Shown: in pieces, positions 1-32,000 of the stretch
How positions within the stretch are numbered: the stretch's first letter is position 1
Layout of the letters: the number at the start of each line of letters is the position of its first letter
Notes under the pieces: model-generated
Told to the model about the DNA's origin: nothing
Seen by the model: only the letters and a program-made list of their open reading frames with translations
Databases searched by the model: none
Translations under genes and position numbers: made by a program
Assembly: GCA_964543385.1 (NCBI GenBank)
Contig: CAZIYE010000001.1
Span: 150,001-182,000, forward strand
Length of the DNA stretch: 32,000 nt
Direction: 5' to 3'
Source of the DNA: an uncultured Candidatus Saccharibacteria bacterium
GTDB lineage: Bacteria > Patescibacteriota > UBA1384 > XYA2-FULL-43-10 > 1-14-0-10-43-13

Positions 1-2112
1 AAAAACATCTGTAATAAAATTCTGGAACTCATCAACATATAAGAAAAATGGAATTCTATCCTTCTCTAATATATCTTGGCGTGAAAATGCACCCATCGCA
101 ATTTTGGAAACTATAATCATACCAAGAAGAAATGCATTAATCTCCCCTATCATACCTTTCGATAGATTGCAGATTAGAATCTTCTTGTTATCCATTACAT
201 CACGGAAATCAAAAGATGATTTTGTCTGGCCTATGATATTGCGCATCATATCATTGGTCATAAAGCGGCCAAACTTTGAAGTAAAATAGTTAAGCATTTC
301 TGATTTATGGAAATCAGCTGTTTTAGCCATTTGCTTTTCCCAAAAAGATTTAACCACAGGATCAGTCACATATTGGACTCTATCTTTTTCGAAATCAGGA
401 TCAGTAAACAATCTTGGAACATCTATAATTGTTCCTCCTTCTGGATGAGACATCAAAGTAAGCGCAGCATTCCTCATCCAATGCTCAAACTGAGGGCCTA
501 CCATGCCTGTCTGATTTGGATCAAACAGTTTATAGAATATTTGTATTGATTCCTGAACTAAGAAGTCCCTCTGATCTGGTGTTTTCCATTCCAACATGTT
601 GAGACCCATCGGTCTTTCCTTATCTGCAGGATTGAAATAGATGACATCATCAGCACGCTCTTTTGGTATATGATTTAGGATCCATTCTGCGGCATCACCA
701 TTTGGATCAAGATAACAAACTCCATGACCTTCTTTGATGTCTTGCAAAATCATATTTTGAAATAAAACAGTTTTACCCACACCAGTTTTACCTATCTGAT
801 AAACATGTCTAAGGCGGTCTGATTGCTTGACCCTAATCATTTTCTCTTCACCTCGGAATATTGCCTTACCGACAACAGTACCCTCGGTTGGCAGATTTGC
901 TGGCGGCGCCTCACGTCTAGCTAATAGCCAAGAAATATTAGGTGTATCAACATAGCGATTTGGCAGGTGAAAAATAGACGCAAGTTCTTCCGTATTAAGT
1001 GCAAATCTCGGCATAACACTAAATATCCTAAAAATATATGAGGTGATCTCCTCATTTTTCTGACGTGCTTTCTTGACCGAGAAACCATTTGAGTCAGGAG
1101 AATGAAATTGATTAAATGCAGCAGCAGTATTCTTACAAATCTGTGCAGCAGTAAGTTTGTCTTTTGCAACTGCAACAATTCTAATCTGAGCGTCAAAGCC
1201 AAGTTTAGCAGCCTTTTCGCCTAACAATTTTACTTGTGCTTCTTGCTGTGGCGTCATTTTCATTGGATTCTTTGGATCATAGAGAGCGCTATGTTCCTCT
1301 TCCTGATTTCCTTTAGCTGCATTTGTTGCAGCACCAACAAAATTGAAAAATGATTCACTACCCCGCACAAAAGCAGAATTGGAGTGAGAAATTCGAGATT
1401 TGCCATGTTGTATGTTAAAAGCGGTCCTCTCTCCCTGTAACCGCCAAGATCCATCCGTCGGCCTAACTAGCATCTGGACTCCGGCGAACTGGTCTGCGCT
1501 CAATTTTGAGAGAGAGTTTGTAAGCGAATTAAGCGGATCTTCTTCTAAGTTTTTATAAGTCTTGATTGGGAAATAGTGTCTTTTTATTAAACCAAGATTT
1601 AAAATTTCCACCTTAAGAGGTTTCTCGGGAAAAATAGAATATTCTGAGTCCTCTTGTATTTCAGCATAAGGATATTGAGCTTGAAGATTTTTCAGAACCA
1701 TATCAGATATGCATCGTGGACAGCCAACGTAGAAAAAGATAAGACCATCCTTAGCAATTAATTCCACAGAAATGTGAGGCTGACCTTTCAGTCTATTTAC
1801 AACCGAAAAATCAAATAACGAATTTAGATTTGCATAAAATGGTTCAATAACTGCCAACATTTCCTGGAAATTCTTTCGCTGATCATCTTCCTCAGCATGA
1901 CGATCCTTGGGAACCATTATTTTAAACATTACCCAATCTTTTGTCATCTCAAGTTGAGAACTTCGCACAAACATTTTCCTTAAATAAATAACTAACCAAA
2001 TAAGAAATATATTTATTGCGATGAAAATTAAAGCCCAAAAATACCACTGCAGTCCCCCACTTGCAGCAGTCCCTCCTACCGAGCTATTTATATAATTCCC
2101 TCCATCGTACAT
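1..2112 (-). CDS. Membrane-anchored type IV secretion-type P-loop ATPase (VirD4/TraG/TraD or VirB4/HerA-FtsK-like); C-terminus lies beyond the window edge
   Basis: Absent from the ORF track because the frame stays open to position 1. My translation from the ATG at 2112 (GAGGA about 10 nt upstream) gives MYDGGNYINSS...LQWYFWALIFIAINIFLIWLVIYL, a TM helix. A Walker A motif YQIGKTGVGKTVLFQ follows at about 770-795, then LDPNGDAAEW, then a Walker B-like FFLYVDEFQNF at about 17-50. The subfamily assignment is uncertain. Confidence 0.7.
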   Translation of the reverse strand, partial: MYDGGNYINSSVGGTAASGGLQWYFWALIFIAINIFLIWLVIYLRKMFVRSSQLEMTKDWVMFKIMVPKDRHAEEDDQRKNFQEMLAVIEPFYANLNSLFDFSVVNRLKGQPHISVELIAKDGLIFFYVGCPRCISDMVLKNLQAQYPYAEIQEDSEYSIFPEKPLKVEILNLGLIKRHYFPIKTYKNLEEDPLNSLTNSLSKLSADQFAGVQMLVRPTDGSWRLQGERTAFNIQHGKSRISHSNSAFVRGSESFFNFVGAATNAAKGNQEEEHSALYDPKNPMKMTPQQEAQVKLLGEKAAKLGFDAQIRIVAVAKDKLTAAQICKNTAAAFNQFHSPDSNGFSVKKARQKNEEITSYIFRIFSVMPRFALNTEELASIFHLPNRYVDTPNISWLLARREAPPANLPTEGTVVGKAIFRGEEKMIRVKQSDRLRHVYQIGKTGVGKTVLFQNMILQDIKEGHGVCYLDPNGDAAEWILNHIPKERADDVIYFNPADKERPMGLNMLEWKTPDQRDFLVQESIQIFYKLFDPNQTGMVGPQFEHWMRNAALTLMSHPEGGTIIDVPRLFTDPDFEKDRVQYVTDPVVKSFWEKQMAKTADFHKSEMLNYFTSKFGRFMTNDMMRNIIGQTKSSFDFRDVMDNKKILICNLSKGMIGEINAFLLGMIIVSKIAMGAFSRQDILEKDRIPFFLYVDEFQNFITDVF

Positions 2113-2127
2113 TTTTGTTTTTGTCCT

Positions 2128-3183
2128 CTATGCGGCTTCTTCTATTGTGATGTTTGATTTCGTTTTACCACGCTTCTCAGCCACAGCCTCAGCCATTTTA
2201 AATTGATCCGCACCGGCATCACCATGTGGTATCAATTTCTTAAAAAAACTAAATAGCCCAGATCCTTGAGCTTCTTCGGGAATTACAGGTATAGCCACCT
2301 GAGACAAATGCTTCTCGTGCACTCCCTGTATTTCAGCAACATCAGGTACTCCAATCTCTCTGTCGCCAATTGCCTTATCACCCCCCGTAACATTAATGTC
2401 TTCTATCTCCTTCGACGTTAAGATATTAGGCACAACCTCTGCAACATGTATTGGATCGACTTCAACAGGCCTGCCTGCTTCAGATTTAGCAGTTTCTATT
2501 GTTGGTGGTATTCTTCCATCATCAGCTTGGATGGACTCAGCAGGTATTGCAACATTAGTAGCGAGAGGAACGGCGACAGAATCTCTATCTCCATCAATTC
2601 CCAAAGCGCGACTTGCACCAGTCATTGCTCCTTCATCGACAGATGGTGCTGCTTGATCAGCACTTGCATCACTTAAATTAATATCTGGCATTTCTGGTCC
2701 AGGAAAAGAGACATCTATCTTATCCGGAACAATATCTTTAGAGCCAGCAAGGGCTGAATCATCATCTACAACTGCTCTTTTATTATCTCTTTTCTTTTTA
2801 GCTAACTCCAAACCCTCCGCGATTCTTGGCTTATTTTTATGATGAGCAGCTATGTGACCCTCATCATCAGCGAGACTTTCTCTTGCAGCATCAATTACAC
2901 GAAGATTAGCACGAGTCGGCGCCCAACTTATAGCACGTTCGAGAGGTGTGATAACTTTTGTCTCTTCGCCTGTTTCTACCTGCTCGTTATTTCGATCAAT
3001 AGTTTCCTGAAGATGCGCCTTTTCATCATTAGTCAAAGTAGATATCAAGCGCTGTATTTCCAAAGCAGTCTTTATTCTGTCCTCATTAGATAAAGTTGCA
3101 TCATAATATTGGCCAATATAGGACTCAACCTTACCCAAGTTGGAACCTGTTTCTAACTGTCTATCTTTGTTATCTAACTGCAT
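2128..3183 (-). CDS. Hypothetical, highly acidic, probably largely disordered protein (351 aa)
   Basis: Long ORF packed tightly (15 nt) ahead of the ATPase gene. D/E/P/A-rich composition. No family recognised. Confidence 0.6.
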   Translation of the reverse strand: MQLDNKDRQLETGSNLGKVESYIGQYYDATLSNEDRIKTALEIQRLISTLTNDEKAHLQETIDRNNEQVETGEETKVITPLERAISWAPTRANLRVIDAARESLADDEGHIAAHHKNKPRIAEGLELAKKKRDNKRAVVDDDSALAGSKDIVPDKIDVSFPGPEMPDINLSDASADQAAPSVDEGAMTGASRALGIDGDRDSVAVPLATNVAIPAESIQADDGRIPPTIETAKSEAGRPVEVDPIHVAEVVPNILTSKEIEDINVTGGDKAIGDREIGVPDVAEIQGVHEKHLSQVAIPVIPEEAQGSGLFSFFKKLIPHGDAGADQFKMAEAVAEKRGKTKSNITIEEAA

Positions 3184-3196
3184 ATAAGATGCCTTA

Positions 3197-3544
3197 CTAT
3201 TGTTGTTTATCTGCGTTTGCTTTTCTAACCCTTGTAATAAGATCTTCCCGAATATTTACCATCTCCTCAACAACTTTATCGCCGAAGGCAGGGATATTCT
3301 GATCTATATATTTCAAAATCTCTTCCTGATCCTGTTTGCCAATTATTTTGGCAAATTCTTCTACCTTCTCTGGTGGCAAATAGATGAGAATCAAATTCAT
3401 GATTCGATCATTTACAAGCTTCTCAATTTTCTCCTCAAATTCTTTTTGCTCCTGTTCTGGCAAAGTATGGAGCTGAAGATCTTGCATTAATTTTTTCTTA
3501 AAAAGATCTATTTCTTCGGTTGCAACTTTTTGGTTATCGGTCAT
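3197..3544 (-). CDS. Hypothetical small helical protein (115 aa)
   Basis: ORF in operon spacing (13 nt to the next gene). E/K-rich helical-looking sequence. No family recognised. Confidence 0.55.
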   Translation of the reverse strand: MTDNQKVATEEIDLFKKKLMQDLQLHTLPEQEQKEFEEKIEKLVNDRIMNLILIYLPPEKVEEFAKIIGKQDQEEILKYIDQNIPAFGDKVVEEMVNIREDLITRVRKANADKQQ

Positions 3545-3563
3545 TATTTCCTCCTAAAAAATA

Positions 3564-6407
3564 TTAGACTCTGCTGAGCGTTGTAAATGGCATGTTAATT
3601 AAATCTGTGCGAGTTGGGGTCATGGTACTACCTCCGCTGGTTAGATTAGTCAATGTAAATACCCCTGGATCAGTAGCGGTTGGAGGTGATGAAGTACTTG
3701 GTACAAAACTATCTATTCTGCAGAAAGCACCAAGCATGGGTATGAATATTATAGGATTACCAGCTGCAGCTGATCCCAAAAGATCAACTTTAGACGTTTT
3801 CTCGGCCAATTTTGGACCCGAGACGCCACCAGCCAAAACCTCATTAAATCTATAATTATTAGTACCGTAATTATAGTATACCTCTGCCTCAAACACGGGA
3901 TTATCTCCCTCAAGCTTTACGCTAGAAACATGGCAAGTTAGAGTAGTTCCAGTAGGCGCATTCTTTAGATCGGGACTTAATACTAGAGGCAAATCAGTTC
4001 TACCACCGACAGCAGATGGGAGCCTAAAAACCAACTTACCGCCAGAGTTTACTAATGTCCCGCCAGCAAAATCAAGCCCCTCAAAAGCCGTTTTAAGGCC
4101 GTCCAAATCAACGGCCGGTGTCTCAGGAGTTGTCGTTGCGGTCCCTCTCCCTTCCTTCAATACTTTGATTGGATTAGGAGTATTTAATAATCCATCAGGC
4201 GTAACGAGATCTCTGAATCGAACCCTTGGGTGAGTTACTGTACCACCGCCAGCAAGGATTGCATCTTCAGCAGGAGTATTTCTAAATGATAGGAATTCAT
4301 TTGGAGCCGGACCAACTTCGATAATATCAAATCTGCCATCTGTCCTTCGTCCAGGAGTAGCAGCGGGATACGCCCTCGCTGCAGCAGCAAGAAAAGCCGG
4401 GGTAAATTCTACTCTACCGCCTCGTAATCTCTGACGGCTTAGCTCTGTGTTGGTCTCTCTTTGCTCTCTTCTTTCTCTTTCTCTTTCTCTAGCGGTAGCT
4501 AAAGCTTCAGGTGTATTATAGGCGAGAACAGCAATTGCTGGATTTAGTTCAGTCTGATTATTATTTGAAATCTGTTGCAGAGTAATATTTGGATGAGGAT
4601 CACGTCCAGCCGTTCTTTCTGTTCTATCCCAATCATTGTCCTCAAATCTCAATCTACCGTCTGCTTCAATACCGCTAATATCATATTGTCTTGACCCTCG
4701 AGCAGCAGGTACTAATCCTGCTATTGCAGCTGGTGCGGTTGCCAAAATTGTAACTCTGTTGCCAATAAGCCGTGATCGAAGACTTTCCTGTCTTGTCCTA
4801 AGCTGTTCTCTGTCAAAGCCTGTGACTTCTTTACGACTCTCGTCAACAGCACCTCTCATAACCTTGCTAACATCGCTATCAATGTTTCTCTGAGCGTTTG
4901 TCCTACCACGCCACCAGAGTGCACCCACACCAGCACCAGCTAGTGCAATCGGTCCGCTGAACTTATCAATCAATGCCATAGCGGCGTTTGGAGAACCATT
5001 GAATTCTATCAATTGTTCAGCAACCGATGGATGAGACAAAATAAAGTGTTGGATTTCTGGAGGAAGCGCGATGAAAGCATCTTTGTGTTCTACTAAATAA
5101 TTTCCGAATTCTTCACCGTTTGGAAGAGTCACGCTCATATCTATATTATGTGCATTAGCAAACTGTTCAAGATTTTGCGCTGGATCAGCACCCTGCAAAA
5201 TACTATCGACTTGAGTTATTTCACCTGTATGCAATCCCATAATAGATGCATGTTCTCCTTGATCAGCAAGACCCTGCAATTTTGACAAGTGATCAACAAG
5301 TGCTCTATTACTTTCTGACAACGAATCGTAGCTGACATCACCAGACATAACCTGATTATAAGTGTCCAGATTAGCTGCATGGTCTGCATTTTCTCCAGCG
5401 ATTTGAGCAGATTGCGAAAGAGCATCAGCCTTTGCCTGAAGCAAAGCATCTGGACTAGCCGCAGCTTGAGCACCTCCGCCAAAATGATCTTTGATCCAAT
5501 CAGCAGCTCCCTGCAGCCCGCCGTGATTGAACATCCAGCCGAGCACACCACCGATAGTACTACCAAGTGCAAAGCCTTTTATTGTAGAAATCATTACCTT
5601 ATTGCGATTTAAATCCCGTACAGTTTCATAAGACTTGCGGTATTTTTCACCCGCTGCTCTCGAAACCAGATTGAAATCATCATTGCTCTCACCCATCATT
5701 TGGTCGATAGCGGCCAAAGCTGGATTCATTGTCTCACCAGCATCTCTGGCTTCATTTCTTCTCTGTCCTAAAAGCTGTTTTATCTGTCGATATTTAAGTA
5801 CCATTTCAAAACGTGTAGCATCATTTCCGCGGACTCTATTATCCATAATAGCATTGCGCATAATACCTAGAGCCGTCATCAAGTGGCCACTGTCTAATCT
5901 GCTAAGCTCAGGATTTGAAGCACGTAATATTCCAAGCTCTGACATCCATACTGCAGCACCCTCTGTTTGTTCTTTTGCTCTTGTGTAACCGCTAATTGCG
6001 CCCATGCCACCACCGATAAGTATATCTGTGACTGGTCCGCCTAAACCAAGGGAACCATTTACTACTGATCGGACAGCCATACCAGCACCAGCCATGCCCA
6101 AAGTCCTGCCTATACCGCTCTCTCTAAAACGATTCCATATGCCACGAAAAAATCCTCCGATTCCTCTACGATCTCGAAGTATTTGGTGAAAAAGTTGTGA
6201 ATCAGCGTCATCGCTCTCAAGGATCTGTCGACAAGCATCTGGATTGCGTTCTATTTCAGCAAGTGATCTAGAATACTCTCGTTCGCTTGCAGCTCTCTCT
6301 CTGGCAAAGCCAGCTGAGGAATCAAAATCATCACCGTCGACAACGTGCTGTGCTTCCTCATTTACATCCGCCCGATACTCTGCCCTTGGCCCTGGTCCGA
6401 TAGCCAT
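3564..6407 (-). CDS. Large hypothetical protein (947 aa from the preferred start) with Gly-rich hydrophobic segments and a beta-rich C-terminal half
   Basis: The track ORF is 3564..6440. The ATG at 6407 has GGAGGG 4 nt upstream (plus-strand ccctcc at 6412-6417), so I prefer it. Gly-rich putative TM segments include GMAGAGMAVRSVVNGSLGLGG, GFALGSTIGGVLGW and PIALAGAGVGALWW. There is also an RERERERREQRE stretch. No family recognised. Confidence 0.65.
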   Translation of the reverse strand: MAIGPGPRAEYRADVNEEAQHVVDGDDFDSSAGFARERAASEREYSRSLAEIERNPDACRQILESDDADSQLFHQILRDRRGIGGFFRGIWNRFRESGIGRTLGMAGAGMAVRSVVNGSLGLGGPVTDILIGGGMGAISGYTRAKEQTEGAAVWMSELGILRASNPELSRLDSGHLMTALGIMRNAIMDNRVRGNDATRFEMVLKYRQIKQLLGQRRNEARDAGETMNPALAAIDQMMGESNDDFNLVSRAAGEKYRKSYETVRDLNRNKVMISTIKGFALGSTIGGVLGWMFNHGGLQGAADWIKDHFGGGAQAAASPDALLQAKADALSQSAQIAGENADHAANLDTYNQVMSGDVSYDSLSESNRALVDHLSKLQGLADQGEHASIMGLHTGEITQVDSILQGADPAQNLEQFANAHNIDMSVTLPNGEEFGNYLVEHKDAFIALPPEIQHFILSHPSVAEQLIEFNGSPNAAMALIDKFSGPIALAGAGVGALWWRGRTNAQRNIDSDVSKVMRGAVDESRKEVTGFDREQLRTRQESLRSRLIGNRVTILATAPAAIAGLVPAARGSRQYDISGIEADGRLRFEDNDWDRTERTAGRDPHPNITLQQISNNNQTELNPAIAVLAYNTPEALATARERERERREQRETNTELSRQRLRGGRVEFTPAFLAAAARAYPAATPGRRTDGRFDIIEVGPAPNEFLSFRNTPAEDAILAGGGTVTHPRVRFRDLVTPDGLLNTPNPIKVLKEGRGTATTTPETPAVDLDGLKTAFEGLDFAGGTLVNSGGKLVFRLPSAVGGRTDLPLVLSPDLKNAPTGTTLTCHVSSVKLEGDNPVFEAEVYYNYGTNNYRFNEVLAGGVSGPKLAEKTSKVDLLGSAAAGNPIIFIPMLGAFCRIDSFVPSTSSPPTATDPGVFTLTNLTSGGSTMTPTRTDLINMPFTTLSRV

Positions 6408-6469
6408 AGTACCCTCCGAAATAGTACTAAATTTATACAAAAAATTTTGGTCTAAAACCTGTTATTTAG

Positions 6470-6498
6470 ATTATAACAACAAGCATTTCTTTATACAA
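6470..6498 (-). promoter_or_regulatory. Candidate sigma-70 promoter for the 6407..1 operon (TTGTAT-17-TATAAT)
   Basis: On the minus strand the -10 TATAAT is at 6470-6475 and the -35 TTGTAT is at 6493-6498, with a 17-nt spacer. It lies in the AT-rich gap upstream of the 947-aa gene. Confidence 0.35.
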
Positions 6499-6520
6499 CA
6501 ATTGCAAATAAAAAAATACT

Positions 6521-6560
6521 TTTATAAATAAAAAACAAAAAACTCTCCGAAAGGAGAGTT
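6521..6560 (-). terminator. Intrinsic terminator (AACTCTCC-TTTC-GGAGAGTT plus a U-tract)
   Basis: An 8-bp stem at 6541-6548/6553-6560 is followed on the minus strand by TTTTGTTTTTTATTT. Confidence 0.75.
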
Positions 6561-6583
6561 AAAAAGGCCCATAAAAACACTGA

Positions 6584-6610
6584 AACCCCACCGCGCGATG
6601 CGATGGGGTT
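6584..6610 (-). terminator. GC-rich 11-bp hairpin just downstream of the island-1 gene
   Basis: The minus strand reads AACCCCAUCGC-AUCGC-GCGGUGGGGUU (one G-U pair), followed by TCAGTGTTTTTATG. It sits in tandem with the terminator at 6521-6560. Confidence 0.55.
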
Positions 6611-6652
6611 CAGGAACATTTGCCTCAGGATGAGGCGGGAGGATGCTGCCCC

Positions 6653-7363
6653 TTACGGGGTAGTATCCTCCCAGGAATTCTTCACCTCCCAGCGGACGCC
6701 GGCATGGCGTCCACGAGCGTTGAAGGTCCTCTTCTCGCCGGGCTGGCGGGCGGGACGCGTGTCCCACTCGCCGAACAAGTTGCCCACCAGGGCGGCCACG
6801 TTGGTCCGCAGAACCAGGACCAGAACGACGGCCACGATCAACAACCACCACCAATTGGCGGCCAGCCAGTTAATTACTGCCATGGGATCTCCTGCCGGGG
6901 TTACCGGCGGCGTCGACGTAGTCGGCGCGGTCGTGCCGGGGGTGGCCGGCGGAGTAGTTGCAGGTAGGGATGCAAGCGGCGCAAGGCCGTACTTGTCTTC
7001 GAGCAAGCGAATTACCGCTCCCTCAGTGATATAGCCGCGATCTTGCAACCAAGCATCGACTTTCGCCTGACTTTCCGGCGTACCCCCAAGGGGGTTTGCT
7101 TTCAGATAGGCGATGTCAGACTGGATCTTGGTGATCTGATACTTGATGTCCCGGATCTCACTCTGGACTCGGCGGGTACCTGCACGGTCACCCTGGCATA
7201 TATATTCCCGAAGGATTACTTGCCGTTCAGCGACTTGTTGCTCTTTTGTAGCAATCTGCTGCTGAAGCTGGGGAACCGGGGTACCAGCGTCGGGCCCGAG
7301 TTGAGCGAATGCCGCTACGGTAGCGGCGAGCATGATGGCGATCAGGATGATCGTTTTCTTCAT
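6653..7363 (-). CDS. Island-1 orphan: Sec-secreted coiled-coil protein with a Pro/Thr-rich linker and a C-terminal TM anchor (236 aa)
   Basis: ATG start with GGGAGAAC upstream. Signal peptide MKKTIILIAIMLAATVAAFA followed by QLGP. Heptad-like region QQQIATKEQQVAERQ...IRDIKYQITKIQSDIAYLK. Linker PATTPPATPGTTAPTTSTPPVTPAG. TM helix WWWLLIVAVVLVLVL. Counted lines give 60-73% GC against about 35% for the backbone. Confidence 0.75.
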   Translation of the reverse strand: MKKTIILIAIMLAATVAAFAQLGPDAGTPVPQLQQQIATKEQQVAERQVILREYICQGDRAGTRRVQSEIRDIKYQITKIQSDIAYLKANPLGGTPESQAKVDAWLQDRGYITEGAVIRLLEDKYGLAPLASLPATTPPATPGTTAPTTSTPPVTPAGDPMAVINWLAANWWWLLIVAVVLVLVLRTNVAALVGNLFGEWDTRPARQPGEKRTFNARGRHAGVRWEVKNSWEDTTP

Positions 7364-7581
7364 GGTGTTCTCCCGCTGTATGGTGGCGACCCGCTCGATT
7401 GTGAATTTTTTTATTACCGAGCAAACAAGATAGAAAAGTGTAAATTCAGGCGCTCAAAAGCGCCGTTTAAGCGTAATTTCTACTCTCTTTGCTCAGTAAT
7501 ACTATTTAATTGTTAAGGTACTTTGTGCTCATATTCACCCTTTTAGGGTAAACAAAAGGCGACACTGTTCTGCATAACTCG

Positions 7582-7654
7582 ATAGGCGGAGGGGGAACCT
7601 ATTTCCCTGATAAATCAGGGAAGTTGAGCTATGCAGGACGCTGCCGCCTGCATA
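7582..7654 (-). promoter_or_regulatory. Three adjacent stem-loops within the long leader upstream of the island-1 gene
   Basis: Stem ATAGG/CCTAT at 7582-7602 has minus-strand loop UUCCCCCUCCG. Stem TTCCCTGA/TCAGGGAA at 7603-7622 has loop UUUA. Stem TATGCAGG/CCTGCATA at 7630-7654 has a 9-nt loop. GGCGG at 7586-7590 could alternatively pair with CCGCC at 7643-7647. Confidence 0.5.
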
Positions 7655-7772
7655 TTGACCACTTATATTAGATACTGACTCTGTTTCCTCCATCGTGCAG
7701 TTGTCTATTATTAGTTGTCTTTGGGATTGTTTTGATACTTGCTCGGCCACTTTCCTAACCGTGCATATTTAT

Positions 7773-7801
7773 ATTATACAATATTTATTTTAATTTGTCA
7801 A
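7773..7801 (-). promoter_or_regulatory. Consensus sigma-70 promoter P2 (TTGACA-17-TATAAT) firing toward the island-1 gene
   Basis: On the minus strand the -35 TTGACA is at 7796-7801 and the -10 TATAAT is at 7773-7778, with an exact 17-nt spacer. The predicted leader to the ATG at 7363 is about 400 nt. Confidence 0.65.
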
Positions 7802-7840
7802 TAGATATTGATACTTTCTGTGACAATATGCTGGCAATCC

Positions 7841-7865
7841 ATACGGCCGGAGGGGGGGGCCGTAT
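7841..7865 (-). other. GC-rich hairpin with a C-rich loop (ATACGGCC-CCCCCCUCC-GGCCGUAU on the minus strand)
   Basis: An 8-bp perfect stem at 7841-7848/7858-7865 with a 9-nt loop. It is flanked by 13-nt direct repeats at 7824-7836 and 7889-7901. Confidence 0.6.
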
Positions 7866-7984
7866 CTACAATTAAATGCTAGGATTACCAACATGCTGGC
7901 ACAGACTTAATACAAATCAGACTCATAATTTGTTACTATTTATTCCTCCTGAGAATTCCACCTCGCCTACCCTCAGAACATCGC

Positions 7985-8013
7985 ATTGTAACATAACAAA
8001 AATACTTTGTCAA
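7985..8013 (-). promoter_or_regulatory. Near-consensus sigma-70 promoter P1 (TTGACA-17-TACAAT)
   Basis: On the minus strand the -35 TTGACA is at 8008-8013 and the -10 TACAAT is at 7985-7990, with a 17-nt spacer. The -35 lies inside the 3' arm of the upstream terminator. Confidence 0.55.
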
Positions 8014-8034
8014 GACGAATCCCAACAAAGTATT
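7994..8034 (-). terminator. Intrinsic terminator of the 9678..8055 operon
   Basis: A 10-bp stem AATACTTTGT/ACAAAGTATT (8025-8034 and 8001-8010) is followed on the minus strand by TTTGTT. Confidence 0.65.
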
Positions 8035-8054
8035 TATATCAGATTAAAACAGCA

Positions 8055-8348
8055 CTACAAATTGGAAATTTCGTCTCTGATTCTTTTTAGCTCGAAGCTT
8101 TTGTCTACTTCACTCTCTATATTATCCAGCTCCTCTAAAGATTTCTTTATCTGCAGTAGCTCTGTTATATAGGCTTTATTTATATTATTACTCAGCTCTA
8201 TATACTCTTCAACAAGATTCACATAATACTCACCCTGATCCTCTTTCGTCCATTCGGAGTTAATAAATGTCTTGAGAAGCGCTTTAGCTTCATCGTATTT
8301 CCCTTGGCTAAGCAATTCGTTAAATTGAACATTATCTAAATTTGGCAT
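8055..8348 (-). CDS. Hypothetical small helical protein (97 aa)
   Basis: ORF 19 nt downstream of the 436-aa gene, with a terminator after it. No family recognised. Confidence 0.55.
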   Translation of the reverse strand: MPNLDNVQFNELLSQGKYDEAKALLKTFINSEWTKEDQGEYYVNLVEEYIELSNNINKAYITELLQIKKSLEELDNIESEVDKSFELKRIRDEISNL

Positions 8349-8367
8349 AATTTGCCTTTCATAAAAA

Positions 8368-9678
8368 TTAAATAGTTTTGACTGCTTGAGTTCTTCCTAG
8401 CATCAATGTCAGTTGTGCTGCTCTAGGTGAACTCTTCTCCGCAACTGGTATTGCTGTAAGCTCAGCCTGTATGACACTCTCCATCATATCTCTGGCTGCC
8501 TTGTTACTGATATTGGCATGGAGAAAGTTATTAAATTGTCCCATTTTTGTAGTGCTGATAGCCCTTGCGTCTTTACCCAGATCAGCTGATGACGTAACTT
8601 CTCTTTTATAAACCTCAGTCATCATTTTTTGCATTTCTGCATCAAATGCTGGATCGCTACCGCCCCATACATCACCCATTTCATCTAGAGTTGAAGCTGC
8701 ATCATCGGTATCGAATACCTTATCTTTAGCTTTTTTGCCCGGACCCTTGATGATGGCATCTTTTGCTATCTTTAAGAGAGTATCGCGTAGAGTATCAAAA
8801 TCCTCTAGGTTATCCAATATCTCTTTGCGGGTAACACCAATTTGTTCAGTAAGGGTAGCTTTCTCCGTTGCTTTGACAGCGATATCTTTACTAGCCTCTG
8901 CTAGTCCCTTGATCCTTTCATCTAATTTTTTCTGAGAAAGTTCATATTGCTGTTTTTCAGCAAGCTCTCCATCTGACAATCTTTGTCTACCAAAAGATCT
9001 TAGAGTATTTTTAAATCTACCCCACCCGTTGAATCTTTCTTTACCGATTTTATCTTTAGCATCAGTATAAGCTGTTTCATTACCTGTTCTTACATCTGCC
9101 CCCTTATCCGCTTGAAGCTGCCAAGCAGCAGCAGTCTCAGTAAGACCCTCTTGAGTTAATTGGTGGTCCTTCAATTTATATTTAGATTTTAATTCCTGAT
9201 CAATCTTCTTTGCATCATCAGTAAATTTATTGAAATCATCAATCAGTTTCATATATTTCTCAGCGAAGTCCGGATCAGTTGCAGCCTTTTTGCCGAGATG
9301 AGATTCTATAGCATCACTAGCCTCCTTGAGGTTATCACCTTGAATAATCTTTAGCTTGCCTACAAATTCGTCAGACAAGAATTTCTTGAATTTATCCAAG
9401 GCAGGCTTAATCTTTGTATCATAATTTTCTGCCCAACTTGCAATCTCAGTAATATTGCCAGCCCCTGCTAAATAAGCGTTCATATCCAGGCTCTTTTCTT
9501 TTTGCGCTCTTGCCTGAACATATGCAAAAAAACCAGGGTCTCCGAGCTTGGCCTCGACATTTGCCTGGTCATATAGATTTGCATTTTCAGTGGAAATATT
9601 CCCCATCTCCTGACGAACGTCAGCCTCTGGAAGACTTTGAGCGCTTGGTACATCGACACTATATTTTCCCTCTACCAT
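8368..9678 (-). CDS. Hypothetical alpha-helical protein (436 aa)
   Basis: ATG preceded by GGAGGTGAT. K/E/D/A-rich helical-looking sequence. No family recognised. Confidence 0.65.
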   Translation of the reverse strand: MVEGKYSVDVPSAQSLPEADVRQEMGNISTENANLYDQANVEAKLGDPGFFAYVQARAQKEKSLDMNAYLAGAGNITEIASWAENYDTKIKPALDKFKKFLSDEFVGKLKIIQGDNLKEASDAIESHLGKKAATDPDFAEKYMKLIDDFNKFTDDAKKIDQELKSKYKLKDHQLTQEGLTETAAAWQLQADKGADVRTGNETAYTDAKDKIGKERFNGWGRFKNTLRSFGRQRLSDGELAEKQQYELSQKKLDERIKGLAEASKDIAVKATEKATLTEQIGVTRKEILDNLEDFDTLRDTLLKIAKDAIIKGPGKKAKDKVFDTDDAASTLDEMGDVWGGSDPAFDAEMQKMMTEVYKREVTSSADLGKDARAISTTKMGQFNNFLHANISNKAARDMMESVIQAELTAIPVAEKSSPRAAQLTLMLGRTQAVKTI

Positions 9679-9747
9679 ATCACCTCCGAATTATATTTAT
9701 GATTATTATCACAAAAATAATTAGATAGTGTCAAATAAATGAGACTA

Positions 9748-10881
9748 TTATTTCTTCAGTTCTTTCATTAGATATAGGTATTGCCAAAGATTATGAAGTG
9801 TAGTCAGCCGTAATCCTAATATTTCTTTAGATCTTAAAAGGTGTGAAATATATGCTTTGCTAAATCCTTTACCATTTTTACAAGACGGACAGGCACAATC
9901 TATGTCTATTACATCAGAGTCAGTGCGATATTGAGAATTCAAAAGATTAATAAGTTTATATTCGTCCCCTTCTACTTTCCCCGCTCCCCTTTCTGCTTTT
10001 ACATAGACATTCCCATGTCTAGCAAGCCGCGTTGGTAAAACACAATCAAACATATCCATCCCAAGTTTTGTGGCTTTAATTATATCATCGGGAGTACCGA
10101 CACCCATCAGATATCGCTGTTTTTTTTCTGGTAGCATCTCACCCATTTGTTTCACAATATCCCACATTTCCCGTGTCTCTAAGTCAACTGCAAGACCGCC
10201 AACTGAGTAACCATCAAAATCAAGCGCTATTAGTTCTTTTGCTGATTTTTCTCTTAGATCTGGATAAAGTCCACCTTGGACAATACCATGAAGCAACGGA
10301 CGCTTCTCCACCGGTAAATCTTTTATTTGTAAATCAAAATATTCTTTTGCTCTCTTCGCCCAGACAGTTGTCAGTCTGATAGCTTCTTCCACAATCTTTT
10401 TGGAAGCGTTTCCGCTCGGACAAACATCGAGAGGCATTAATATATCAACTCCCAGATCTAGTTGTATTTGAATAACTTTTTCGGGAGTAAATAAGTGTTT
10501 ACTACCATCAAGAAATGATTTGAATTCCACGCCATCCTCAGTAATCTTGACTAAGGAAGCATCTTTTTTGTTTCCCCTATCACTAAGAGAAAACACTTGA
10601 TAGCCACCGGAGTCAGTGAGAATAGGGCGATCCCATTTCATAAAATTATGAAGCCCTCCTAATTCCTTTATCAATTTCTCACCTGGTCGGAGATACAGAT
10701 GATAAGTATTGGATAAAACAATTTGAGCCCCCAGATTTTCCAACTCTTCTGGAGAAACAGATTTCACACTGCCAACCGTACCGACAGGCATGAAAAAAGG
10801 CGTCTCGATCTTACCGTGAGGTGTATCAAGCTCGCCGATACGAACACCATTATCTAATTTTTGTATAAGTTTAAAAGACAT
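9748..10881 (-). CDS. tgt: Queuine tRNA-ribosyltransferase
   Basis: The translation carries typical TGT blocks: FMPVGT, LSNTYHL, TDSGGYQVFS, LMGVGTPDDI, and a zinc site C-x-C-x2-C (DCACPSC) with a downstream His. Confidence 0.9.
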   Translation of the reverse strand: MSFKLIQKLDNGVRIGELDTPHGKIETPFFMPVGTVGSVKSVSPEELENLGAQIVLSNTYHLYLRPGEKLIKELGGLHNFMKWDRPILTDSGGYQVFSLSDRGNKKDASLVKITEDGVEFKSFLDGSKHLFTPEKVIQIQLDLGVDILMPLDVCPSGNASKKIVEEAIRLTTVWAKRAKEYFDLQIKDLPVEKRPLLHGIVQGGLYPDLREKSAKELIALDFDGYSVGGLAVDLETREMWDIVKQMGEMLPEKKQRYLMGVGTPDDIIKATKLGMDMFDCVLPTRLARHGNVYVKAERGAGKVEGDEYKLINLLNSQYRTDSDVIDIDCACPSCKNGKGFSKAYISHLLRSKEILGLRLTTLHNLWQYLYLMKELKK

Positions 10882-10895
10882 ATTTGTTTTGTTGT

Positions 10896-10931
10896 GTGGT
10901 CAGGTCCTCCAAAGGAGGAGGGCCTGACCAC
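10896..10931 (-). terminator. GC-rich hairpin at the 3' end of island 2, with no U-tract
   Basis: GTGGTCAGG pairs with CCTGACCAC, plus an inner CCTCC/GGAGG helix with an AAA/TTT loop. It lies 19 nt after the island-2 stop and 15 nt before the tgt ATG. Confidence 0.5.
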
Positions 10932-10950
10932 GGAAGACCGACGATGTATC

Positions 10951-11295
10951 TTATATCAGTTCACTGCTGACACAGCAGAGGTCGATGACCTCTTGTCCGA
11001 TCTGACGAATAACCGTCGCGTACTCGTCATCGCCGAAATCGGACGAGCCGATCCACTGAATCTGGGCACCGATTGCCTCAGCAATCTTAACCGCCGTGTG
11101 GAAACTGCCAATCAGCTCTTCAGTTGGTGCATTCCGACAAATCGAAGCCGGAACTGACTCCAAGCAAGCTGCCAGAACCTCAAGCGGTAGCATGCGGCTA
11201 CCCAGACTTGACGTGCTTTCGACTCCGTAGATATCGTCATGTAGACGACGACGAAGCACATAAAGCGCATCTTGAAACCCATTAATGGCATCCAT
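10951..11295 (-). CDS. Island-2 orphan: small acidic cytoplasmic protein (114 aa from the preferred ATG)
   Basis: The track ORF begins at a GTG that is part of the RBS TAGGAGGTG. The ATG at 11295 lies 8 nt after GGAGG. No signal peptide. A counted line gives about 53% GC. No family recognised. Confidence 0.6.
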   Translation of the reverse strand: MDAINGFQDALYVLRRRLHDDIYGVESTSSLGSRMLPLEVLAACLESVPASICRNAPTEELIGSFHTAVKIAEAIGAQIQWIGSSDFGDDEYATVIRQIGQEVIDLCCVSSELI

Positions 11296-11315
11296 AAGTG
11301 CCACCTCCTAACATT

Positions 11316-11344
11316 TTTATAACATTTTTAGCAAAGATTGTCCA
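11316..11344 (-). promoter_or_regulatory. Candidate promoter for the island-2 gene (TGGACA-17-TATAAA)
   Basis: On the minus strand the -35 is at 11339-11344 and the -10 at 11316-11321. It lies in the AT-rich spacer between the rplL terminator and island 2 and overlaps a tandem AACATTTTTA x2 repeat. Confidence 0.4.
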
Positions 11345-11361
11345 TGACAGAGTCCGCCACG

Positions 11362-11389
11362 AAAAAAGAGCCCTTGCGGACTCTTTTTC
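11362..11389 (-). terminator. Bidirectional-type intrinsic terminator after rplL
   Basis: The minus strand reads AAAAAGAGUCC-GCAA-GGGCUCUUUUUU: a GNRA loop, an A-tract before the stem and a U-tract after it. Confidence 0.8.
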
Positions 11390-11421
11390 CAATATTCAAG
11401 ACTCTATATTATAGACTCTGA

Positions 11422-11826
11422 CTATTTCATTTCGACAGTTGCGCCAGCAGCTTCAAGTTTTGCTTTTGCAGCTTCAGCATCTTCTTTTTTAGCACCCTTT
11501 AGAACTTCTTTTGGAGCACCATCAACAAGATCTTTTGCTTCTTTAAGACCTAGATCAGGTTTGATCTCTCGAACAGCCTTAATAACATTGATCTTCTGAG
11601 CACCAGCGGCAGACAAGATAACATCGAAAGATGTTTTCTCTTCAACAGCTTCAGCAGGAGCAGCAGCACCACCAGCAACCATGGCAACTGGAGCAGCAGC
11701 AGATACGCCGAATTTCTCTTCAAGAACTTTTACAAGCTCTGCAAGGTCAAGAACTGATAGGTTCTCAATCTTTTCTACTAGTTCCTTGAATTTCTCAGGA
11801 ACAACAACTTCTTTTTTCTCTTCCAT
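11422..11826 (-). CDS. rplL: 50S ribosomal protein L7/L12
   Basis: Typical L7/L12 N-terminal helices, an Ala-rich hinge, and the C-terminal domain [11 protein letters not shown]...LKEAKDLVD...EAGA. Confidence 0.95.
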
Positions 11827-11878
11827 TGTAAACCCTTTACTTAAATATTTATTAATAAAATACTAACTTACTTATTTT

Positions 11879-12400
11879 TTAAGCTTTTTTCTCTTTATAA
11901 GAATTCAATACATTTACCAAACCACGGATATTGCCTGCCAATACGTTGACCATCCCGGACAATGGTGCTGATATTGAACCGACCATCTTTGCCAATAATT
12001 CCTCTCGACTAGGAAGCAATGCAAGTCTTTTAACAGCTGATGCGTCAATCATCTTTTTTTCCAAGATACCAGCAAGAATTTCAATTGCTTCATGTTTCTT
12101 TGCAAAAAGATCGATTTCCTTTGCAGGTGCAACTTCATCTTCCATTGCGAAAGCAATCGCTACAGGTTTTTTGAAGATATTCTCATCAAATTCAATACCA
12201 TGCTTTTTCAATGCGATTTTAACCAAGGTATTTTTTGCAACATTGAATTGAACACCCTTTGCTCTCAAGATATTTCTCAGTTCTTCTGTTTCATTAACCT
12301 TCAAACCTTTATAGTCAACAATAACTGCAGATTTAGCAATCTGTAATTGACCATCTAACTTTGAAATTAACTCTTCTTTTTTTTGCTTTGTTTTTGCCAT
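11879..12400 (-). CDS. rplJ: 50S ribosomal protein L10
   Basis: L10-like translation located immediately upstream of rplL. Confidence 0.9.
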   Translation of the reverse strand: MAKTKQKKEELISKLDGQLQIAKSAVIVDYKGLKVNETEELRNILRAKGVQFNVAKNTLVKIALKKHGIEFDENIFKKPVAIAFAMEDEVAPAKEIDLFAKKHEAIEILAGILEKKMIDASAVKRLALLPSREELLAKMVGSISAPLSGMVNVLAGNIRGLVNVLNSYKEKKA

Positions 12401-12588
12401 TTTTTATCCGTATTTTTAAATATTAATAATTCTTAACAAAAAATCCTGCGACCAACGCAGGAAATAATAATTAAACTCTATAGCTCAGAACCTATAACTT
12501 TTAATTATCCTGCACGAGACTTACTTCAGATGAATGCTTGTGGTCATTGGGATAAAATTACTATAGCAAAAAGTGGTATAGACGTCAA
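12401..12588 (-). promoter_or_regulatory. rplJ promoter (TTGACG-17-TATAGT) plus an L10-leader-like 5' UTR ending in an attenuator terminator
   Basis: The -35 is at 12583-12588 and the -10 at 12560-12565. The leader ends in UCCUGCG-UUGGU-CGCAGGA plus U6 (12437-12462), about 35 nt before the rplJ ATG. This matches the known L10(L12)4 autoregulatory leader arrangement. The family assignment has not been checked against a covariance model. Confidence 0.55.
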
Positions 12589-12595
12589 CAGTTTC

Positions 12596-12630
12596 AAAAA
12601 CCGCCCATGCAGCAATGCTTGAGCGGTTTT
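12596..12630 (-). terminator. Intrinsic terminator after rplA
   Basis: The minus strand reads AAAACCGCUC...GGGCGGUUUUUG. Confidence 0.65.
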
Positions 12631-12650
12631 CTTTAGAACTTTATAACTTT

Positions 12651-13478
12651 CTACTTCTTCGCAACCTTGATACCAGGACCCATGGTTGTCGATAGATAAA
12701 TCGAATCAATTCTTTTAGGCAGGTGATCAATAATTGCCACAAAATTCTGTTTCATTCTATCTGCGCCAAACGATATTTTACCGATAGTCATATGAACAAC
12801 ATTCAATTTATCAGCTCTAAATTCAACTTTACCCCCCTTTAATTCTGCTGCTGCTTTTTTAACATCAGGAACTACGGTACCAGCTTTTGGAGAAGGCATT
12901 AGGCCTTTAGGACCTAAAACTTTAGCTAGTTGTGCTAATTTTGGCATTACCTTCATATCAGCAATCATAACATCAAAATCGATTTTTCCAGCTTTGATAT
13001 TGACTATAACCTCTTCTACATTATCTTCAATAACTTCCAATACTTTTTTCTCTTTGGTTACGCCACCTGGCAAGATTACCATGCCACGAGTATTTTTTTC
13101 CTTGATGTTTAATTTGACATGCATTTCTACGGTTGCATCAAACTTTGAAGGATTTGTTTCGAGGGCAAGAGCAATAGCCTCATCTACAGAATATTCTTTA
13201 TCTTTTTCAACCTTTTCAGCGATTTGGCGATATTTTTTGCCATGTCTAGGCTTTACCCTTTGCTGTACTTTTCTAGCAATTTTTTCCTCACGCTCTTCTG
13301 CTTTTTCCTTCTTCTCTTCTGCTTTCTTTTCTTCCTTCTCAGCTTCTTCTTGCATCTTGCGCAATTTCTCACGCTCTTCTGCTTGTTTTAGAACCTCTTT
13401 TTCCGAAAGTTCGACAGTTGCTTCTTGTACAACCTCTTCTAGGACTTTCTCTTCCTTTTTCACATCTTTCTTAACCAT
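12651..13478 (-). CDS. rplA: 50S ribosomal protein L1 with an N-terminal Lys/Glu-rich extension of about 75 aa
   Basis: The canonical L1 core starts at about HGKKYRQIAEKV. The ATG at 13478 has AAGGAG 5 nt upstream. The extension reads KEEKVLEE...EEAEKEEKKAEEKKEKAEEREEK. Confidence 0.9.
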   Translation of the reverse strand: MVKKDVKKEEKVLEEVVQEATVELSEKEVLKQAEEREKLRKMQEEAEKEEKKAEEKKEKAEEREEKIARKVQQRVKPRHGKKYRQIAEKVEKDKEYSVDEAIALALETNPSKFDATVEMHVKLNIKEKNTRGMVILPGGVTKEKKVLEVIEDNVEEVIVNIKAGKIDFDVMIADMKVMPKLAQLAKVLGPKGLMPSPKAGTVVPDVKKAAAELKGGKVEFRADKLNVVHMTIGKISFGADRMKQNFVAIIDHLPKRIDSIYLSTTMGPGIKVAKK

Positions 13479-13577
13479 TTTTCTCCTTTGTGGTACAAGC
13501 GTCCAAAAGATTAGACTCCCACTTAATTTAGTAATACTTTATTCTTATAACAAAAAAACTGTTTTTTGACAAGGAAA

Positions 13578-13599
13578 TCCCCCGCTATATAGCGAGGGA
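13578..13599 (-). other. Palindromic hairpin directly 3' of the tRNA-like gene
   Basis: The minus strand reads UCCCUCGCUAUAUAGCGGGGGA. It may be a processing or termination element. A U-rich run follows only weakly. Confidence 0.35.
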
Positions 13600-13604
13600 T
13601 AGGT

Positions 13605-13689
13605 TGGTCGGGGCCCCCAGAATCGAACTGGGAAATCTGCAGAGGATACTTTTGTATCTTGCAGCGCAACTTCCTGTTGCCAGGCCCTG
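13605..13689 (-). tRNA. tRNA-like gene (tRNA-Pro-like acceptor end, CCA encoded) with a non-canonical anticodon arm; no anticodon assignable
   Basis: My hand fold of the 85-nt minus-strand sequence gives the following. Acceptor CAGGGCC/GGCCCCG has one A2-C71 mismatch, C1-G72 and A73. The D arm is GCAA-CAGGAAG-TTGC. The T arm is CCCAG-TTCGATT-CTGGG. The variable loop is ATTT and the 3' end is CCA. The anticodon position holds CTGCA-A-GATAC-AAAA-GTATC-CTC-TGCAG, which is an extended stem with a tetraloop rather than a 7-nt loop. Confidence 0.5.
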
Positions 13690-13720
13690 AAAAAACAAAA
13701 ATCCGCGACTGTCGCGGATT
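13690..13720 (-). terminator. Intrinsic terminator after pth
   Basis: AAUCCGCG-ACAGU-CGCGGAUU is followed by UUUUGUUUUUU. The U-tract abuts the first base of the tRNA-like gene. Confidence 0.8.
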
Positions 13721-13751
13721 AGTTGCTCGGAGTTAAATTTGATTTTAAAAA

Positions 13752-14414
13752 TTACTGTGAATCAAATTTCACTTCAAGCGTATGAGCCGGAATTTCTGTC
13801 TTACTACCGAGAAATGGCATGATATATTTGATAATTTCTTCTATCATACTTTTTAGAACTGGCTTTTCTCTCTGGTTAAATTTTGACAATACAAAATCGG
13901 CAGTATCAATATTGTTCATTATTGGCTCTGGCTTGTCAGCGTCTCCACCGATGGCATTTATACCAATACGGATACGCAGAAAGCTATTGTCCCCCAACAA
14001 ATCAATAATGTTTTGCAAACCTTTTTGCCCGCCACTAGAACCCTCATGACGGATACGTGCTGTGCCAAGTGGCAAGTCTTTATCATCAGATATTACTATC
14101 AGATCAGAAATATCCATTTTGTAAAATGACATTATTTTTTGAACTGCTTGTCCAGAAAGGTTCATATAAGTCTGAGGTTTTACTAAAATTAACTTCTCAC
14201 CCTTATATAAAGTCTCTGCGATCATAGAATCAAACTTATCTGATTTCTGGAAATTAATGCATTCCCCATCCATCATCAATTCGTCATCGCAAATAATTTG
14301 ATCAAGAAAATAGAAGCCGGCATTGTGACGAGTTCCTTCATACTGTTTACCTGGATTTCCTAAACCAACGATTAATTTCATTATTTTCCATTCATCATTT
14401 TTTACATTTTTCAT
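13752..14414 (-). CDS. pth: Peptidyl-tRNA hydrolase
   Basis: Contains LIVGLGNPGKQYEGTRHNAGF and the rest of the Pth core. The ATG at 14381 (MKLIVGLGNPG) is an alternative start that fits the family N-terminus better. Confidence 0.9.
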   Translation of the reverse strand: MKNVKNDEWKIMKLIVGLGNPGKQYEGTRHNAGFYFLDQIICDDELMMDGECINFQKSDKFDSMIAETLYKGEKLILVKPQTYMNLSGQAVQKIMSFYKMDISDLIVISDDKDLPLGTARIRHEGSSGGQKGLQNIIDLLGDNSFLRIRIGINAIGGDADKPEPIMNNIDTADFVLSKFNQREKPVLKSMIEEIIKYIMPFLGSKTEIPAHTLEVKFDSQ

Positions 14415-14477
14415 TAATTTATCATTTCATTATTTTCCATTTAAATGGGTAATGAAAAACGATCAATGAGCAATTGA

Positions 14478-14783
14478 TTATAGCCCTGGTATCCCTAGTC
14501 CCCCCGCAACATCCTTCATTTTCTCTGCAGCGACAGCTTGCGCTCTAGAGATTGCCTGAGAGATAGAATTTTTCAAATCTTTCTCAAGCTCTCTTTTATT
14601 TTCTGGACGAAGAGCATCCTCAGAAATCTGAATCTCAGTTAGATGCTGCTCACCATTGAATACAACTGTTACCCATCCATCATTGCTGGAAGCTTCTACC
14701 TCGATATCCTTCAACTCTTTTTGGATTGCTTTTGCTTTTTTCTGTAATGCGTACAAATCTTTAATCTTGCCAAAATCCACCAT
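14478..14783 (-). CDS. ybaB: YbaB/EbfC-family nucleoid-associated protein
   Basis: 101 aa with the family-typical length and pattern: ...AKAIQKELKDIEVEASSNDGWVTVVFNGEQHLTEIQISEDAL... and a C-terminal GLGIPGL. Confidence 0.8.
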   Translation of the reverse strand: MVDFGKIKDLYALQKKAKAIQKELKDIEVEASSNDGWVTVVFNGEQHLTEIQISEDALRPENKRELEKDLKNSISQAISRAQAVAAEKMKDVAGGLGIPGL

Positions 14784-14866
14784 CTGTCTCCTTAGTAACT
14801 TACTTAATAATTTATTAAATTTACTTATATATTTTTACAATCTTGTCCAAATATTTTTCCGGTTGC

Positions 14867-15640
14867 TCATCTCTTGAAAAGTTTTGATAGAGCAAAAATA
14901 ATAATACTGAAAACAAAGGCTAAAATCAACAACAGGAGTATCGGGGATAGTAATACTAATATGCGATCAGTTGGAAAATTGACCATCTCCAAAAAGCTAA
15001 ACTTAAAATAAAAAATTATGGCAGCTAAAAATATGAGTAGCAACGCTGGAATCAAAATATTTTTCATGTCCTGTTTACTAGGAGTCATTGTAACCGCAAC
15101 AGAAAGAGCTAGATAAATAATTATCCAATTTTTATAATCAGATAGATTTATAGCGGAAACTAAATTCTTAAAATAACTTATTAGATCTTGATACTTGAAA
15201 GCAATAACATTTAAATCATATTCCTTCATACCAATCCAGCTTGAGAGGAAATAAATTGCGACAACTCCGGCAGCAAATGGAGCAATAGATATAAGGACTG
15301 GACCAATCACTGGTATTTTTGAAGATTCATGCTCTACACTACCACCGTCCTTGTCAAATAAAGAAATGCTTTTTATCTTTGCGCCAGTCAAAAAGCAAAG
15401 AAGTGCATGAGACAATTCATGCAAAATTACACCTGGCGATACAAAAAGGCGATACCCTAATCCTAAAAATGAATTAACAAGAAGACGATCAATCGCAAAA
15501 GAGATAAATAATATCAACAAAATACAAATCATGAGCTCCACTTCCCTAGACTGGAAATCAAATTTTAGAATAGGCCAAGAGAACCCATCTAATAACTCAG
15601 AGAAATAACTACTGATATTATCAATGTATGAATTTATCAT
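14867..15640 (-). CDS. Polytopic membrane protein with an intramembrane HExxH motif (M50B-like metallopeptidase)
   Basis: VILHELSHALLCFLTGAKIKSISLFDKDGGSVEH resembles the Peptidase_M50B signature. Several hydrophobic helices are present. Confidence 0.6.
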   Translation of the reverse strand: MINSYIDNISSYFSELLDGFSWPILKFDFQSREVELMICILLILFISFAIDRLLVNSFLGLGYRLFVSPGVILHELSHALLCFLTGAKIKSISLFDKDGGSVEHESSKIPVIGPVLISIAPFAAGVVAIYFLSSWIGMKEYDLNVIAFKYQDLISYFKNLVSAINLSDYKNWIIIYLALSVAVTMTPSKQDMKNILIPALLLIFLAAIIFYFKFSFLEMVNFPTDRILVLLSPILLLLILAFVFSIIIFALSKLFKR

Positions 15641-15658
15641 ATACCCTCCAGATAGTTT

Positions 15659-16684
15659 CTACTCTTTATTTTCTACTTTTCTTAGCTCTGCGTCTATAAA
15701 TCCACCTATATCACCGCCCAAGACTTCATCCGGATTCTTCGATTCAAATCCAGTCCGATGGTCTTTAACTAATTTATATGGATGCAGCACGTATGATCTT
15801 ATTTGATTCCCCCACTCAGGAGATGCAAAGTTGCCTTTCAACTCTTCGACTCTCTCTTTCTGCTGTTCAATCATCAATTGAGCAAGACGGGAACGCAGAA
15901 CTTTCATCGCCATTTCTTTATTTTGCAATTGGCTTCTCTCATTTTGACATATAGAGACAATTCCGGTTGGAATATGAGTTATTCTCACAGCTGAATCAGT
16001 AGTATTTACAGATTGACCACCGTGACCACCTGCGCGATATACATCGATTCGCAAATCATTTTGATCAATTACAACTTCTTTCTCTGTTTCGATTTCAGGC
16101 AGGACTTGAACAAGAGCGAAAGAAGTCTGACGCAAAGCCTTAGCATTAAATGGTGATTGTCGGACTAATCGGTGAACTCCGGATTCACCACTTAGTTTGC
16201 CATAGGCATAGGGACCATTTACCTCCACCACAGCGCTCTTTATCCCTGCTTCAGTACCCTTGGATTGGTCAATGATATTTGTATCGAAATTATTTTGTTC
16301 TGCCCAACGCAGATACATTCGAAGAAGCATCTCGGTCCAATCTTGGGCATCGACACCACCAGCCCCGGCATAAAAGTTTAGAATTGCATTGTGCTGATCA
16401 AATTTTCCATTAAAAAAAGTTAGCTTCTCTAATTCGGCGATTTCGCCGCTCAGTGATTCTAGCTCGCTATCGTTAGCGATTTCTGCAATATCACTTATCT
16501 CGTCGAAACGGCTGACCTCGTCTTTTAGATTCTTTAGCTCTTTATTTCGCTTGTTTGCTCTTACTTCGTCTAACCAGAAATCAGGCTCCATCATCTCGCC
16601 TTCTATGCCAATAATCATCTCTTTTTTCTGATCTATGTTGAGTATTTTTCGCAAATCTTCTATTTTTTGTCTTAGATTTTCCAT
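15659..16684 (-). CDS. prfB: Peptide chain release factor 2, encoded in a single uninterrupted ORF
   Basis: The SPF motif (RQSPFNA) and GGQ motif (GGHGGQSVNTTDSAVRITHIPTG) are both present. Confidence 0.9.
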   Translation of the reverse strand: MENLRQKIEDLRKILNIDQKKEMIIGIEGEMMEPDFWLDEVRANKRNKELKNLKDEVSRFDEISDIAEIANDSELESLSGEIAELEKLTFFNGKFDQHNAILNFYAGAGGVDAQDWTEMLLRMYLRWAEQNNFDTNIIDQSKGTEAGIKSAVVEVNGPYAYGKLSGESGVHRLVRQSPFNAKALRQTSFALVQVLPEIETEKEVVIDQNDLRIDVYRAGGHGGQSVNTTDSAVRITHIPTGIVSICQNERSQLQNKEMAMKVLRSRLAQLMIEQQKERVEELKGNFASPEWGNQIRSYVLHPYKLVKDHRTGFESKNPDEVLGGDIGGFIDAELRKVENKE

Positions 16685-16711
16685 GCCATTATCCTAACAC
16701 AAAGTAAATAT

Positions 16712-16741
16712 AAAATCACCCCGCGAATGCAGGGTGATTTT
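16712..16741 (-). terminator. Intrinsic terminator after the DUF11 surface-protein gene
   Basis: The minus strand reads AAAAUCACCCUGC-AUUC-GCGGGGUGAUUUUAU. Confidence 0.75.
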
Positions 16742-16752
16742 ATTATTAGACT

Positions 16753-18294
16753 TTATTTTTTCAAGAGTGAAAGCATCTTTCTCGACTTAACATAGTAAAT
16801 CGATAACATACCTGTCAGAGTGAAAAGTAAGCTTAATAGCGGTGTACTTGGTCCAGTCATTGGCAAAGCTGGAGTGACTGCTATAGGAGTTACAACAATT
16901 TTTGTTTTAGCGATATCATTTAAAGTCTGATTATCAAACCGAAGAGTTGCAGTGTTCACTAGTATTTCTCCAGTTGCGATTCCAGATGATATTTTAACTT
17001 TAAATTTGATAATGCCGTCTTCATTTTTGCCCAAAGAACCAATTTTGATTCCATCAAAGATAGCCTTGTTACCTAAAGCGGTGCTAACACCATTTCTGAT
17101 AAGAGAAGCACTGCCATTTACAAATGAAACATTTGCAGGTAAAACATCGCTTATTGTAATGTTATCAGCTTTTTCACCAGAGTTTGCAAAGAATATCTGA
17201 TATTCCAGAACATCTCCGGGTTTAGCTTGATTTTCTTTCGAAAAGCCAGCCTCGTTTATAGTAACGTTTCGAACTGATTTCTCAATTCGCAGCGTTGGTT
17301 GACCAGGAATTATCTTGCCGATATTTACAAAAACTAAGTTTCCATAAATATTTTCCATAATACCATCGAAATGTTTTCCGTCTTGGGTATTTGTAGGCTG
17401 AGGATTCTTAACTATTACCTTAAAGGTCCTTACGTTTGTCTCTCCTGCAACAATTCTAACTGCAGGGTAGCTGATTACACCGTTTGACAAAGTACCACCG
17501 ATTGAGGCGCTAGTAAAATCTGCCAGCTCTAAGATATCGCTTATGTCATCAGTGACAGTGAAGTCAGTTGCTGCATTTCCTGTGTTCTTTGTCGTTAGAG
17601 TGTAAAGAACCTCATCACCCGGATTTGCTGAAATATTTACGCCCTCGGCGCCAGATACTAAATTCTTAGCAATCTTACTCTTTACTATATTTGGTGTAGG
17701 CATTTTGATTGTCTTGAATTGAAACAAAACATATCCAATATGTTCCCAACAACCTCTTACATCACCTATTTTTAATCCACCAGTAGTGAGAAGTTCATCG
17801 CCATTCTGGCTAAATAAAAGGTCAGACGGAGGAGTACCAAAACTTTTAAAATCTGGAAACCATTGTACTGATCCAGGAATCATAACTACATTTGCATCTG
17901 TATCTAGATTGACAGTTAAACTGTCAAAAACAGTAGAGGCGTTATCTGCGGAAATTGCAGTATTGATAACTATCTTTTTGTTACTTGACACTGAAGGCAA
18001 GCTAACTTTGACTCGAGTATCACGAGCTGTGGTATCTACTACGCCATTGTGGTAGTAAATAATTGCTGCAAAAGTATCGCCAGCAAGACCATCAACTGGT
18101 TTACGCCACGAAACTTCACCTGCAGACTTGTTTGCACCACGTATTTGTTGAAGATCATCTTTCAAGTAATTGAACCTTGGACCAGATGCATTTACAGACA
18201 AAGCCGGTGCGATTAATTGTGATAGCAATGCAGAAACAAGCGCTATTCCTAGCACTTTCTTCCACCCTCCAGTGATTTTTTGGATCAAATTCAT
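16753..18294 (-). CDS. Cell-surface protein with DUF11-type repeats and a C-terminal LPXTG-like sortase signal
   Basis: N-terminal signal/TM segment VLGIALVSALLSQLIAPALSVNA. DUF11-like blocks GDEVLYTLTTKNTGNAATDFTVTDDI and GDVLEYQIFFANSGEKADNITISDVLPANVSFV. Sorting signal LPMTG, then a hydrophobic stretch, then KSRK. Confidence 0.8.
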   Translation of the reverse strand: MNLIQKITGGWKKVLGIALVSALLSQLIAPALSVNASGPRFNYLKDDLQQIRGANKSAGEVSWRKPVDGLAGDTFAAIIYYHNGVVDTTARDTRVKVSLPSVSSNKKIVINTAISADNASTVFDSLTVNLDTDANVVMIPGSVQWFPDFKSFGTPPSDLLFSQNGDELLTTGGLKIGDVRGCWEHIGYVLFQFKTIKMPTPNIVKSKIAKNLVSGAEGVNISANPGDEVLYTLTTKNTGNAATDFTVTDDISDILELADFTSASIGGTLSNGVISYPAVRIVAGETNVRTFKVIVKNPQPTNTQDGKHFDGIMENIYGNLVFVNIGKIIPGQPTLRIEKSVRNVTINEAGFSKENQAKPGDVLEYQIFFANSGEKADNITISDVLPANVSFVNGSASLIRNGVSTALGNKAIFDGIKIGSLGKNEDGIIKFKVKISSGIATGEILVNTATLRFDNQTLNDIAKTKIVVTPIAVTPALPMTGPSTPLLSLLFTLTGMLSIYYVKSRKMLSLLKK

Positions 18295-18411
18295 TTTTTT
18301 CCTTAATCCTCTAGCTAAAAGCTATCGGCACTTTCATAATTGTTATTACTTTTTTAAATTTAACTCTCTATATATATTAATAGCCATTATGGTTAGCAAT
18401 TGCAATGGACT

Positions 18412-18510
18412 CATCTCCGAAAGTATGAATAAATCATAACTTCGGGATGAGGGGGTGCGCGCCTTTCAACAGGCACCCCGCTCAAGTTAGTTGCCACCGG
18501 GTACGGTGGC
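18412..18510 (-). terminator. Cluster of three hairpins at the 3' end of island 3
   Basis: GCCACCG-UACC-CGGUGGC lies at 18493-18510. GAG-C-GGGGUGC...GCACCCC-CUC lies at 18449-18483. An imperfect stem of about 12 bp, CATC(C)CGAAGT/ACTTTCGGAGATG, lies at 18412-18449. None has a clear U-tract. Confidence 0.45.
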
Positions 18511-18517
18511 GGGCGTC

Positions 18518-19282
18518 CTAATACGGGACGCCAGGTTCGGGAATCGGCCCCGCACCAGGCCAATGCCCACAGCTCTGGCTCGTCCCCCCACAAAACGGGC
18601 AGCGGAATAGCCATAGCAGGCCAAGCCGCCACTCCATCACCGGCTCTTTCTGCCAGAATGGCATCCGGTCCGGGGTGAGTCCCGACTTGGCGAAGCAAAG
18701 CTTTGATATGATCACTGCTTGCTGTTCGCGGGTTGGGAGCGGCTTTTGTGCAGCCACCGTTGGCTTATCGAGACTGATCGCCTCGAGGCACCATTGGTCG
18801 ACAGTGGCAGTTGCCATGACGCCGGTATACGGCAGCTTTTGAGGGCAAATAATCCGGACATACCAGTCAATACGTGTGAGTAACTGCGTAATGATCTGGT
18901 ATGCCAGGTCGACTTCTTCAAACGTCCTGCAGAGGTAGATCGGGGTGTGGATGATGTCCAGTTGGAGCATCAGCACAAGCCCATTCTTCACTGAAGGAGT
19001 CATATGTCGACCCTTCTTTGCCCAATAGCAACGGTAACGCTCGATTTCGGCGTAGTCATACGCCGTTAACGTGCGCTTTTCTGCGACCCGCTGAACGGTA
19101 ACCTTCACCCAATCGCATTGCTGCGAAGAATAGGTTTGTCCATCCGAAGTCCAGGAAGGAACAGTCGGTGCCGGCGTGGTTGCCGACTGAGTGCTTGCTT
19201 GCGGCACTCCCGCGTTATTACCCATCTCGGCCATCACCGGCAAGCCGGCAAGGACGAGAATCAGGGCCATGATCATTTTCAT
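18518..19282 (-). CDS. Island-3 orphan B: Sec-secreted Cys-containing protein (254 aa from the preferred ATG)
   Basis: The ATG at 19282 lies 7 nt after GGAGGTG, which overlaps the upstream gene's TAG stop (TAGGAGGTGTGCAGATG). Signal peptide MKMIMALILVLAGLPVMA followed by EMG. P/T-rich segment TQSATTPAPTVPSW. The track start at 19354 is a TTG inside the upstream gene. Confidence 0.7.
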   Translation of the reverse strand: MKMIMALILVLAGLPVMAEMGNNAGVPQASTQSATTPAPTVPSWTSDGQTYSSQQCDWVKVTVQRVAEKRTLTAYDYAEIERYRCYWAKKGRHMTPSVKNGLVLMLQLDIIHTPIYLCRTFEEVDLAYQIITQLLTRIDWYVRIICPQKLPYTGVMATATVDQWCLEAISLDKPTVAAQKPLPTREQQAVIISKLCFAKSGLTPDRMPFWQKEPVMEWRLGLLWLFRCPFCGGTSQSCGHWPGAGPIPEPGVPY

Positions 19283-19293
19283 CTGCACACCTC

Positions 19294-20586
19294 CTAAAGC
19301 GGCAGGACGATGACGTTTGAAACGCCAGGGCGGTAAGTGATCATCTCTGACCAATTCCGACCATCAGTTGAATATTTCAGATTATATTCATATGACACGA
19401 GGTTTCCATTCACACGCTCACCGATGGCAGCATTGTTTATAGGAATATCCCCAGGAGCATATGGACCGAAGACTCGCCCTTGCGGGTAAGCACGATCATA
19501 CAATCTAATCCACACCTTCTTTGAAGTGCGGAAGCAGTAGTTTCCATGGACCACTTCTGTTTGTTTCTGAGTGGTAACGGAAGACGATATGCCGGGTGCC
19601 GGCGCTTTGAGATACTCGATGACTTGCACCAGGGTTAACTGGTGATTGGCAACGAGTTGCCTTAAACGCTGAATCTCGGCCTCGGTTTTACCCGAGTTCC
19701 GAGCGACGACTTGAATCGCCTCCCAAACCTTCAAGTCAAAAGCTTCACAAGCAGCCACACGGGCTTCAAGATTGGCAATTTGGACAAGAAGACTGGAATC
19801 ATCGTAGGCAGGAACAGAAGTGATGCCTCCACCAGTCAGCCCAGTACCGGTACTACCCATCGCCTTGTCATTGGCAAGTAAGGTCTCGAAGACGAGCCCG
19901 TTACCACCATTGCCAGCGCGACGAAGCAGATCGGTCAAGTACTGAACTGAAGGAGCGGAACAGTTGGCAGGCCAACACTCCGTTTTGAAGCGGAGAGTGT
20001 CGACCATTGCTGACAGGTTAGTTTTTCCTGCCCACTTGATCTTGAAGAGGATCAAGTTTATAGCTTTGTCGTTGCGTTTTCCATCCTGGACCAACGCATA
20101 GAAACGGAAGCAATGCAGATCAGCACCAACAGCTACCTCAAGAGGCATCTCTAGGTACCAGCGCCCGCCAGCGTCCCGTTTGAGAACCAGCACACCCGGA
20201 GTTGTAAACGACCAGGTATTGGTCCTGCGATCATAGCTATACTCGAGCTTTTTCTCTAGCTCGCCTTGTGCAGCGACCATCGCCACCACCGGCATGTCAG
20301 CGAGGACGTTAGGGTATACCTTCATGGTTGCCCCAATCCCCACAGGAAATGTGCCGAGGTACGAGGTCTCTGCCTCGTCCCATTGCCAGGTGACTGCTTG
20401 CGCATAAGTCACCTGCACCTGGACTTTTCCACTGGTAACCTGCTGCGATGCCTGTTCAGTATAGACCGGACCGTCTAGGACGGCACCAGTTGCACCGAAT
20501 GGAGCAGCACTTGCTGGCGTGATTGCCAGCGCGCCAACCATTAAGGTCAGCAATACGAGGCCAATTACGGCCAGCGGGTTACGCAT
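19294..20586 (-). CDS. Island-3 orphan A: Sec-secreted protein with a beta-rich N-terminal part, a central coiled coil and a C-terminal beta-rich domain (430 aa)
   Basis: The ATG at 20586 is preceded by AAAGAGGAGGAACGCAG. Signal peptide MRNPLAVIGLVLLTLMVGALAITPASA followed by APFG. Heptad-like LLVQIANLEARVAACEAFDLKVWEAIQ...IQRLRQLVANHQLTLVQVIEYLK. Counted lines give 52-58% GC. Confidence 0.75.
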   Translation of the reverse strand: MRNPLAVIGLVLLTLMVGALAITPASAAPFGATGAVLDGPVYTEQASQQVTSGKVQVQVTYAQAVTWQWDEAETSYLGTFPVGIGATMKVYPNVLADMPVVAMVAAQGELEKKLEYSYDRRTNTWSFTTPGVLVLKRDAGGRWYLEMPLEVAVGADLHCFRFYALVQDGKRNDKAINLILFKIKWAGKTNLSAMVDTLRFKTECWPANCSAPSVQYLTDLLRRAGNGGNGLVFETLLANDKAMGSTGTGLTGGGITSVPAYDDSSLLVQIANLEARVAACEAFDLKVWEAIQVVARNSGKTEAEIQRLRQLVANHQLTLVQVIEYLKAPAPGISSSVTTQKQTEVVHGNYCFRTSKKVWIRLYDRAYPQGRVFGPYAPGDIPINNAAIGERVNGNLVSYEYNLKYSTDGRNWSEMITYRPGVSNVIVLPL

Positions 20587-20612
20587 CTGCGTTCCTCCTC
20601 TTTCATTTTTGG

Positions 20613-20643
20613 GGTACCTCTCGCCACCAGGCGAGGAGGTACC
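20613..20643 (-). promoter_or_regulatory. GC-rich hairpin in the 5' UTR, about 25 nt upstream of the island-3 RBS
   Basis: The minus strand reads GGUACCUCCUCGCC-UGGU-GGCGAGAGGUACC (13 bp with one bulge), followed by CCAAAAAUGAAAGAGGAGGAAC. Confidence 0.55.
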
Positions 20644-20944
20644 TGATTGCAAGAAAATTGAGACGATTGGATTGCTCCGATTTCGTCTGCAAGGAAGTAT
20701 TATTTATTCGAGATCAATTGATAGCTTTTATCTGCCTACTTCTAGCTATCACTCGAAGAATAAATTCTTCTATTGCAGCTGAAATTGCTTCTAAACATTT
20801 TCACTGATTTTTATTCTATTTGATTTTTAATTGCCATTTTTTAGCAATTCATAAATTATCTATAGTTGAAATAATTTATTTTTGTGAGATTTTATATATT
20901 TTACAATTTTTAAATATACTATTGTGACTTCAATCGCCTTTTGC

Positions 20945-21085
20945 TTTCTTAAATCCAACCAGGAAGAAGGCGAGAAGTGATAGAAGCTAACATGGCCAGG
21001 TCCACTTATTTTAAGGAACCTCTCTGCCGGTTAGCCGGAATGCCTATCACCCTAATACCCCTAAATCCCAGTCGGATTTAAGAAA
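20945..21085 (-). ncRNA. Candidate structured RNA domain closed by a perfect 12-bp helix, with a competing local helix
   Basis: TTTCTTAAATCC (20945-20956) is the exact reverse complement of GGATTTAAGAAA (21074-21085). The same GGATTTA can instead pair with TAAATCC at 21062-21068. Internal helices are GTGATAG/CTATCAC, CCGG-CUAA-CCGG and AGGU(U)CC/GGACCU. GCTAAC/GTTAGC has pseudoknot potential. Confidence 0.4.
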
Positions 21086-21221
21086 ACAAAAAAGGATCGT
21101 CAGCGATATATTTGGCACTTAAAGACCAATGATCGCCGCCCCATCCTTTTGTCCACCGCACATAGTATTCCTAAGTGTGGTAGTAATTAACCCCTTGTTA
21201 GCTTAGCGCTAACTTAACTAC
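21086..21221 (-). ncRNA. Candidate sRNA of about 137 nt, or first leader segment, running from a consensus promoter to an intrinsic terminator
   Basis: The predicted TSS is about 7 nt below the -10 at 21228. The 3' end is set by a long imperfect hairpin at 21090-21150 (helices AAAAGGAU, GCGAU and UUGG) followed by UUUUUUGUUUUCU. 5' hairpin GTTAGC-GCTAA-GCTAAC. No Rfam family recognised by eye. Confidence 0.4.
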
Positions 21222-21227
21222 TGACAA

Positions 21228-21256
21228 ATTTTAGCACCTTTGCTTGACTTTGTCAA
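21228..21256 (-). promoter_or_regulatory. Near-consensus sigma-70 promoter (TTGACA-17-TAAAAT) just downstream of the dus stop
   Basis: On the minus strand the -35 is at 21251-21256 and the -10 at 21228-21233, with an exact 17-nt spacer. It shares the extended context ATTGACAAA with promoter P2 at 7796-7801. Confidence 0.6.
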
Positions 21257-21268
21257 TAGTTTATGGCC

Positions 21269-22240
21269 TTATAATTGGTCCACGACCCGACTGACGTCTC
21301 GTAAATCAACAATAGAAACTGCCTCTTTGCGCAGTTCCTTAGCTCCAGGAAACCCTTTCAAATAAGAGAGAAGGTGTTTTCTAAACTCTACAATGCCAAG
21401 CTCTCCTTTCGTCTCAAAGGCAAGCTTGGCATGGAGAGGGATTATTGTCTTTAATTCATCTAGTTCGATCTCATCTCGAGAAAATATCCAGGGCCTACCA
21501 AAAGTAGCTTGCCCGATCGCACAACCATCTATTTGAACACCAAATTTTGAGTATTGAACATCAGAGATTGATCTGAGACTACCGTTTCCAATCACAGTAA
21601 GATTGGGCAACATTTTCTTGACCTCATAAATATTATCCCAATCAGCATTGCCTGAAAATCCCTGCTTGTATGTTCGTCCATGCACTATGAGAGCGTCAAT
21701 TCCGGCGTTCACCAAAACCGGCGCGAATTCGAGTATTTGATCTTGATTATCCCAACCAAGCCTTGTTTTCACCGAAACTGGTAAATTAGTATTATTCTTG
21801 ACAGCCGCAACTATTTCTGCCGCTAATTTTGGGTATTTCATCAAAGCCGCACCGTGATCGCTACCAACAACTTTTCTAGCAGGACAACCCATATTTATAT
21901 CAATTCCGTCTGGTTTGAGATTTTTTGTGATCCAACTAGAAGCAAAGGCAAACTTTTCCGGAAATTTGCCAAATAGTTGAATAGCAATCGGACGCTCTTT
22001 TTCAACAAACTTTAGCATTTCCAAGGTCTCATCTCTCCCCTTCTTCGATTGCCAGATTCCTGCCTCATCCTTAAACCAGTTTTTTGCATGATAGAAGATT
22101 GCATCGGCCGAAACCAACTCCGTTATTACAACGTCAGCACCAAAGCTACGACAAAGAGTACGAAAAGCAGAGTCAGTGTATCCTGCCATCGGTGCTAGAA
22201 CTTTTATTGGTCTATTTAGTTCTTTCCAAAAGTTAGCCAT
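21269..22240 (-). CDS. dus: tRNA-dihydrouridine synthase
   Basis: Contains APMAGYTDSAFRTLCRSFGADVV, IDINMGCPARKV, VKTRLGW and VHGRT blocks. Overlaps cysS by 8 nt. Confidence 0.88.
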   Translation of the reverse strand: MANFWKELNRPIKVLAPMAGYTDSAFRTLCRSFGADVVITELVSADAIFYHAKNWFKDEAGIWQSKKGRDETLEMLKFVEKERPIAIQLFGKFPEKFAFASSWITKNLKPDGIDINMGCPARKVVGSDHGAALMKYPKLAAEIVAAVKNNTNLPVSVKTRLGWDNQDQILEFAPVLVNAGIDALIVHGRTYKQGFSGNADWDNIYEVKKMLPNLTVIGNGSLRSISDVQYSKFGVQIDGCAIGQATFGRPWIFSRDEIELDELKTIIPLHAKLAFETKGELGIVEFRKHLLSYLKGFPGAKELRKEAVSIVDLRDVSRVVDQL

Positions 22241-23591
22241 TTATCTTCTCTAACTTATACTCATTGGCACCAAGATCTTCTATTTGCCAGCCCAGTGAAT
22301 TAATTTCAGATCTTAGATCATCTGATGCCTTGAAATCTTTATTTTCTCTCGCCGTCTTCCTTTGCTGTGCTAATTTGGCAATTTCAGCCGGTATACTAAC
22401 GACTCTTTCGGTTCCTAGATTTAATCCCAAAACAGCATCCATTAGAATAGCAGTTACCCTCTTATCTTCGCCTGAAATATTTTCATCCCTAAGTAATGAC
22501 CACAGAACAGCTAAAGCTTCTGAGATACTAAGATCATTTGATATCTTTTCTTTGAATAGATCTATATGTTCTTGGGATACTTTGCCATTTTCTTTTGGCA
22601 AGTCATCAATGATTCTAACCAATCTTTCTCTTGTGTTCTTTGCTGACTCCAAGCCCTCCCAAGTGAAATTCAATTTGCTGCGATAGTGAGCACCGATAAC
22701 AAGATAACGAAAATCAAGTGGTGAAAAACCTTTCTCCTCCAAATCCGATAATCGGTAAAAATTACCAAGACTCTTTGACATTTTCTTGCCATCCACTAAA
22801 AGGTGTTCATTGTGAACCCAATAATTAACAAATTTCTTTCCACTTCTAGCCTCCGACTGAGCAATTTCATTCTCATGATGAGGGAAAATATTATCTACGC
22901 CCCCAGTATGAATATCTATCGTCTCGCCAAGCTTGTCCATCGACATTGCTGAACACTCTATGTGCCATCCTGGTCTGCCCTTGCCAAGTGACGTTTCCCA
23001 GAAAATATCACCATCATTTTCGTCCCAAGCTTTCCAGAGCGCAAAGTCGGAAGGATTCTCTTTATCATATTCATCTTGCGCTACTCTAGCCCCAACTTTT
23101 ATCTCCCTGTTTTCAAGTCCCGATAATTTACCATAATTTTTGAACTTAGATATTGAGAAATAGATAGAGCCGTCATTGGCCTTATAAGCGAAGCCCTTTT
23201 GAAGTAGATCTTCTATAAAGCTGACCATTTTTTCAATATATTGGGTCGCCCTAGTAATATTTTCAGACGATGGTTTCTCAATATTTAATTTATCCAGATC
23301 AGCAAAAAAAGACTCCTCGTACATTTTCGTCAGTTCGTCGAACTTTTTATGGTCTCCTCCTGATCGGTTAATTGTCTTATCGTCAACATCAGTAATATTC
23401 ATCACTCTTCTAACATCAAAATTGTTGAATTTTAGTGTTCGATAGAGCAAATCGTCACAGATATATTTTCTTAGATTTCCAATATGAGCCACATCATAAA
23501 CAGTTGGTCCACAAGTGTAGATTCCAACTTTTTGATCTCCTATCGATTTGAATTCCTCTATCTGTTTTGTAAGCGTATTATAAATCTTCAT
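22233..23591 (-). CDS. cysS: Cysteine--tRNA ligase
   Basis: Class I signatures HIGN and KMSKS, plus GWHIECS and the typical CysRS N-terminus MKIYNTLT..YTCGPTVYD. Confidence 0.93.
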   Translation of the reverse strand: MKIYNTLTKQIEEFKSIGDQKVGIYTCGPTVYDVAHIGNLRKYICDDLLYRTLKFNNFDVRRVMNITDVDDKTINRSGGDHKKFDELTKMYEESFFADLDKLNIEKPSSENITRATQYIEKMVSFIEDLLQKGFAYKANDGSIYFSISKFKNYGKLSGLENREIKVGARVAQDEYDKENPSDFALWKAWDENDGDIFWETSLGKGRPGWHIECSAMSMDKLGETIDIHTGGVDNIFPHHENEIAQSEARSGKKFVNYWVHNEHLLVDGKKMSKSLGNFYRLSDLEEKGFSPLDFRYLVIGAHYRSKLNFTWEGLESAKNTRERLVRIIDDLPKENGKVSQEHIDLFKEKISNDLSISEALAVLWSLLRDENISGEDKRVTAILMDAVLGLNLGTERVVSIPAEIAKLAQQRKTARENKDFKASDDLRSEINSLGWQIEDLGANEYKLEKING

Positions 23592-23656
23592 CGCTGTGTT
23601 TCTCCTATTTTTAATCTCATGCTAGCACATCGGCTCAACATTTTAAATGATTAATT

Positions 23657-23685
23657 AAAAAATGCTATCCATATTGTCGGATAAC
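23657..23685 (-). terminator. Intrinsic terminator after the zinc-ribbon ORF
   Basis: The minus strand reads GUUAUCC-GACAAUAU-GGAUAGC (one G-U pair) followed by AUUUUUUAAUU. Confidence 0.55.
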
Positions 23686-23723
23686 ATCTCTTAATAATTG
23701 GGATACTAGAGTTTTAAATATTT

Positions 23724-23951
23724 TTATATCCCTGCAGGTTCGTCTGAATACCAGGATATATCTTCAGGATCATCATTGAAATCGCTAGCCATAGGAATGG
23801 GTGCTCCACCATCTTCAGAATCATCATTTGCCGAATAGTAATCTTCTCCCTTTATTTTTTCAAGTTGCAAACCACACAATGGACATTCGCCGCTGTCAAA
23901 ATTTGTATAACTGCAATCAACATCAGGACAATTGTACTTCTCTTCCTTCAT
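23724..23951 (-). CDS. Small zinc-ribbon protein with an acidic tail (75 aa)
   Basis: CPDVDC...CPLC is a four-Cys ribbon. GAGG RBS, own promoter and own terminator. Confidence 0.55.
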   Translation of the reverse strand: MKEEKYNCPDVDCSYTNFDSGECPLCGLQLEKIKGEDYYSANDDSEDGGAPIPMASDFNDDPEDISWYSDEPAGI

Positions 23952-23995
23952 TTAGAGCCTCTTTTTTTGTTTTAATTTTTTAATAACTGAATTGG

Positions 23996-24025
23996 ATTGT
24001 AACGGCCAACATTTATAATTGTCAA
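23996..24025 (-). promoter_or_regulatory. Candidate promoter of the zinc-ribbon gene (TTGACA-18-TACAAT)
   Basis: On the minus strand the -35 is at 24020-24025 and the -10 at 23996-24001. Confidence 0.45.
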
Positions 24026-24106
24026 CAAATAGTTATCCCCAGCCAAGCAATTAGCATTTTTTTATAGTTCAGTAAAAGGTTTTTTATAAAATTAATAATT
24101 TTATTT

Positions 24107-24712
24107 TTAGTATTCTCGTCTGCCCTCAAGCGAACGTTTTAGCGTCACCTCGTCTGCATACTCTAGATCTCCACCCACTGGTAAACCTCTTGCTATCCGA
24201 GTAACTTTGACTGGCAAATTTAACTCTTGAATTTTCCCTCTGATGTATGTAGCTGTGGCTTCTCCTTCAAGATTTGGATTGGTAGCTAATATTACTTCGC
24301 TCGGGTCATCATTGCTGACACGGTCGATTAACTGGGCAATTCTCAATTCATCTGGCCCTATGCCGTTTATAGGAGATATCACTCCACCCAACACGTGATA
24401 TAAGCTAGAAAGGCCATATGATCTCTCCAGGGCTATGACATCAAGCGGTTCTTCCACAACGGTTATTATTGTTTTGTCCCTTTTGTCATCAGAGCAAATT
24501 AGACATGTTTCTGTCTCAGAAATATTAAAACACTTATTACAATAAGTTAGATTTGATGCCAATTCCAAAACACTCTTTCCGAGCGTGTTAATATCGGCCT
24601 TAGATTTTGTCAGCAGATAAAAAACCAGCCTGGCGGCAGTTTTTGGTCCAACTCCTGGTAGTTTAGAAAATTCATCAATTAAATTTTGGACTGATCTAGG
24701 TAGCATTTGCAT
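24107..24712 (-). CDS. recR: Recombination protein RecR
   Basis: HhH motif LPGVGPKTAARL, a C4 zinc finger CNKCFNISETETCLIC, and a Toprim region. Confidence 0.92.
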   Translation of the reverse strand: MQMLPRSVQNLIDEFSKLPGVGPKTAARLVFYLLTKSKADINTLGKSVLELASNLTYCNKCFNISETETCLICSDDKRDKTIITVVEEPLDVIALERSYGLSSLYHVLGGVISPINGIGPDELRIAQLIDRVSNDDPSEVILATNPNLEGEATATYIRGKIQELNLPVKVTRIARGLPVGGDLEYADEVTLKRSLEGRREY

Positions 24713-24741
24713 AAAAACTGTCGACTGACAACTGTCGACAG
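24713..24741 (-). terminator. Palindromic hairpin plus U5 between topA and recR
   Basis: CTGTCGAC-N8-GTCGACAG at 24718-24741 is followed on the minus strand by TTTTT, which abuts the recR ATG. No SD is visible for recR. Confidence 0.4.
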
Positions 24742-24768
24742 CCCCATTATTTTAATAACAATTGTCTT

Positions 24769-26928
24769 TTAGCTATTGTCTATTGTCTGTTCTGGCTTAT
24801 CCCATGTCGCATAATCACACTCTGGATATCTGGAGCATCCCCAGAAAGATCTCCTTCTTTTTGTCTTTCTCTCTATCACTTCGCCTTTTTCACATTTCGG
24901 ACACTTAATTCCAGTTTTACCAACGATAGCCTTTGTATTCTTGCATTTTGGATAATTCTCGCAAGCCAAAAATTTGCCAAATCTCCCCTCTTTAAGAACC
25001 ATCTTGCCGCCACATTTTTCACATTTTTCCTTCTCAGCGTCGGGCAAGCTTTCTGTTTTGCCATCACCTTCTAGAACCTCTAAATTTTTGTCATCGGTTT
25101 TTGTTTCGATCGGTCTTGAATATTTGCAAGTCGGATATCCAGTACAAGCAATAAATTTACCAAATCTACCATGTTTAATTACCAATGGCTTGTCACATTC
25201 TGGACAAGATTCACCAGTTTCTTCAACAGGCATTACTTCATTTTTATTTATTTCTTTATCTTTTAAAGCTAGATTCTTAGCAAAGGGCTTGTAAAATTCA
25301 TCAATAACGCCATGCCACTCTCTTTTTCCTTCGGCAATTTCATCAAACTCATCTTCCATCTTTGCGGTAAACTGGTAATCGACTATCTCTTGAAAATGTT
25401 TTACAAGTAGATCGTTTACGATAGATCCTATTTCAGTTGGCTGAAATCTTTTTGTAATTAGCTCAACATAGCCACGTTTTTGTATTGTTTCAAGGGTTGG
25501 AGCATAGGTTGAAGGACGTCCGATACCCAAACTTTCGAGTTTCTTAACGAGAGTTGCTTCGGAATATCGTTTAGGCGGCTCGGTAAATTTCTGATCTTTG
25601 ATCATTCTAATAAAATCAAGAATATCGCTTACTTCCATTTTTGGTATCTTGGTTGTTTCTTTCTCGGTATCATCATCGCTACTCTCCTGATAAACCTTCA
25701 TAAAACCATCAAATTTAACCATCTCTCCCTTGGCTAGAAATACATACTTCTTTGCGGTATCAGCAAGCACTTTTACCTTAACAACATCAATAATTGCATC
25801 TGCCATTTGAGTTGCAACAGTTCTTTTCCATATAAGATCGTATAATTTTTGACCACGGCGGTCGTCTGTTACATTCAATTTCTCAAAATGAGTTGGTCTG
25901 ATTGCCTCATGCGCTTCCTGTGCATGTTTTGTCTTTGTGGCAAAAGATCTTCCCTTGCCTGCTATATATTCTTCTCCAAATTGATTAGTTATTACTCCCT
26001 TTATCGCCAAGACAGCTTCAACAGACAAATTTATTGAGTCAGTACGCATATAGGTAATATGTCCAGCCTCATAAAGCTGCTGAGCTAAAACCATTGTTTG
26101 CTTAGGTGAATAGCCAAGTTTTCTCGAAGCCTCCATCTGCAAGGTCGATGTTGTAAATGGCGCCGATGGACGGCGGATTGAATCTTCATGTTTAATATCT
26201 AAAACCTGATAAGAAGCATTTTTTAGATTATTATAAATTTCTGTTGCTGCTTCCTCGGTCTTAATATCCATTTTTCCAACCGATTTACCATCTATTTCTG
26301 ATAATAATGCAACAAATGATTCTTTGCTCTTTGTCGCAAGCTCTGCACCAATCAACCAATATTCCACTGGCTTGAAGTTCTCTATTTCTCTTTCTTTTTC
26401 CACTACCAAACGGACAGCAACAGACTGGACACGACCAGCCGAAAGTCCTTTTTTGACCTTTTTCCAAAGTAATGGAGACAGTTTATATCCAACAAGACGA
26501 TCAAGAACTCTTCGCGCTTGCTGTGCATCAACTAAATTTATATCAAGGTCTCTAGGATTCTTAACTGCATTTTCAATCGCATTTTTTGTTATTTCATGAA
26601 AAACAATCCTTTTTACTCTGGAATCTTTCTTCTTAAGCCCTAAAGCATGAGTCAAATGCCACGAGATTGCTTCTCCTTCACGATCCAAGTCAGTTGCTAA
26701 ATAAACTATTTCTGCCTTCGATGAATATTCTTTGAGCGCTGAAATAGTTTTTTTTGCCTTTGGTAAAATTTGATACTGAGGATCATAATTTTTCTCAATA
26801 TCGATCCCGATATTCTTCTCCAGCAAATCCCGAACATGACCAAAAGAAGCCAAGACCTTATAGTCACGACCAAGATATTTTTCTATTGTCTTTGCTTTCG
26901 CAGGAGACTCTACTATTACTAGATTCAT
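24769..26928 (-). CDS. topA: DNA topoisomerase I with C-terminal zinc-ribbon repeats
   Basis: Toprim N-terminus MNLVIVESPAKAKTIEKYLG, active-site region GHITYMRTDS, and three C4 ribbons at the C-terminus. Confidence 0.95.
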   Translation of the reverse strand: MNLVIVESPAKAKTIEKYLGRDYKVLASFGHVRDLLEKNIGIDIEKNYDPQYQILPKAKKTISALKEYSSKAEIVYLATDLDREGEAISWHLTHALGLKKKDSRVKRIVFHEITKNAIENAVKNPRDLDINLVDAQQARRVLDRLVGYKLSPLLWKKVKKGLSAGRVQSVAVRLVVEKEREIENFKPVEYWLIGAELATKSKESFVALLSEIDGKSVGKMDIKTEEAATEIYNNLKNASYQVLDIKHEDSIRRPSAPFTTSTLQMEASRKLGYSPKQTMVLAQQLYEAGHITYMRTDSINLSVEAVLAIKGVITNQFGEEYIAGKGRSFATKTKHAQEAHEAIRPTHFEKLNVTDDRRGQKLYDLIWKRTVATQMADAIIDVVKVKVLADTAKKYVFLAKGEMVKFDGFMKVYQESSDDDTEKETTKIPKMEVSDILDFIRMIKDQKFTEPPKRYSEATLVKKLESLGIGRPSTYAPTLETIQKRGYVELITKRFQPTEIGSIVNDLLVKHFQEIVDYQFTAKMEDEFDEIAEGKREWHGVIDEFYKPFAKNLALKDKEINKNEVMPVEETGESCPECDKPLVIKHGRFGKFIACTGYPTCKYSRPIETKTDDKNLEVLEGDGKTESLPDAEKEKCEKCGGKMVLKEGRFGKFLACENYPKCKNTKAIVGKTGIKCPKCEKGEVIERKTKRRRSFWGCSRYPECDYATWDKPEQTIDNS

Positions 26929-27040
26929 ACTTTTTGCCTTTTTTGATTTGTTTTTGTTTTATACTATTAGTTAAATTAACAGCTAGAAAATAAAATTACA
27001 ACAGATGCTGGTATGACAATAAATAAGTTTGTCCAAAATT

Positions 27041-28120
27041 TTATTTATTTAATTTATAAAAACCACCACCTGAGTTTACAACCATGCCCTTCATCTCGAG
27101 TATTGTTAGGACTGAATTTACAGCCACAATGTTAAGCTTACTTTGCCTAATCAAATCATCAATCAGGCAATCACCATTTGATAAAATATTGGCTATGATT
27201 TTTTCATCGTCCGACTCCGGTATCAGCTCTTTCGCTTTTTGTCGACATTGTGTTATTTCTATATTTAGTTCTTTCAATATATCTTCTACACCCAACACTA
27301 ATTTTGCACCCTCCTGGATCAGTTTATTGGTACCAATAGAATTTTCATTATCAATATTTCCAGGAAGAGCAAACACATCTCTGCTACATTCAAGAGCCTG
27401 ATAAGCGGTTATTAAGGCACCGGATCTTTCTGCCGCCTCAATTACCAAAACGCCACGAGATAATCCTGCTATTATTCTATTGCGAGCAGGAAAATTTTGC
27501 TTCATAGGCGGTACACCTAAGGGAAATTCCGTTATTATCGCCCCACCTTTTTCAATTATTTCTTGACCAAGATGAAAATTACTAACTGGATAAATACTGT
27601 CCAAACCGCAGCCCAGGACACCTACCGTTTTCCCATTTACATCCAAGGCCGCCTGATGTGCAAATGAGTCAACGCCTAATGCTAAACCAGAAATAATAGT
27701 TATACCTAGGTCTGCACACTCTTTCGATAATTTGTATGAAAACTTCTTACCATAGTTTGTATATTTTCGACTACCAACAACTCCGAGAGAAAATGTATCT
27801 AAGATACTAATATCCCCTTTTATATAAAGTACCGCTGGGCAATCATAAACTTCCTTCAAAAGTTTAGGGTAATTTTTATCAAAAATTGTAATATAGCCCA
27901 CACCAAATCTTGTCAGCTTATCTATCTCATCGTCAGGATTATATTTAGATCTAGCTTCTATAATATATGAAGCAATTTTTTCCCCAAGCTTCTGGACAAG
28001 ATGTTCTTTACTATCGGACCACAAAGTTTTTGGGTTATTGTACGAGATCAATATTTTTTTAAGAGTTTGTCCACCAATTTTATGGTGACAATTCAAGGCA
28101 ATAAGATATTTAGTATCCAT
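27041..28120 (-). CDS. dprA: DNA processing protein DprA
   Basis: Contains GSRKYTNYGKKF...ISGLALGVDSFAHQAAL...GVLGCGLDSIYP, a Rossmann-like DprA core, and a C-terminal winged-helix-like tail. Confidence 0.9.
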   Translation of the reverse strand: MDTKYLIALNCHHKIGGQTLKKILISYNNPKTLWSDSKEHLVQKLGEKIASYIIEARSKYNPDDEIDKLTRFGVGYITIFDKNYPKLLKEVYDCPAVLYIKGDISILDTFSLGVVGSRKYTNYGKKFSYKLSKECADLGITIISGLALGVDSFAHQAALDVNGKTVGVLGCGLDSIYPVSNFHLGQEIIEKGGAIITEFPLGVPPMKQNFPARNRIIAGLSRGVLVIEAAERSGALITAYQALECSRDVFALPGNIDNENSIGTNKLIQEGAKLVLGVEDILKELNIEITQCRQKAKELIPESDDEKIIANILSNGDCLIDDLIRQSKLNIVAVNSVLTILEMKGMVVNSGGGFYKLNK

Positions 28121-28193
28121 TTCCCTCCCTTAAACAATCTTAGCTATTTGAAAACTACTAATTTTACATTTGTTATATTATATAACTCTAATA

Positions 28194-30035
28194 CTACTTT
28201 GTTGCCTTAATCTTTTCTACTGCTTTATTGAGCAACTTCGAATAAAGAACTAGGCCCATTGTTTCCATACTGCCATGTTGCTCTTTGCCTAATATATTTC
28301 CACCTCCCCTTATTTCCAAATCATGAAGAGCAATATTATAGCCACAACCCAATTCTGTATTTTCAGCAATCGCCCTGAGTCTTTTGATAGCATTTTCGCT
28401 AATTTTTTTATTTCGATATGTAAATAGTGCATAAGCCTTTTTAATACTCCTACCGATTCGTCCCCTGATTTGATAAAGTTGCGAGAGACCAAAATTATCT
28501 GAATCGTCTACTATGAGAGTATTCACGTTTTGCATGTCTAAACCGTTTTCGATAATAGTTGAACAAACTAAGATGTCTATTCTCTTTTCCAGGAAATCCT
28601 TCATTGTTCGAGCCAAAGCTTTTTCTCCCATTTGACCATGGGCTACTTCAATATTCAGATCAGGAAATTTTTCCGACAACATTCTTTTAACTGAATTAAT
28701 ATTTGCTACTTTATTATGAAGATAATAAACCTGGCCAGATCTTTCTATCTCTCTCCCTATATATTTACAGATTTTATCAATATCAAAAACAGCAACTTCA
28801 GTTAAAACTGGCAGGCGCCCTTTTGGTATAGAACTTATAGAAGAAATGTCTCTCAAACCAGAGAGGGCCATAAATAAAGTTCTCGGTATGGGCGTAGCAG
28901 TCAAACTCAATACATCTATATGTTCACGATATTTCTTAAGATTTTCCTTATCTTTAACACCAAACTTCTGCTCTTCATCTATTATCAAAAGACCAATATT
29001 CTTAAAATTAATATTACGACGTATGATTGAATGCGTACCGATTAATATATCAACGTTTCCACTTTCACATTTAGATATTGTCTTATTCTGTGAGTCCACT
29101 TCAACAAACCTACTAAGCCGATCTATATTGATAGGAAGTTTTGATAAACGCTGGCAAAAAGTAGAATAATGTTGTTCCGCTAAAATTGTTGTAGGAACGA
29201 GTATAGCTACCTGATAGCCATTGGCTACAGTTTGCACGGCAGCTCTGAGAGCAACCTCTGTTTTGCCAAAACCAACATCACCACAAACCAATCTGTCCAT
29301 CGGCTTCTTACTAGATAAATCTTTGAATACCTCTTTTATCGCTTGGATTTGATCTTCGGTCTCAGAGAATCCAAATGAATCGACTGATTTGTTATTCCAT
29401 TCAGAATTAATCTCTCTTGGAACTTTTATAGTTAACTCTCTTTTCGCATAAACCAGTAAAAGCTCACGTGCTATTTTTATGACATCTTCATACACTCTCT
29501 TATAGCTTTTCTTCCAGGCTGTTCCGCCCAACTTATTCAGCTTAGGCCTTCTCCTGCCCACACCAATGTATTTACTCAATTTATCAGCCTGAGTTGATGG
29601 CACATACAAGACATCATTATTTAGATATTCTATTTCAAAATAGACAATTTCTTCCCCAGCAACGACTTTTACTCTAACCCTCTTGAAAATACCGATTCCA
29701 TGATCTTCATGAACAATAAAATCGCCAGGGAACACTACACTTTTATCAACTAGTTTTAATTGGTTAGGTAGAAGATTTATTTCCAATAAATCTTTGCTCT
29801 TCTTTCCCGTTTCTAAGTCATATAAAAATATTTGTTCTATTTCATTACCAAAAAAATCTATTTTTATAGGCACTGAAATATCAGATGGAAAAATATTAAT
29901 CATGCCCCCCGCCGAAACAAACTCTCCGCTATTAGAAATGTTTATTACTTTTTCATAACCAAAATCTACTAAAGCCCTAGTGAGATCAGCAATAGTATGA
30001 TTTGTTCCTACTTTTAGTAAAATACTTCCCTGCAT
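28194..30035 (-). CDS. mfd: Truncated transcription-repair coupling factor (Mfd-like, 613 aa)
   Basis: CarD/TRCF RNAP-interaction block GDFIVHEDHGIGIF. SF2 motifs GDVGFGKTEVALRAA, DEEQKFG, LSLTATPIPRT and QLYQIRGRIGRS. It is about half the usual Mfd length and appears to lack most of the UvrB-homology N-terminus and the C-terminal D7 region. Confidence 0.8.
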   Translation of the reverse strand: MQGSILLKVGTNHTIADLTRALVDFGYEKVINISNSGEFVSAGGMINIFPSDISVPIKIDFFGNEIEQIFLYDLETGKKSKDLLEINLLPNQLKLVDKSVVFPGDFIVHEDHGIGIFKRVRVKVVAGEEIVYFEIEYLNNDVLYVPSTQADKLSKYIGVGRRRPKLNKLGGTAWKKSYKRVYEDVIKIARELLLVYAKRELTIKVPREINSEWNNKSVDSFGFSETEDQIQAIKEVFKDLSSKKPMDRLVCGDVGFGKTEVALRAAVQTVANGYQVAILVPTTILAEQHYSTFCQRLSKLPINIDRLSRFVEVDSQNKTISKCESGNVDILIGTHSIIRRNINFKNIGLLIIDEEQKFGVKDKENLKKYREHIDVLSLTATPIPRTLFMALSGLRDISSISSIPKGRLPVLTEVAVFDIDKICKYIGREIERSGQVYYLHNKVANINSVKRMLSEKFPDLNIEVAHGQMGEKALARTMKDFLEKRIDILVCSTIIENGLDMQNVNTLIVDDSDNFGLSQLYQIRGRIGRSIKKAYALFTYRNKKISENAIKRLRAIAENTELGCGYNIALHDLEIRGGGNILGKEQHGSMETMGLVLYSKLLNKAVEKIKATK

Positions 30036-30092
30036 AATTTGACAATATACTAAAGATACTGCTAATATTCAAATGTTGAATAAAGTCCTATT

Positions 30093-30141
30093 GTCTGTGA
30101 TCGAAAAACGTTGCCCCTCCTTTCGTTTTGAGATCACAGAC
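30093..30141 (-). other. Extended hairpin upstream of mfd with a GGAGGGG-containing loop
   Basis: The minus strand reads GUCUGUGAUC-UC-AAAACG-AAAGGAGGGGCAA-CGUUUU-UC-GAUCACAGAC: 10 + 6 bp with a symmetric internal loop. Confidence 0.6.
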
Positions 30142-30152
30142 GGTACCTACTT

Positions 30153-30190
30153 TATAAAAGAATTCCGCCGCAAGGTGGAATTCTTTTTTT
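30153..30190 (-). terminator. Bidirectional-type intrinsic terminator after rplK
   Basis: GAAUUCCACC-UUGC-GGCGGAAUUC (one G-U pair) has an A-tract before it and a U-tract after it. Confidence 0.8.
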
Positions 30191-30211
30191 ATATGTATAT
30201 TTTTATTCTTA

Positions 30212-30637
30212 CTATTTCTCGATCTCTACGCCCATGCTTCGTGCAGTACCGGCAATAATCTTTTTGGCCGCCTCAATATCATTCGCGTTCAGATCACTCA
30301 TCTTAGAATTAGCAATCTCTTCTAACTGACCTTGAGATAGTTTACCGATTTTATTCTTCTTCGAATTATCAGAACCTTTTTCTTTTTTCATGGCCTGCAT
30401 TATTAATACTGCTGCAGGTGGTTGCTTCAGGATAAAGCTAAATGTTCTATCTTCGTAGATAGTTATCTCTACTGGAATAATAGTGTTACCCTTATCTTTA
30501 GTCTGGTCATTGAACGATTTACAGAATTCCATAATATTCACGCCATGCTGACCCAACGCAGGACCAACAGGAGGCGCTGGATTTGCTTTACCAGCAGGAC
30601 ACTGAAGTTTTACTATTGCTTTTATTGCTTTTGCCAT
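30212..30637 (-). CDS. rplK: 50S ribosomal protein L11
   Basis: Contains [34 protein letters not shown], the canonical L11 N-terminal domain. Confidence 0.95.
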
Positions 30638-30749
30638 AATTACCTTTTTGATTATAATCTGAAATTAGAAGCTTAAAAAATTTAGGATTATAACTTAATT
30701 ATTCGTTATTTGTTTATTAGTTTGATTGGTTATCTGTATTATTTGGCCA

Positions 30750-31391
30750 CTACATTTTCTTAACTTGAAGAAAATCAAGGTTTACGGGGGTTTCTCTACC
30801 AAACATGTTTACCATAACTTTAAGCTTGCCTTTGTCTTGGTCGACTTCCTCTACTTTGCCCTCAAAACCCTTGAGAGCTCCATCTGTGATTTTTACAAGA
30901 TCGCCAACCACAAAATCAATCTGATATTTTGGCTCTTTTACACCCATTCTCTTCTTTAATCTGTCGATTTCTTCCTTAGACATTGGGGTTGGCCTTACGC
31001 CAAAACCAATAAATCCGGTGACGTTTGGTGTATTTCTAACCACATACCAGGAATCATCGGTTACAATCATATCTACCAAAACATATCCTGGAAAAATCTT
31101 CTTTTCTGCAATTTTTCTTTTGCCATTCTTGATTTCGATGGTCTTCTCTTTGGGCACAATCACATCAAAGATCTTGTCTTGCATGTTCATTGATTCAATT
31201 CTCTGTTTTAGAGAATCAGCAACTTGCTCTTCATATCCAGAATAGGTATGAATAACATACCAACTTCGCTCACCGGTCTGCTTCAAAGTAAGAAACTTTT
31301 TACGTTCCTCTTTAACAGTTTCCTCTCCGTCTAGGCTCGCCTCAGCCGAGACTGATGGGCTCTCTTTTTCGATTGTTTTTTCTTCTGTCAT
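30750..31391 (-). CDS. nusG: Transcription termination/antitermination factor NusG with an acidic N-terminal extension of about 40 aa
   Basis: NGN core WYVIHTYSGYEEQV and KOW motif VGDLVKITDGALKGFEGKVEEVD. Confidence 0.92.
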   Translation of the reverse strand: MTEEKTIEKESPSVSAEASLDGEETVKEERKKFLTLKQTGERSWYVIHTYSGYEEQVADSLKQRIESMNMQDKIFDVIVPKEKTIEIKNGKRKIAEKKIFPGYVLVDMIVTDDSWYVVRNTPNVTGFIGFGVRPTPMSKEEIDRLKKRMGVKEPKYQIDFVVGDLVKITDGALKGFEGKVEEVDQDKGKLKVMVNMFGRETPVNLDFLQVKKM

Positions 31392-31398
31392 TTTGCCC

Positions 31399-31596
31399 CT
31401 AACCTCTATTTTGTACTAAGTACTCAACTAATTTTGTTAAACCGAAGTCAATGGCCGAAGTCAAAGCAATTGCAATGGCTGCAGAGACTAAGACAATGAT
31501 CGTATGATTCACCACTTGCTTACCTGTTGGCCAACTAACTTTTTTAAGTTCCGACCATACCCCTTTGAAGTAAGTAACAATATTTAAGTTTTTCAT
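31399..31596 (-). CDS. secE: Preprotein translocase subunit SecE
   Basis: 65 aa with SELKKVSWPTGKQV followed by a single TM helix. It sits immediately upstream of nusG. Confidence 0.88.
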   Translation of the reverse strand: MKNLNIVTYFKGVWSELKKVSWPTGKQVVNHTIIVLVSAAIAIALTSAIDFGLTKLVEYLVQNRG

Positions 31597-31598
31597 AA

Positions 31599-31910
31599 TT
31601 AAAGTTTAATTTTTTTGATTGCAACAATTGTGTATTGTTGTCTGTGACCAAGATTTCTCTTGTAATGCTTCTTGGCATGAAATTTTATGCCGGAAACCTT
31701 ATCATCCTTAATGTCTTTCACAATCTCCCCGCTCACAGTTGCTCCGGCAATATATGGATTGCCAACCTTAACATCTTTACCGTCATCAACTAAAAGAATA
31801 TTAGAGAAAACGATTTCCTTATCATCCTCTTGATCAATAAGATCTATCTTATACTCTTTACCTTCTTCTACTCTGTACTGTTTTCCTTTGTAAGAAACGA
31901 TTGCAAACAT
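31599..31910 (-). CDS. rplU: 50S ribosomal protein L21
   Basis: Contains MFAIVSYKGKQYRVEEG and GHRQQYT, which match the L21 pattern. Confidence 0.9.
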   Translation of the reverse strand: MFAIVSYKGKQYRVEEGKEYKIDLIDQEDDKEIVFSNILLVDDGKDVKVGNPYIAGATVSGEIVKDIKDDKVSGIKFHAKKHYKRNLGHRQQYTIVAIKKIKL

Positions 31911-31924
31911 TATTCTCCTAACTT

Positions 31925-31980
31925 AAAAAAGACCCGAGGTCTATCTTCAATGATAATATCACAAGGGATAAAAATGTCAA
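31925..31980 (-). promoter_or_regulatory. rplU promoter (TTGACA-16-TATTAT) and a short hairpin-U tract in the 5' leader
   Basis: The -35 is at 31975-31980 and the -10 at 31953-31958. AGACC-UCG-GGUCU plus U5 lies at 31925-31942, about 15 nt before the RBS AGGAG. It may be an attenuator but is too short for me to call it the Rfam L21 leader. Confidence 0.4.
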
Positions 31981-32000
31981 GACTTGTAAGCATTATAATA

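Follow-up and report, generated by a model that had tools for sequence, protein, structure and literature searches.

Three GC-rich blocks in the window, the whole 32,000-nt stretch of DNA analysed here, are real, occupy conserved slots, code for proteins under constraint, undergo allele replacement (documented at C3) and have stayed GC-rich over long divergence. We consider it probable that these blocks (cassettes C1, C2 and C3) are old Candidatus Berkelbacteria accessory units, with alleles recombined between lineages and a GC-rich codon class that is actively maintained. The cassette proteins are clade-restricted orphans, three of them predicted to be secreted or surface-anchored; where on the cell they sit, what selects on them and what keeps their GC high are inferred.

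Composition and integrity of the blocks

The mean GC of the window is 39.9%, and the backbone lies mostly at 0.30–0.43 in 300-nt windows. A preliminary description had reported three sharp high-GC blocks with transitions at intergenic gaps. Both points held: likelihood change points (6586/7398 for C1, 10894/11228 for C2, 18443/20695 for C3) were found a few tens of bases from the edges first proposed and fall in intergenic DNA, with GC peaks in 300-nt windows of 0.63 at 6601–7050, 0.53 at 10951–11250 and 0.50–0.63 over 18451–20700. The third codon positions follow (GC3 = 0.67 for C1, 0.52 for C2, 0.54 for C3a and 0.65 for C3b), 5–9 SD above the mean of 23 backbone genes (0.317, SD 0.040), and all three codon positions are shifted. 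AGA and AGG make up 9% of arginine codons in the cassettes versus 59% in the backbone. Relative synonymous codon usage of the cassettes correlates positively among themselves and with the GC-rich genes of relatives, whereas correlation with the backbone is negative or absent; the codons in excess are those that ribosomal-protein genes avoid. One further gene, orf958 (3564–6440; 45% GC), was considered as a fourth cassette and was not counted because its GC3 (0.30) is backbone-like. The DUF11 neighbour of C3, with an LPMTG-type C-terminus, appears to be a surface protein and yet has a GC3 of only 0.29, the backbone level; export alone is therefore insufficient for GC-richness.

An assembly or binning artefact had also been proposed. 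Four independent contigs match the window at 100% identity over all six junctions (junction-spanning contigs from Logan SRR12261227 and SRR12261225 and JGI 3300045131), and the gene order recurs in at least 8 other samples, so we dismiss this explanation. A chimera, or GC-rich structured RNA genes in place of protein-coding ones, has in our estimate next to no probability. In AT-rich genomes, islands of high GC frequently turn out to be RNA genes, and long ORFs arise easily in GC-rich DNA, with many overlapping ORFs present in the cassettes. Against the RNA reading, however, the proteins are conserved in the annotated frames (omega 0.11–0.28 over the cassette genes; many invariant columns in protein alignments A1 and A2), no cassette matched Rfam, and no conserved pairing was found inside the C3b coding sequence.

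Genes and non-coding elements of the three units

The features of the units are as follows (start codons of C2, C3a and C3b as revised here).

6541–6652, minus strand: C1 3' UTR, GC-rich, with two terminator-like U-tract hairpins (6611–6583 and 6560–6541) and the lower GC boundary at about 6586
6653–7363, minus strand: C1 gene, 236 aa, from ORF and translation
about 7469–7450, minus strand: terminator-like hairpin GGCGC-TTTTGA-GCGCC downstream of the C1 leader or sRNA
7490–7670, minus strand: conserved structured leader or sRNA 5' of C1, a three-way junction and then a hairpin
7773–8013, minus strand: two consensus promoters flanking a second conserved non-coding block upstream of C1
10898–10929, minus strand: GC-rich hairpin GGTCAGG…CCTGACC 3' of C2, without U-tract, ending 16 nt before the tgt ATG
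10951–11295, minus strand: C2 gene, 114 aa from ATG 11295, AGGAGG 8 nt upstream
11316–11344, minus strand: native tgt promoter TGGACA-17 nt-TATAAA, from alignment, conserved in relatives without C2
18417–18517, minus strand: C3 3' UTR, three hairpins, none with a U-tract, GC change point at 18443
18518–19282, minus strand: C3b gene, 254 aa from ATG 19282, signal peptide, RBS overlapping the C3a stop codon
19294–20586, minus strand: C3a gene, 430 aa from ATG 20586, signal peptide (…PASA/A)
20613–20643, minus strand: conserved GC-rich C3a leader hairpin GGTACCTCCTCGCC-TGGT-GGCGAGAGGTACC, about 12 nt upstream of the GAGGAGG RBS
20938–21098, minus strand: rod-like conserved non-coding RNA (about 160 nt) in the dus–C3a gap
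21228–21256, minus strand: promoter TTGACA-17 nt-TAAAAT downstream of dus, 11/12 matches, TG extension

Much of the architecture that the preliminary description had claimed to be shared was recovered. All units lie on the minus strand, co-oriented with the backbone; strong RBSs (AGGAGG, GAGGAGG or GGGAG) sit 7–8 nt 5' of the ATG; none of the four proteins has a family match in Pfam, PHROGs, PADLOC, NCBIfam or PDB; and signal-peptide-like N-termini were seen by inspection in three of the four (C1 AFA/Q, C3a ASA/A, C3b VMA/E; topology, too, was judged by eye), with none in C2. Mobility features were likewise lacking, with no tRNAs, no long flanking repeats, no att sites, attC-like shared repeats or arrays at the cassettes, and no integrase or transposase among the Pfam tags of called genes. 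Two generalisations needed narrowing. A host-style promoter ahead of each unit holds for C2, which lies behind the conserved native tgt promoter, but for C1 and C3a the promoters closest to consensus are 400–650 nt upstream, with a conserved structured non-coding RNA in between. GC-rich 3' hairpins without U-tracts are found at C2 and C3, but C1 ends in U-tract terminators.

C1 (GC 0.596, GC3 0.671) has a signal peptide (…AAFA/Q), a Q/E-rich coiled-coil-like segment, a Pro/Thr-rich linker, a C-terminal transmembrane helix (WWWLLIVAVVLVLVL) and a basic tail. It can be read as a stalk-like protein, exported via Sec and anchored in the membrane by its C-terminus. The exact protein is present in NCBI, JGI and Logan assemblies, and its one homologue, P0017 (41–49% protein identity, GC3 0.69), occupies the same slot in relative L092; omega is 0.28. 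The intergenic region is better conserved between the window and L092 (80% identity) than the protein itself, and the leader or sRNA within it (MFE –64.6 kcal/mol, z = –6.3; no Rfam match) shows three compensatory pairs in this comparison. Upstream, the promoters at 8013–7985 and 7801–7773 match the consensus at 11/12 and 12/12 positions, and the conserved block between them (about 7905–7810) holds the hairpin ACGGCC-CCCCCCTCC-GGCCGT.

C2, in its called form P0003 (114 aa), has a homologue, P0024, of 34–37% identity over its full length in the rplL–tgt slot of L094 (GC3 0.62). In L005, L098 and L013, which have no C2, the tgt promoter almost directly abuts the tgt ATG; in the window, the complete C2 unit lies between the –10 box of that promoter and the tgt start codon, an arrangement in which the promoter would drive C2 and then tgt. 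Since the C2 hairpin, missing in relatives without C2, lacks a U-tract and ends so close to the tgt start codon, transcriptional read-through into tgt is likely. In L014 the rplL–tgt slot is filled, on the opposite strand, by a GC-rich gene that resembles aminotransferases; this looks like ordinary horizontal transfer.

C3a and C3b are predicted to be a co-transcribed pair of secreted proteins. C3a has beta-rich domains, with a coiled-coil insert at its centre and a beta-sandwich at its C-terminus (omega 0.13–0.16); its AF2 model has a pLDDT of 53 overall and about 80–89 for residues 343–431, and no significant fold match was obtained with it. C3b (omega 0.11–0.21; AF2 pLDDT 41, not usable) carries a conserved AGVPQ motif. 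Its central region occurs in two non-homologous types, and its C-terminal domain of about 100 aa, rich in invariant Cys, Trp and Pro, ends in …CGHWPGxGPIPEPxVPY. The three hairpins of the 3' UTR (GCCACCG…CGGTGGC; a conserved GC-rich one at about 18484–18448; and a conserved CCGAAG…CTTTCGG at about 18445–18417) include one conserved in 7 taxa, and the exchanged unit has its 3' edge in this UTR. Immediately upstream of the C3a leader hairpin comes the upper GC boundary (about 20695). Beyond it, the rod-like RNA has 96.5% of cells paired and 10 compensatory pairs, versus 1–3 in slid controls, with no Rfam match at E ≤ 10; it is present once per relative, including L012, although C3a and C3b are replaced there, and is a backbone feature, not cassette cargo. 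The promoter downstream of dus is invariant in 6 relatives. Two conserved structured RNAs without Rfam match thus lie upstream of C3a and of C1.

Age, exchange and proposed upkeep of the GC-rich alleles

In diverged Berkelbacteria relatives, homologues of the cassettes were found in the slots that they occupy in the window: dus–DUF11 for C3, orf97–orf958 for C1 and rplL–tgt for C2. C3a and C3b lie between dus and DUF11 in L005, L098, L006/7, L008–10, L011 and L014, and so, wherever context is known, do the members of the 9-protein C3a family. Slots also turn over, with unrelated signal-peptide ORFs in the C3 slot of L012 and C2 missing from L005, L098 and L013. Synonymous sites are saturated between the window and every relative (pS 0.6–0.8), in backbone and cassette genes alike, and still in every genome cassette GC3 is 0.43–0.69 versus 0.30–0.50 in the backbone. 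Judged from these sequences, the cassettes have been GC-rich far longer than captured foreign DNA should stay so, and retention of GC despite saturation calls for a sustained force.

These data bear on the earlier proposal of repeated capture from a high-GC donor. Recent independent captures, for example from an episymbiont host, with placement under native promoters, would account for the strongly foreign look of composition and codon usage, for the insertion of C2 precisely at the junction of the native tgt promoter with its gene, together with the lack of C2 in several relatives, and for the aminotransferase-like gene of L014. Of this proposal the native promoter of C2 stands; the same-slot homologues in synonymously saturated relatives speak against recent capture for all three cassettes and contradict it for C1 and C3. 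No donor homologue was found in any searched collection (none outside a Berkelbacteria context in 5.8 billion proteins or with HMMER over 1.84 billion representatives), nor were integrases, transposases, att sites, tRNAs or flanking repeats. We regard recent capture as improbable.

Replacement of alleles is documented at C3 by one close pair, L005 and L098. Their backbone proteins are 96–100% identical and the flanks have dS of 0.13 (DUF11) and 0.27 (dus), whereas dS is 1.68 in C3a (71% amino acid identity) and 1.03 in C3b, at omega 0.11–0.14. Nucleotide identity falls from about 95% to 48–80% exactly across C3a–C3b, with internal blocks of 85–92%, and the matrix of C3a identities disagrees with the backbone. 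Because cassette dS so exceeds flank dS, the C3 alleles are much older than the surrounding backbone, which points to homologous recombination as the route by which lineages exchange them. An increase in dS could also come from a higher local mutation rate; the sole counter-evidence, the non-clock-like C3a matrix and the mosaic blocks, leads us to disfavour it. Three backbone genes of this pair also have raised dS (M50B 0.74, prf 0.53, tgt 0.52) and may be recombinant too; their GC3 is not raised, a point against the reading that we favour.

Composition-specific selection, another early suggestion, is compatible with the data and partly supported, in that cassette mRNAs are more structured than synonymous shuffles: fold z against local shuffles ranged from –1.7 to –5.9 in the 10 segments taken from cassettes or their orthologues, and from +1.0 to –2.6 in the 12 taken from the backbone (20–24 shuffles per gene, codon-junction dinucleotides not preserved). 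No conserved base pairs were found within the C3b coding region, so any selection on structure must be generic. To our knowledge, the cassette GC3 excess (+0.2 to +0.35) is far above the recombination-linked GC differences reported in bacteria. Upkeep of GC is most likely due to recombination-linked GC bias (GC-biased gene conversion, gBGC) at these recombination hot spots, to selection for GC-rich, highly folded, long-lived mRNAs, or to both.

Re-seeding of the slots from an unsampled GC-rich pool (higher-GC Berkelbacteria, phages, plasmids or host) would need no special force inside the genome, since repeated import would outpace amelioration. It agrees with allele replacement at C3, with a cassette GC3 of about 0.5–0.7 independent of the recipient backbone and with the shift in all three codon positions, expected from a genome of about 55% GC; the C3a of L006, whose GC3 (0.49) is near its own backbone (0.40–0.52), suggests that higher-GC relatives could be the native home. 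On the other hand, every homologue with known context lies in a Berkelbacteria backbone of 37–45% GC, searches of viral contigs, of phage and plasmid collections and, beyond the clade, of billions of proteins gave no match, and the GC3 of C1 (0.67–0.69) is higher than that of any backbone observed in the clade. We hold re-seeding to be possible but rather unlikely.

In the mechanism that we favour, long-lived units with maintained GC, each unit occupies a fixed slot (C1 between orf97 and orf958; C2 between the tgt promoter and tgt; C3a–C3b between dus with the conserved non-coding RNA and the DUF11 surface protein). Purifying selection acts on each allele, and the conserved flanks would serve homologous recombination, by which whole alleles are replaced between lineages, the units behaving as small replacement-type flexible islands. 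Such behaviour is typical of exposed structures on which hosts or phages impose diversifying or frequency-dependent selection. GC-richness would then be a stable trait of the exchangeable gene pool, GC3 being held near 0.5–0.7 whatever the backbone GC3 (0.30–0.50), and not the unameliorated scar of a recent capture.

Comparison with known systems

Bacterial genes that recombine have been reported to carry an excess of non-optimal GC-ending codons (Lassalle et al., 2015, PLoS Genet, PMC4450053). As with gBGC, the effect in the cassettes is strongest at third codon positions and acts mainly via non-optimal GC-ending codons; unlike there, other possibly recombinant backbone genes carry no GC3 excess. 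Average differences in that study are reportedly far smaller than the cassette excess, with its sharp edges. Horizontal islands, morons and integron gene cassettes share with our units the atypical composition and codon usage, the compact form with an RBS and 3' hairpin for each unit and, for C2, intercalation downstream of a resident promoter. Unlike them, the units have no integrase or transposase, att- or attC-like repeats, tRNA or array, and are slot-conserved in diverged relatives, with no donor lineage found in the searches.

Replacement-type flexible genomic islands and hypervariable surface loci include O-antigen and capsule loci and the Clostridioides difficile S-layer cassette. The cassettes differ from these in being very small (one or two genes, 0.4–2.2 kb) and 12–25 points GC-richer than the genome, classical replacement-type islands being typically AT-richer, and in encoding proteins of no known family in a candidate-phyla-radiation bacterium. 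They resemble them in keeping one position between conserved flanking genes in related genomes, in having deeply divergent or non-homologous alleles with sharp boundaries and synonymous divergence far above that of the flanks, and in carrying no mobility genes beside products that are predicted to be exported or exposed.

Composition and assembly of the GC-rich blocks

Mean GC of the window was 39.9%. In a 300-nt profile three GC-rich blocks were found, at 6601-7350 (0.56-0.63), 10801-11250 (0.49-0.53) and 18451-20700 (0.47-0.63), and the DNA flanking them had a GC of 0.28-0.40 within one profile step. The likelihood change points (6586/7398, 10894/11228 and 18443/20695) were each intergenic. 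The four genes in these blocks, referred to as cassette genes as opposed to the remaining backbone genes, are listed below; all genes of the region, cassette and backbone, lie on the minus strand.

Cassette genes (GC3, GC at third codon positions)
6653-7363, minus strand: C1, 236 aa, GC3 0.67
10951-11295, minus strand: C2, 114 aa counted from ATG, GC3 0.52
18518-19282, minus strand: C3b, 254 aa, GC3 0.65
19294-20586, minus strand: C3a, 430 aa, GC3 0.54

Backbone GC3 was 0.317 ± 0.040 (n = 23 genes), which places the cassette genes 5-9 SD higher. The GC excess was +0.2 to +0.35 at GC3 and about +0.1 at GC1 and GC2, and it was carried by non-optimal GC-ending codons, the lowest GC3 being that of the ribosomal-protein genes. 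AGA/AGG made up 59% of Arg codons in the backbone vs 9% in the cassettes, A-ending codons dropped from 32% to ~15%, and RSCU of cassettes and backbone was anti-correlated or uncorrelated. Synonymous codon choice is inverted in the cassettes relative to the backbone, with one signature, distinct from that of the backbone, common to all GC-rich genes. At C3 the GC-rich tract extends beyond ATG-to-stop, from the 5' hairpin to the 3' hairpins. The preliminary description of sharply bounded high-GC blocks, co-oriented with a low-GC backbone, was borne out by these GC steps, change points, GC3 values and gene orientations. The orphan gene orf958 adjoining C1 (3564-6440, minus strand; GC 45%, GC3 0.30) is not a fourth cassette, because its excess GC reflects a protein rich in Gly, Ala and Arg rather than codon usage.

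An assembly or binning artefact, one of the explanations first considered, was refuted, since the junctions recur in independent assemblies and the arrangement recurs in relatives. Four contigs (L001, L002, L003 and L004) were 100% identical to the window and jointly span all six block boundaries, and the exact C1 and C2 proteins were present on a 671,273-bp NCBI contig and also in Logan and JGI assemblies. The same slots were filled in the related genomes L005, L006, L008, L011, L014, L092, L094 and L098.

Contigs 100% identical to the window
SRR12261227_132203: window 1-11675
SRR12261225_78702: window 9691-21295
SRR12261225_84839: further stretch of the window
JGI Ga0485169_0202862: window 6381-7809

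No tRNA was found in a tRNA/tmRNA scan of the window, a repeat search found no flanking repeats or att duplications around the cassettes, and called genes carried no integrase or transposase Pfam domains. These scans and domain searches agree with the earlier statement that the cassettes lack integrase, transposase, tRNA-att duplication and flanking repeats. An integron cassette/attC array was rejected: no sequence is common to the hairpins that end C1, C2 and C3, there is no integrase, and the units are dispersed singly. Structured RNA genes as the identity of the cassettes were likewise rejected. Rfam gave 0 matches over the whole window at the gathering threshold, omega (a dN/dS type ratio) was <0.3 in the annotated frames, and no conserved base pairs were found within the C3b CDS, in its C-terminal region; the hairpin of the 3' UTR alone was conserved.

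Orphan proteins in fixed slots

The four proteins had not been placed in any family at first, and this held: searches of C1, C2, C3a and C3b against Pfam, PHROGs, PADLOC and NCBIfam returned sub-threshold noise only, and C3a and C3b had no match among PDB sequence profiles. Among 5.8 billion proteins searched, C3a had eight relatives (49-76% identity), C3b four (37-66%) and C1 one (41%). An exhaustive HMMER search gave one true relative of C2 (P0024, 34-37% identity); the matches to P0023, P0025 and P0026 were spurious, these being tandem-repeat SGNH-type proteins matched over a 40-residue low-information stretch. A metagenome scan for cassette homologues returned the same kind of contig only, viral contigs, the INPHARED phages and the PLSDB plasmids contained none, and all homologue matches lay in a Berkelbacteria context. 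Among named genomes, Candidatus Berkelbacteria MAGs come nearest (rplA 77-78% identical; next tier 42%). Judged by these searches, the cassette proteins are orphans apparently restricted to one clade.

Signal peptides, claimed for three of the four proteins, were again read by eye in C1, C3a and C3b, and C2 was without one. By inspection, C1 also carries a helical region rich in Q/E, a Pro/Thr linker and a TM helix at the C-terminus. C3a is made up of beta-rich domains, with a coiled-coil insert that two homologues lack. In C3b an AGVPQ motif and a strongly conserved Cys/Trp/Pro domain at the C-terminus were seen, and its central region comes in two unrelated types. AF2 models were weak, with one confident domain, a beta-sandwich at C3a residues 343-431, which had no significant neighbour among PDB structures.

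Every homologue with usable context was in the same slot as its window counterpart. In L005, L098, L006/7, L008-10, L011 and L014 the C3a-C3b pair is flanked by dus and the DUF11 gene; the C1 homologue of L092 lies between orf97 and the orf958 homologue, and the C2 homologue of L094 between rplL and tgt. This synteny comparison found C1 and C3 in every relative covering the slot, save L012, in which the C3 slot holds unrelated ORFs. C2 alone was patchy: the window and L094 carry it, and L005, L098 and L013 do not. Between the window and these relatives synonymous sites were saturated (pS 0.6-0.8), backbone and cassette alike. Cassette omega in the same comparisons was 0.13-0.28, and the cassettes are therefore real genes under purifying selection. 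We take them to be old residents of fixed slots.

GC3 of cassette homologues in relatives
C3a homologues: 0.43-0.58 (backbone 0.30-0.50)
C3b homologues: 0.49-0.65 (backbone 0.30-0.50)
C1 homologue: 0.69 (backbone ~0.40)
C2 homologue: 0.62 (backbone ~0.40)

Backbone-like GC of the same genes in relatives had been named as an outcome contrary to foreign origin; instead, the homologues were still GC-rich, from 0.43-0.58 for C3a to 0.69 for C1. By the standard amelioration argument, a compositional scar is expected to fade at about the synonymous substitution rate. At saturated divergence the scar should be gone, and the GC excess must therefore be maintained or continually renewed.

In other slots of this gene block, relatives carry further GC-rich genes (at rplA-rplJ in L013 and L014; several in L094; one resembling an aminotransferase in L014), so the pattern is lineage-wide. 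In L094, a more distant relative, extra GC-rich genes lie at 44-505, 8005-8922 and 9026-9550; GC3 was 0.68 for orf153 and 0.78 for orf174 of this contig, and a third gene, of 66% GC, encodes a protein that has a signal peptide and collagen-like GPQ repeats. These L094 genes extend the two-class pattern across the clade. The rplL-tgt slot of L014 holds, on the opposite strand (13453-14472, minus), a 339-aa ORF of 53% GC, class-III aminotransferase-like by eye (sequence partly masked with N), which looks like a different, ordinary acquisition in the slot that holds C2 in the window.

The DUF11/CLIPPER-domain protein adjoining C3 (16753-18294, minus strand) ends in …ALPMTGPST, a hydrophobic helix and a basic tail, which, read by eye, is an LPxTG-like sortase signal; the protein appears to be a surface protein. 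Its gene has a backbone-like GC3 of 0.29, and the L005 and L098 proteins share 98% identity. Export alone is therefore not enough for GC-richness or hypervariability, as this exported-looking protein is both backbone-like and conserved.

Allele replacement and conserved RNAs at the slots

The contigs L005 and L098 come from relatives that are, in the backbone, almost one organism. Their nucleotide identity was ~95% across 20 kb, dropped to 48-80%, with internal blocks of 85-92%, over exactly the stretch occupied by C3a and C3b, and was 97% again in DUF11. The dS excess over flanks listed below is documented for C3 only.

L005 vs L098, amino-acid identity and substitution measures
recR: 100%
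DUF11: 98%, dS 0.13
cysS: 97%
dus: 96%, dS 0.27
C3a: 71%, dS 1.68, omega 0.14
C3b: 84%, dS 1.03, omega 0.11

Positive selection as the cause of C3 divergence was rejected, as it cannot lift dS five- to thirteen-fold. The C3a identity matrix, in which L098 is 66% identical to the window, 67% to L011 and 71% to L005, contradicts a local clock running uniformly faster at C3. From the dS excess and the incongruent identity matrix we infer that the C3 alleles are much older than the surrounding backbone, and hence that they were exchanged by homologous recombination via the conserved flanks. M50B, prf, tgt and dprA also had a raised dS between L005 and L098 (0.44-0.74; neighbours 0.07-0.27), which suggests that recombination patches the backbone too, with GC3 not raised. 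Two related Berkelbacteria species, the window organism (L003) and an L005-like one (L098, Ga0485169_0001614), co-occur in JGI metagenome 3300045131, which gives an opportunity for the inferred allele exchange. Beyond orf97, the contig of L098 continues for a few hundred bases and stops near the C1 slot.

Slots can also lose their content or receive another. The C3 slot of L012 contains two signal-peptide ORFs unrelated to C3a/b by hhalign, and the content of the rplL-tgt slot varies among relatives. In alignment, the C2 unit (RBS, ORF and hairpin) is precisely bracketed by the conserved promoter of tgt and the ATG of that gene.

The spacers ahead of C3a and C1 contain the following elements.

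Non-coding elements beside the cassettes
21228-21256, minus strand: conserved promoter in the dus-C3a spacer
~21140-21085: short hairpin and T-run ahead of the rod-like RNA, overlapping its 5' arm
20938-21098, minus strand: rod-like RNA of ~160 nt, just downstream of dus
20613-20643, minus strand: conserved C3a leader hairpin
7773-8013, minus strand: two consensus sigma-70 promoters (12/12 and 11/12 matches) in the orf97-C1 spacer
7810-7905, minus strand: second near-invariant non-coding block, between the two C1 promoters, with hairpin ACGGCC-CCCCCCTCC-GGCCGT
7490-7670, minus strand: three-way-junction RNA
~7469-7450: terminator-like hairpin following the three-way-junction RNA

The rod-like RNA is present in one copy per relative, including L012, and is near-invariant across relatives with saturated synonymous sites. 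It has 60 predicted pairs, with 96.5% of cells paired, and ten compensatory pairs vs 1-3 in slid controls. The orf97-C1 spacer (690 nt) is 80% identical to that of L092, the C1 proteins being 41-49% identical, and its three-way-junction RNA is strongly folded (z = -6.3, three compensatory pairs). The order of promoter, junction RNA and terminator upstream of C1 would be a riboswitch-like layout. The RNA model of the dus-C3a element (R1) did not recur upstream of C1, and the two upstream RNAs are different elements. Rfam matches at E ≤ 10 in both long intergenic regions were chance-level miRNA, snoRNA and sRNA matches only. The C3a leader hairpin has CCUCCU in its 5' arm, with the C3a Shine-Dalgarno sequence GAGGAGG ~12 nt downstream; speculatively, CCUCCU could alternatively pair with the latter as a translational switch. 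We know of almost no RNA annotation in this phylum, to which this pair of conserved structured RNAs next to the cassettes adds new candidates.

Origin of the GC excess and comparison with known systems

Recent capture from a high-GC donor, proposed earlier, is not supported, apart from the promoter-capture anatomy of C2. The cassettes have the atypical composition and codon usage of captured foreign genes; against recent capture stand the lack of mobility signatures, residence in the same slots in relatives and the lack of a donor homologue in the collections searched. Continual import of alleles from an unsampled GC-rich pool would fit the independence of cassette GC3 from the recipient backbone, but the searches turned up no pool of this kind, and we favour it less than recombination-associated GC bias, selection on mRNA, or both; between these two our choice is of low certainty.

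Recombination-associated GC bias could keep the cassettes GC-rich. Recombining bacterial genes are reported to have a higher GC3 by way of non-optimal GC-ending codons (Lassalle et al., 2015, PMC4450053). The cassettes match such GC-biased gene conversion (gBGC) qualitatively in third-position excess and codon type. Evidence of recombination at a cassette locus is present; however, other possibly recombinant backbone genes here are without GC3 excess. The cassette GC excess is also far larger than any recombination-linked excess known to us.

Alternatively, selection on mRNA structure could keep the cassettes GC-rich. In a rough test against shuffles that keep protein and local codon usage, folding z was -1.7 to -5.9 for cassette genes and orthologues (n = 10), while the 12 segments taken from the backbone gave +1.0 to -2.6. 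The hairpin-to-hairpin extent of the GC-rich tract would also fit such selection. The composition-specific selection proposed earlier is thus still viable in that cassette mRNAs fold better than shuffles, although no specific CDS pairs are conserved.

As a possible rather than a probable synthesis, small Berkelbacteria genomes may each hold two codon-usage classes, an AT-rich housekeeping class and a GC-rich exchangeable, mostly secreted class in fixed slots, the latter held in situ, through divergence that saturates synonymous sites, by a sustained process. That process might be gBGC of exceptional strength at hot spots of recombination. It might instead be selection for long-lived mRNAs with a high degree of folding, which would act jointly with the conserved structured leader RNAs. 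The outcome would be a within-genome compositional compartment larger than any described, to our knowledge, for bacteria. No paper was found on these samples or on GC heterogeneity in Berkelbacteria.

Atypical composition is routinely taken as recent horizontal transfer or contamination. For these GC outliers that default reading is corrected here, a chimera being refuted and recent capture unsupported, and trimming of GC outliers by binning or decontamination pipelines would remove real genes, perhaps host-interaction genes of CPR genomes. As far as we know, the host-attachment molecules of episymbiotic CPR bacteria are largely unknown, and for interaction with hosts or phages, secreted orphan proteins that are hypervariable yet encoded in conserved slots are natural candidates. 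Bounded GC3 excess, persistence and allele replacement together make the cassettes a test case in which metagenomic population data could separate gBGC from mRNA selection in bacteria.

Among known systems, a recently acquired genomic island resembles the cassettes in atypical composition and codon usage, but they differ in having no mobility signatures and no donor-lineage homologues, and the orthologous site is empty only for C2. The cassettes come closest to the replacement-type flexible island or hypervariable surface locus, in unusual form. As in replacement-type islands, the cassettes keep one position between conserved flanks across related genomes, C3 alleles diverge far beyond their flanks with sharp edges and a dS excess, and non-homologous content can fill the same slot (L012; the C3b types; rplL-tgt). 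The cassettes may encode surface-exposed structures: signal peptides and the C1 TM helix were read by eye, no informative fold match was found, and C2 lacks a signal peptide. Unlike the replacement-type islands, the cassettes are very small and GC-enriched, consist of orphan genes and reside in a CPR bacterium.

Follow-up and report, generated by a model that had tools for sequence, protein, structure and literature searches.

The gene for P0001, a GC-rich open reading frame at 6653..7363 on the minus strand, probably belongs to a vertically inherited, positionally fixed and self-contained transcription unit, which encodes a fast-evolving, membrane-anchored surface fibril on a stabilised, structured mRNA. 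The window is the whole stretch of DNA that was analysed (32,000 nucleotides), and all features of the unit lie on its minus strand. Its parts are a pair of consensus promoters, a pair of structured RNAs, a hairpin in the leader, the gene itself and two terminators. It is located after rplL-tgt and before a glycine-zipper/DUF5663/T4CP-like cluster, and it recurs across an order of ultra-small, genome-reduced Patescibacteria that resemble Berkelbacteria. A sharp GC island would routinely be taken as a sign of horizontal transfer, but direct comparison overturns that reading here: the island is older than the order carrying it, and its high GC3 is held against the AT pressure of the genome. Both the function of the protein and the cause of the GC bias we infer from the features described below.

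Conservation of the unit and its regulatory elements

Related loci were located with tgt as the anchor. In the locus L009, the order reads tgt, two genes for proteins of 433 and 97 aa, the RNAs, P0002, a 936-aa gene, DUF5663 and a T4CP-like gene. The ortholog in the same slot shares 41% identity with P0001 and is accompanied by the same two promoters and both terminators; identities of the neighbours are mostly 64–92%, with one protein of 351 aa at 37%. The arrangement in G023 (locus L004) is as in L009. The RNAs and a GC-rich gene for a secreted protein were found at this site in L009, G023, G002, G009, about 20 other genera and groundwater contigs, and an RNA-plus-GC-rich-gene unit also follows tgt in more distant families of the order. 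In the window, the downstream cluster consists of a 947-aa glycine-zipper membrane protein, DUF5663 and two T4CP/VirB4-like ATPases.

The preliminary description had regarded the gene as a single-gene cassette splitting an accessory operon region, and proposed to compare the adjacency of its flanking genes in related genomes. This comparison did not bear the proposal out, as the unit is present in the slot in the relatives named above and its regulatory parts are conserved; the same slot being kept across the order, the gene is therefore not a recently inserted cassette. Flanking direct repeats longer than expected by chance were not found, ten neighbouring proteins scanned for domains contained no integrase domain, and the genome holds no second copy of any part of the region, which leaves no template-repeat/variable-repeat pair of the DGR type. 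Among 1.84 billion proteins, the P0001 family has 13 representatives, made up of seven recognisable family members, five weak matches to repeats or linkers, and the query itself. All six family members or loci with readable context (a count that leaves out P0004, P0009, and P0011) lie at the P0001 locus, after tgt or before DUF5663, on Patescibacteria-like contigs, and none of them points to a GC-rich donor lineage. The segment is contiguous with its flanks, since the sequences assembled independently from two Logan runs and from a JGI metagenome are, in all three cases, 100% identical over both GC boundaries. In G001, a genome of the same genus, the assembly is broken on both sides of the gene.

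Transcription would start at two tandem promoters. P1 (7985..8013; TTGACA-17-TACAAT, TG-extended) scored 11/12 in a consensus scan, is identical in L009, and is conserved in alignment A1 and in L133; P2 (7773..7801; TTGACA-17-TATAAT) scored 12/12 and is likewise identical in L009. Between the second RNA (copy B) and the start codon of P0001, we found no sigma-70-like promoter. The conserved leader (7417..7520) contains a UUAACAA box at about 7509-7518 and a long hairpin at about 7417-7496, the base of which is formed by GAGCAA...UUGCUC. This combination of box and hairpin recurs at about 15 loci of the order, and the 405-nt leader including both folds with z = −6.5. Downstream of the gene, we found the two tandem terminators that had been noticed previously, called by the scan at 6611..6583 and 6560..6541: terminator 1 (6573..6611) is formed by a GC-rich stem of 12 bp and a T-run behind it and has a nearly identical counterpart at the same place in L009, and terminator 2 (6531..6560) has an 8-bp stem, also followed by a T-run, and is conserved in L009. 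The idea of a cassette terminator beside an older, native one has to be given up: both are kept in L009, and therefore the pair belongs to the unit.

Two copies of a structured RNA, each forming a three-way junction, lie in the upstream part of the unit. Copy A (7806..7908) was matched by the covariance model R1 with 46.3 bits (E = 3.1e-8), carries the loop CCCCCCUCC on the stem ACGGCC/GGCCGU, and folds with z = −4.2; its core is nearly identical in L009. Copy B (7545..7653) was matched with 91.5 bits (E = 1.5e-19) and has the invariant loop UCCCCCUCC, and its outer stem and U-run constitute an intrinsic terminator. The family R1 is characterised by a covarying three-way junction and an invariant anti-SD-like loop, CCCCCUCC, and both copies in the window show the two traits. 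When 24 copies were aligned with MAFFT blind to structure, 96% of the cells were paired, compared to 27–45% in slid controls, and 21 of the 28 pairs showed compensatory changes. Of 44 genomes of the order, BLAST detected the family in 28; the covariance model found it in 25 of 32 within the order and in 1 of 118 outside. In the genomes searched, the strong matches of each genome lay on one contig within about 2 kb, and in a few genomes weaker BLAST matches to copy A occurred on other contigs. Rfam yielded no match at gathering thresholds and no more than chance-level matches at relaxed E-values, and the window contains no tRNA or tmRNA genes. A literature search returned nothing on non-coding RNAs or GC-rich surface genes in these bacteria, and the paired three-way-junction RNAs have been undescribed until now.

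We also considered the ribosome-binding site of P0001 as a target of the RNA loop. This was unsupported: as a pairing partner, the ribosome-binding region ranked only 151 of 842, and many other genes with GGAGGGG-type SDs pair better with the loop. Because of this rank, the link between RNAs and gene is one of position only. Taken as a whole, the unit represents a conserved expression module of Patescibacteria, in which paired promoters, paired RNAs and a leader hairpin precede a variable surface gene with a double terminator behind it. Its cargo would be the type of exposed, fast-changing protein through which these episymbionts, most of them uncultured, are expected to make contact with their hosts or with phages.

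High GC is confined to the coding sequence and is not of foreign ancestry

The open reading frame starts with ATG, which is preceded by the SD GGGAG 7 nt 5'. Within a genome of 903 kb and 38% GC, the coding sequence reaches a GC content of about 0.60 (0.596–0.599) and a GC3 of 0.66–0.67, with neighbours at about 0.30, and it ranks third in GC3 among 805 ORFs (mean 0.345, SD 0.066). The four highest-GC 500-nt windows genome-wide all fall at this gene (maximum 0.628), and the richest 300 nt have a GC content of 0.66 (at 6651-6999). The gene had been described as the most GC-rich segment of the window with 60–73% in counted lines. The first part of this statement held even on the genome scale, but counted in lines of 60 nt, GC varies between 0.43 and 0.73. 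Amino-acid content alone predicts a GC of 0.475 and a GC3 of 0.32 for P0001, and codon choice accounts for about half of the GC excess. Accordingly atypical is the codon usage, with CCG/CCC making up 95% of the Pro codons (27% genome-wide) and CGC/CGG 67% of the Arg codons (14% genome-wide). The periodicity GC1 > GC2 < GC3 agrees with the sense frame.

The high GC does not extend beyond the coding sequence, and it has persisted although synonymous divergence has reached saturation. For all genes of the block, dS against the ortholog block was at least 1.5 or undefined, and four-fold sites were near the identity expected from composition alone. Recognisable orthologs nevertheless have GC3 values of 0.57–0.79, the exception being the cut-off fragment of G001 (0.49). 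Almost everywhere in the order, the gene in this slot is GC-rich; across 24 loci, its median GC3 is 0.63, exceeding that of tgt in 13 of 14 pairs, and the mean GC profile rises from 0.41–0.47 to 0.54–0.63 at the start codon and falls to 0.36 after the terminator. At least one genus (G021; L030, L044) has a gene that is built in the same way but has a GC3 of 0.40 and is thus not GC-rich. As GC3 is high despite saturated sites and fast protein change, the composition must be maintained in place. The locus thus offers a clean natural case for asking how base composition can be maintained locally in so small a genome, with selection on the structure or stability of the mRNA and biased conversion linked to recombination as the candidates.

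Folding energies bear on the former. Compared to synonymous-codon shuffles, the P0001 coding sequence folds with z = −4.4, and position-orthologous genes of eight other genomes with z = −1.6 to −10.2, against −0.4 to −1.8 for neighbouring genes. Dinucleotide shuffles gave z = −3.2 and −8.1, and 30 ordinary genes of the genome had a mean z of −0.73 (SD 1.3). When codons were shuffled in blocks of 40, the signal of P0001 fell to z = −2.5 (controls −1.0 to −1.6), and one ortholog reached only −1.35. The folding excess is common to other GC-rich ORFs of the genome, some of which are perhaps RNA genes, and is therefore not specific to the P0001 gene. A hairpin with 16-nt arms surrounds the stop codon (6637..6672; inverted repeat I2 with 88% complementarity).

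The likeliest cause of the high GC appears to be selection acting on the mRNA. A paired, GC-rich coding sequence together with the structured leader, tandem promoters and tandem terminators could yield a stable, strongly expressed message, and such a message would serve an abundant surface protein. A further-reaching version, to which we give tentative and less than even credence, is that the order holds this surface gene GC-rich and base-paired by selection on the transcript, coupled to the pair of leader RNAs with anti-SD loops, so that stability or translation of the message for the main surface fibril of the cell would be controlled by RNA. Two other causes were considered and found unsupported. 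Translational selection for C-ending codons does not serve as a general cause, as L7/L12 has a GC3 of 0.23 here, and a shortage of tRNAs acting as a brake on translation is at odds with the cognate G34 or C34 tRNAs, which exist for each of the favoured GC-ending codon families except CGG.

Predicted architecture of P0001

P0001, the 236-aa product, combines several parts that suggest display at the cell surface. Its N-terminus (7363-7301) consists of MKK, a 17-residue hydrophobic stretch (Kyte–Doolittle 2.9) and AFA↓QL, and hydrophobic stretch and AFA↓Q site bear out the cleavable signal peptide proposed before. It is followed by a helical, putatively coiled-coil region (7279-7097), the conserved motif ANPLGG...WLQ.xGY.T (7096-6989), a Pro/Thr linker (6988-6884), a TM helix (6865-6809) and a cytoplasmic tail with a beta-hairpin (6808-6656). 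The Pro/Thr spacer and the single C-terminal TM helix of the preliminary description were thus recovered, the latter as the stretch LAANWWWLLIVAVVLVLVL with a Kyte–Doolittle value of 2.5. The AF2 model, built from five sequences, was weak (pLDDT 59). It placed helices at residues 2-19, 29-57, 60-89 and 171-201, disorder at 126-159, and a beta-hairpin at 212-231; helices 29-57 and 60-89 had pLDDT values of 75–85. Hydrophobicity scores and AF2 helices together indicate a type-I single-pass protein with an n-h-c signal, a helix at 167-185 and R186 thereafter. The heptad-like segment had been put at about 60 aa; within it, a canonical 3-4 spacing is confined to V66, I70, I73, I77, I80, I84 and L87, and the pattern at 32-54 is weaker. 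Similarly, the tail is positively charged as described, but only mildly so (9 K/R vs. 6 D/E). The topology of a surface-displayed stalk agrees with all of these computed features, from signal peptide, putative coiled coil and PT spacer to TM helix and tail.

Searches for homologs had been recommended. The family profile matched designed antiparallel coiled coils in the PDB (E = 4.9e-5), but Foldseek of the AF2 model against the PDB returned no fold match, with nothing better than E = 0.2 and generic helical hairpins only. Pfam, NCBIfam and PHROGs contain nothing that matches P0001, and none of its relatives has a significant Pfam match; P0008 bears the precomputed accession PF27998. LPXTG or related motifs are absent from P0001, P0002 and P0008, and the sequence preceding the TM helix of P0001 is PPVTPAGDPMAVINW. 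Among the closest family members, conservation is highest in the tail motif, F.x.RGR..GVRW. Proteins at this position vary among genera, being coiled-coil, collagen-like (with GPQ repeats) or PA-rich, and in many genera they are without the tail or without the TM helix.

According to topology as derived from sequence and AF2, P0001 would be exported via its cleavable signal peptide and anchored by the C-terminal TM helix. The Pro/Thr spacer may then span the envelope, with the N-terminal helical or coiled-coil part, including the motif ANPLGG...WLQ.xGY.T, displayed outside and the conserved tail of 50 residues remaining in the cytoplasm.

Alternative explanations and comparison with known systems

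Four other explanations were weighed against a vertically inherited surface-fibril unit. Sharp GC boundaries, codon usage resembling that of a high-GC organism, and a self-contained layout with its own promoter and terminators would fit a moron-like single-gene cassette with its own terminator, acquired recently by horizontal transfer between two native operons. We regard this as very improbable, since the unit occupies the same slot across the order with promoters, both terminators and upstream RNAs conserved, GC3 is high at saturated synonymous sites, repeats and a donor are lacking in the searches described above, and the readable homologs are all found at the P0001 locus on CPR-like contigs. 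Of the marks of an island, atypical base composition and codon usage apply to the P0001 gene, and absence from relatives, signs of mobility and donor homologs do not. Hardly credible at all is an incidental ORF, with a structured non-coding RNA or an antisense gene as the true product: the coding region does fold more stably than shuffles, and long antisense ORFs of 143 and 157 aa exist, but these are not conserved in L009, Rfam gave no match, and the GC periodicity fits the sense frame. Furthermore, dN/dS between P0001 and its L009 ortholog is about 0.29, and the signal peptide, TM helix and motifs of the sense frame are kept across genera; conservation of the minus-strand ORF, a point on which the preliminary description had made its proposal depend, was thereby established.

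The remaining two explanations deserve more weight, and both seem unlikely. In one, the high GC is a by-product of recombination, with diversifying selection favouring frequent allele swaps between strains via homology arms in the extremely conserved RNA genes and in the terminators, and GC-biased gene conversion raising GC3 in the tract exchanged. The gene is among the fastest-evolving of its block, the upstream RNA cores are nearly identical between species, the proteins at the position differ widely among genera, and the assembly breaks flanking the gene in G001 are as strain heterogeneity predicts. However, the GC step tracks the coding sequence, and GC remains at 0.41–0.47 in the conserved leader, although many conversion tracts would include it; gene conversion also leaves the excess pairing relative to synonymous shuffles unexplained. 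A slightly better chance is given to P0001 as a working part of the downstream machine (the 947-aa protein, DUF5663 and the two ATPases), e.g., as an outward fibre or adhesin that docks on the machine with its conserved tail. This is compatible with the fibril unit favoured here, to which it adds a particular partner. In every locus fetched with enough downstream sequence, the gene is followed by a homolog of DUF5663 or of the 947-aa protein, as seen in several families, and strong conservation of the tail motif would be unexpected for a mere anchor. Against it, two terminators and about 210 nt separate the gene from the cluster and thus make it a separate transcription unit, the proteins of many genera lack the tail or TM helix, and no similarity in sequence or fold to a known T4SS component was found in Pfam, NCBIfam, PHROG, PDB or Foldseek searches. 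The tie to a T4SS consists in proximity to T4CP-like ATPases, with no similarity to VirB, Trb or Prg proteins.

The surface-fibril unit resembles several known systems in part. Streptococcal M/M-like and Scl proteins have a signal peptide, a fast-evolving N-terminal fibril, a Pro-rich spacer spanning the wall, and near the C-terminus a hydrophobic segment followed by a charged tail; they are exposed on a cell without an outer membrane. The predicted topology of P0001 has the same order of parts, with a putative coiled-coil fibril here and a GPQ collagen-like one in other genera. In contrast to these proteins, P0001 has only 236 aa, no LPXTG before the TM helix and no sequence similarity to them, and it ends in a long, conserved tail for which a beta-hairpin is predicted. 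With phage morons, the unit shares its self-contained form (promoter, SD, gene and terminator), an envelope protein as product, and atypical GC and codons, but it differs in its fixed site across the order and its conserved regulatory parts. Genes for S-layer and other abundant surface proteins, like slpA of Lactobacillus, have promoters in tandem, and their mRNAs are stabilised by long structured 5' leaders. The P0001 unit is similar in its two tandem consensus promoters, hairpin leader of about 400 nt, predicted monocistronic gene and strong terminators; unlike in these genes, its leader includes a discrete RNA family in two copies, of which one is equipped with a terminator, and its coding sequence is shifted in composition. 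RsaE/RoxS and LhrC are base-pairing sRNAs of Gram-positive bacteria with C-rich loops. Only the upstream RNAs of the unit are comparable to them, having a C-rich, anti-SD-like loop on a stable stem, their own promoter and an intrinsic terminator. They differ in forming a three-way junction, in matching no Rfam family, and in that the P0001 gene is not a top predicted target; furthermore, family R1 is restricted to one order and, by its strong matches, to one locus.

Genomic context of the GC-rich gene

The host genome comprises 903 kb on four contigs (98.7% complete, 38.3% GC), and its tgt gene has its closest named relatives in MAGs carrying the label Candidatus Berkelbacteria or Patescibacteria group. 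P0001, the 236-residue product of the GC-rich gene (7363..6653, minus strand; SD sequence GGGAG 7 nt 5′ of the ATG), was used as query for an exhaustive HMMER search over 1.84 billion representative proteins. The 13 hits, including the query, comprised seven recognisable family members and five weak matches, of which four are to giant repeat proteins and one covers the Pro/Thr linker and TM helix. The motif ANPLGGT.ES.AKV..WLQ.NGY.T is common to the family members. With 41% identity, P0002 is the closest relative, and its contig (locus L009) keeps the same gene order, i.e., L7/L12, tgt, genes for proteins of 433 and 97 aa, an 823-nt spacer, P0002, a 936-aa protein, DUF5663, a 374-aa protein, and a T4CP-like ATPase. 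Most neighbours are 64–92% identical between the two contigs, and only a 351-aa protein (37%) is more divergent than P0001, so the P0001 gene ranks with the fastest-evolving genes of the block. The two promoters, identical hexamer for hexamer, and both terminators (6611..6583 and 6560..6541, minus strand, 3′ of the gene) occupy the same positions in L009, where the first terminator has a nearly identical counterpart. The idea of a cassette terminator next to a native one therefore fails. Directly 5′ of both terminators, a hairpin with 16-bp arms holds the P0001 stop codon in its loop (6637-6672, minus strand); its conservation in L009 is not obvious.

Further homologs occur in matching surroundings. 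In a genome from a different family of the order, a 280-aa homolog with the P0001 architecture immediately precedes the gene for the glycine-zipper protein homolog, P0005 from a groundwater relative follows L1, L10, L12, and tgt, and P0003 precedes DUF5663. Among family members with a readable context, we found none in any other genomic setting; no repeats were found to flank the P0001 unit. Since three independent assemblies are 100% identical over both GC boundaries, the segment is contiguous with its flanks. Synonymous sites between the window and L009 are saturated: all genes of the block have an NG86 dS of 1.5 or more, or an undefined value, and four-fold sites are near the identity expected from composition alone. 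A foreign composition would decay over this distance, yet GC3 is 0.67–0.69 in both orthologs (flanks, 0.30–0.47), so the high GC is not a relic. The inserted single-gene cassette proposed in the preliminary description is thus rejected, given the same arrangement in relatives, the lack of flanking repeats, and the persistently high GC3; the P0001 region belongs to a module, conserved across the order, of promoters, RNAs, leader hairpin, surface gene, and terminators.

As a separate observation, the assembly of a genome of the same genus (G001) breaks on either side of the homologous gene, with one contig ending within the first RNA and the second within the homolog's C-terminal part (contigs C26 and C77; loci L003 and L015), which hints at strain-level heterogeneity there.

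Protein layout and proposed function

The computed layout of P0001 agrees with the topology first described. A signal peptide (MKK, a 17-residue hydrophobic stretch, and AFA|Q) is followed by helices at residues 29-57 and 60-89 (AF2, pLDDT 75-85), two short helices within residues 96-125 (AF2), a disordered Pro/Thr stretch (residues 126-159), a hydrophobic helix near the C-terminus centred on WWWLLIVAVVLVLVL, and a 50-residue tail with a net charge of about +3 and a predicted beta-hairpin inside. Clean 3-4 heptad spacing is limited to V66 to L87. Sequence and fold searches revealed no homology of P0001 to any characterised protein or fold, and dN/dS of ~0.29 against the L009 ortholog indicates coding constraint.

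From this anatomy, we infer a mechanism that would start with Sec export and signal-peptide cleavage. The C-terminal helix would retain the protein and the Pro/Thr spacer would cross the wall, with the helical head displayed outside; the conserved tail would be cytoplasmic, which could bring it into contact with the adjacent membrane/ATPase cluster. The fast divergence of P0001 fits an exposed protein. In layout, the closest analogues are the streptococcal M and Scl fibrils; however, P0001 lacks the LPXTG motif that defines these families, and would therefore at most work like such fibrils without being a family member.

Several homologs (P0008, P0009, and P0004) carry a lipobox-like Cys ending the signal h-region (LSAC, IATC, and ALTC), which is absent from P0001 and P0002. 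Furthermore, the WLQ.xGY.T motif weakly matches the PTNVSAFTNDAGYIT repeat of the giant proteins P0006 and P0007, which possess a C-terminal Fibrobacter succinogenes major domain (Fib_succ_major); this likeness may reflect a shared short fibre-forming unit.

Structured RNAs and leader upstream of the gene

Judging from alignments, conservation within the locus peaks in the spacer upstream of the P0001 gene, where blocks are nearly identical between species whose P0001 orthologs are 41% identical. They correspond to a structured RNA of ~110 nt that is present twice, as copy A (7806-7908) and copy B (7545-7653), both on the minus strand and forming a three-way junction in which an outer stem is joined by a variable hairpin and by a second hairpin with a covarying stem and the invariant loop (U/C)CCCCCUCC. 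A consensus promoter precedes each copy (scores of 11/12 and 12/12). Copy B ends in a U-run, so that the outer stem also serves as an intrinsic terminator. In a structure-blind alignment of 24 RNA copies, 96% of cells pair, compared to 27–45% in slid control alignments, and 21 of 28 pairs contain compensatory changes; covariation is strong. The copies have no Rfam match, and the two-copy three-way-junction RNA is undescribed. A covariance model identified it in 25 of the 32 genomes sampled from the order, compared to 1 of 118 from the rest of the class, with the matches of each genome clustered on one contig within ~2 kb; BLAST revealed weaker matches to copy A on other contigs of a few genomes. 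By these searches, the RNA family appears order-restricted, with strong matches confined to the P0001-type locus.

Between the copy B terminator and the start codon lie a UUAACAA box and, after it, a long hairpin closed at its base by GAGCAA/UUGCUC (7417-7520, minus strand), both also present in ~15 related loci and followed by the SD sequence. As no sigma-70-like promoter was found between copy B and the P0001 start codon, transcription may reach the gene by reading through the terminator of copy B. The P0001 ribosome-binding region is not a preferred partner of the RNA loop (pairing rank 151 of 842). Many host genes carry extended GGAGGGG-type SDs that pair far better with the loop than the P0001 SD does; they are candidates for targeting in trans, unless the loop instead imitates the anti-SD of the host. 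In another genome (G009:C9:131264-134200; L007, L020, and L043), two tandem modules, in the order RNA, GC-rich secreted gene, RNA, and P0001-family gene, suggest that the whole unit can duplicate.

Base composition and folding of the coding sequence

The GC richness first described is confirmed. The top four 500-nt GC windows of the whole host genome all fall on the P0001 gene (GC 0.596), whose GC3 of 0.67 ranks third among 805 host ORFs (mean 0.345, SD 0.066) and exceeds that of its neighbours (~0.30). The 60–73% GC originally reported applies only to the 3′ two-thirds of the segment; over its whole length, 60-nt lines span 0.43–0.73. Back-translation of P0001 with the host's codon preferences gave an expected GC of 0.475 and GC3 of 0.32, compared to observed values of 0.599 and 0.66, so about half of the excess is pure codon choice, most marked in the TM helix and tail (GC3 0.80–0.83). 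Translational selection was rejected as a general cause of high GC3, as L7/L12 has a GC3 of 0.23. The 43 host tRNAs can read the favoured codons: with the exception of CGG, each favoured family has a G34 or C34 species among them.

High GC extends to the genes behind the RNAs across the order. Over 24 non-redundant loci, median GC3 is 0.63 for the ORF 3′ of the RNA(s); in 13 of 14 pairs, this ORF has a higher GC3 than the tgt gene of its contig, a comparison made without a statistical test as the genomes are related. Nearly all these ORFs have a hydrophobic signal-like start, Pro/Ala/Thr/Gly/Gln make up 24–60%, and about half possess a hydrophobic helix at the C-terminus. In some genera (L025 and L026), collagen-like Gly-X-Y repeats (GPQ runs) replace the coiled coil, so the fibrous ectodomain housed in this slot differs in kind between genera. 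In one genus, the gene keeps the architecture but has ordinary GC (GC3 0.40).

Minimum folding energies of native coding sequences were compared to synonymous-codon shuffles of the same sequence. P0001 reached z = −4.4 and orthologous-position genes from eight other genomes −6.8, −1.6, −6.9, −6.9, −3.6, −10.2, −4.2, and −4.4; neighbouring control genes ranged from −0.4 to −1.8, and 30 ordinary host genes averaged −0.73 (SD 1.3). Dinucleotide shuffles gave −3.2 for P0001 and −8.1 for P0002. With shuffles within 40-codon blocks, same-position genes ranged from −1.35 to −6.0 (P0001, −2.5) and controls from −1.0 to −1.6. Other GC-rich host ORFs share the folding excess (mean z = −3.95). Taken together, the signal is real for the locus class but modest for the P0001 gene; it supports, but does not prove, selection on the transcript as the cause of the high GC. 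Regional biased gene conversion is a possible rival cause. Across 19 loci, mean GC is 0.41–0.47 over the 300 nt 5′ of the start codon, 0.54–0.63 in the CDS, 0.53 in the terminator hairpin, and 0.36 past it; this step, bounded by the CDS, fits transcript-level selection better.

Some of the other GC-rich host ORFs may be RNA genes. The window holds further GC-rich genes at 18411-20652 and 10951-11304 (both minus strand; GC3 0.52–0.63), neither adjoined by a copy of the RNA motif. Both ORFs of the 18.4–20.6 kb stretch open with signal-like hydrophobic segments, and their coding RNAs likewise exceed synonymous shuffles in folding stability (z about −5 to −6).

Follow-up and report, generated by a model that had tools for sequence, protein, structure and literature searches.

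One well-described block of variable envelope genes is the slpA cassette of Clostridioides difficile. This block is hypervariable, lies at a fixed site and has sharp borders with conserved flanks. Strains exchange such S-layer cassettes by homologous recombination, and the product has two subunits. S-layer genes can also have 5' UTRs that stabilise their mRNA. A similar organization is found for a gene pair, here called A and B, in the window, which is the whole 32,000-nucleotide stretch of DNA analysed and comes from a Saccharibacteria (TM7) genome. A two-subunit product is likewise proposed for this pair. Unlike slpA, which encodes one cleaved precursor, A and B are two coupled genes. Their products have no CWB2 or SLH domain and no sequence or fold homology to the clostridial proteins.

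Among the fibrillar coiled-coil proteins on the surface of Gram-positive bacteria, the streptococcal M and M-like proteins and pneumococcal PspA are a second point of comparison. Like A and B, they have a signal peptide and a coiled-coil stalk that varies in length, along with an exposed part that is hypervariable and a Pro-rich wall-associated segment (here in B), and their alleles diversify rapidly. In contrast to these proteins, the pair has no LPXTG or choline-binding anchor and no homology to them. The conserved domain of A is N-terminal and beta-rich, and a second, coupled subunit is required.

The CLIPPER/DUF11 adhesins (PF01345), in which CLIPPER is an intramolecular isopeptide-bond domain (PMC12617251), are encoded at the same locus as the pair. 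The two have beta-sandwich domains and a predicted cell-surface compartment in common, but A and B are unmatched by PF01345, DUF7927 and DUF7619. Fibres such as BppU, reovirus sigma-1, fibritin and P22 gp26 share with A the order of beta domain, coiled-coil shaft and beta head. Phage receptor-binding fibres are among the weak matches of A, with non-significant E-values and TM scores of at most 0.15. Unlike the phage genes, gene A occurs in no viral contig and has a core-genome locus.

The RNA upstream of the pair invites comparison with 6S RNA, in which a rod of about 180 nt opens into a large central bubble, and with structured leaders of highly expressed envelope genes. Like them, it is a rod (about 150–170 nt) that is closed by a long stem, has an asymmetric region conserved at its centre and is preceded by a strong sigma-70-type promoter. 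In contrast to 6S RNA, its predicted loops are smaller than the 6S bubble, it has no terminator, and it always stands directly before a cassette encoding a secreted pair.

Genomic Context

The slot that holds the pair has the order dus, RNA, A, B, LPXTG-anchored CLIPPER/DUF11 adhesin, prfB (Table 1). An initial annotation of the window had proposed that the pair be searched for in metagenomes, and more than 16 contigs, which stem from independent samples and assemblers, have the same slot with a coupled secreted pair. In every locus with downstream sequence, a secreted pair directly follows the RNA. This includes L019, where an additional gene separates dus from the RNA. The only Saccharibacterium with Tn-seq data, Southlakia ML1 (Southlakia epibionticum), has a different dus neighbourhood and lacks the slot beside dus; thus its Tn-seq phenotype is not transferable.

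Table 1. Features of the A-B locus, in window coordinates and in the order of transcription.
Feature	Coordinates	Strand	Details
Sigma-70-type promoter	21228..21256	-	TTGACA-17-TGcTAAAAT (extended -10); directly after dus stop
Variable 5' hairpin region	21095..21220	-	Between promoter and rod RNA; from alignment
Rod-shaped structured RNA	20941..21089	-	About 150 nt, conserved; from covariation
AT-rich variable spacer	20791..20940	-	Missing in L002 and L005
Structured proximal 5' UTR	20646..20790	-	Helix AUUUC(A/G)GCUGCAA/UUGCAGACGAAAU enclosing hairpins
Perfect hairpin	20613..20643	-	GGUACCUCCUCGCC-UGGU-GGCGAGAGGUACC; from sequence
Gene A	19294..20586	-	430 aa, ATG at 20586, within ORF 19294..20652(-)
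Protein A parts			Signal peptide, conserved N-terminal beta-sandwich, Gly-rich hinge, 64-aa coiled coil, C-terminal beta-sandwich
A stop TAG inside B SD (AGGAGG)	19290..19296	-	From sequence
Gene B	18518..19282	-	254 aa, ATG at 19282, within ORF 18518..19354(-)
Protein B parts			Signal peptide, swappable middle domain, conserved C-terminal module LCFxKSGLTPDRMP...CGHWxGPGPIPxPxVPY
Four hairpins after B	18410..18532	-	z = -6.7
Promoter-like element	18377..18405	-	TTGCAA-17-TATTAA, before CLIPPER gene; read from sequence, kept in alignment A8
CLIPPER/DUF11 isopeptide-domain surface protein	16753..18294	-	LPXTG-anchored; DUF11/CLIPPER, DUF7927 and DUF7619 matches

The adjoining gene had already been read as an LPXTG/DUF11 surface protein, which placed the pair at a cell-surface locus, and both points hold. 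The CLIPPER protein ends in LPMTG, a hydrophobic transmembrane segment and KSRK, as expected of a sortase substrate. Four hairpins follow B, where three had been counted before. The distal two (18410–18479) are kept across loci with compensatory changes. None of the four is followed by a U-run, and intrinsic terminators were dismissed. The promoter-like element beyond them is not among the consensus-scan matches; it probably serves the downstream CLIPPER gene.

Protein A

Both reading frames of the initial annotation, trimmed to an ATG with AGGAGG upstream, exist with the lengths given there. The N-terminus of A reads MRNPLAVIGLVLLTLMVGALAITPASA and continues after the predicted cleavage site with APFG. 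By inspection, its signal peptide consists of the n-region MRN, the h-region PLAVIGLVLLTLMVGALAI and the cleavage end TPASA, before A.

An AlphaFold2 model of A has a mean pLDDT of 86.1. It is beta-rich at 42–204 and 343–427, with helices at 214–244; the Gly-rich residues 246–261 are disordered and are followed by a single helix at 264–327. The model reads as two beta-sandwiches with a 64-aa heptad coiled coil between them, in agreement with the layout of beta-rich ends, Gly-rich hinge and central coiled coil that had been read from the sequence. Within the first beta-rich part, residues 157–204 form a long, conserved beta-hairpin. The helix keeps one unbroken heptad register, with 72% hydrophobic residues at the a and d positions compared with 52% overall. 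In its length and a/d pattern, the predicted helix is what a coiled-coil fibre would have.

The proteins had been called orphans of no recognizable family. The second half of this description still applies, since A and B have no real match in Pfam, PHROGs, NCBIfam or the PDB sequences; the only items returned were OppC_N on a signal peptide and coiled-coil noise. The word orphan no longer fits. The N-terminal domain of A defines a small family with 32 cluster representatives among 1.84 billion proteins, and all members with a retrievable contig lie in the same syntenic slot. A Pfam scan of all 37 family members found no common domain and no PF01345, and a profile of the family gave only non-significant coiled-coil matches among PDB sequences. 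Foldseek, which had been proposed as a check, was run on the A model against the PDB and BFVD. It gave only weak matches to Ig-like and fimbrial/adhesin domains and phage fibre proteins, all with TM scores of at most 0.18 relative to the query.

Stalk length differs widely across the family, from 0 (P0008–10) to about 200 residues (P0018, P0020 and P0028). The C-termini of its members read GGxR or GGxK.

Protein B

The N-terminus of B reads MKMIMALILVLAGLPVMA, followed after predicted cleavage by EMG. Its signal peptide, again by inspection, is composed of MK, MIMALILVLAGL and PVMA, before E. Mature B has 236 residues, with no barrel predicted. A structure model built from 6 sequences had a pLDDT of 45 and was unusable, and a B family profile had zero matches among PDB sequences.

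B is a mosaic. For example, P0012 and P0013 have a near-identical C-terminal module of about 110 residues, while their middle domains are unalignable. A cluster of C-terminal cysteines had been noted in B; two of them (C228 and C238) are invariant, and C231 occurs only in the B of this window. The tail is Pro-rich and ends in PPVPY.

B contains an internal LPYTG at about residue 150, where homologues read PPFTGG. It is followed by about 100 more residues, without a hydrophobic segment or charged tail. A lacks LPxTG, and neither protein has the C-terminal LPXTG sorting signal of a sortase substrate. Likewise, A and B have no Omp85-type barrel, POTRA or TPS domain, and so do not belong to two-partner secretion (TpsA/TpsB).

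Export and Translational Coupling

In both signal peptides, a positive n-region leads into a hydrophobic core, with small residues at -3 and -1. Homologues keep this pattern, and the hydrophobic 19-residue windows of A and B are N-terminal only. Judged by inspection, A and B carry Sec (type I) signal peptides, as had been proposed for both.

The two genes form a translationally coupled operon, which bears out an earlier suggestion. At the junction, CTT TAG GAG GTG TGC AG ATG, the stop of A (19296–19294) lies within the SD of B (19295–19290), 11 nt upstream of the B ATG. The junction GGAGGTGnnnnATG(A) is kept in seven of the eight other loci (L002, L003, L005, L007, L010, L015 and L012), the exception being L013. 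Six of these seven have either an ATGA/GTGA overlap or an 11-nt gap. With L041 also considered, the overlap is found in L007, L010, L015, L041 and L003, the gap in L002 and L005. The junction also explains the GGxR/GGxK ends of the A family. Coupled translation suggests that A and B are made in roughly 1:1 stoichiometry.

The Leader RNA

The gap of 682 nt between dus and A had been described as a leader of about 640 nt. A leader is indeed present, and it is more than a spacer; besides a promoter, it contains a covariation-supported RNA about 150 nt long and a proximal UTR with structure of its own. The promoter matches 11 of 12 consensus positions, plus the TG, and all nine aligned loci have the same -35 and -10 elements. 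The hairpin region that follows differs in length and sequence among loci, with a hairpin present in each.

The rod RNA is closed by a helix of 24 bp and ends in an apical arm of 26 bp; the asymmetric internal-loop region between them is invariant. Evidence for this structure comes from an alignment of 16 distinct sequences. Compensatory double changes occur in 20 of the 53 pairs, and 96.5% of cells are paired compared with 37–57% when the partners are slid; the observed value was reached in none of 500 shuffles. The folding energy is also low (MFE z = -7.8). H2, a helix of just 3 bp, shows little covariation. A tally of the per-pair table counts G.U in 145 of 847 paired cells, which means that the structure exists on the gene strand only.

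The window holds one copy of the rod RNA. Scanning metagenomes with an 18-nt RNA pattern gave 25 loci, 13 of which were discarded as chance matches without the remaining RNA. No Rfam family, including any known riboswitch or cis-regulatory class, matched the leader or the 3' hairpins at the gathering threshold, E<=1 or E<=10. Several known RNAs were rejected as candidates. 6S RNA (RF00013 and relatives) gave no match at E<=10, and the predicted internal loops of the rod are at most 7 nt. SRP RNA has a domain IV hairpin capped by a GNRA tetraloop, together with conserved symmetric and asymmetric loops; the apical loop of the rod is 12 nt (UUAAAAUAAGUG), and SRP RNA was set aside on this ground and for want of an Rfam match. 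Both tmRNA and RNase P were considered and dismissed; ARAGORN found no tRNA or tmRNA. A U-run before the rod supplies the 5' strand of the closing helix and was therefore rejected as a terminator.

In the two loci that lack the spacer, the rod abuts the proximal leader, which argues that A and B are transcribed through the rod, at least there. The proximal UTR (fold z = -4.2) has a long-range helix, and the hairpins it encloses include a GCAA tetraloop. It is kept in the closer loci (the window, L002, L005, L007, L041 and L013) and not in the distant ones (L017, L019, L026 and L037). The 5' arm of the perfect hairpin that comes next contains CCUCCUC, complementary to the SD of A (GAGGAGG). Other loci keep this hairpin or have another just before the ribosome binding site. 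By its complementarity, it may have a regulatory role as an anti-SD hairpin. A conserved structured domain always precedes the cassette and, 300 nt apart from it, an anti-SD hairpin precedes the SD; a riboswitch or cis-regulatory leader would couple such a domain to an expression platform, either a terminator or sequestration of the SD.

Selection and Cassette Replacement

The ratio dN/dS is 0.13–0.18 for A and 0.11–0.29 for B, far from the value near 1 that had been named as a sign of unconserved frames. Both genes are therefore under purifying selection and are not chance ORFs.

The loci L002 and L005 provide an example of replacement. Their flanks are 92–99% identical, while identity is 52–83% from the start of A to the hairpins after B. 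Likewise, dS is 1.68 in A and 1.03 in B, compared with 0.13–0.53 in cysS, dus, CLIPPER and prfB. A drop in identity and a high dS that are confined to A-B indicate allelic replacement by recombination. The CLIPPER neighbour is not hypervariable, being 98% identical where A is 71%. The comparison shows an apparent replacement of the A-B coding cassette, and of the cassette alone, between otherwise near-identical genomes.

Divergence can go further. In L019, L026 and L037, the first gene is missed by the A profile and has no detectable homology to A. It nevertheless retains the signal peptide, the beta domain, coiled coil and second beta domain, and the GGxR end. Three distinct metagenome contigs stop 120–450 nt past the RNA motif (L022, L025, L040; L018), and such breaks fit strain heterogeneity at the cassette.

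A Proposed Explanation and Its Alternatives

The explanation proposed here, with a probability of about 0.5, is that A-B is a variable binary cassette for a cell-surface fibril or adhesin, under a constant structured leader, in a clade of environmental Saccharibacteria. In this model, A would be the fibril. Its conserved N-terminal beta-sandwich would be the base, docking onto either B or the envelope; the coiled coil would be a stalk whose length sets its reach, and the variable C-terminal beta-sandwich would be a distal head that contacts a ligand. B, with its interchangeable middle domains and Pro-rich tail, would be the wall-associated partner. The structure may make contact with the host bacterium or shield the cell, and its exposure would create pressure to diversify. 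New alleles would arrive by homologous recombination, for which the conserved leader on one side and the 3' hairpin/CLIPPER region on the other would provide homology arms. Natural competence is a trait of Saccharibacteria (PMC10633639). The pair would be expressed from the invariant promoter, by way of the rod RNA and the structured UTR, both of which may stabilise or regulate the mRNA.

Some observations count against the surface-cassette model. A and B have none of the anchors looked for (C-terminal LPXTG, SLH, CWB2, LysM or lipobox), and the rod RNA may be a gene in its own right that simply lies upstream. The raised GC3 of the cassette (0.44–0.65 compared with 0.29–0.46) is not explained by the model alone.

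Another explanation, an unlikely one, would have A and B build an S-layer-like lattice of two components, which would coat the envelope instead of acting as an adhesin. A strong invariant promoter with a long structured leader, 1:1 coupled synthesis, a fixed core-genome position and a hypervariable cassette flanked by conserved DNA would all suit a coat. The leader would then be comparable to the mRNA-stabilising 5' UTRs of S-layer genes, and the cassette to those exchanged between strains of C. difficile. However, no SLH, CWB2 or other S-layer anchoring domain or family is matched by A or B, and a stalk range of 0 to about 200 residues suits a projecting fibril better than a lattice subunit. 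Both proteins are also Cys-rich and basic, which is atypical for S-layer proteins. An adhesin with its partner and a toxin with its chaperone had both been suggested for the pair, with the caution that this was speculation. The toxin reading, in which A would act against the host bacterium or competitors and B would be its partner, chaperone or immunity protein, is quite improbable. Secreted, fast-diversifying coupled pairs are also typical of toxin/immunity polymorphism, and the long conserved hairpin of A would be compatible with it, but neither sequence nor fold reveals a toxin, enzymatic or pore-forming domain. B itself is predicted to be exported, unlike cytoplasmic immunity proteins, and A is conserved at its N-terminus with a variable stalk and head, which mismatches a layout of N-terminal delivery and C-terminal toxin. 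Since both proteins are exported, have no enzymatic or toxin domain and include a stalk of variable length, a fibrillar surface protein fits better, and the adhesin with its partner, while still conjectural, is the better half of the earlier suggestion.

It is possible, if somewhat doubtful, that the rod stands alone as a housekeeping or global regulatory RNA, for instance a 6S-like RNA that binds RNA polymerase. It would then lie upstream only by conserved synteny, with A-B under a promoter of its own. The rod is preceded by an invariant sigma-70-type promoter and is conserved in sequence far beyond the genes next to it. In size, closing stem, central invariant asymmetric loops and apical arm, it resembles the 6S layout. 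Its invariant internal loops and G.U pairs hint at a partner that acts in trans and is itself conserved, and in most loci an AT-rich spacer follows it. On the other hand, neither 6S nor any other Rfam family is matched even at E<=10, no terminator follows the rod, the spacer can be missing, and a secreted pair comes right after the RNA wherever downstream sequence is available, L019 included. A foreign origin of the whole island, as a prophage or plasmid remnant, a recent horizontal acquisition from a high-GC organism or a chimeric assembly, is largely refuted and very improbable. It could draw on the weak architectural likeness of A to phage fibre proteins and on a GC of about 0.52–0.56 in the island compared with about 0.37–0.40 in its flanks and the genome. 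This rise, which had led to the name island, is real, but it does not mark a recent import, since the same site is occupied in many related Saccharibacteria, and the GC of the cassette stays raised in all related loci. No relatives were found in IMG/VR, GenBank phages or PLSDB plasmids, the sole relative among GTDB species-representative genomes is a Saccharibacteria MAG, and no integrase or repeats were found at the edges. Mis-assembly had been named as a further concern; recurrence of the identical slot in independent assemblies argues that A-B is not one. The composition of the island is the mark of a recombining hypervariable cassette rather than of a one-off import or an assembly chimera.

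The surface-cassette model can be extended, tentatively and with rather low confidence, to a dedicated socket, bounded upstream by the conserved promoter with the rod RNA and downstream by the conserved 3' hairpins with the CLIPPER gene. Competent Saccharibacteria would swap entire surface cassettes into this socket and so change the host bacterium or phage that can attach. The rod would then represent a new regulatory class controlling the socket, possibly by binding a protein or RNA polymerase.

Significance

The leader RNA is among very few covariation-supported structured RNAs specific to the Saccharibacteria phylum and, as it is unmatched in Rfam, it is a new RNA to study. The A-B cassette is a ready marker for strain typing. 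More generally, persistent GC-rich islands in a low-GC reduced genome may be recombining cassettes and not recent foreign DNA.

Saccharibacteria are obligate epibionts and, to our knowledge, their host-recognition determinants are largely unknown beyond type IV pili. The A-B pair is a concrete candidate for a determinant of host range or immune evasion.

Genes A and B

The window is low in GC (about 0.35-0.40), and nearly every gene lies on the minus strand. Between dus and the gene for an LPXTG surface protein is a block of 0.52-0.55 GC containing two minus-strand open reading frames (ORFs), A and B. Their starts were obtained by cutting the ORFs back to ATG codons with AGGAGG just 5′. Both products begin with what appears to be a signal peptide, in which a charged n-region and a hydrophobic core precede an AxA-like cleavage site. 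In A as in B, strongly hydrophobic 19-residue windows occur only at the N-terminus, and both proteins lack an LPXTG sorting signal at the C-terminus. The stop codon of A (TAG, 19296-19294) lies inside the Shine-Dalgarno (SD) sequence of B, 11 nt 5′ of its ATG. All elements of this arrangement in the initial annotation (two ORFs, signal peptides, coupled stop and SD) are present.

In seven of eight other loci, the junction reads GGAGGTG, 3-4 nt, and ATG(A), either overlapping the A stop (ATGA or GTGA) or lying 11 nt past it. Judged by sequence, the translational coupling of A and B is ancestral. Many A-family members (P0003, P0004, P0017-P0043; junctions L007, L010, L015, L041) end in GGxR, GGxK, or GGxQ. 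These ends arise because the GGAGG SD and start codon of B (ATGA overlap) are read in the A frame, and they were rejected as a sorting motif.

Features of the A-B locus and of the A protein (positions in the window, or residues of A)
Feature	Position	Strand	Remarks
dus	21269-22240		
Invariant promoter	21256-21228	-	TTGACAaagtcaag...TGcTAnAAT; consensus score 11/12
Variable hairpin	between promoter and rod RNA		
Rod RNA	20941-21089	-	~150 nt, nearly invariant
Gene A	19294-20586	-	430 aa
Gene B	18518-19282	-	254 aa
Last two hairpins 3′ of B	18410-18479	-	conserved across loci, compensatory changes
Promoter-like TTGCAA-17-TATTAA, for CLIPPER gene	18377-18405	-	conserved
LPXTG surface-protein gene (CLIPPER/DUF11)	16753-18294		
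A, predicted signal-peptide helix	N-terminal		AlphaFold2 model
A, beta-sandwich	residues 42-204		AlphaFold2 model
A, long conserved beta-hairpin in beta-sandwich	residues 157-204		motif CxRFYAL..D.KR.D...RFxTExWP
A, two short helices			bear invariant RRAGNGGNG motif; AlphaFold2 model
A, Gly-rich hinge			predicted disordered; AlphaFold2 model
A, single 64-residue helix	residues 264-327		heptad unbroken
A, C-terminal beta-sandwich			AlphaFold2 model

A Fixed Slot in Saccharibacteria

No family was found for A or B in Pfam, PHROGs, NCBIfam, or PDB sequences, and profiles of the two families retrieved nothing from PDB sequences save coiled-coil noise. Searching 5.8 billion proteins turned up 10 close relatives for A and 5-6 for B. 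With a profile, 32 members carrying the ~240-aa N-terminal domain of A were recovered from 1.84 billion representatives. Every A-family member with a retrieved contig has an identical gene order: topA-recR-cysS-dus, a gap of ~500-700 nt, A, B, one or more CLIPPER/DUF11 proteins, prfB, ybaB, pth, and rplA. The description of the pair as orphans thus gives way to an A-domain family with a fixed slot. The lone match in GTDB species-representative genomes is a Candidatus Saccharibacteria. Mis-assembly, which had been considered, is excluded because different samples and different assemblers yielded the slot-bearing contigs.

The reading frames are conserved as well. The dN/dS ratios are 0.13-0.18 for A and 0.11-0.29 for B, far from the value near 1 that would have spoken against real genes, and indicate purifying selection on both frames.

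Southlakia ML1 is a cultured Saccharibacterium with Tn-seq data. Since its dus neighbourhood differs from that of the window, no phenotype can be transferred from it. At SEML1_0360-0361 of Southlakia epibionticum ML1, there is a ~660-nt unannotated gap 3′ of dus with no A-B-like genes after it (PMC10633639 supplement).

A Structured RNA ahead of the Cassette

The initial annotation placed A and B behind a leader of ~640 nt. By sequence comparison, nothing in the locus is more conserved than this leader. An alignment of the dus-to-A gap from nine loci resolves it into an invariant promoter, a variable hairpin, and a rod-shaped RNA supported by covariation.

The rod RNA was analysed in 16 distinct sequences, from the nine loci and from seven genuine copies found by a metagenome pattern scan. 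RNAalifold gives a rod with 53 base pairs. Its closing helix has 24 bp and its apical arm, which ends in a 12-nt loop, has 26 bp; the internal-loop region is asymmetric and invariant. Compensatory double changes occur in 20 of the 53 pairs. Paired cells make up 96.5%, compared with 37-57% when the partners are slid, and none of 500 shuffles reaches the observed covariation. The single-sequence fold has z = -7.8. G.U pairs account for 17% of paired cells (145/847, a tally of the per-pair table), so the structure exists on the gene strand only, in agreement with the promoter orientation. A U-run 5′ of the rod core was rejected as a terminator; it forms the 5′ side of the closing helix.

The rod RNA has one copy in the window. 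It was not found in IMG/VR, and comparison with Rfam gave no match at the gathering threshold, E≤1, or E≤10. The secreted pair lies directly 3′ of it in all loci with downstream sequence, including L019, a locus with an extra gene between dus and the RNA.

An AT-rich spacer follows the rod in most loci. It is missing in two, L002 and L005, which implies that A-B is transcribed through the rod, at least there. Past the spacer is a second structured block (fold z = -4.2), and a perfect hairpin (20613-20643) precedes the ribosome-binding site (RBS) of A, its 5′ arm CCUCCUC being complementary to the A SD. This proximal leader is kept in nearer relatives only, but distant loci still place a hairpin before the RBS. 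Hairpins were also annotated 3′ of B; they are present, but number four rather than three (z = -6.7). Because no U-run follows any of them, they are not canonical intrinsic terminators.

Replacement of the Cassette

An example of variation within the slot is the comparison of L002 with L005. The two are 92-99% identical over cysS, dus, the leader, the CLIPPER gene, and prfB. Identity is 52-83% from just 5′ of the A start to just past the hairpins behind B, and then 97%. The CLIPPER gene is not hypervariable, being 98% identical. The dS values are 1.68 for A and 1.03 for B, compared with 0.13-0.53 for four flanking genes. The cassette is thus older than the surrounding genome, and was acquired by recombination rather than just by fast evolution. 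The A-B cassette has been replaced by recombination.

B itself is a mosaic: in two members, P0012 and P0013, a C-terminal module of ~110 aa is almost the same and the middle domains are unrelated, one helical and one beta-type. The gene that follows the leader in L019, L026, and L037 has a signal peptide, beta domain, coiled coil, and beta domain without matching the A profile. Three distinct metagenome contigs break 120-450 nt past the leader RNA motif (L022, L025, L040; L018 from motif positions). Such ends at the cassette edge suggest strain-level heterogeneity in the sample, breaking assemblies.

GC3 is 0.44-0.57 in A and 0.50-0.65 in B, compared with 0.29-0.46 in neighbour genes. The excess may come from GC-biased gene conversion at a recombination hot spot, from alleles circulating among higher-GC relatives, or from expression-linked codon usage.

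Predicted Protein Architecture

AlphaFold2 modelling of A from 37 sequences (mean pLDDT 86) reproduces the central coiled coil, beta-rich ends, and Gly-rich hinge recognised earlier. Conservation within the family is centred on the N-terminal domain, and the C-terminal domain is variable. The helical segment is absent in P0008-P0010 and reaches ~200 residues in P0018, P0020, and P0028. This is the pattern of a putative stalk presenting a variable head. Foldseek comparison of the model with PDB and BFVD gives weak Ig-like, fimbrial/adhesin, and phage-fibre matches (TMq ≤0.18), which would fit generic beta-sandwiches and are not diagnostic.

The model of B, with pLDDT 45, is too poor to use. Conserved in B are its signal peptide, an LxFxKSGLTPDRMP...GPVMEWRxGL motif, two invariant Cys, and a Pro-rich tail, whose PPVP(Y/H) end recurs even in distant members. 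An LPYTG at residues ~150-156 (about 18815-18835) corresponds to K(P/L)P(F/Y)TGGM in homologues, where G and M do not vary. It looks like a sortase motif but was rejected as one: it is internal, lacks a membrane segment or charged tail, and is PPFTGG in homologues.

Other Genes in the Window

A second GC island (6550-7400, 0.55-0.65 GC) holds a 236-aa ORF, 6653-7363(-), with a signal-peptide-like N-terminus (MKKTIILIAIMLAATVAAFAQ), a Q/E-rich helical stretch, a Pro/Thr linker, and a hydrophobic WWWLLIVAVVLVLVL segment at the C-terminus. Its product has no Pfam or NCBIfam match and may be another variable envelope protein.

A third, lying between tgt and rplL (10900-11320, about 0.54 GC), is one self-contained ~113-aa gene with RBS AGGAGGTG and no signal peptide, ending in a 15-bp hairpin (10896-10931). 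L002 and L005 lack the entire insert, with only about 119 nt from rplL to tgt. ORFs of 958 aa (3564-6440; 0.42-0.50 GC) and 436 aa (8368-9678) have no significant Pfam match. L005 retains both the 436-aa gene and the 97-aa gene that come after tgt.

Function and Evolution

A and B are shown to be a selectively maintained pair, predicted to be exported and co-translated. They occupy a fixed slot adjoining the gene for an anchored isopeptide-domain adhesin, CLIPPER (PMC12617251), and a conserved structured RNA and promoter precede them. The favoured model, with a probability of about 0.5, is that A and B assemble into a fibril or adhesin complex at the cell surface. Exposure at the surface would create pressure to diversify, and homologous recombination via the conserved flanks would exchange A-B alleles. 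The natural competence of Saccharibacteria (PMC10633639) makes such exchange plausible.

The main alternative for the proteins, an S-layer-like coat, is unlikely. A toxin and its partner is a poorly supported reading and more improbable still. Least credible is a foreign or phage origin, also poorly supported. Against a foreign origin or recent import of the cassette, the same slot occurs in Saccharibacteria relatives, GC over A-B stays raised there, and searches of IMG/VR, GenBank phages, and PLSDB plasmids gave no relatives. For the leader, the main alternative is that the rod is an independent 6S-like RNA, a doubtful reading but the least remote of the four.

The rod, a structured RNA outside any Rfam family even at E≤10, lies within the supposed leader and has an invariant promoter of its own.

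What the first reader, a model, noticed from the sequence alone, without database searches (positions are those of the whole stretch)
20646..21268. A 620-nt non-coding region upstream of island 3: promoter-to-terminator sRNA candidate plus a switch-like structured domain
Immediately after the dus stop there is a near-consensus promoter (TTGACA-17-TAAAAT, 21228-21256). About 137 nt downstream lies a long three-segment hairpin with a U-tract (21081-21150). Together these define either a discrete sRNA or a terminated leader.

Directly after it, a perfect 12-bp helix (20945-20956 with 21074-85) can close a 117-nt domain containing at least three internal helices and a 6-bp pseudoknot candidate (GCTAAC/GTTAGC). 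The same 3'-proximal strand GGATTTA can instead pair with a nearby TAAATCC (21062-21068). Mutually exclusive pairings next to a terminator are the hallmark of riboswitch or attenuator expression platforms.

An extremely AT-rich spacer (20790-20935) and a GC-rich 13-bp hairpin (20613-20643) then precede the island-3 RBS. I could not match the domain to any riboswitch class by eye.
Basis: partly seen in the sequence, partly recalled or inferred. Interest (0 to 1): 0.6.

Follow-up and report, generated by a model that had tools for sequence, protein, structure and literature searches.

The report
Conserved leader RNA before secreted-protein gene
The non-coding stretch holds a previously uncatalogued, rod-shaped structured RNA of about 157 nt that occurs once per genome across a whole class of ultra-small CPR bacteria, always behind a strong promoter and in front of a fast-evolving secreted-protein gene; it is real and new, but nothing shows that it is a ligand-sensing switch.

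Summary
The part that matters is the "switch-like domain", window 20937-21093 on the minus strand.

**Structure.** It is a ~157-nt irregular hairpin: a 25-bp basal helix P1, then P2, P3 and P4. On 44 homologues, 92% of cells pair and 48 of 55 pairs show compensatory changes.

**Known families.** It has no Rfam 15 match. It is not SRP RNA, 6S RNA, tmRNA or RNase P RNA.

**Distribution.** A covariance model finds it once per genome in 85 of 151 sampled genomes of the class (relatives are labelled Berkelbacteria or Saccharibacteria). It finds it in 0 of 144 genomes from other classes of the phylum.

**Context.**
- 42 of 43 loci carry a TTGACA-17-TAnnnT promoter upstream.
- 59 of 63 have no second strong promoter downstream.
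- 57 of 62 have a signal-peptide ORF of 297-464 aa, at a median 132 nt downstream.

- The proposed pseudoknot GCTAAC/GTTAGC is an ordinary nested helix (P3).
- The "mutually exclusive" pairing forms in only 21 of 61 homologues.
- The terminator-like hairpin lies upstream of the domain, not after it.

**Reading.** It is best read as a conserved 5'-leader RNA of a major secreted-protein operon, probably recognised by a protein. A stand-alone RNA function is not excluded.

No transcript data could be obtained. By sequence, the scan had noted only this same stretch before.

The parts
21228..21256 (-). Sigma-70-type promoter: -35 TTGACA (21256-21251), 17-nt spacer, extended -10 TGcTAAAAT (21236-21228). 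The predicted start is about 21221-21222.
   Evidence: It scores 11 of 12. A TTGACA-17-TAnnnT promoter, mostly with TG, lies upstream of the RNA in 42 of 43 homologous loci.
21151..21221 (-). 5' part of the leader, with two small hairpins (GUUAGCGCUAAGCUAAC and CCACAC...GUGCGGUGG). It is lineage-specific.
   Evidence: The fold is. Only the same-genus genome G001 aligns here, at 79% over the whole 321 nt. Other genera align only from the rod onwards.
21083..21150 (-). Terminator-like hairpin. An A-tract is followed by a stem whose 5' arm is Shine-Dalgarno-like and G-rich (AAAAGGAUGGGG), then the 3' arm GAUCC and UUUUUUGUUUU. Here it is enlarged by an inserted sub-hairpin. Its U-tract is also the 5' strand of P1 of the rod.
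   Evidence: Simpler versions of the form AAAAGGAGnGGGAnCUCCUUUUUUG lie between promoter and rod in about 27 loci from several families (hand count).
20937..21093 (-). The conserved rod-shaped RNA. Helices: P1 21091-21066 with 20964-20939; a 3-bp GGG/CCU helix; P2 about 21053-21044 with 20983-20974; P3 21035-21026 with 20997-20986; P4 21021-21016 with 21003-20998. The apical loop is CUUAAAAUAAGU. The near-invariant core is GaCUGGGAUUUnGGG on the 5' strand and CCUUCUUCCUGGuUGG on the 3' strand, with fixed U-G and G-U wobble pairs.
   Evidence: RNAalifold predicts 55 pairs. Counts on 44 sequences: 92.1% paired and 48 of 55 pairs with double changes, against at most 58% paired when the partners are slid. 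The model scores 161.6 bits on the minus strand and 29.4 on the plus strand. There is one copy per genome.
20790..20935 (-). Extremely AT-rich spacer, mostly a lineage-specific insertion in the leader.
   Evidence: The same-genus relative L038 goes from the rod almost directly to the GCUGCAAUAGAAGAAUUUAUUCUUCGAG element that lies at about 20750-20785 here.
20660..20690 (-). Leader hairpin GCAGACGAAAUCGGAGCAAUCCAAUCGUCUC, shared with close relatives.
   Evidence: It is nearly identical in L038 and recognisable in L040.
20584..20643 (-). GC-rich hairpin (20643-20613) whose 5' arm, ACCUCCUC, is anti-Shine-Dalgarno-like, followed by the RBS GAGGAGG (20600-20594) and the start codon ATG (20586-20584).
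   Evidence: Inverted repeat I17 (20591-20600 with 20633-20642, 9 of 10) shows that the same arm could instead pair with the RBS. The hairpin is kept in L038.
19294..20586 (-). First gene behind the leader: a 430-aa orphan protein with a signal peptide, in the GC-rich 'island 3'.
   Evidence: It has no Pfam family and only 10 homologues among 5.8 billion proteins. A signal-peptide ORF follows the rod in 57 of 62 loci.

Best explanation
The region is the long 5' leader of an operon for secreted orphan proteins. Its core is a previously uncatalogued structured RNA.

**Transcription (inferred).** Transcription starts at a near-consensus promoter just after dus. It passes a Shine-Dalgarno-like, terminator-like hairpin and then makes a ~157-nt rod. 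The rod has a 25-bp basal helix that carries an invariant internal-loop and wobble-pair core.

**Shown here.** The RNA's structure, its single-copy conservation across the class, the promoter upstream of it and the exported-protein gene downstream of it are all demonstrated.

**Inferred.** The rod acts in cis after transcription. It would be a protein-recognised determinant of processing, stability or translation. Candidates include an RNase III-type double-strand site or a 5' stabiliser. Its role would be to set the expression of what is probably a major surface protein. The upstream hairpin would let only part of the transcripts through. It is not a metabolite riboswitch.
For: **Structure.** 55 pairs are predicted, 26 of them with compensatory change in 13 sequences. 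On 44 sequences, 92.1% of cells pair, 48 of 55 pairs show double changes, 0 of 500 shuffles reach the observed values, and slid controls pair at 39-58%.

**Strand.** Fixed G-U pairs and 161.6 against 29.4 bits identify the minus strand.

**Distribution.**
- One copy in 36 of 44 genomes of the order.
- One copy in 85 of 151 genomes of the class.
- None in 144 genomes of other classes of the phylum.

**Leader anatomy.**
- A TTGACA-17-TAnnnT promoter lies upstream in 42 of 43 loci.
- No second promoter of at least 10/12 lies between rod and ORF in 59 of 63 loci.
- In compact forms the start codon is only 28-100 nt after the rod, with no terminator seen in the intervening sequence of those examined.
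- A signal-peptide ORF of 297-464 aa follows in 57 of 62 loci.

**Linkage to the downstream gene.** The flank upstream changes: dus in many families, tmRNA in family f28. The secreted-protein gene downstream stays, so the RNA is linked to that gene.

**Hints at protein recognition.**
- P1 keeps its modelled 25 pairs in the model-fitted alignment (92.9% of cells paired) while its lower part covaries freely.
- Its top has invariant C-G, U-G and G-U pairs, which is typical of a protein recognition site.
- RNase III is encoded in the genome.
Against: - No transcript data could be obtained. The transcription start, read-through of the hairpin and co-transcription with the ORF are all inferred.
- In family f13 the rod has a GC-clamped base followed by a U-run, and in one case by a separate terminator. 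In family f25 a second strong promoter lies after the rod. There the RNA could be its own transcription unit.
- An RNA far more conserved than the protein it precedes is also what a trans-acting housekeeping RNA would look like.
- In the compact forms with a predicted promoter that were folded, the predicted 5' single-stranded tail is 0-17 nt, so a pure 5'-end-protection role is not uniformly supported.
- No binding protein is identified, and CsrA is absent.
Confidence: 0.5

Rival explanations
1. The rod is a stand-alone, trans-acting small RNA. It could be a lineage-specific housekeeping or regulatory RNA, possibly a functional analogue of 6S RNA or a protein scaffold. On this reading it is merely co-transcribed with the next gene, or sits upstream of it, and is released by processing or by its own termination.
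For: - It is single-copy and near-universal in the class, and much more conserved than the protein downstream.
- It has its own consensus promoter.
- In family f13, P1 is GC-clamped and followed by a U-run or a terminator. In f25 a second promoter follows the rod.
- In f28 it lies next to tmRNA, another RNA gene.
- The genome has no recognisable 6S RNA.
- From general knowledge, E. coli 6S RNA is likewise co-transcribed with a downstream ORF (ssrS-ygfA).
Against: - In most loci no terminator was seen after the rod (sequences read by eye), and 59 of 63 have no second strong promoter there.
- The linkage to a signal-peptide gene is nearly invariant although the upstream neighbours change.
- Apart from a 7-nt one-sided bulge between P2 and P3, internal loops are small, roughly 4x3 and 6x4 nt, so there is no 6S-type central bubble.
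- Many members are only 104-120 nt long.
- RF00013 gives no hit even at E 10.
Confidence: 0.25
2. The domain is a riboswitch or attenuator aptamer whose alternative pairings, next to a terminator, switch expression of the downstream operon in response to a ligand.
For: - The structured domain lies in a 5' leader and has highly conserved unpaired nucleotides.
- A terminator-like hairpin is close by.
- An anti-SD-like arm near the RBS could pair either within its own hairpin or with the RBS (I17).
Against: - The terminator-like hairpin precedes the domain, so it is transcribed and acts before the domain exists.
- The proposed competing hairpin forms in only 21 of 61 homologues.
- The pseudoknot is a nested helix.
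- The architecture is an unbranched rod with a 25-bp closing helix.
- The downstream genes are hypervariable orphan secreted proteins with no metabolic theme.
- There is no match to any Rfam riboswitch.
Confidence: 0.1
3. The functional product is the short promoter-to-terminator transcript (about 21221 to about 21085, roughly 138 nt here). It would be a 5'-leader-derived sRNA with a G-rich, Shine-Dalgarno-like hairpin. It could titrate or be targeted by the C-rich-loop sRNAs of the same genome, or bind 30S subunits. Read-through into the rod would then be secondary.
For: - A strong promoter plus a stable hairpin and a U6GU4 tract define a plausible unit.
- An AAGGAG(n)GGG...CUCCUUUUUUG hairpin recurs between promoter and rod in about 27 loci of several families.
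- C-rich loops (CCCCCCCCUCC and UUCCCCCUCC) occur in the sRNA pair at 7580-7600 and 7843-7860 of this window.
Against: - Everything between the start site and the hairpin is conserved only within the genus.
- In many relatives the stem is only 4-7 bp, at -2 to -8 kcal/mol, which is weak for a terminator.
- The hairpin is absent in f28, f13 and other families that keep the rod.
- No base-pairing target was tested.
Confidence: 0.1
4. The inverted repeat is a DNA-level element, such as a recombination site, a mobile-element end or a protein-binding palindrome, and not an RNA.
For: A 26-nt imperfect inverted repeat flanks a 101-nt core.
Against: - The mismatches in the repeat are G-U pairs on one strand only.
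- The model scores 161.6 bits on the minus strand against 29.4 on the plus strand.
- Four further helices inside the repeat covary.
- It occurs once per genome at a syntenic site.
Confidence: 0.02

Closest known systems
Structured 5' leaders that act as mRNA stabilisers or expression determinants of abundant exported proteins. Examples from general knowledge: E. coli ompA 5' UTR, Lactobacillus slpA leader, B. subtilis aprE leader, B. thuringiensis cryIIIA STAB-SD.
   Same: - A strong promoter drives a long leader with a stable 5'-proximal stem-loop in front of a gene for a secreted or surface protein.
- A Shine-Dalgarno-like sequence sits far upstream of the real RBS.
   Different: - Those leaders are species- or genus-specific. 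This rod is conserved in sequence and structure across a whole class while the protein diverges beyond recognition.
- The rod has an invariant internal-loop and wobble core that a mere stabilising hairpin would not need.
- Function has not been tested here.
RNase III-processed leader hairpins. Examples from general knowledge: the E. coli rnc and pnp leaders and the phage T7 R1.1 signal.
   Same: - An irregular hairpin with about two turns or more of double helix, interrupted by internal loops, in an mRNA leader.
- RNase III is encoded in the genome.
   Different: - No cleavage data exist.
- RNase III sites are not usually conserved in sequence.
- The gene controlled here is not a ribonuclease gene.
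6S RNA (Rfam RF00013)
   Same: It is a single-copy, rod-like RNA behind a strong promoter that can lie upstream of, and be co-transcribed with, an ORF. No other 6S candidate is present in this genome.
   Different: - It has no large central bubble.
- Members are 104-163 nt long.
- There is no RF00013 hit at E 10.
- It is tightly linked to one gene family.
Riboswitches and transcription attenuators
   Same: It is a conserved structured domain in a 5' leader, with a terminator-like hairpin and an SD/anti-SD option nearby.
   Different: - The order of elements is reversed, with the terminator before the domain.
- There is no conserved alternative pairing.
- It is an unbranched rod.
- The downstream genes have no metabolic theme.
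Bacterial SRP (4.5S) RNA (RF00169, RF01854)
   Same: It is a single-copy hairpin-shaped RNA of about 110-160 nt.
   Different: - It has no GNRA tetraloop and no domain IV loops.
- It has no Rfam hit.
- The genome has no Ffh or FtsY at all, as already reported for Parcubacteria (PMC4508563).

Membership tests
6S RNA (RF00013) | Match to the family covariance model | tested here: not met
   No hit at gathering score or at E <= 10 in the region, none in the whole genome at E <= 1, and none in 20 homologous loci at E <= 1.
6S RNA (RF00013) | A large central bubble (about 10-15 nt on each strand) between two long helical arms, with total length of about 150-200 nt | tested here: not met
   Two-sided internal loops are about 4x3 and 6x4 nt, and there is one 7-nt one-sided bulge between P2 and P3. 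Many members are 104-120 nt long with only one short distal hairpin.
6S RNA (RF00013) | Binds RNA polymerase holoenzyme and templates pRNA | not testable with these tools
   Needs biochemistry.
Bacterial SRP RNA (RF00169 / RF01854) | Match to the family model, with domain IV (GNRA tetraloop plus symmetric and asymmetric loops) | tested here: not met
   No hit in the genome or in 61 genomes of the class. The apical loop is CUUAAAAUAAGU.
Bacterial SRP RNA (RF00169 / RF01854) | Partner protein Ffh (M domain and SRP54 GTPase) is present | tested here: not met
   PF02978 and PF00448 are absent. tblastn and phmmer with a genuine Ffh find nothing.
Riboswitch / attenuator | A conserved, covarying sensor domain in a 5' leader | tested here: met
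   The structure is strongly supported and the leader position is supported by promoter and ORF anatomy.
Riboswitch / attenuator | A conserved, mutually exclusive expression platform (terminator/antiterminator or SD sequestration) downstream of, or overlapping, the sensor | tested here: not met
   The terminator-like hairpin is upstream of the domain. The competing hairpin forms in 21 of 61 homologues. No terminator was seen after the rod in most loci read by eye.
Riboswitch / attenuator | Regulated genes share a function that points to a ligand | tested here: not met
   The downstream genes are orphan secreted proteins without Pfam domains.
Riboswitch / attenuator | Direct ligand binding | not testable with these tools
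   Needs in-line probing or ITC.
mRNA-stabilising or processing leader of an exported-protein gene | Transcribed as part of the mRNA of the downstream gene | tested here: inconclusive
   Anatomy favours it: there is a single strong promoter upstream, none between rod and ORF in 59 of 63 loci, and the ORF starts 28-100 nt after the rod in compact forms. No transcript data were available.
mRNA-stabilising or processing leader of an exported-protein gene | Removing the element lowers mRNA half-life or expression, or RNase III cleaves it | not testable with these tools
   Needs experiments. Only the presence of an RNase III gene was shown.

The most novel reading that the evidence does not exclude
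Bacteria of this class have no SRP at all. The two-part module (a Shine-Dalgarno-like terminator hairpin plus the invariant-core rod) could be a dedicated RNA device for the cell's dominant, hypervariable surface protein. The rod would recruit a specific protein or the ribosome to couple synthesis, mRNA fate or membrane targeting of this one exported protein. Alternatively, it could be released as a class-specific housekeeping RNA that takes over a global role such as that of 6S RNA. Either way it would be a new functional RNA class and a handle on the unknown cell-surface biology of CPR bacteria.
Probability: 0.12. Interest if true: 0.85.

Novelty: new variant of a known kind. Interest (0 to 1): 0.62.

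Why it matters
**A new RNA family.** CPR/Patescibacteria are a large, almost uncultured part of bacterial diversity, and very few of their non-coding RNAs are described. This RNA family has covariation support as strong as that of curated Rfam families. It is present once per genome in more than half of the sampled genomes of a class, and it is absent from Rfam 15.

**A marker for a hidden gene.** The RNA marks one particular gene: an orphan, fast-evolving exported protein behind a consensus promoter, which is a good candidate for a major surface or S-layer-like protein of these episymbionts. The leader can therefore flag that gene in any genome of the class, even where the protein is unrecognisable by sequence.

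**An open biological question.** The invariant wobble-pair core points to an unknown RNA-binding partner. It also raises the question of how such cells, which lack SRP, control a main exported protein.

Tried and rejected
**Known RNA families**
- Rfam at gathering score over the window gave no hit.
- Rfam at E <= 10 over 1.3 kb gave only chance hits such as ceN41 and U6.
- Rfam at E <= 1 on 20 homologous loci gave nothing at the RNA.
- ARAGORN found no tRNA or tmRNA in the window.

**Housekeeping RNAs**
- RNase P RNA and tmRNA are found elsewhere in the genome, so this RNA is neither.
- SRP RNA was considered because no SRP RNA is detectable. It was rejected because Ffh and FtsY are absent too.
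- 6S RNA was considered and rejected on structure and on the lack of a model match.

- The pseudoknot reading was rejected: the pairing is nested helix P3.
- The switch hairpin was rejected.

**Other mechanisms**
- A leader peptide in the hairpin region was rejected because the AUG is not conserved (sequences).
- A CsrA-binding site was rejected because there is no CsrA gene.

**Downstream protein**
- It has no Pfam domain.
- It has only 10 homologues.
- The AlphaFold2 model is too poor to use (pLDDT 49.7), so no fold search was run.
- Proteins from different families cannot be aligned and cluster only partly.

**Literature and data**
- Searches for 6S RNA or structured RNAs in CPR or Saccharibacteria found nothing relevant.
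Full report
**1. Observation**

All genes near the finding lie on the minus strand. In order they are topA, recR, cysS (22233-23591) and dus (21269-22240), followed by a non-coding gap of about 680 nt. After the gap come GC-rich ORFs for signal-peptide proteins without Pfam domains.

- **Promoter.** TTGACA-17-TAAAAT with an upstream TG scores 11 of 12. It is the only such site on that strand in 20300-21600.
- **Fold.** The RNA from about 21225 to 20930 folds at -118.8 kcal/mol against -78.9 +/- 5.2 for shuffles, z = -7.7.
- **Elements in the fold.** It contains two small hairpins, a long three-segment hairpin ending in UUUUUUGUUUU (21150-21083), and a closed domain.
- **Closing helix.** It runs 25-26 bp (21091-21066 with 20964-20939) once G-U pairs are counted.

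**2. The closed domain is a conserved RNA**

A DNA search in 40 relatives found window 20939-21096 conserved at 72-79% identity across different genera. The part between promoter and hairpin aligns only in the same genus.

Thirteen sequences gave a consensus of 55 pairs, 26 of them with compensatory changes.

A covariance model, R1, found exactly one full-length copy in 36 of 44 genomes of the order. It also found weaker copies of 114-163 nt in other families of the class.

On 44 sequences:
- 92.1% of cells form standard pairs.
- 48 of 55 pairs show changes on both sides.
- No shuffle out of 500 reaches the observed values.
- Sliding the partners by 1-3 columns drops pairing to 39-58%.

A second model, R2, finds the RNA once per genome in 85 of 151 sampled genomes of the class. 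It finds it in none of 144 genomes from other classes of the phylum.

The minus strand is the RNA strand. Several pairs are fixed as wobble pairs: U-G in 44 of 44 sequences and G-U in 38 of 44. The model scores 161.6 bits on the minus strand against 29.4 on the plus strand.

Public records of relatives are labelled Candidatus Berkelbacteria, Saccharibacteria or Patescibacteria group.

**3. Anatomy of the RNA**

It is an unbranched rod:
- P1 has 25 modelled pairs throughout the model-fitted alignment (92.9% of cells paired). Its lower 17 pairs covary freely.
- The top of P1 has the nearly invariant sequence GCUGGGA paired with UCCUGGCU.
- Next comes a small internal loop, then a 3-bp GGG/CCU helix.
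- Then follow P2, P3 and P4, with an apical loop that is conserved within the order.

In other families the distal part shrinks to a single hairpin, giving RNAs of 104-120 nt. The core is kept there: GGGAUUnGGGAGAG on one strand and a pyrimidine-rich CCCUCCUUCCCUUUUCCUGG on the other.

- GCUAAC/GUUAGC is the nested helix P3, which covaries. The local CCGG hairpin that would turn it into a pseudoknot is absent in most relatives.
- The competing hairpin UAAAUCC/GGAUUUA forms in only 21 of 61 homologues. It is largely a by-product of the similarity between the conserved GGGAUUU and the 3' strand of P1.

**4. What it is not**

- **Rfam.** There is no hit at any threshold for the window or for 20 homologous loci.
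- **RNase P RNA and tmRNA.** Both are located elsewhere in the genome.
- **SRP RNA and 6S RNA.** Neither is detectable in the genome.
- **SRP RNA candidacy.** The genome has no SRP54-type GTPase and no Ffh M domain. tblastn and phmmer with a genuine Ffh find nothing. No genuine SRP54 match was found in 60 further genomes of the class except one on a short contig of G091, and none in the 77 genomes of other classes in the phylum sample. Loss of ffh and ffs is already published for Parcubacteria (PMC4508563). The RNA is therefore not an SRP RNA.
- **6S RNA candidacy.** The RNA lacks the central bubble, and many members are too short.

**5. Context decides the reading**

- **Promoter.** In 42 of 43 loci a TTGACA-17-TAnnnT promoter, mostly with an extended -10, lies 17-220 nt upstream of the rod.
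- **No second promoter.** In 59 of 63 loci there is no second promoter of comparable strength in the 450 nt after it.
- **Downstream ORF.** In 57 of 62 loci with enough flank, a co-oriented ORF of 297-464 aa with a classical signal peptide follows at a median of 132 nt. In compact forms it is only 28-100 nt away, directly after a good Shine-Dalgarno sequence.
- **The proteins.** They are orphans. They have no Pfam domain and only 10 homologues in 5.8 billion proteins. They cluster only partly and cannot be aligned across families. The structure model was unusable.
- **Upstream neighbour.** It varies: dus in many families and tmRNA in family f28. The RNA therefore travels with the secreted-protein gene.

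These facts make the rod a 5'-leader element by anatomy. There are two exceptions:
- In family f13 the base of P1 is GC-clamped and followed by a U-run, and once by a separate terminator.
- In three f25 loci and one locus of the window's own family (L057), a second strong promoter follows the rod.

**6. The second module**

Between promoter and rod, about 27 loci from several families carry a small hairpin of the form AAAAGGAGnGGGAnCUCCUUUUUUG. This is a hand count from the sequences.
- Its 5' arm looks like a Shine-Dalgarno sequence.
- It is flanked by an A-tract and a U-tract.
- The window's three-segment hairpin is an enlarged version of it.
- Here, and in part of family f1, its U-tract doubles as the 5' strand of P1.

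Because it precedes the rod, the rod cannot be the sensor for it. In many relatives the stem is weak, at -2 to -8 kcal/mol.

It may attenuate transcription, yield a short leader RNA, or be a binding site. I could not decide among these.

**7. Mechanism**

Shown:
- the structure and its conservation;
- the promoter upstream;
- the linkage to an exported-protein gene.

Inferred:
- The rod is transcribed as the 5' part of that mRNA.
- It acts in cis as a protein-recognised determinant of processing, stability or translation.

Three observations support the inference:
- The constant 25-bp helix and the invariant wobble-pair core fit a double-strand-specific or sequence-specific protein partner.
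- RNase III is encoded in the genome, while CsrA is not.
- In the compact forms that were folded, the helix starts 0-17 nt from the predicted start site, so 5'-end protection is possible in some but not all.

The main rival is a stand-alone RNA released from, or terminated before, the mRNA. Ligand sensing is unlikely on present evidence but was not tested directly.

**8. Other leader features in the window**

- About 150 nt of the AT-rich spacer are missing in the same-genus relative.
- The hairpin at 20660-20690 and the GC-rich hairpin at 20613-20643 are kept in that relative.
- The 5' arm of the GC-rich hairpin, ACCUCCUC, could alternatively pair with the RBS GAGGAGG (I17). This is a possible local translational switch that I did not test further.

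**9. Limits**

No sequencing-run look-up was possible. The transcription start, termination at about 21085, read-through and processing are therefore all untested.

Earlier notes of this scan on the same genome describe the following, and I used them as leads only:
- the GC-rich secreted-protein islands;
- a different uncatalogued structured RNA ahead of island 1;
- a C-rich-loop sRNA pair.

By sequence look-up the scan had noted only this same stretch before.

**10. Verdict**

The riboswitch interpretation is only partly supported. The object is a new, strongly supported, class-wide structured leader RNA of unknown precise function.

Noticed in passing
whole genome G000 (4 contigs) and sampled relatives: The genome has no SRP54-type GTPase (neither Ffh nor FtsY), no Ffh M domain and no SRP RNA. 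tblastn and phmmer with a genuine Ffh confirm this. In 60 further genomes of the class, the only genuine SRP54 match is one on a short contig of G091, probably contamination. No match with E <= 1e-10 was found in the 80 other genomes of the phylum sample. Loss of ffh and ffs is published for Parcubacteria (PMC4508563).
   Followed up: partly
window 20591-20600 and 20633-20642 (minus strand): The 5' arm of the GC-rich hairpin just before the RBS, ACCUCCUC, is complementary to the RBS GAGGAGGAAC in 9 of 10 positions. It could pair either inside its own hairpin, leaving the RBS free, or with the RBS. This is a possible local translational switch. The hairpin is kept in the same-genus relative.
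   Followed up: partly
window 20790-20935: About 150 nt of extremely AT-rich sequence in the leader are absent from the same-genus genome G001 (locus L038). It looks like a recent insertion or expansion, and its origin is unknown.
   Followed up: partly
window 21140-21150; loci L040, L049, L059, L069, L071, L177, L180, L186, L190 upstream of the rod: There is a recurrent small hairpin, AAAAGGAGnGGGAnCUCCUUUUUUG, whose 5' arm is G-rich and Shine-Dalgarno-like. That arm is roughly complementary to the C-rich loops (CCCCCCCCUCC at about 7843-7860 and UUCCCCCUCC at about 7580-7600) of the sRNA pair noted earlier in this window. A possible sRNA-leader interaction was not tested.
   Followed up: no
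loci L073, L074, L081, L083, L086 (family f13); L072, L075, L187 (family f25); L057 (family f1, the window's own): In family f13 the base of the rod is GCGC...GCGC and is followed by a U-run, and in L074 by a separate strong terminator. In three f25 loci and in L057 a second TTGACA-17 promoter lies between the rod and the ORF. In these lineages the RNA may be an independent transcription unit.
   Followed up: partly
loci L077 (698-835) and L078 (1789-1926): In family f28 the rod lies within a few hundred nt of a tmRNA match (58-75 bits, 138 nt) rather than after dus. The short tmRNA matches may be pieces of a two-piece or otherwise unusual tmRNA.
   Followed up: no
window 21269-23591 and homologous loci: The gene order cysS-dus-RNA-secreted protein is kept across many genera of the order, and dus still precedes the RNA in family f25 (G093). 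Whether dus has any functional link to the RNA is unknown.
   Followed up: partly
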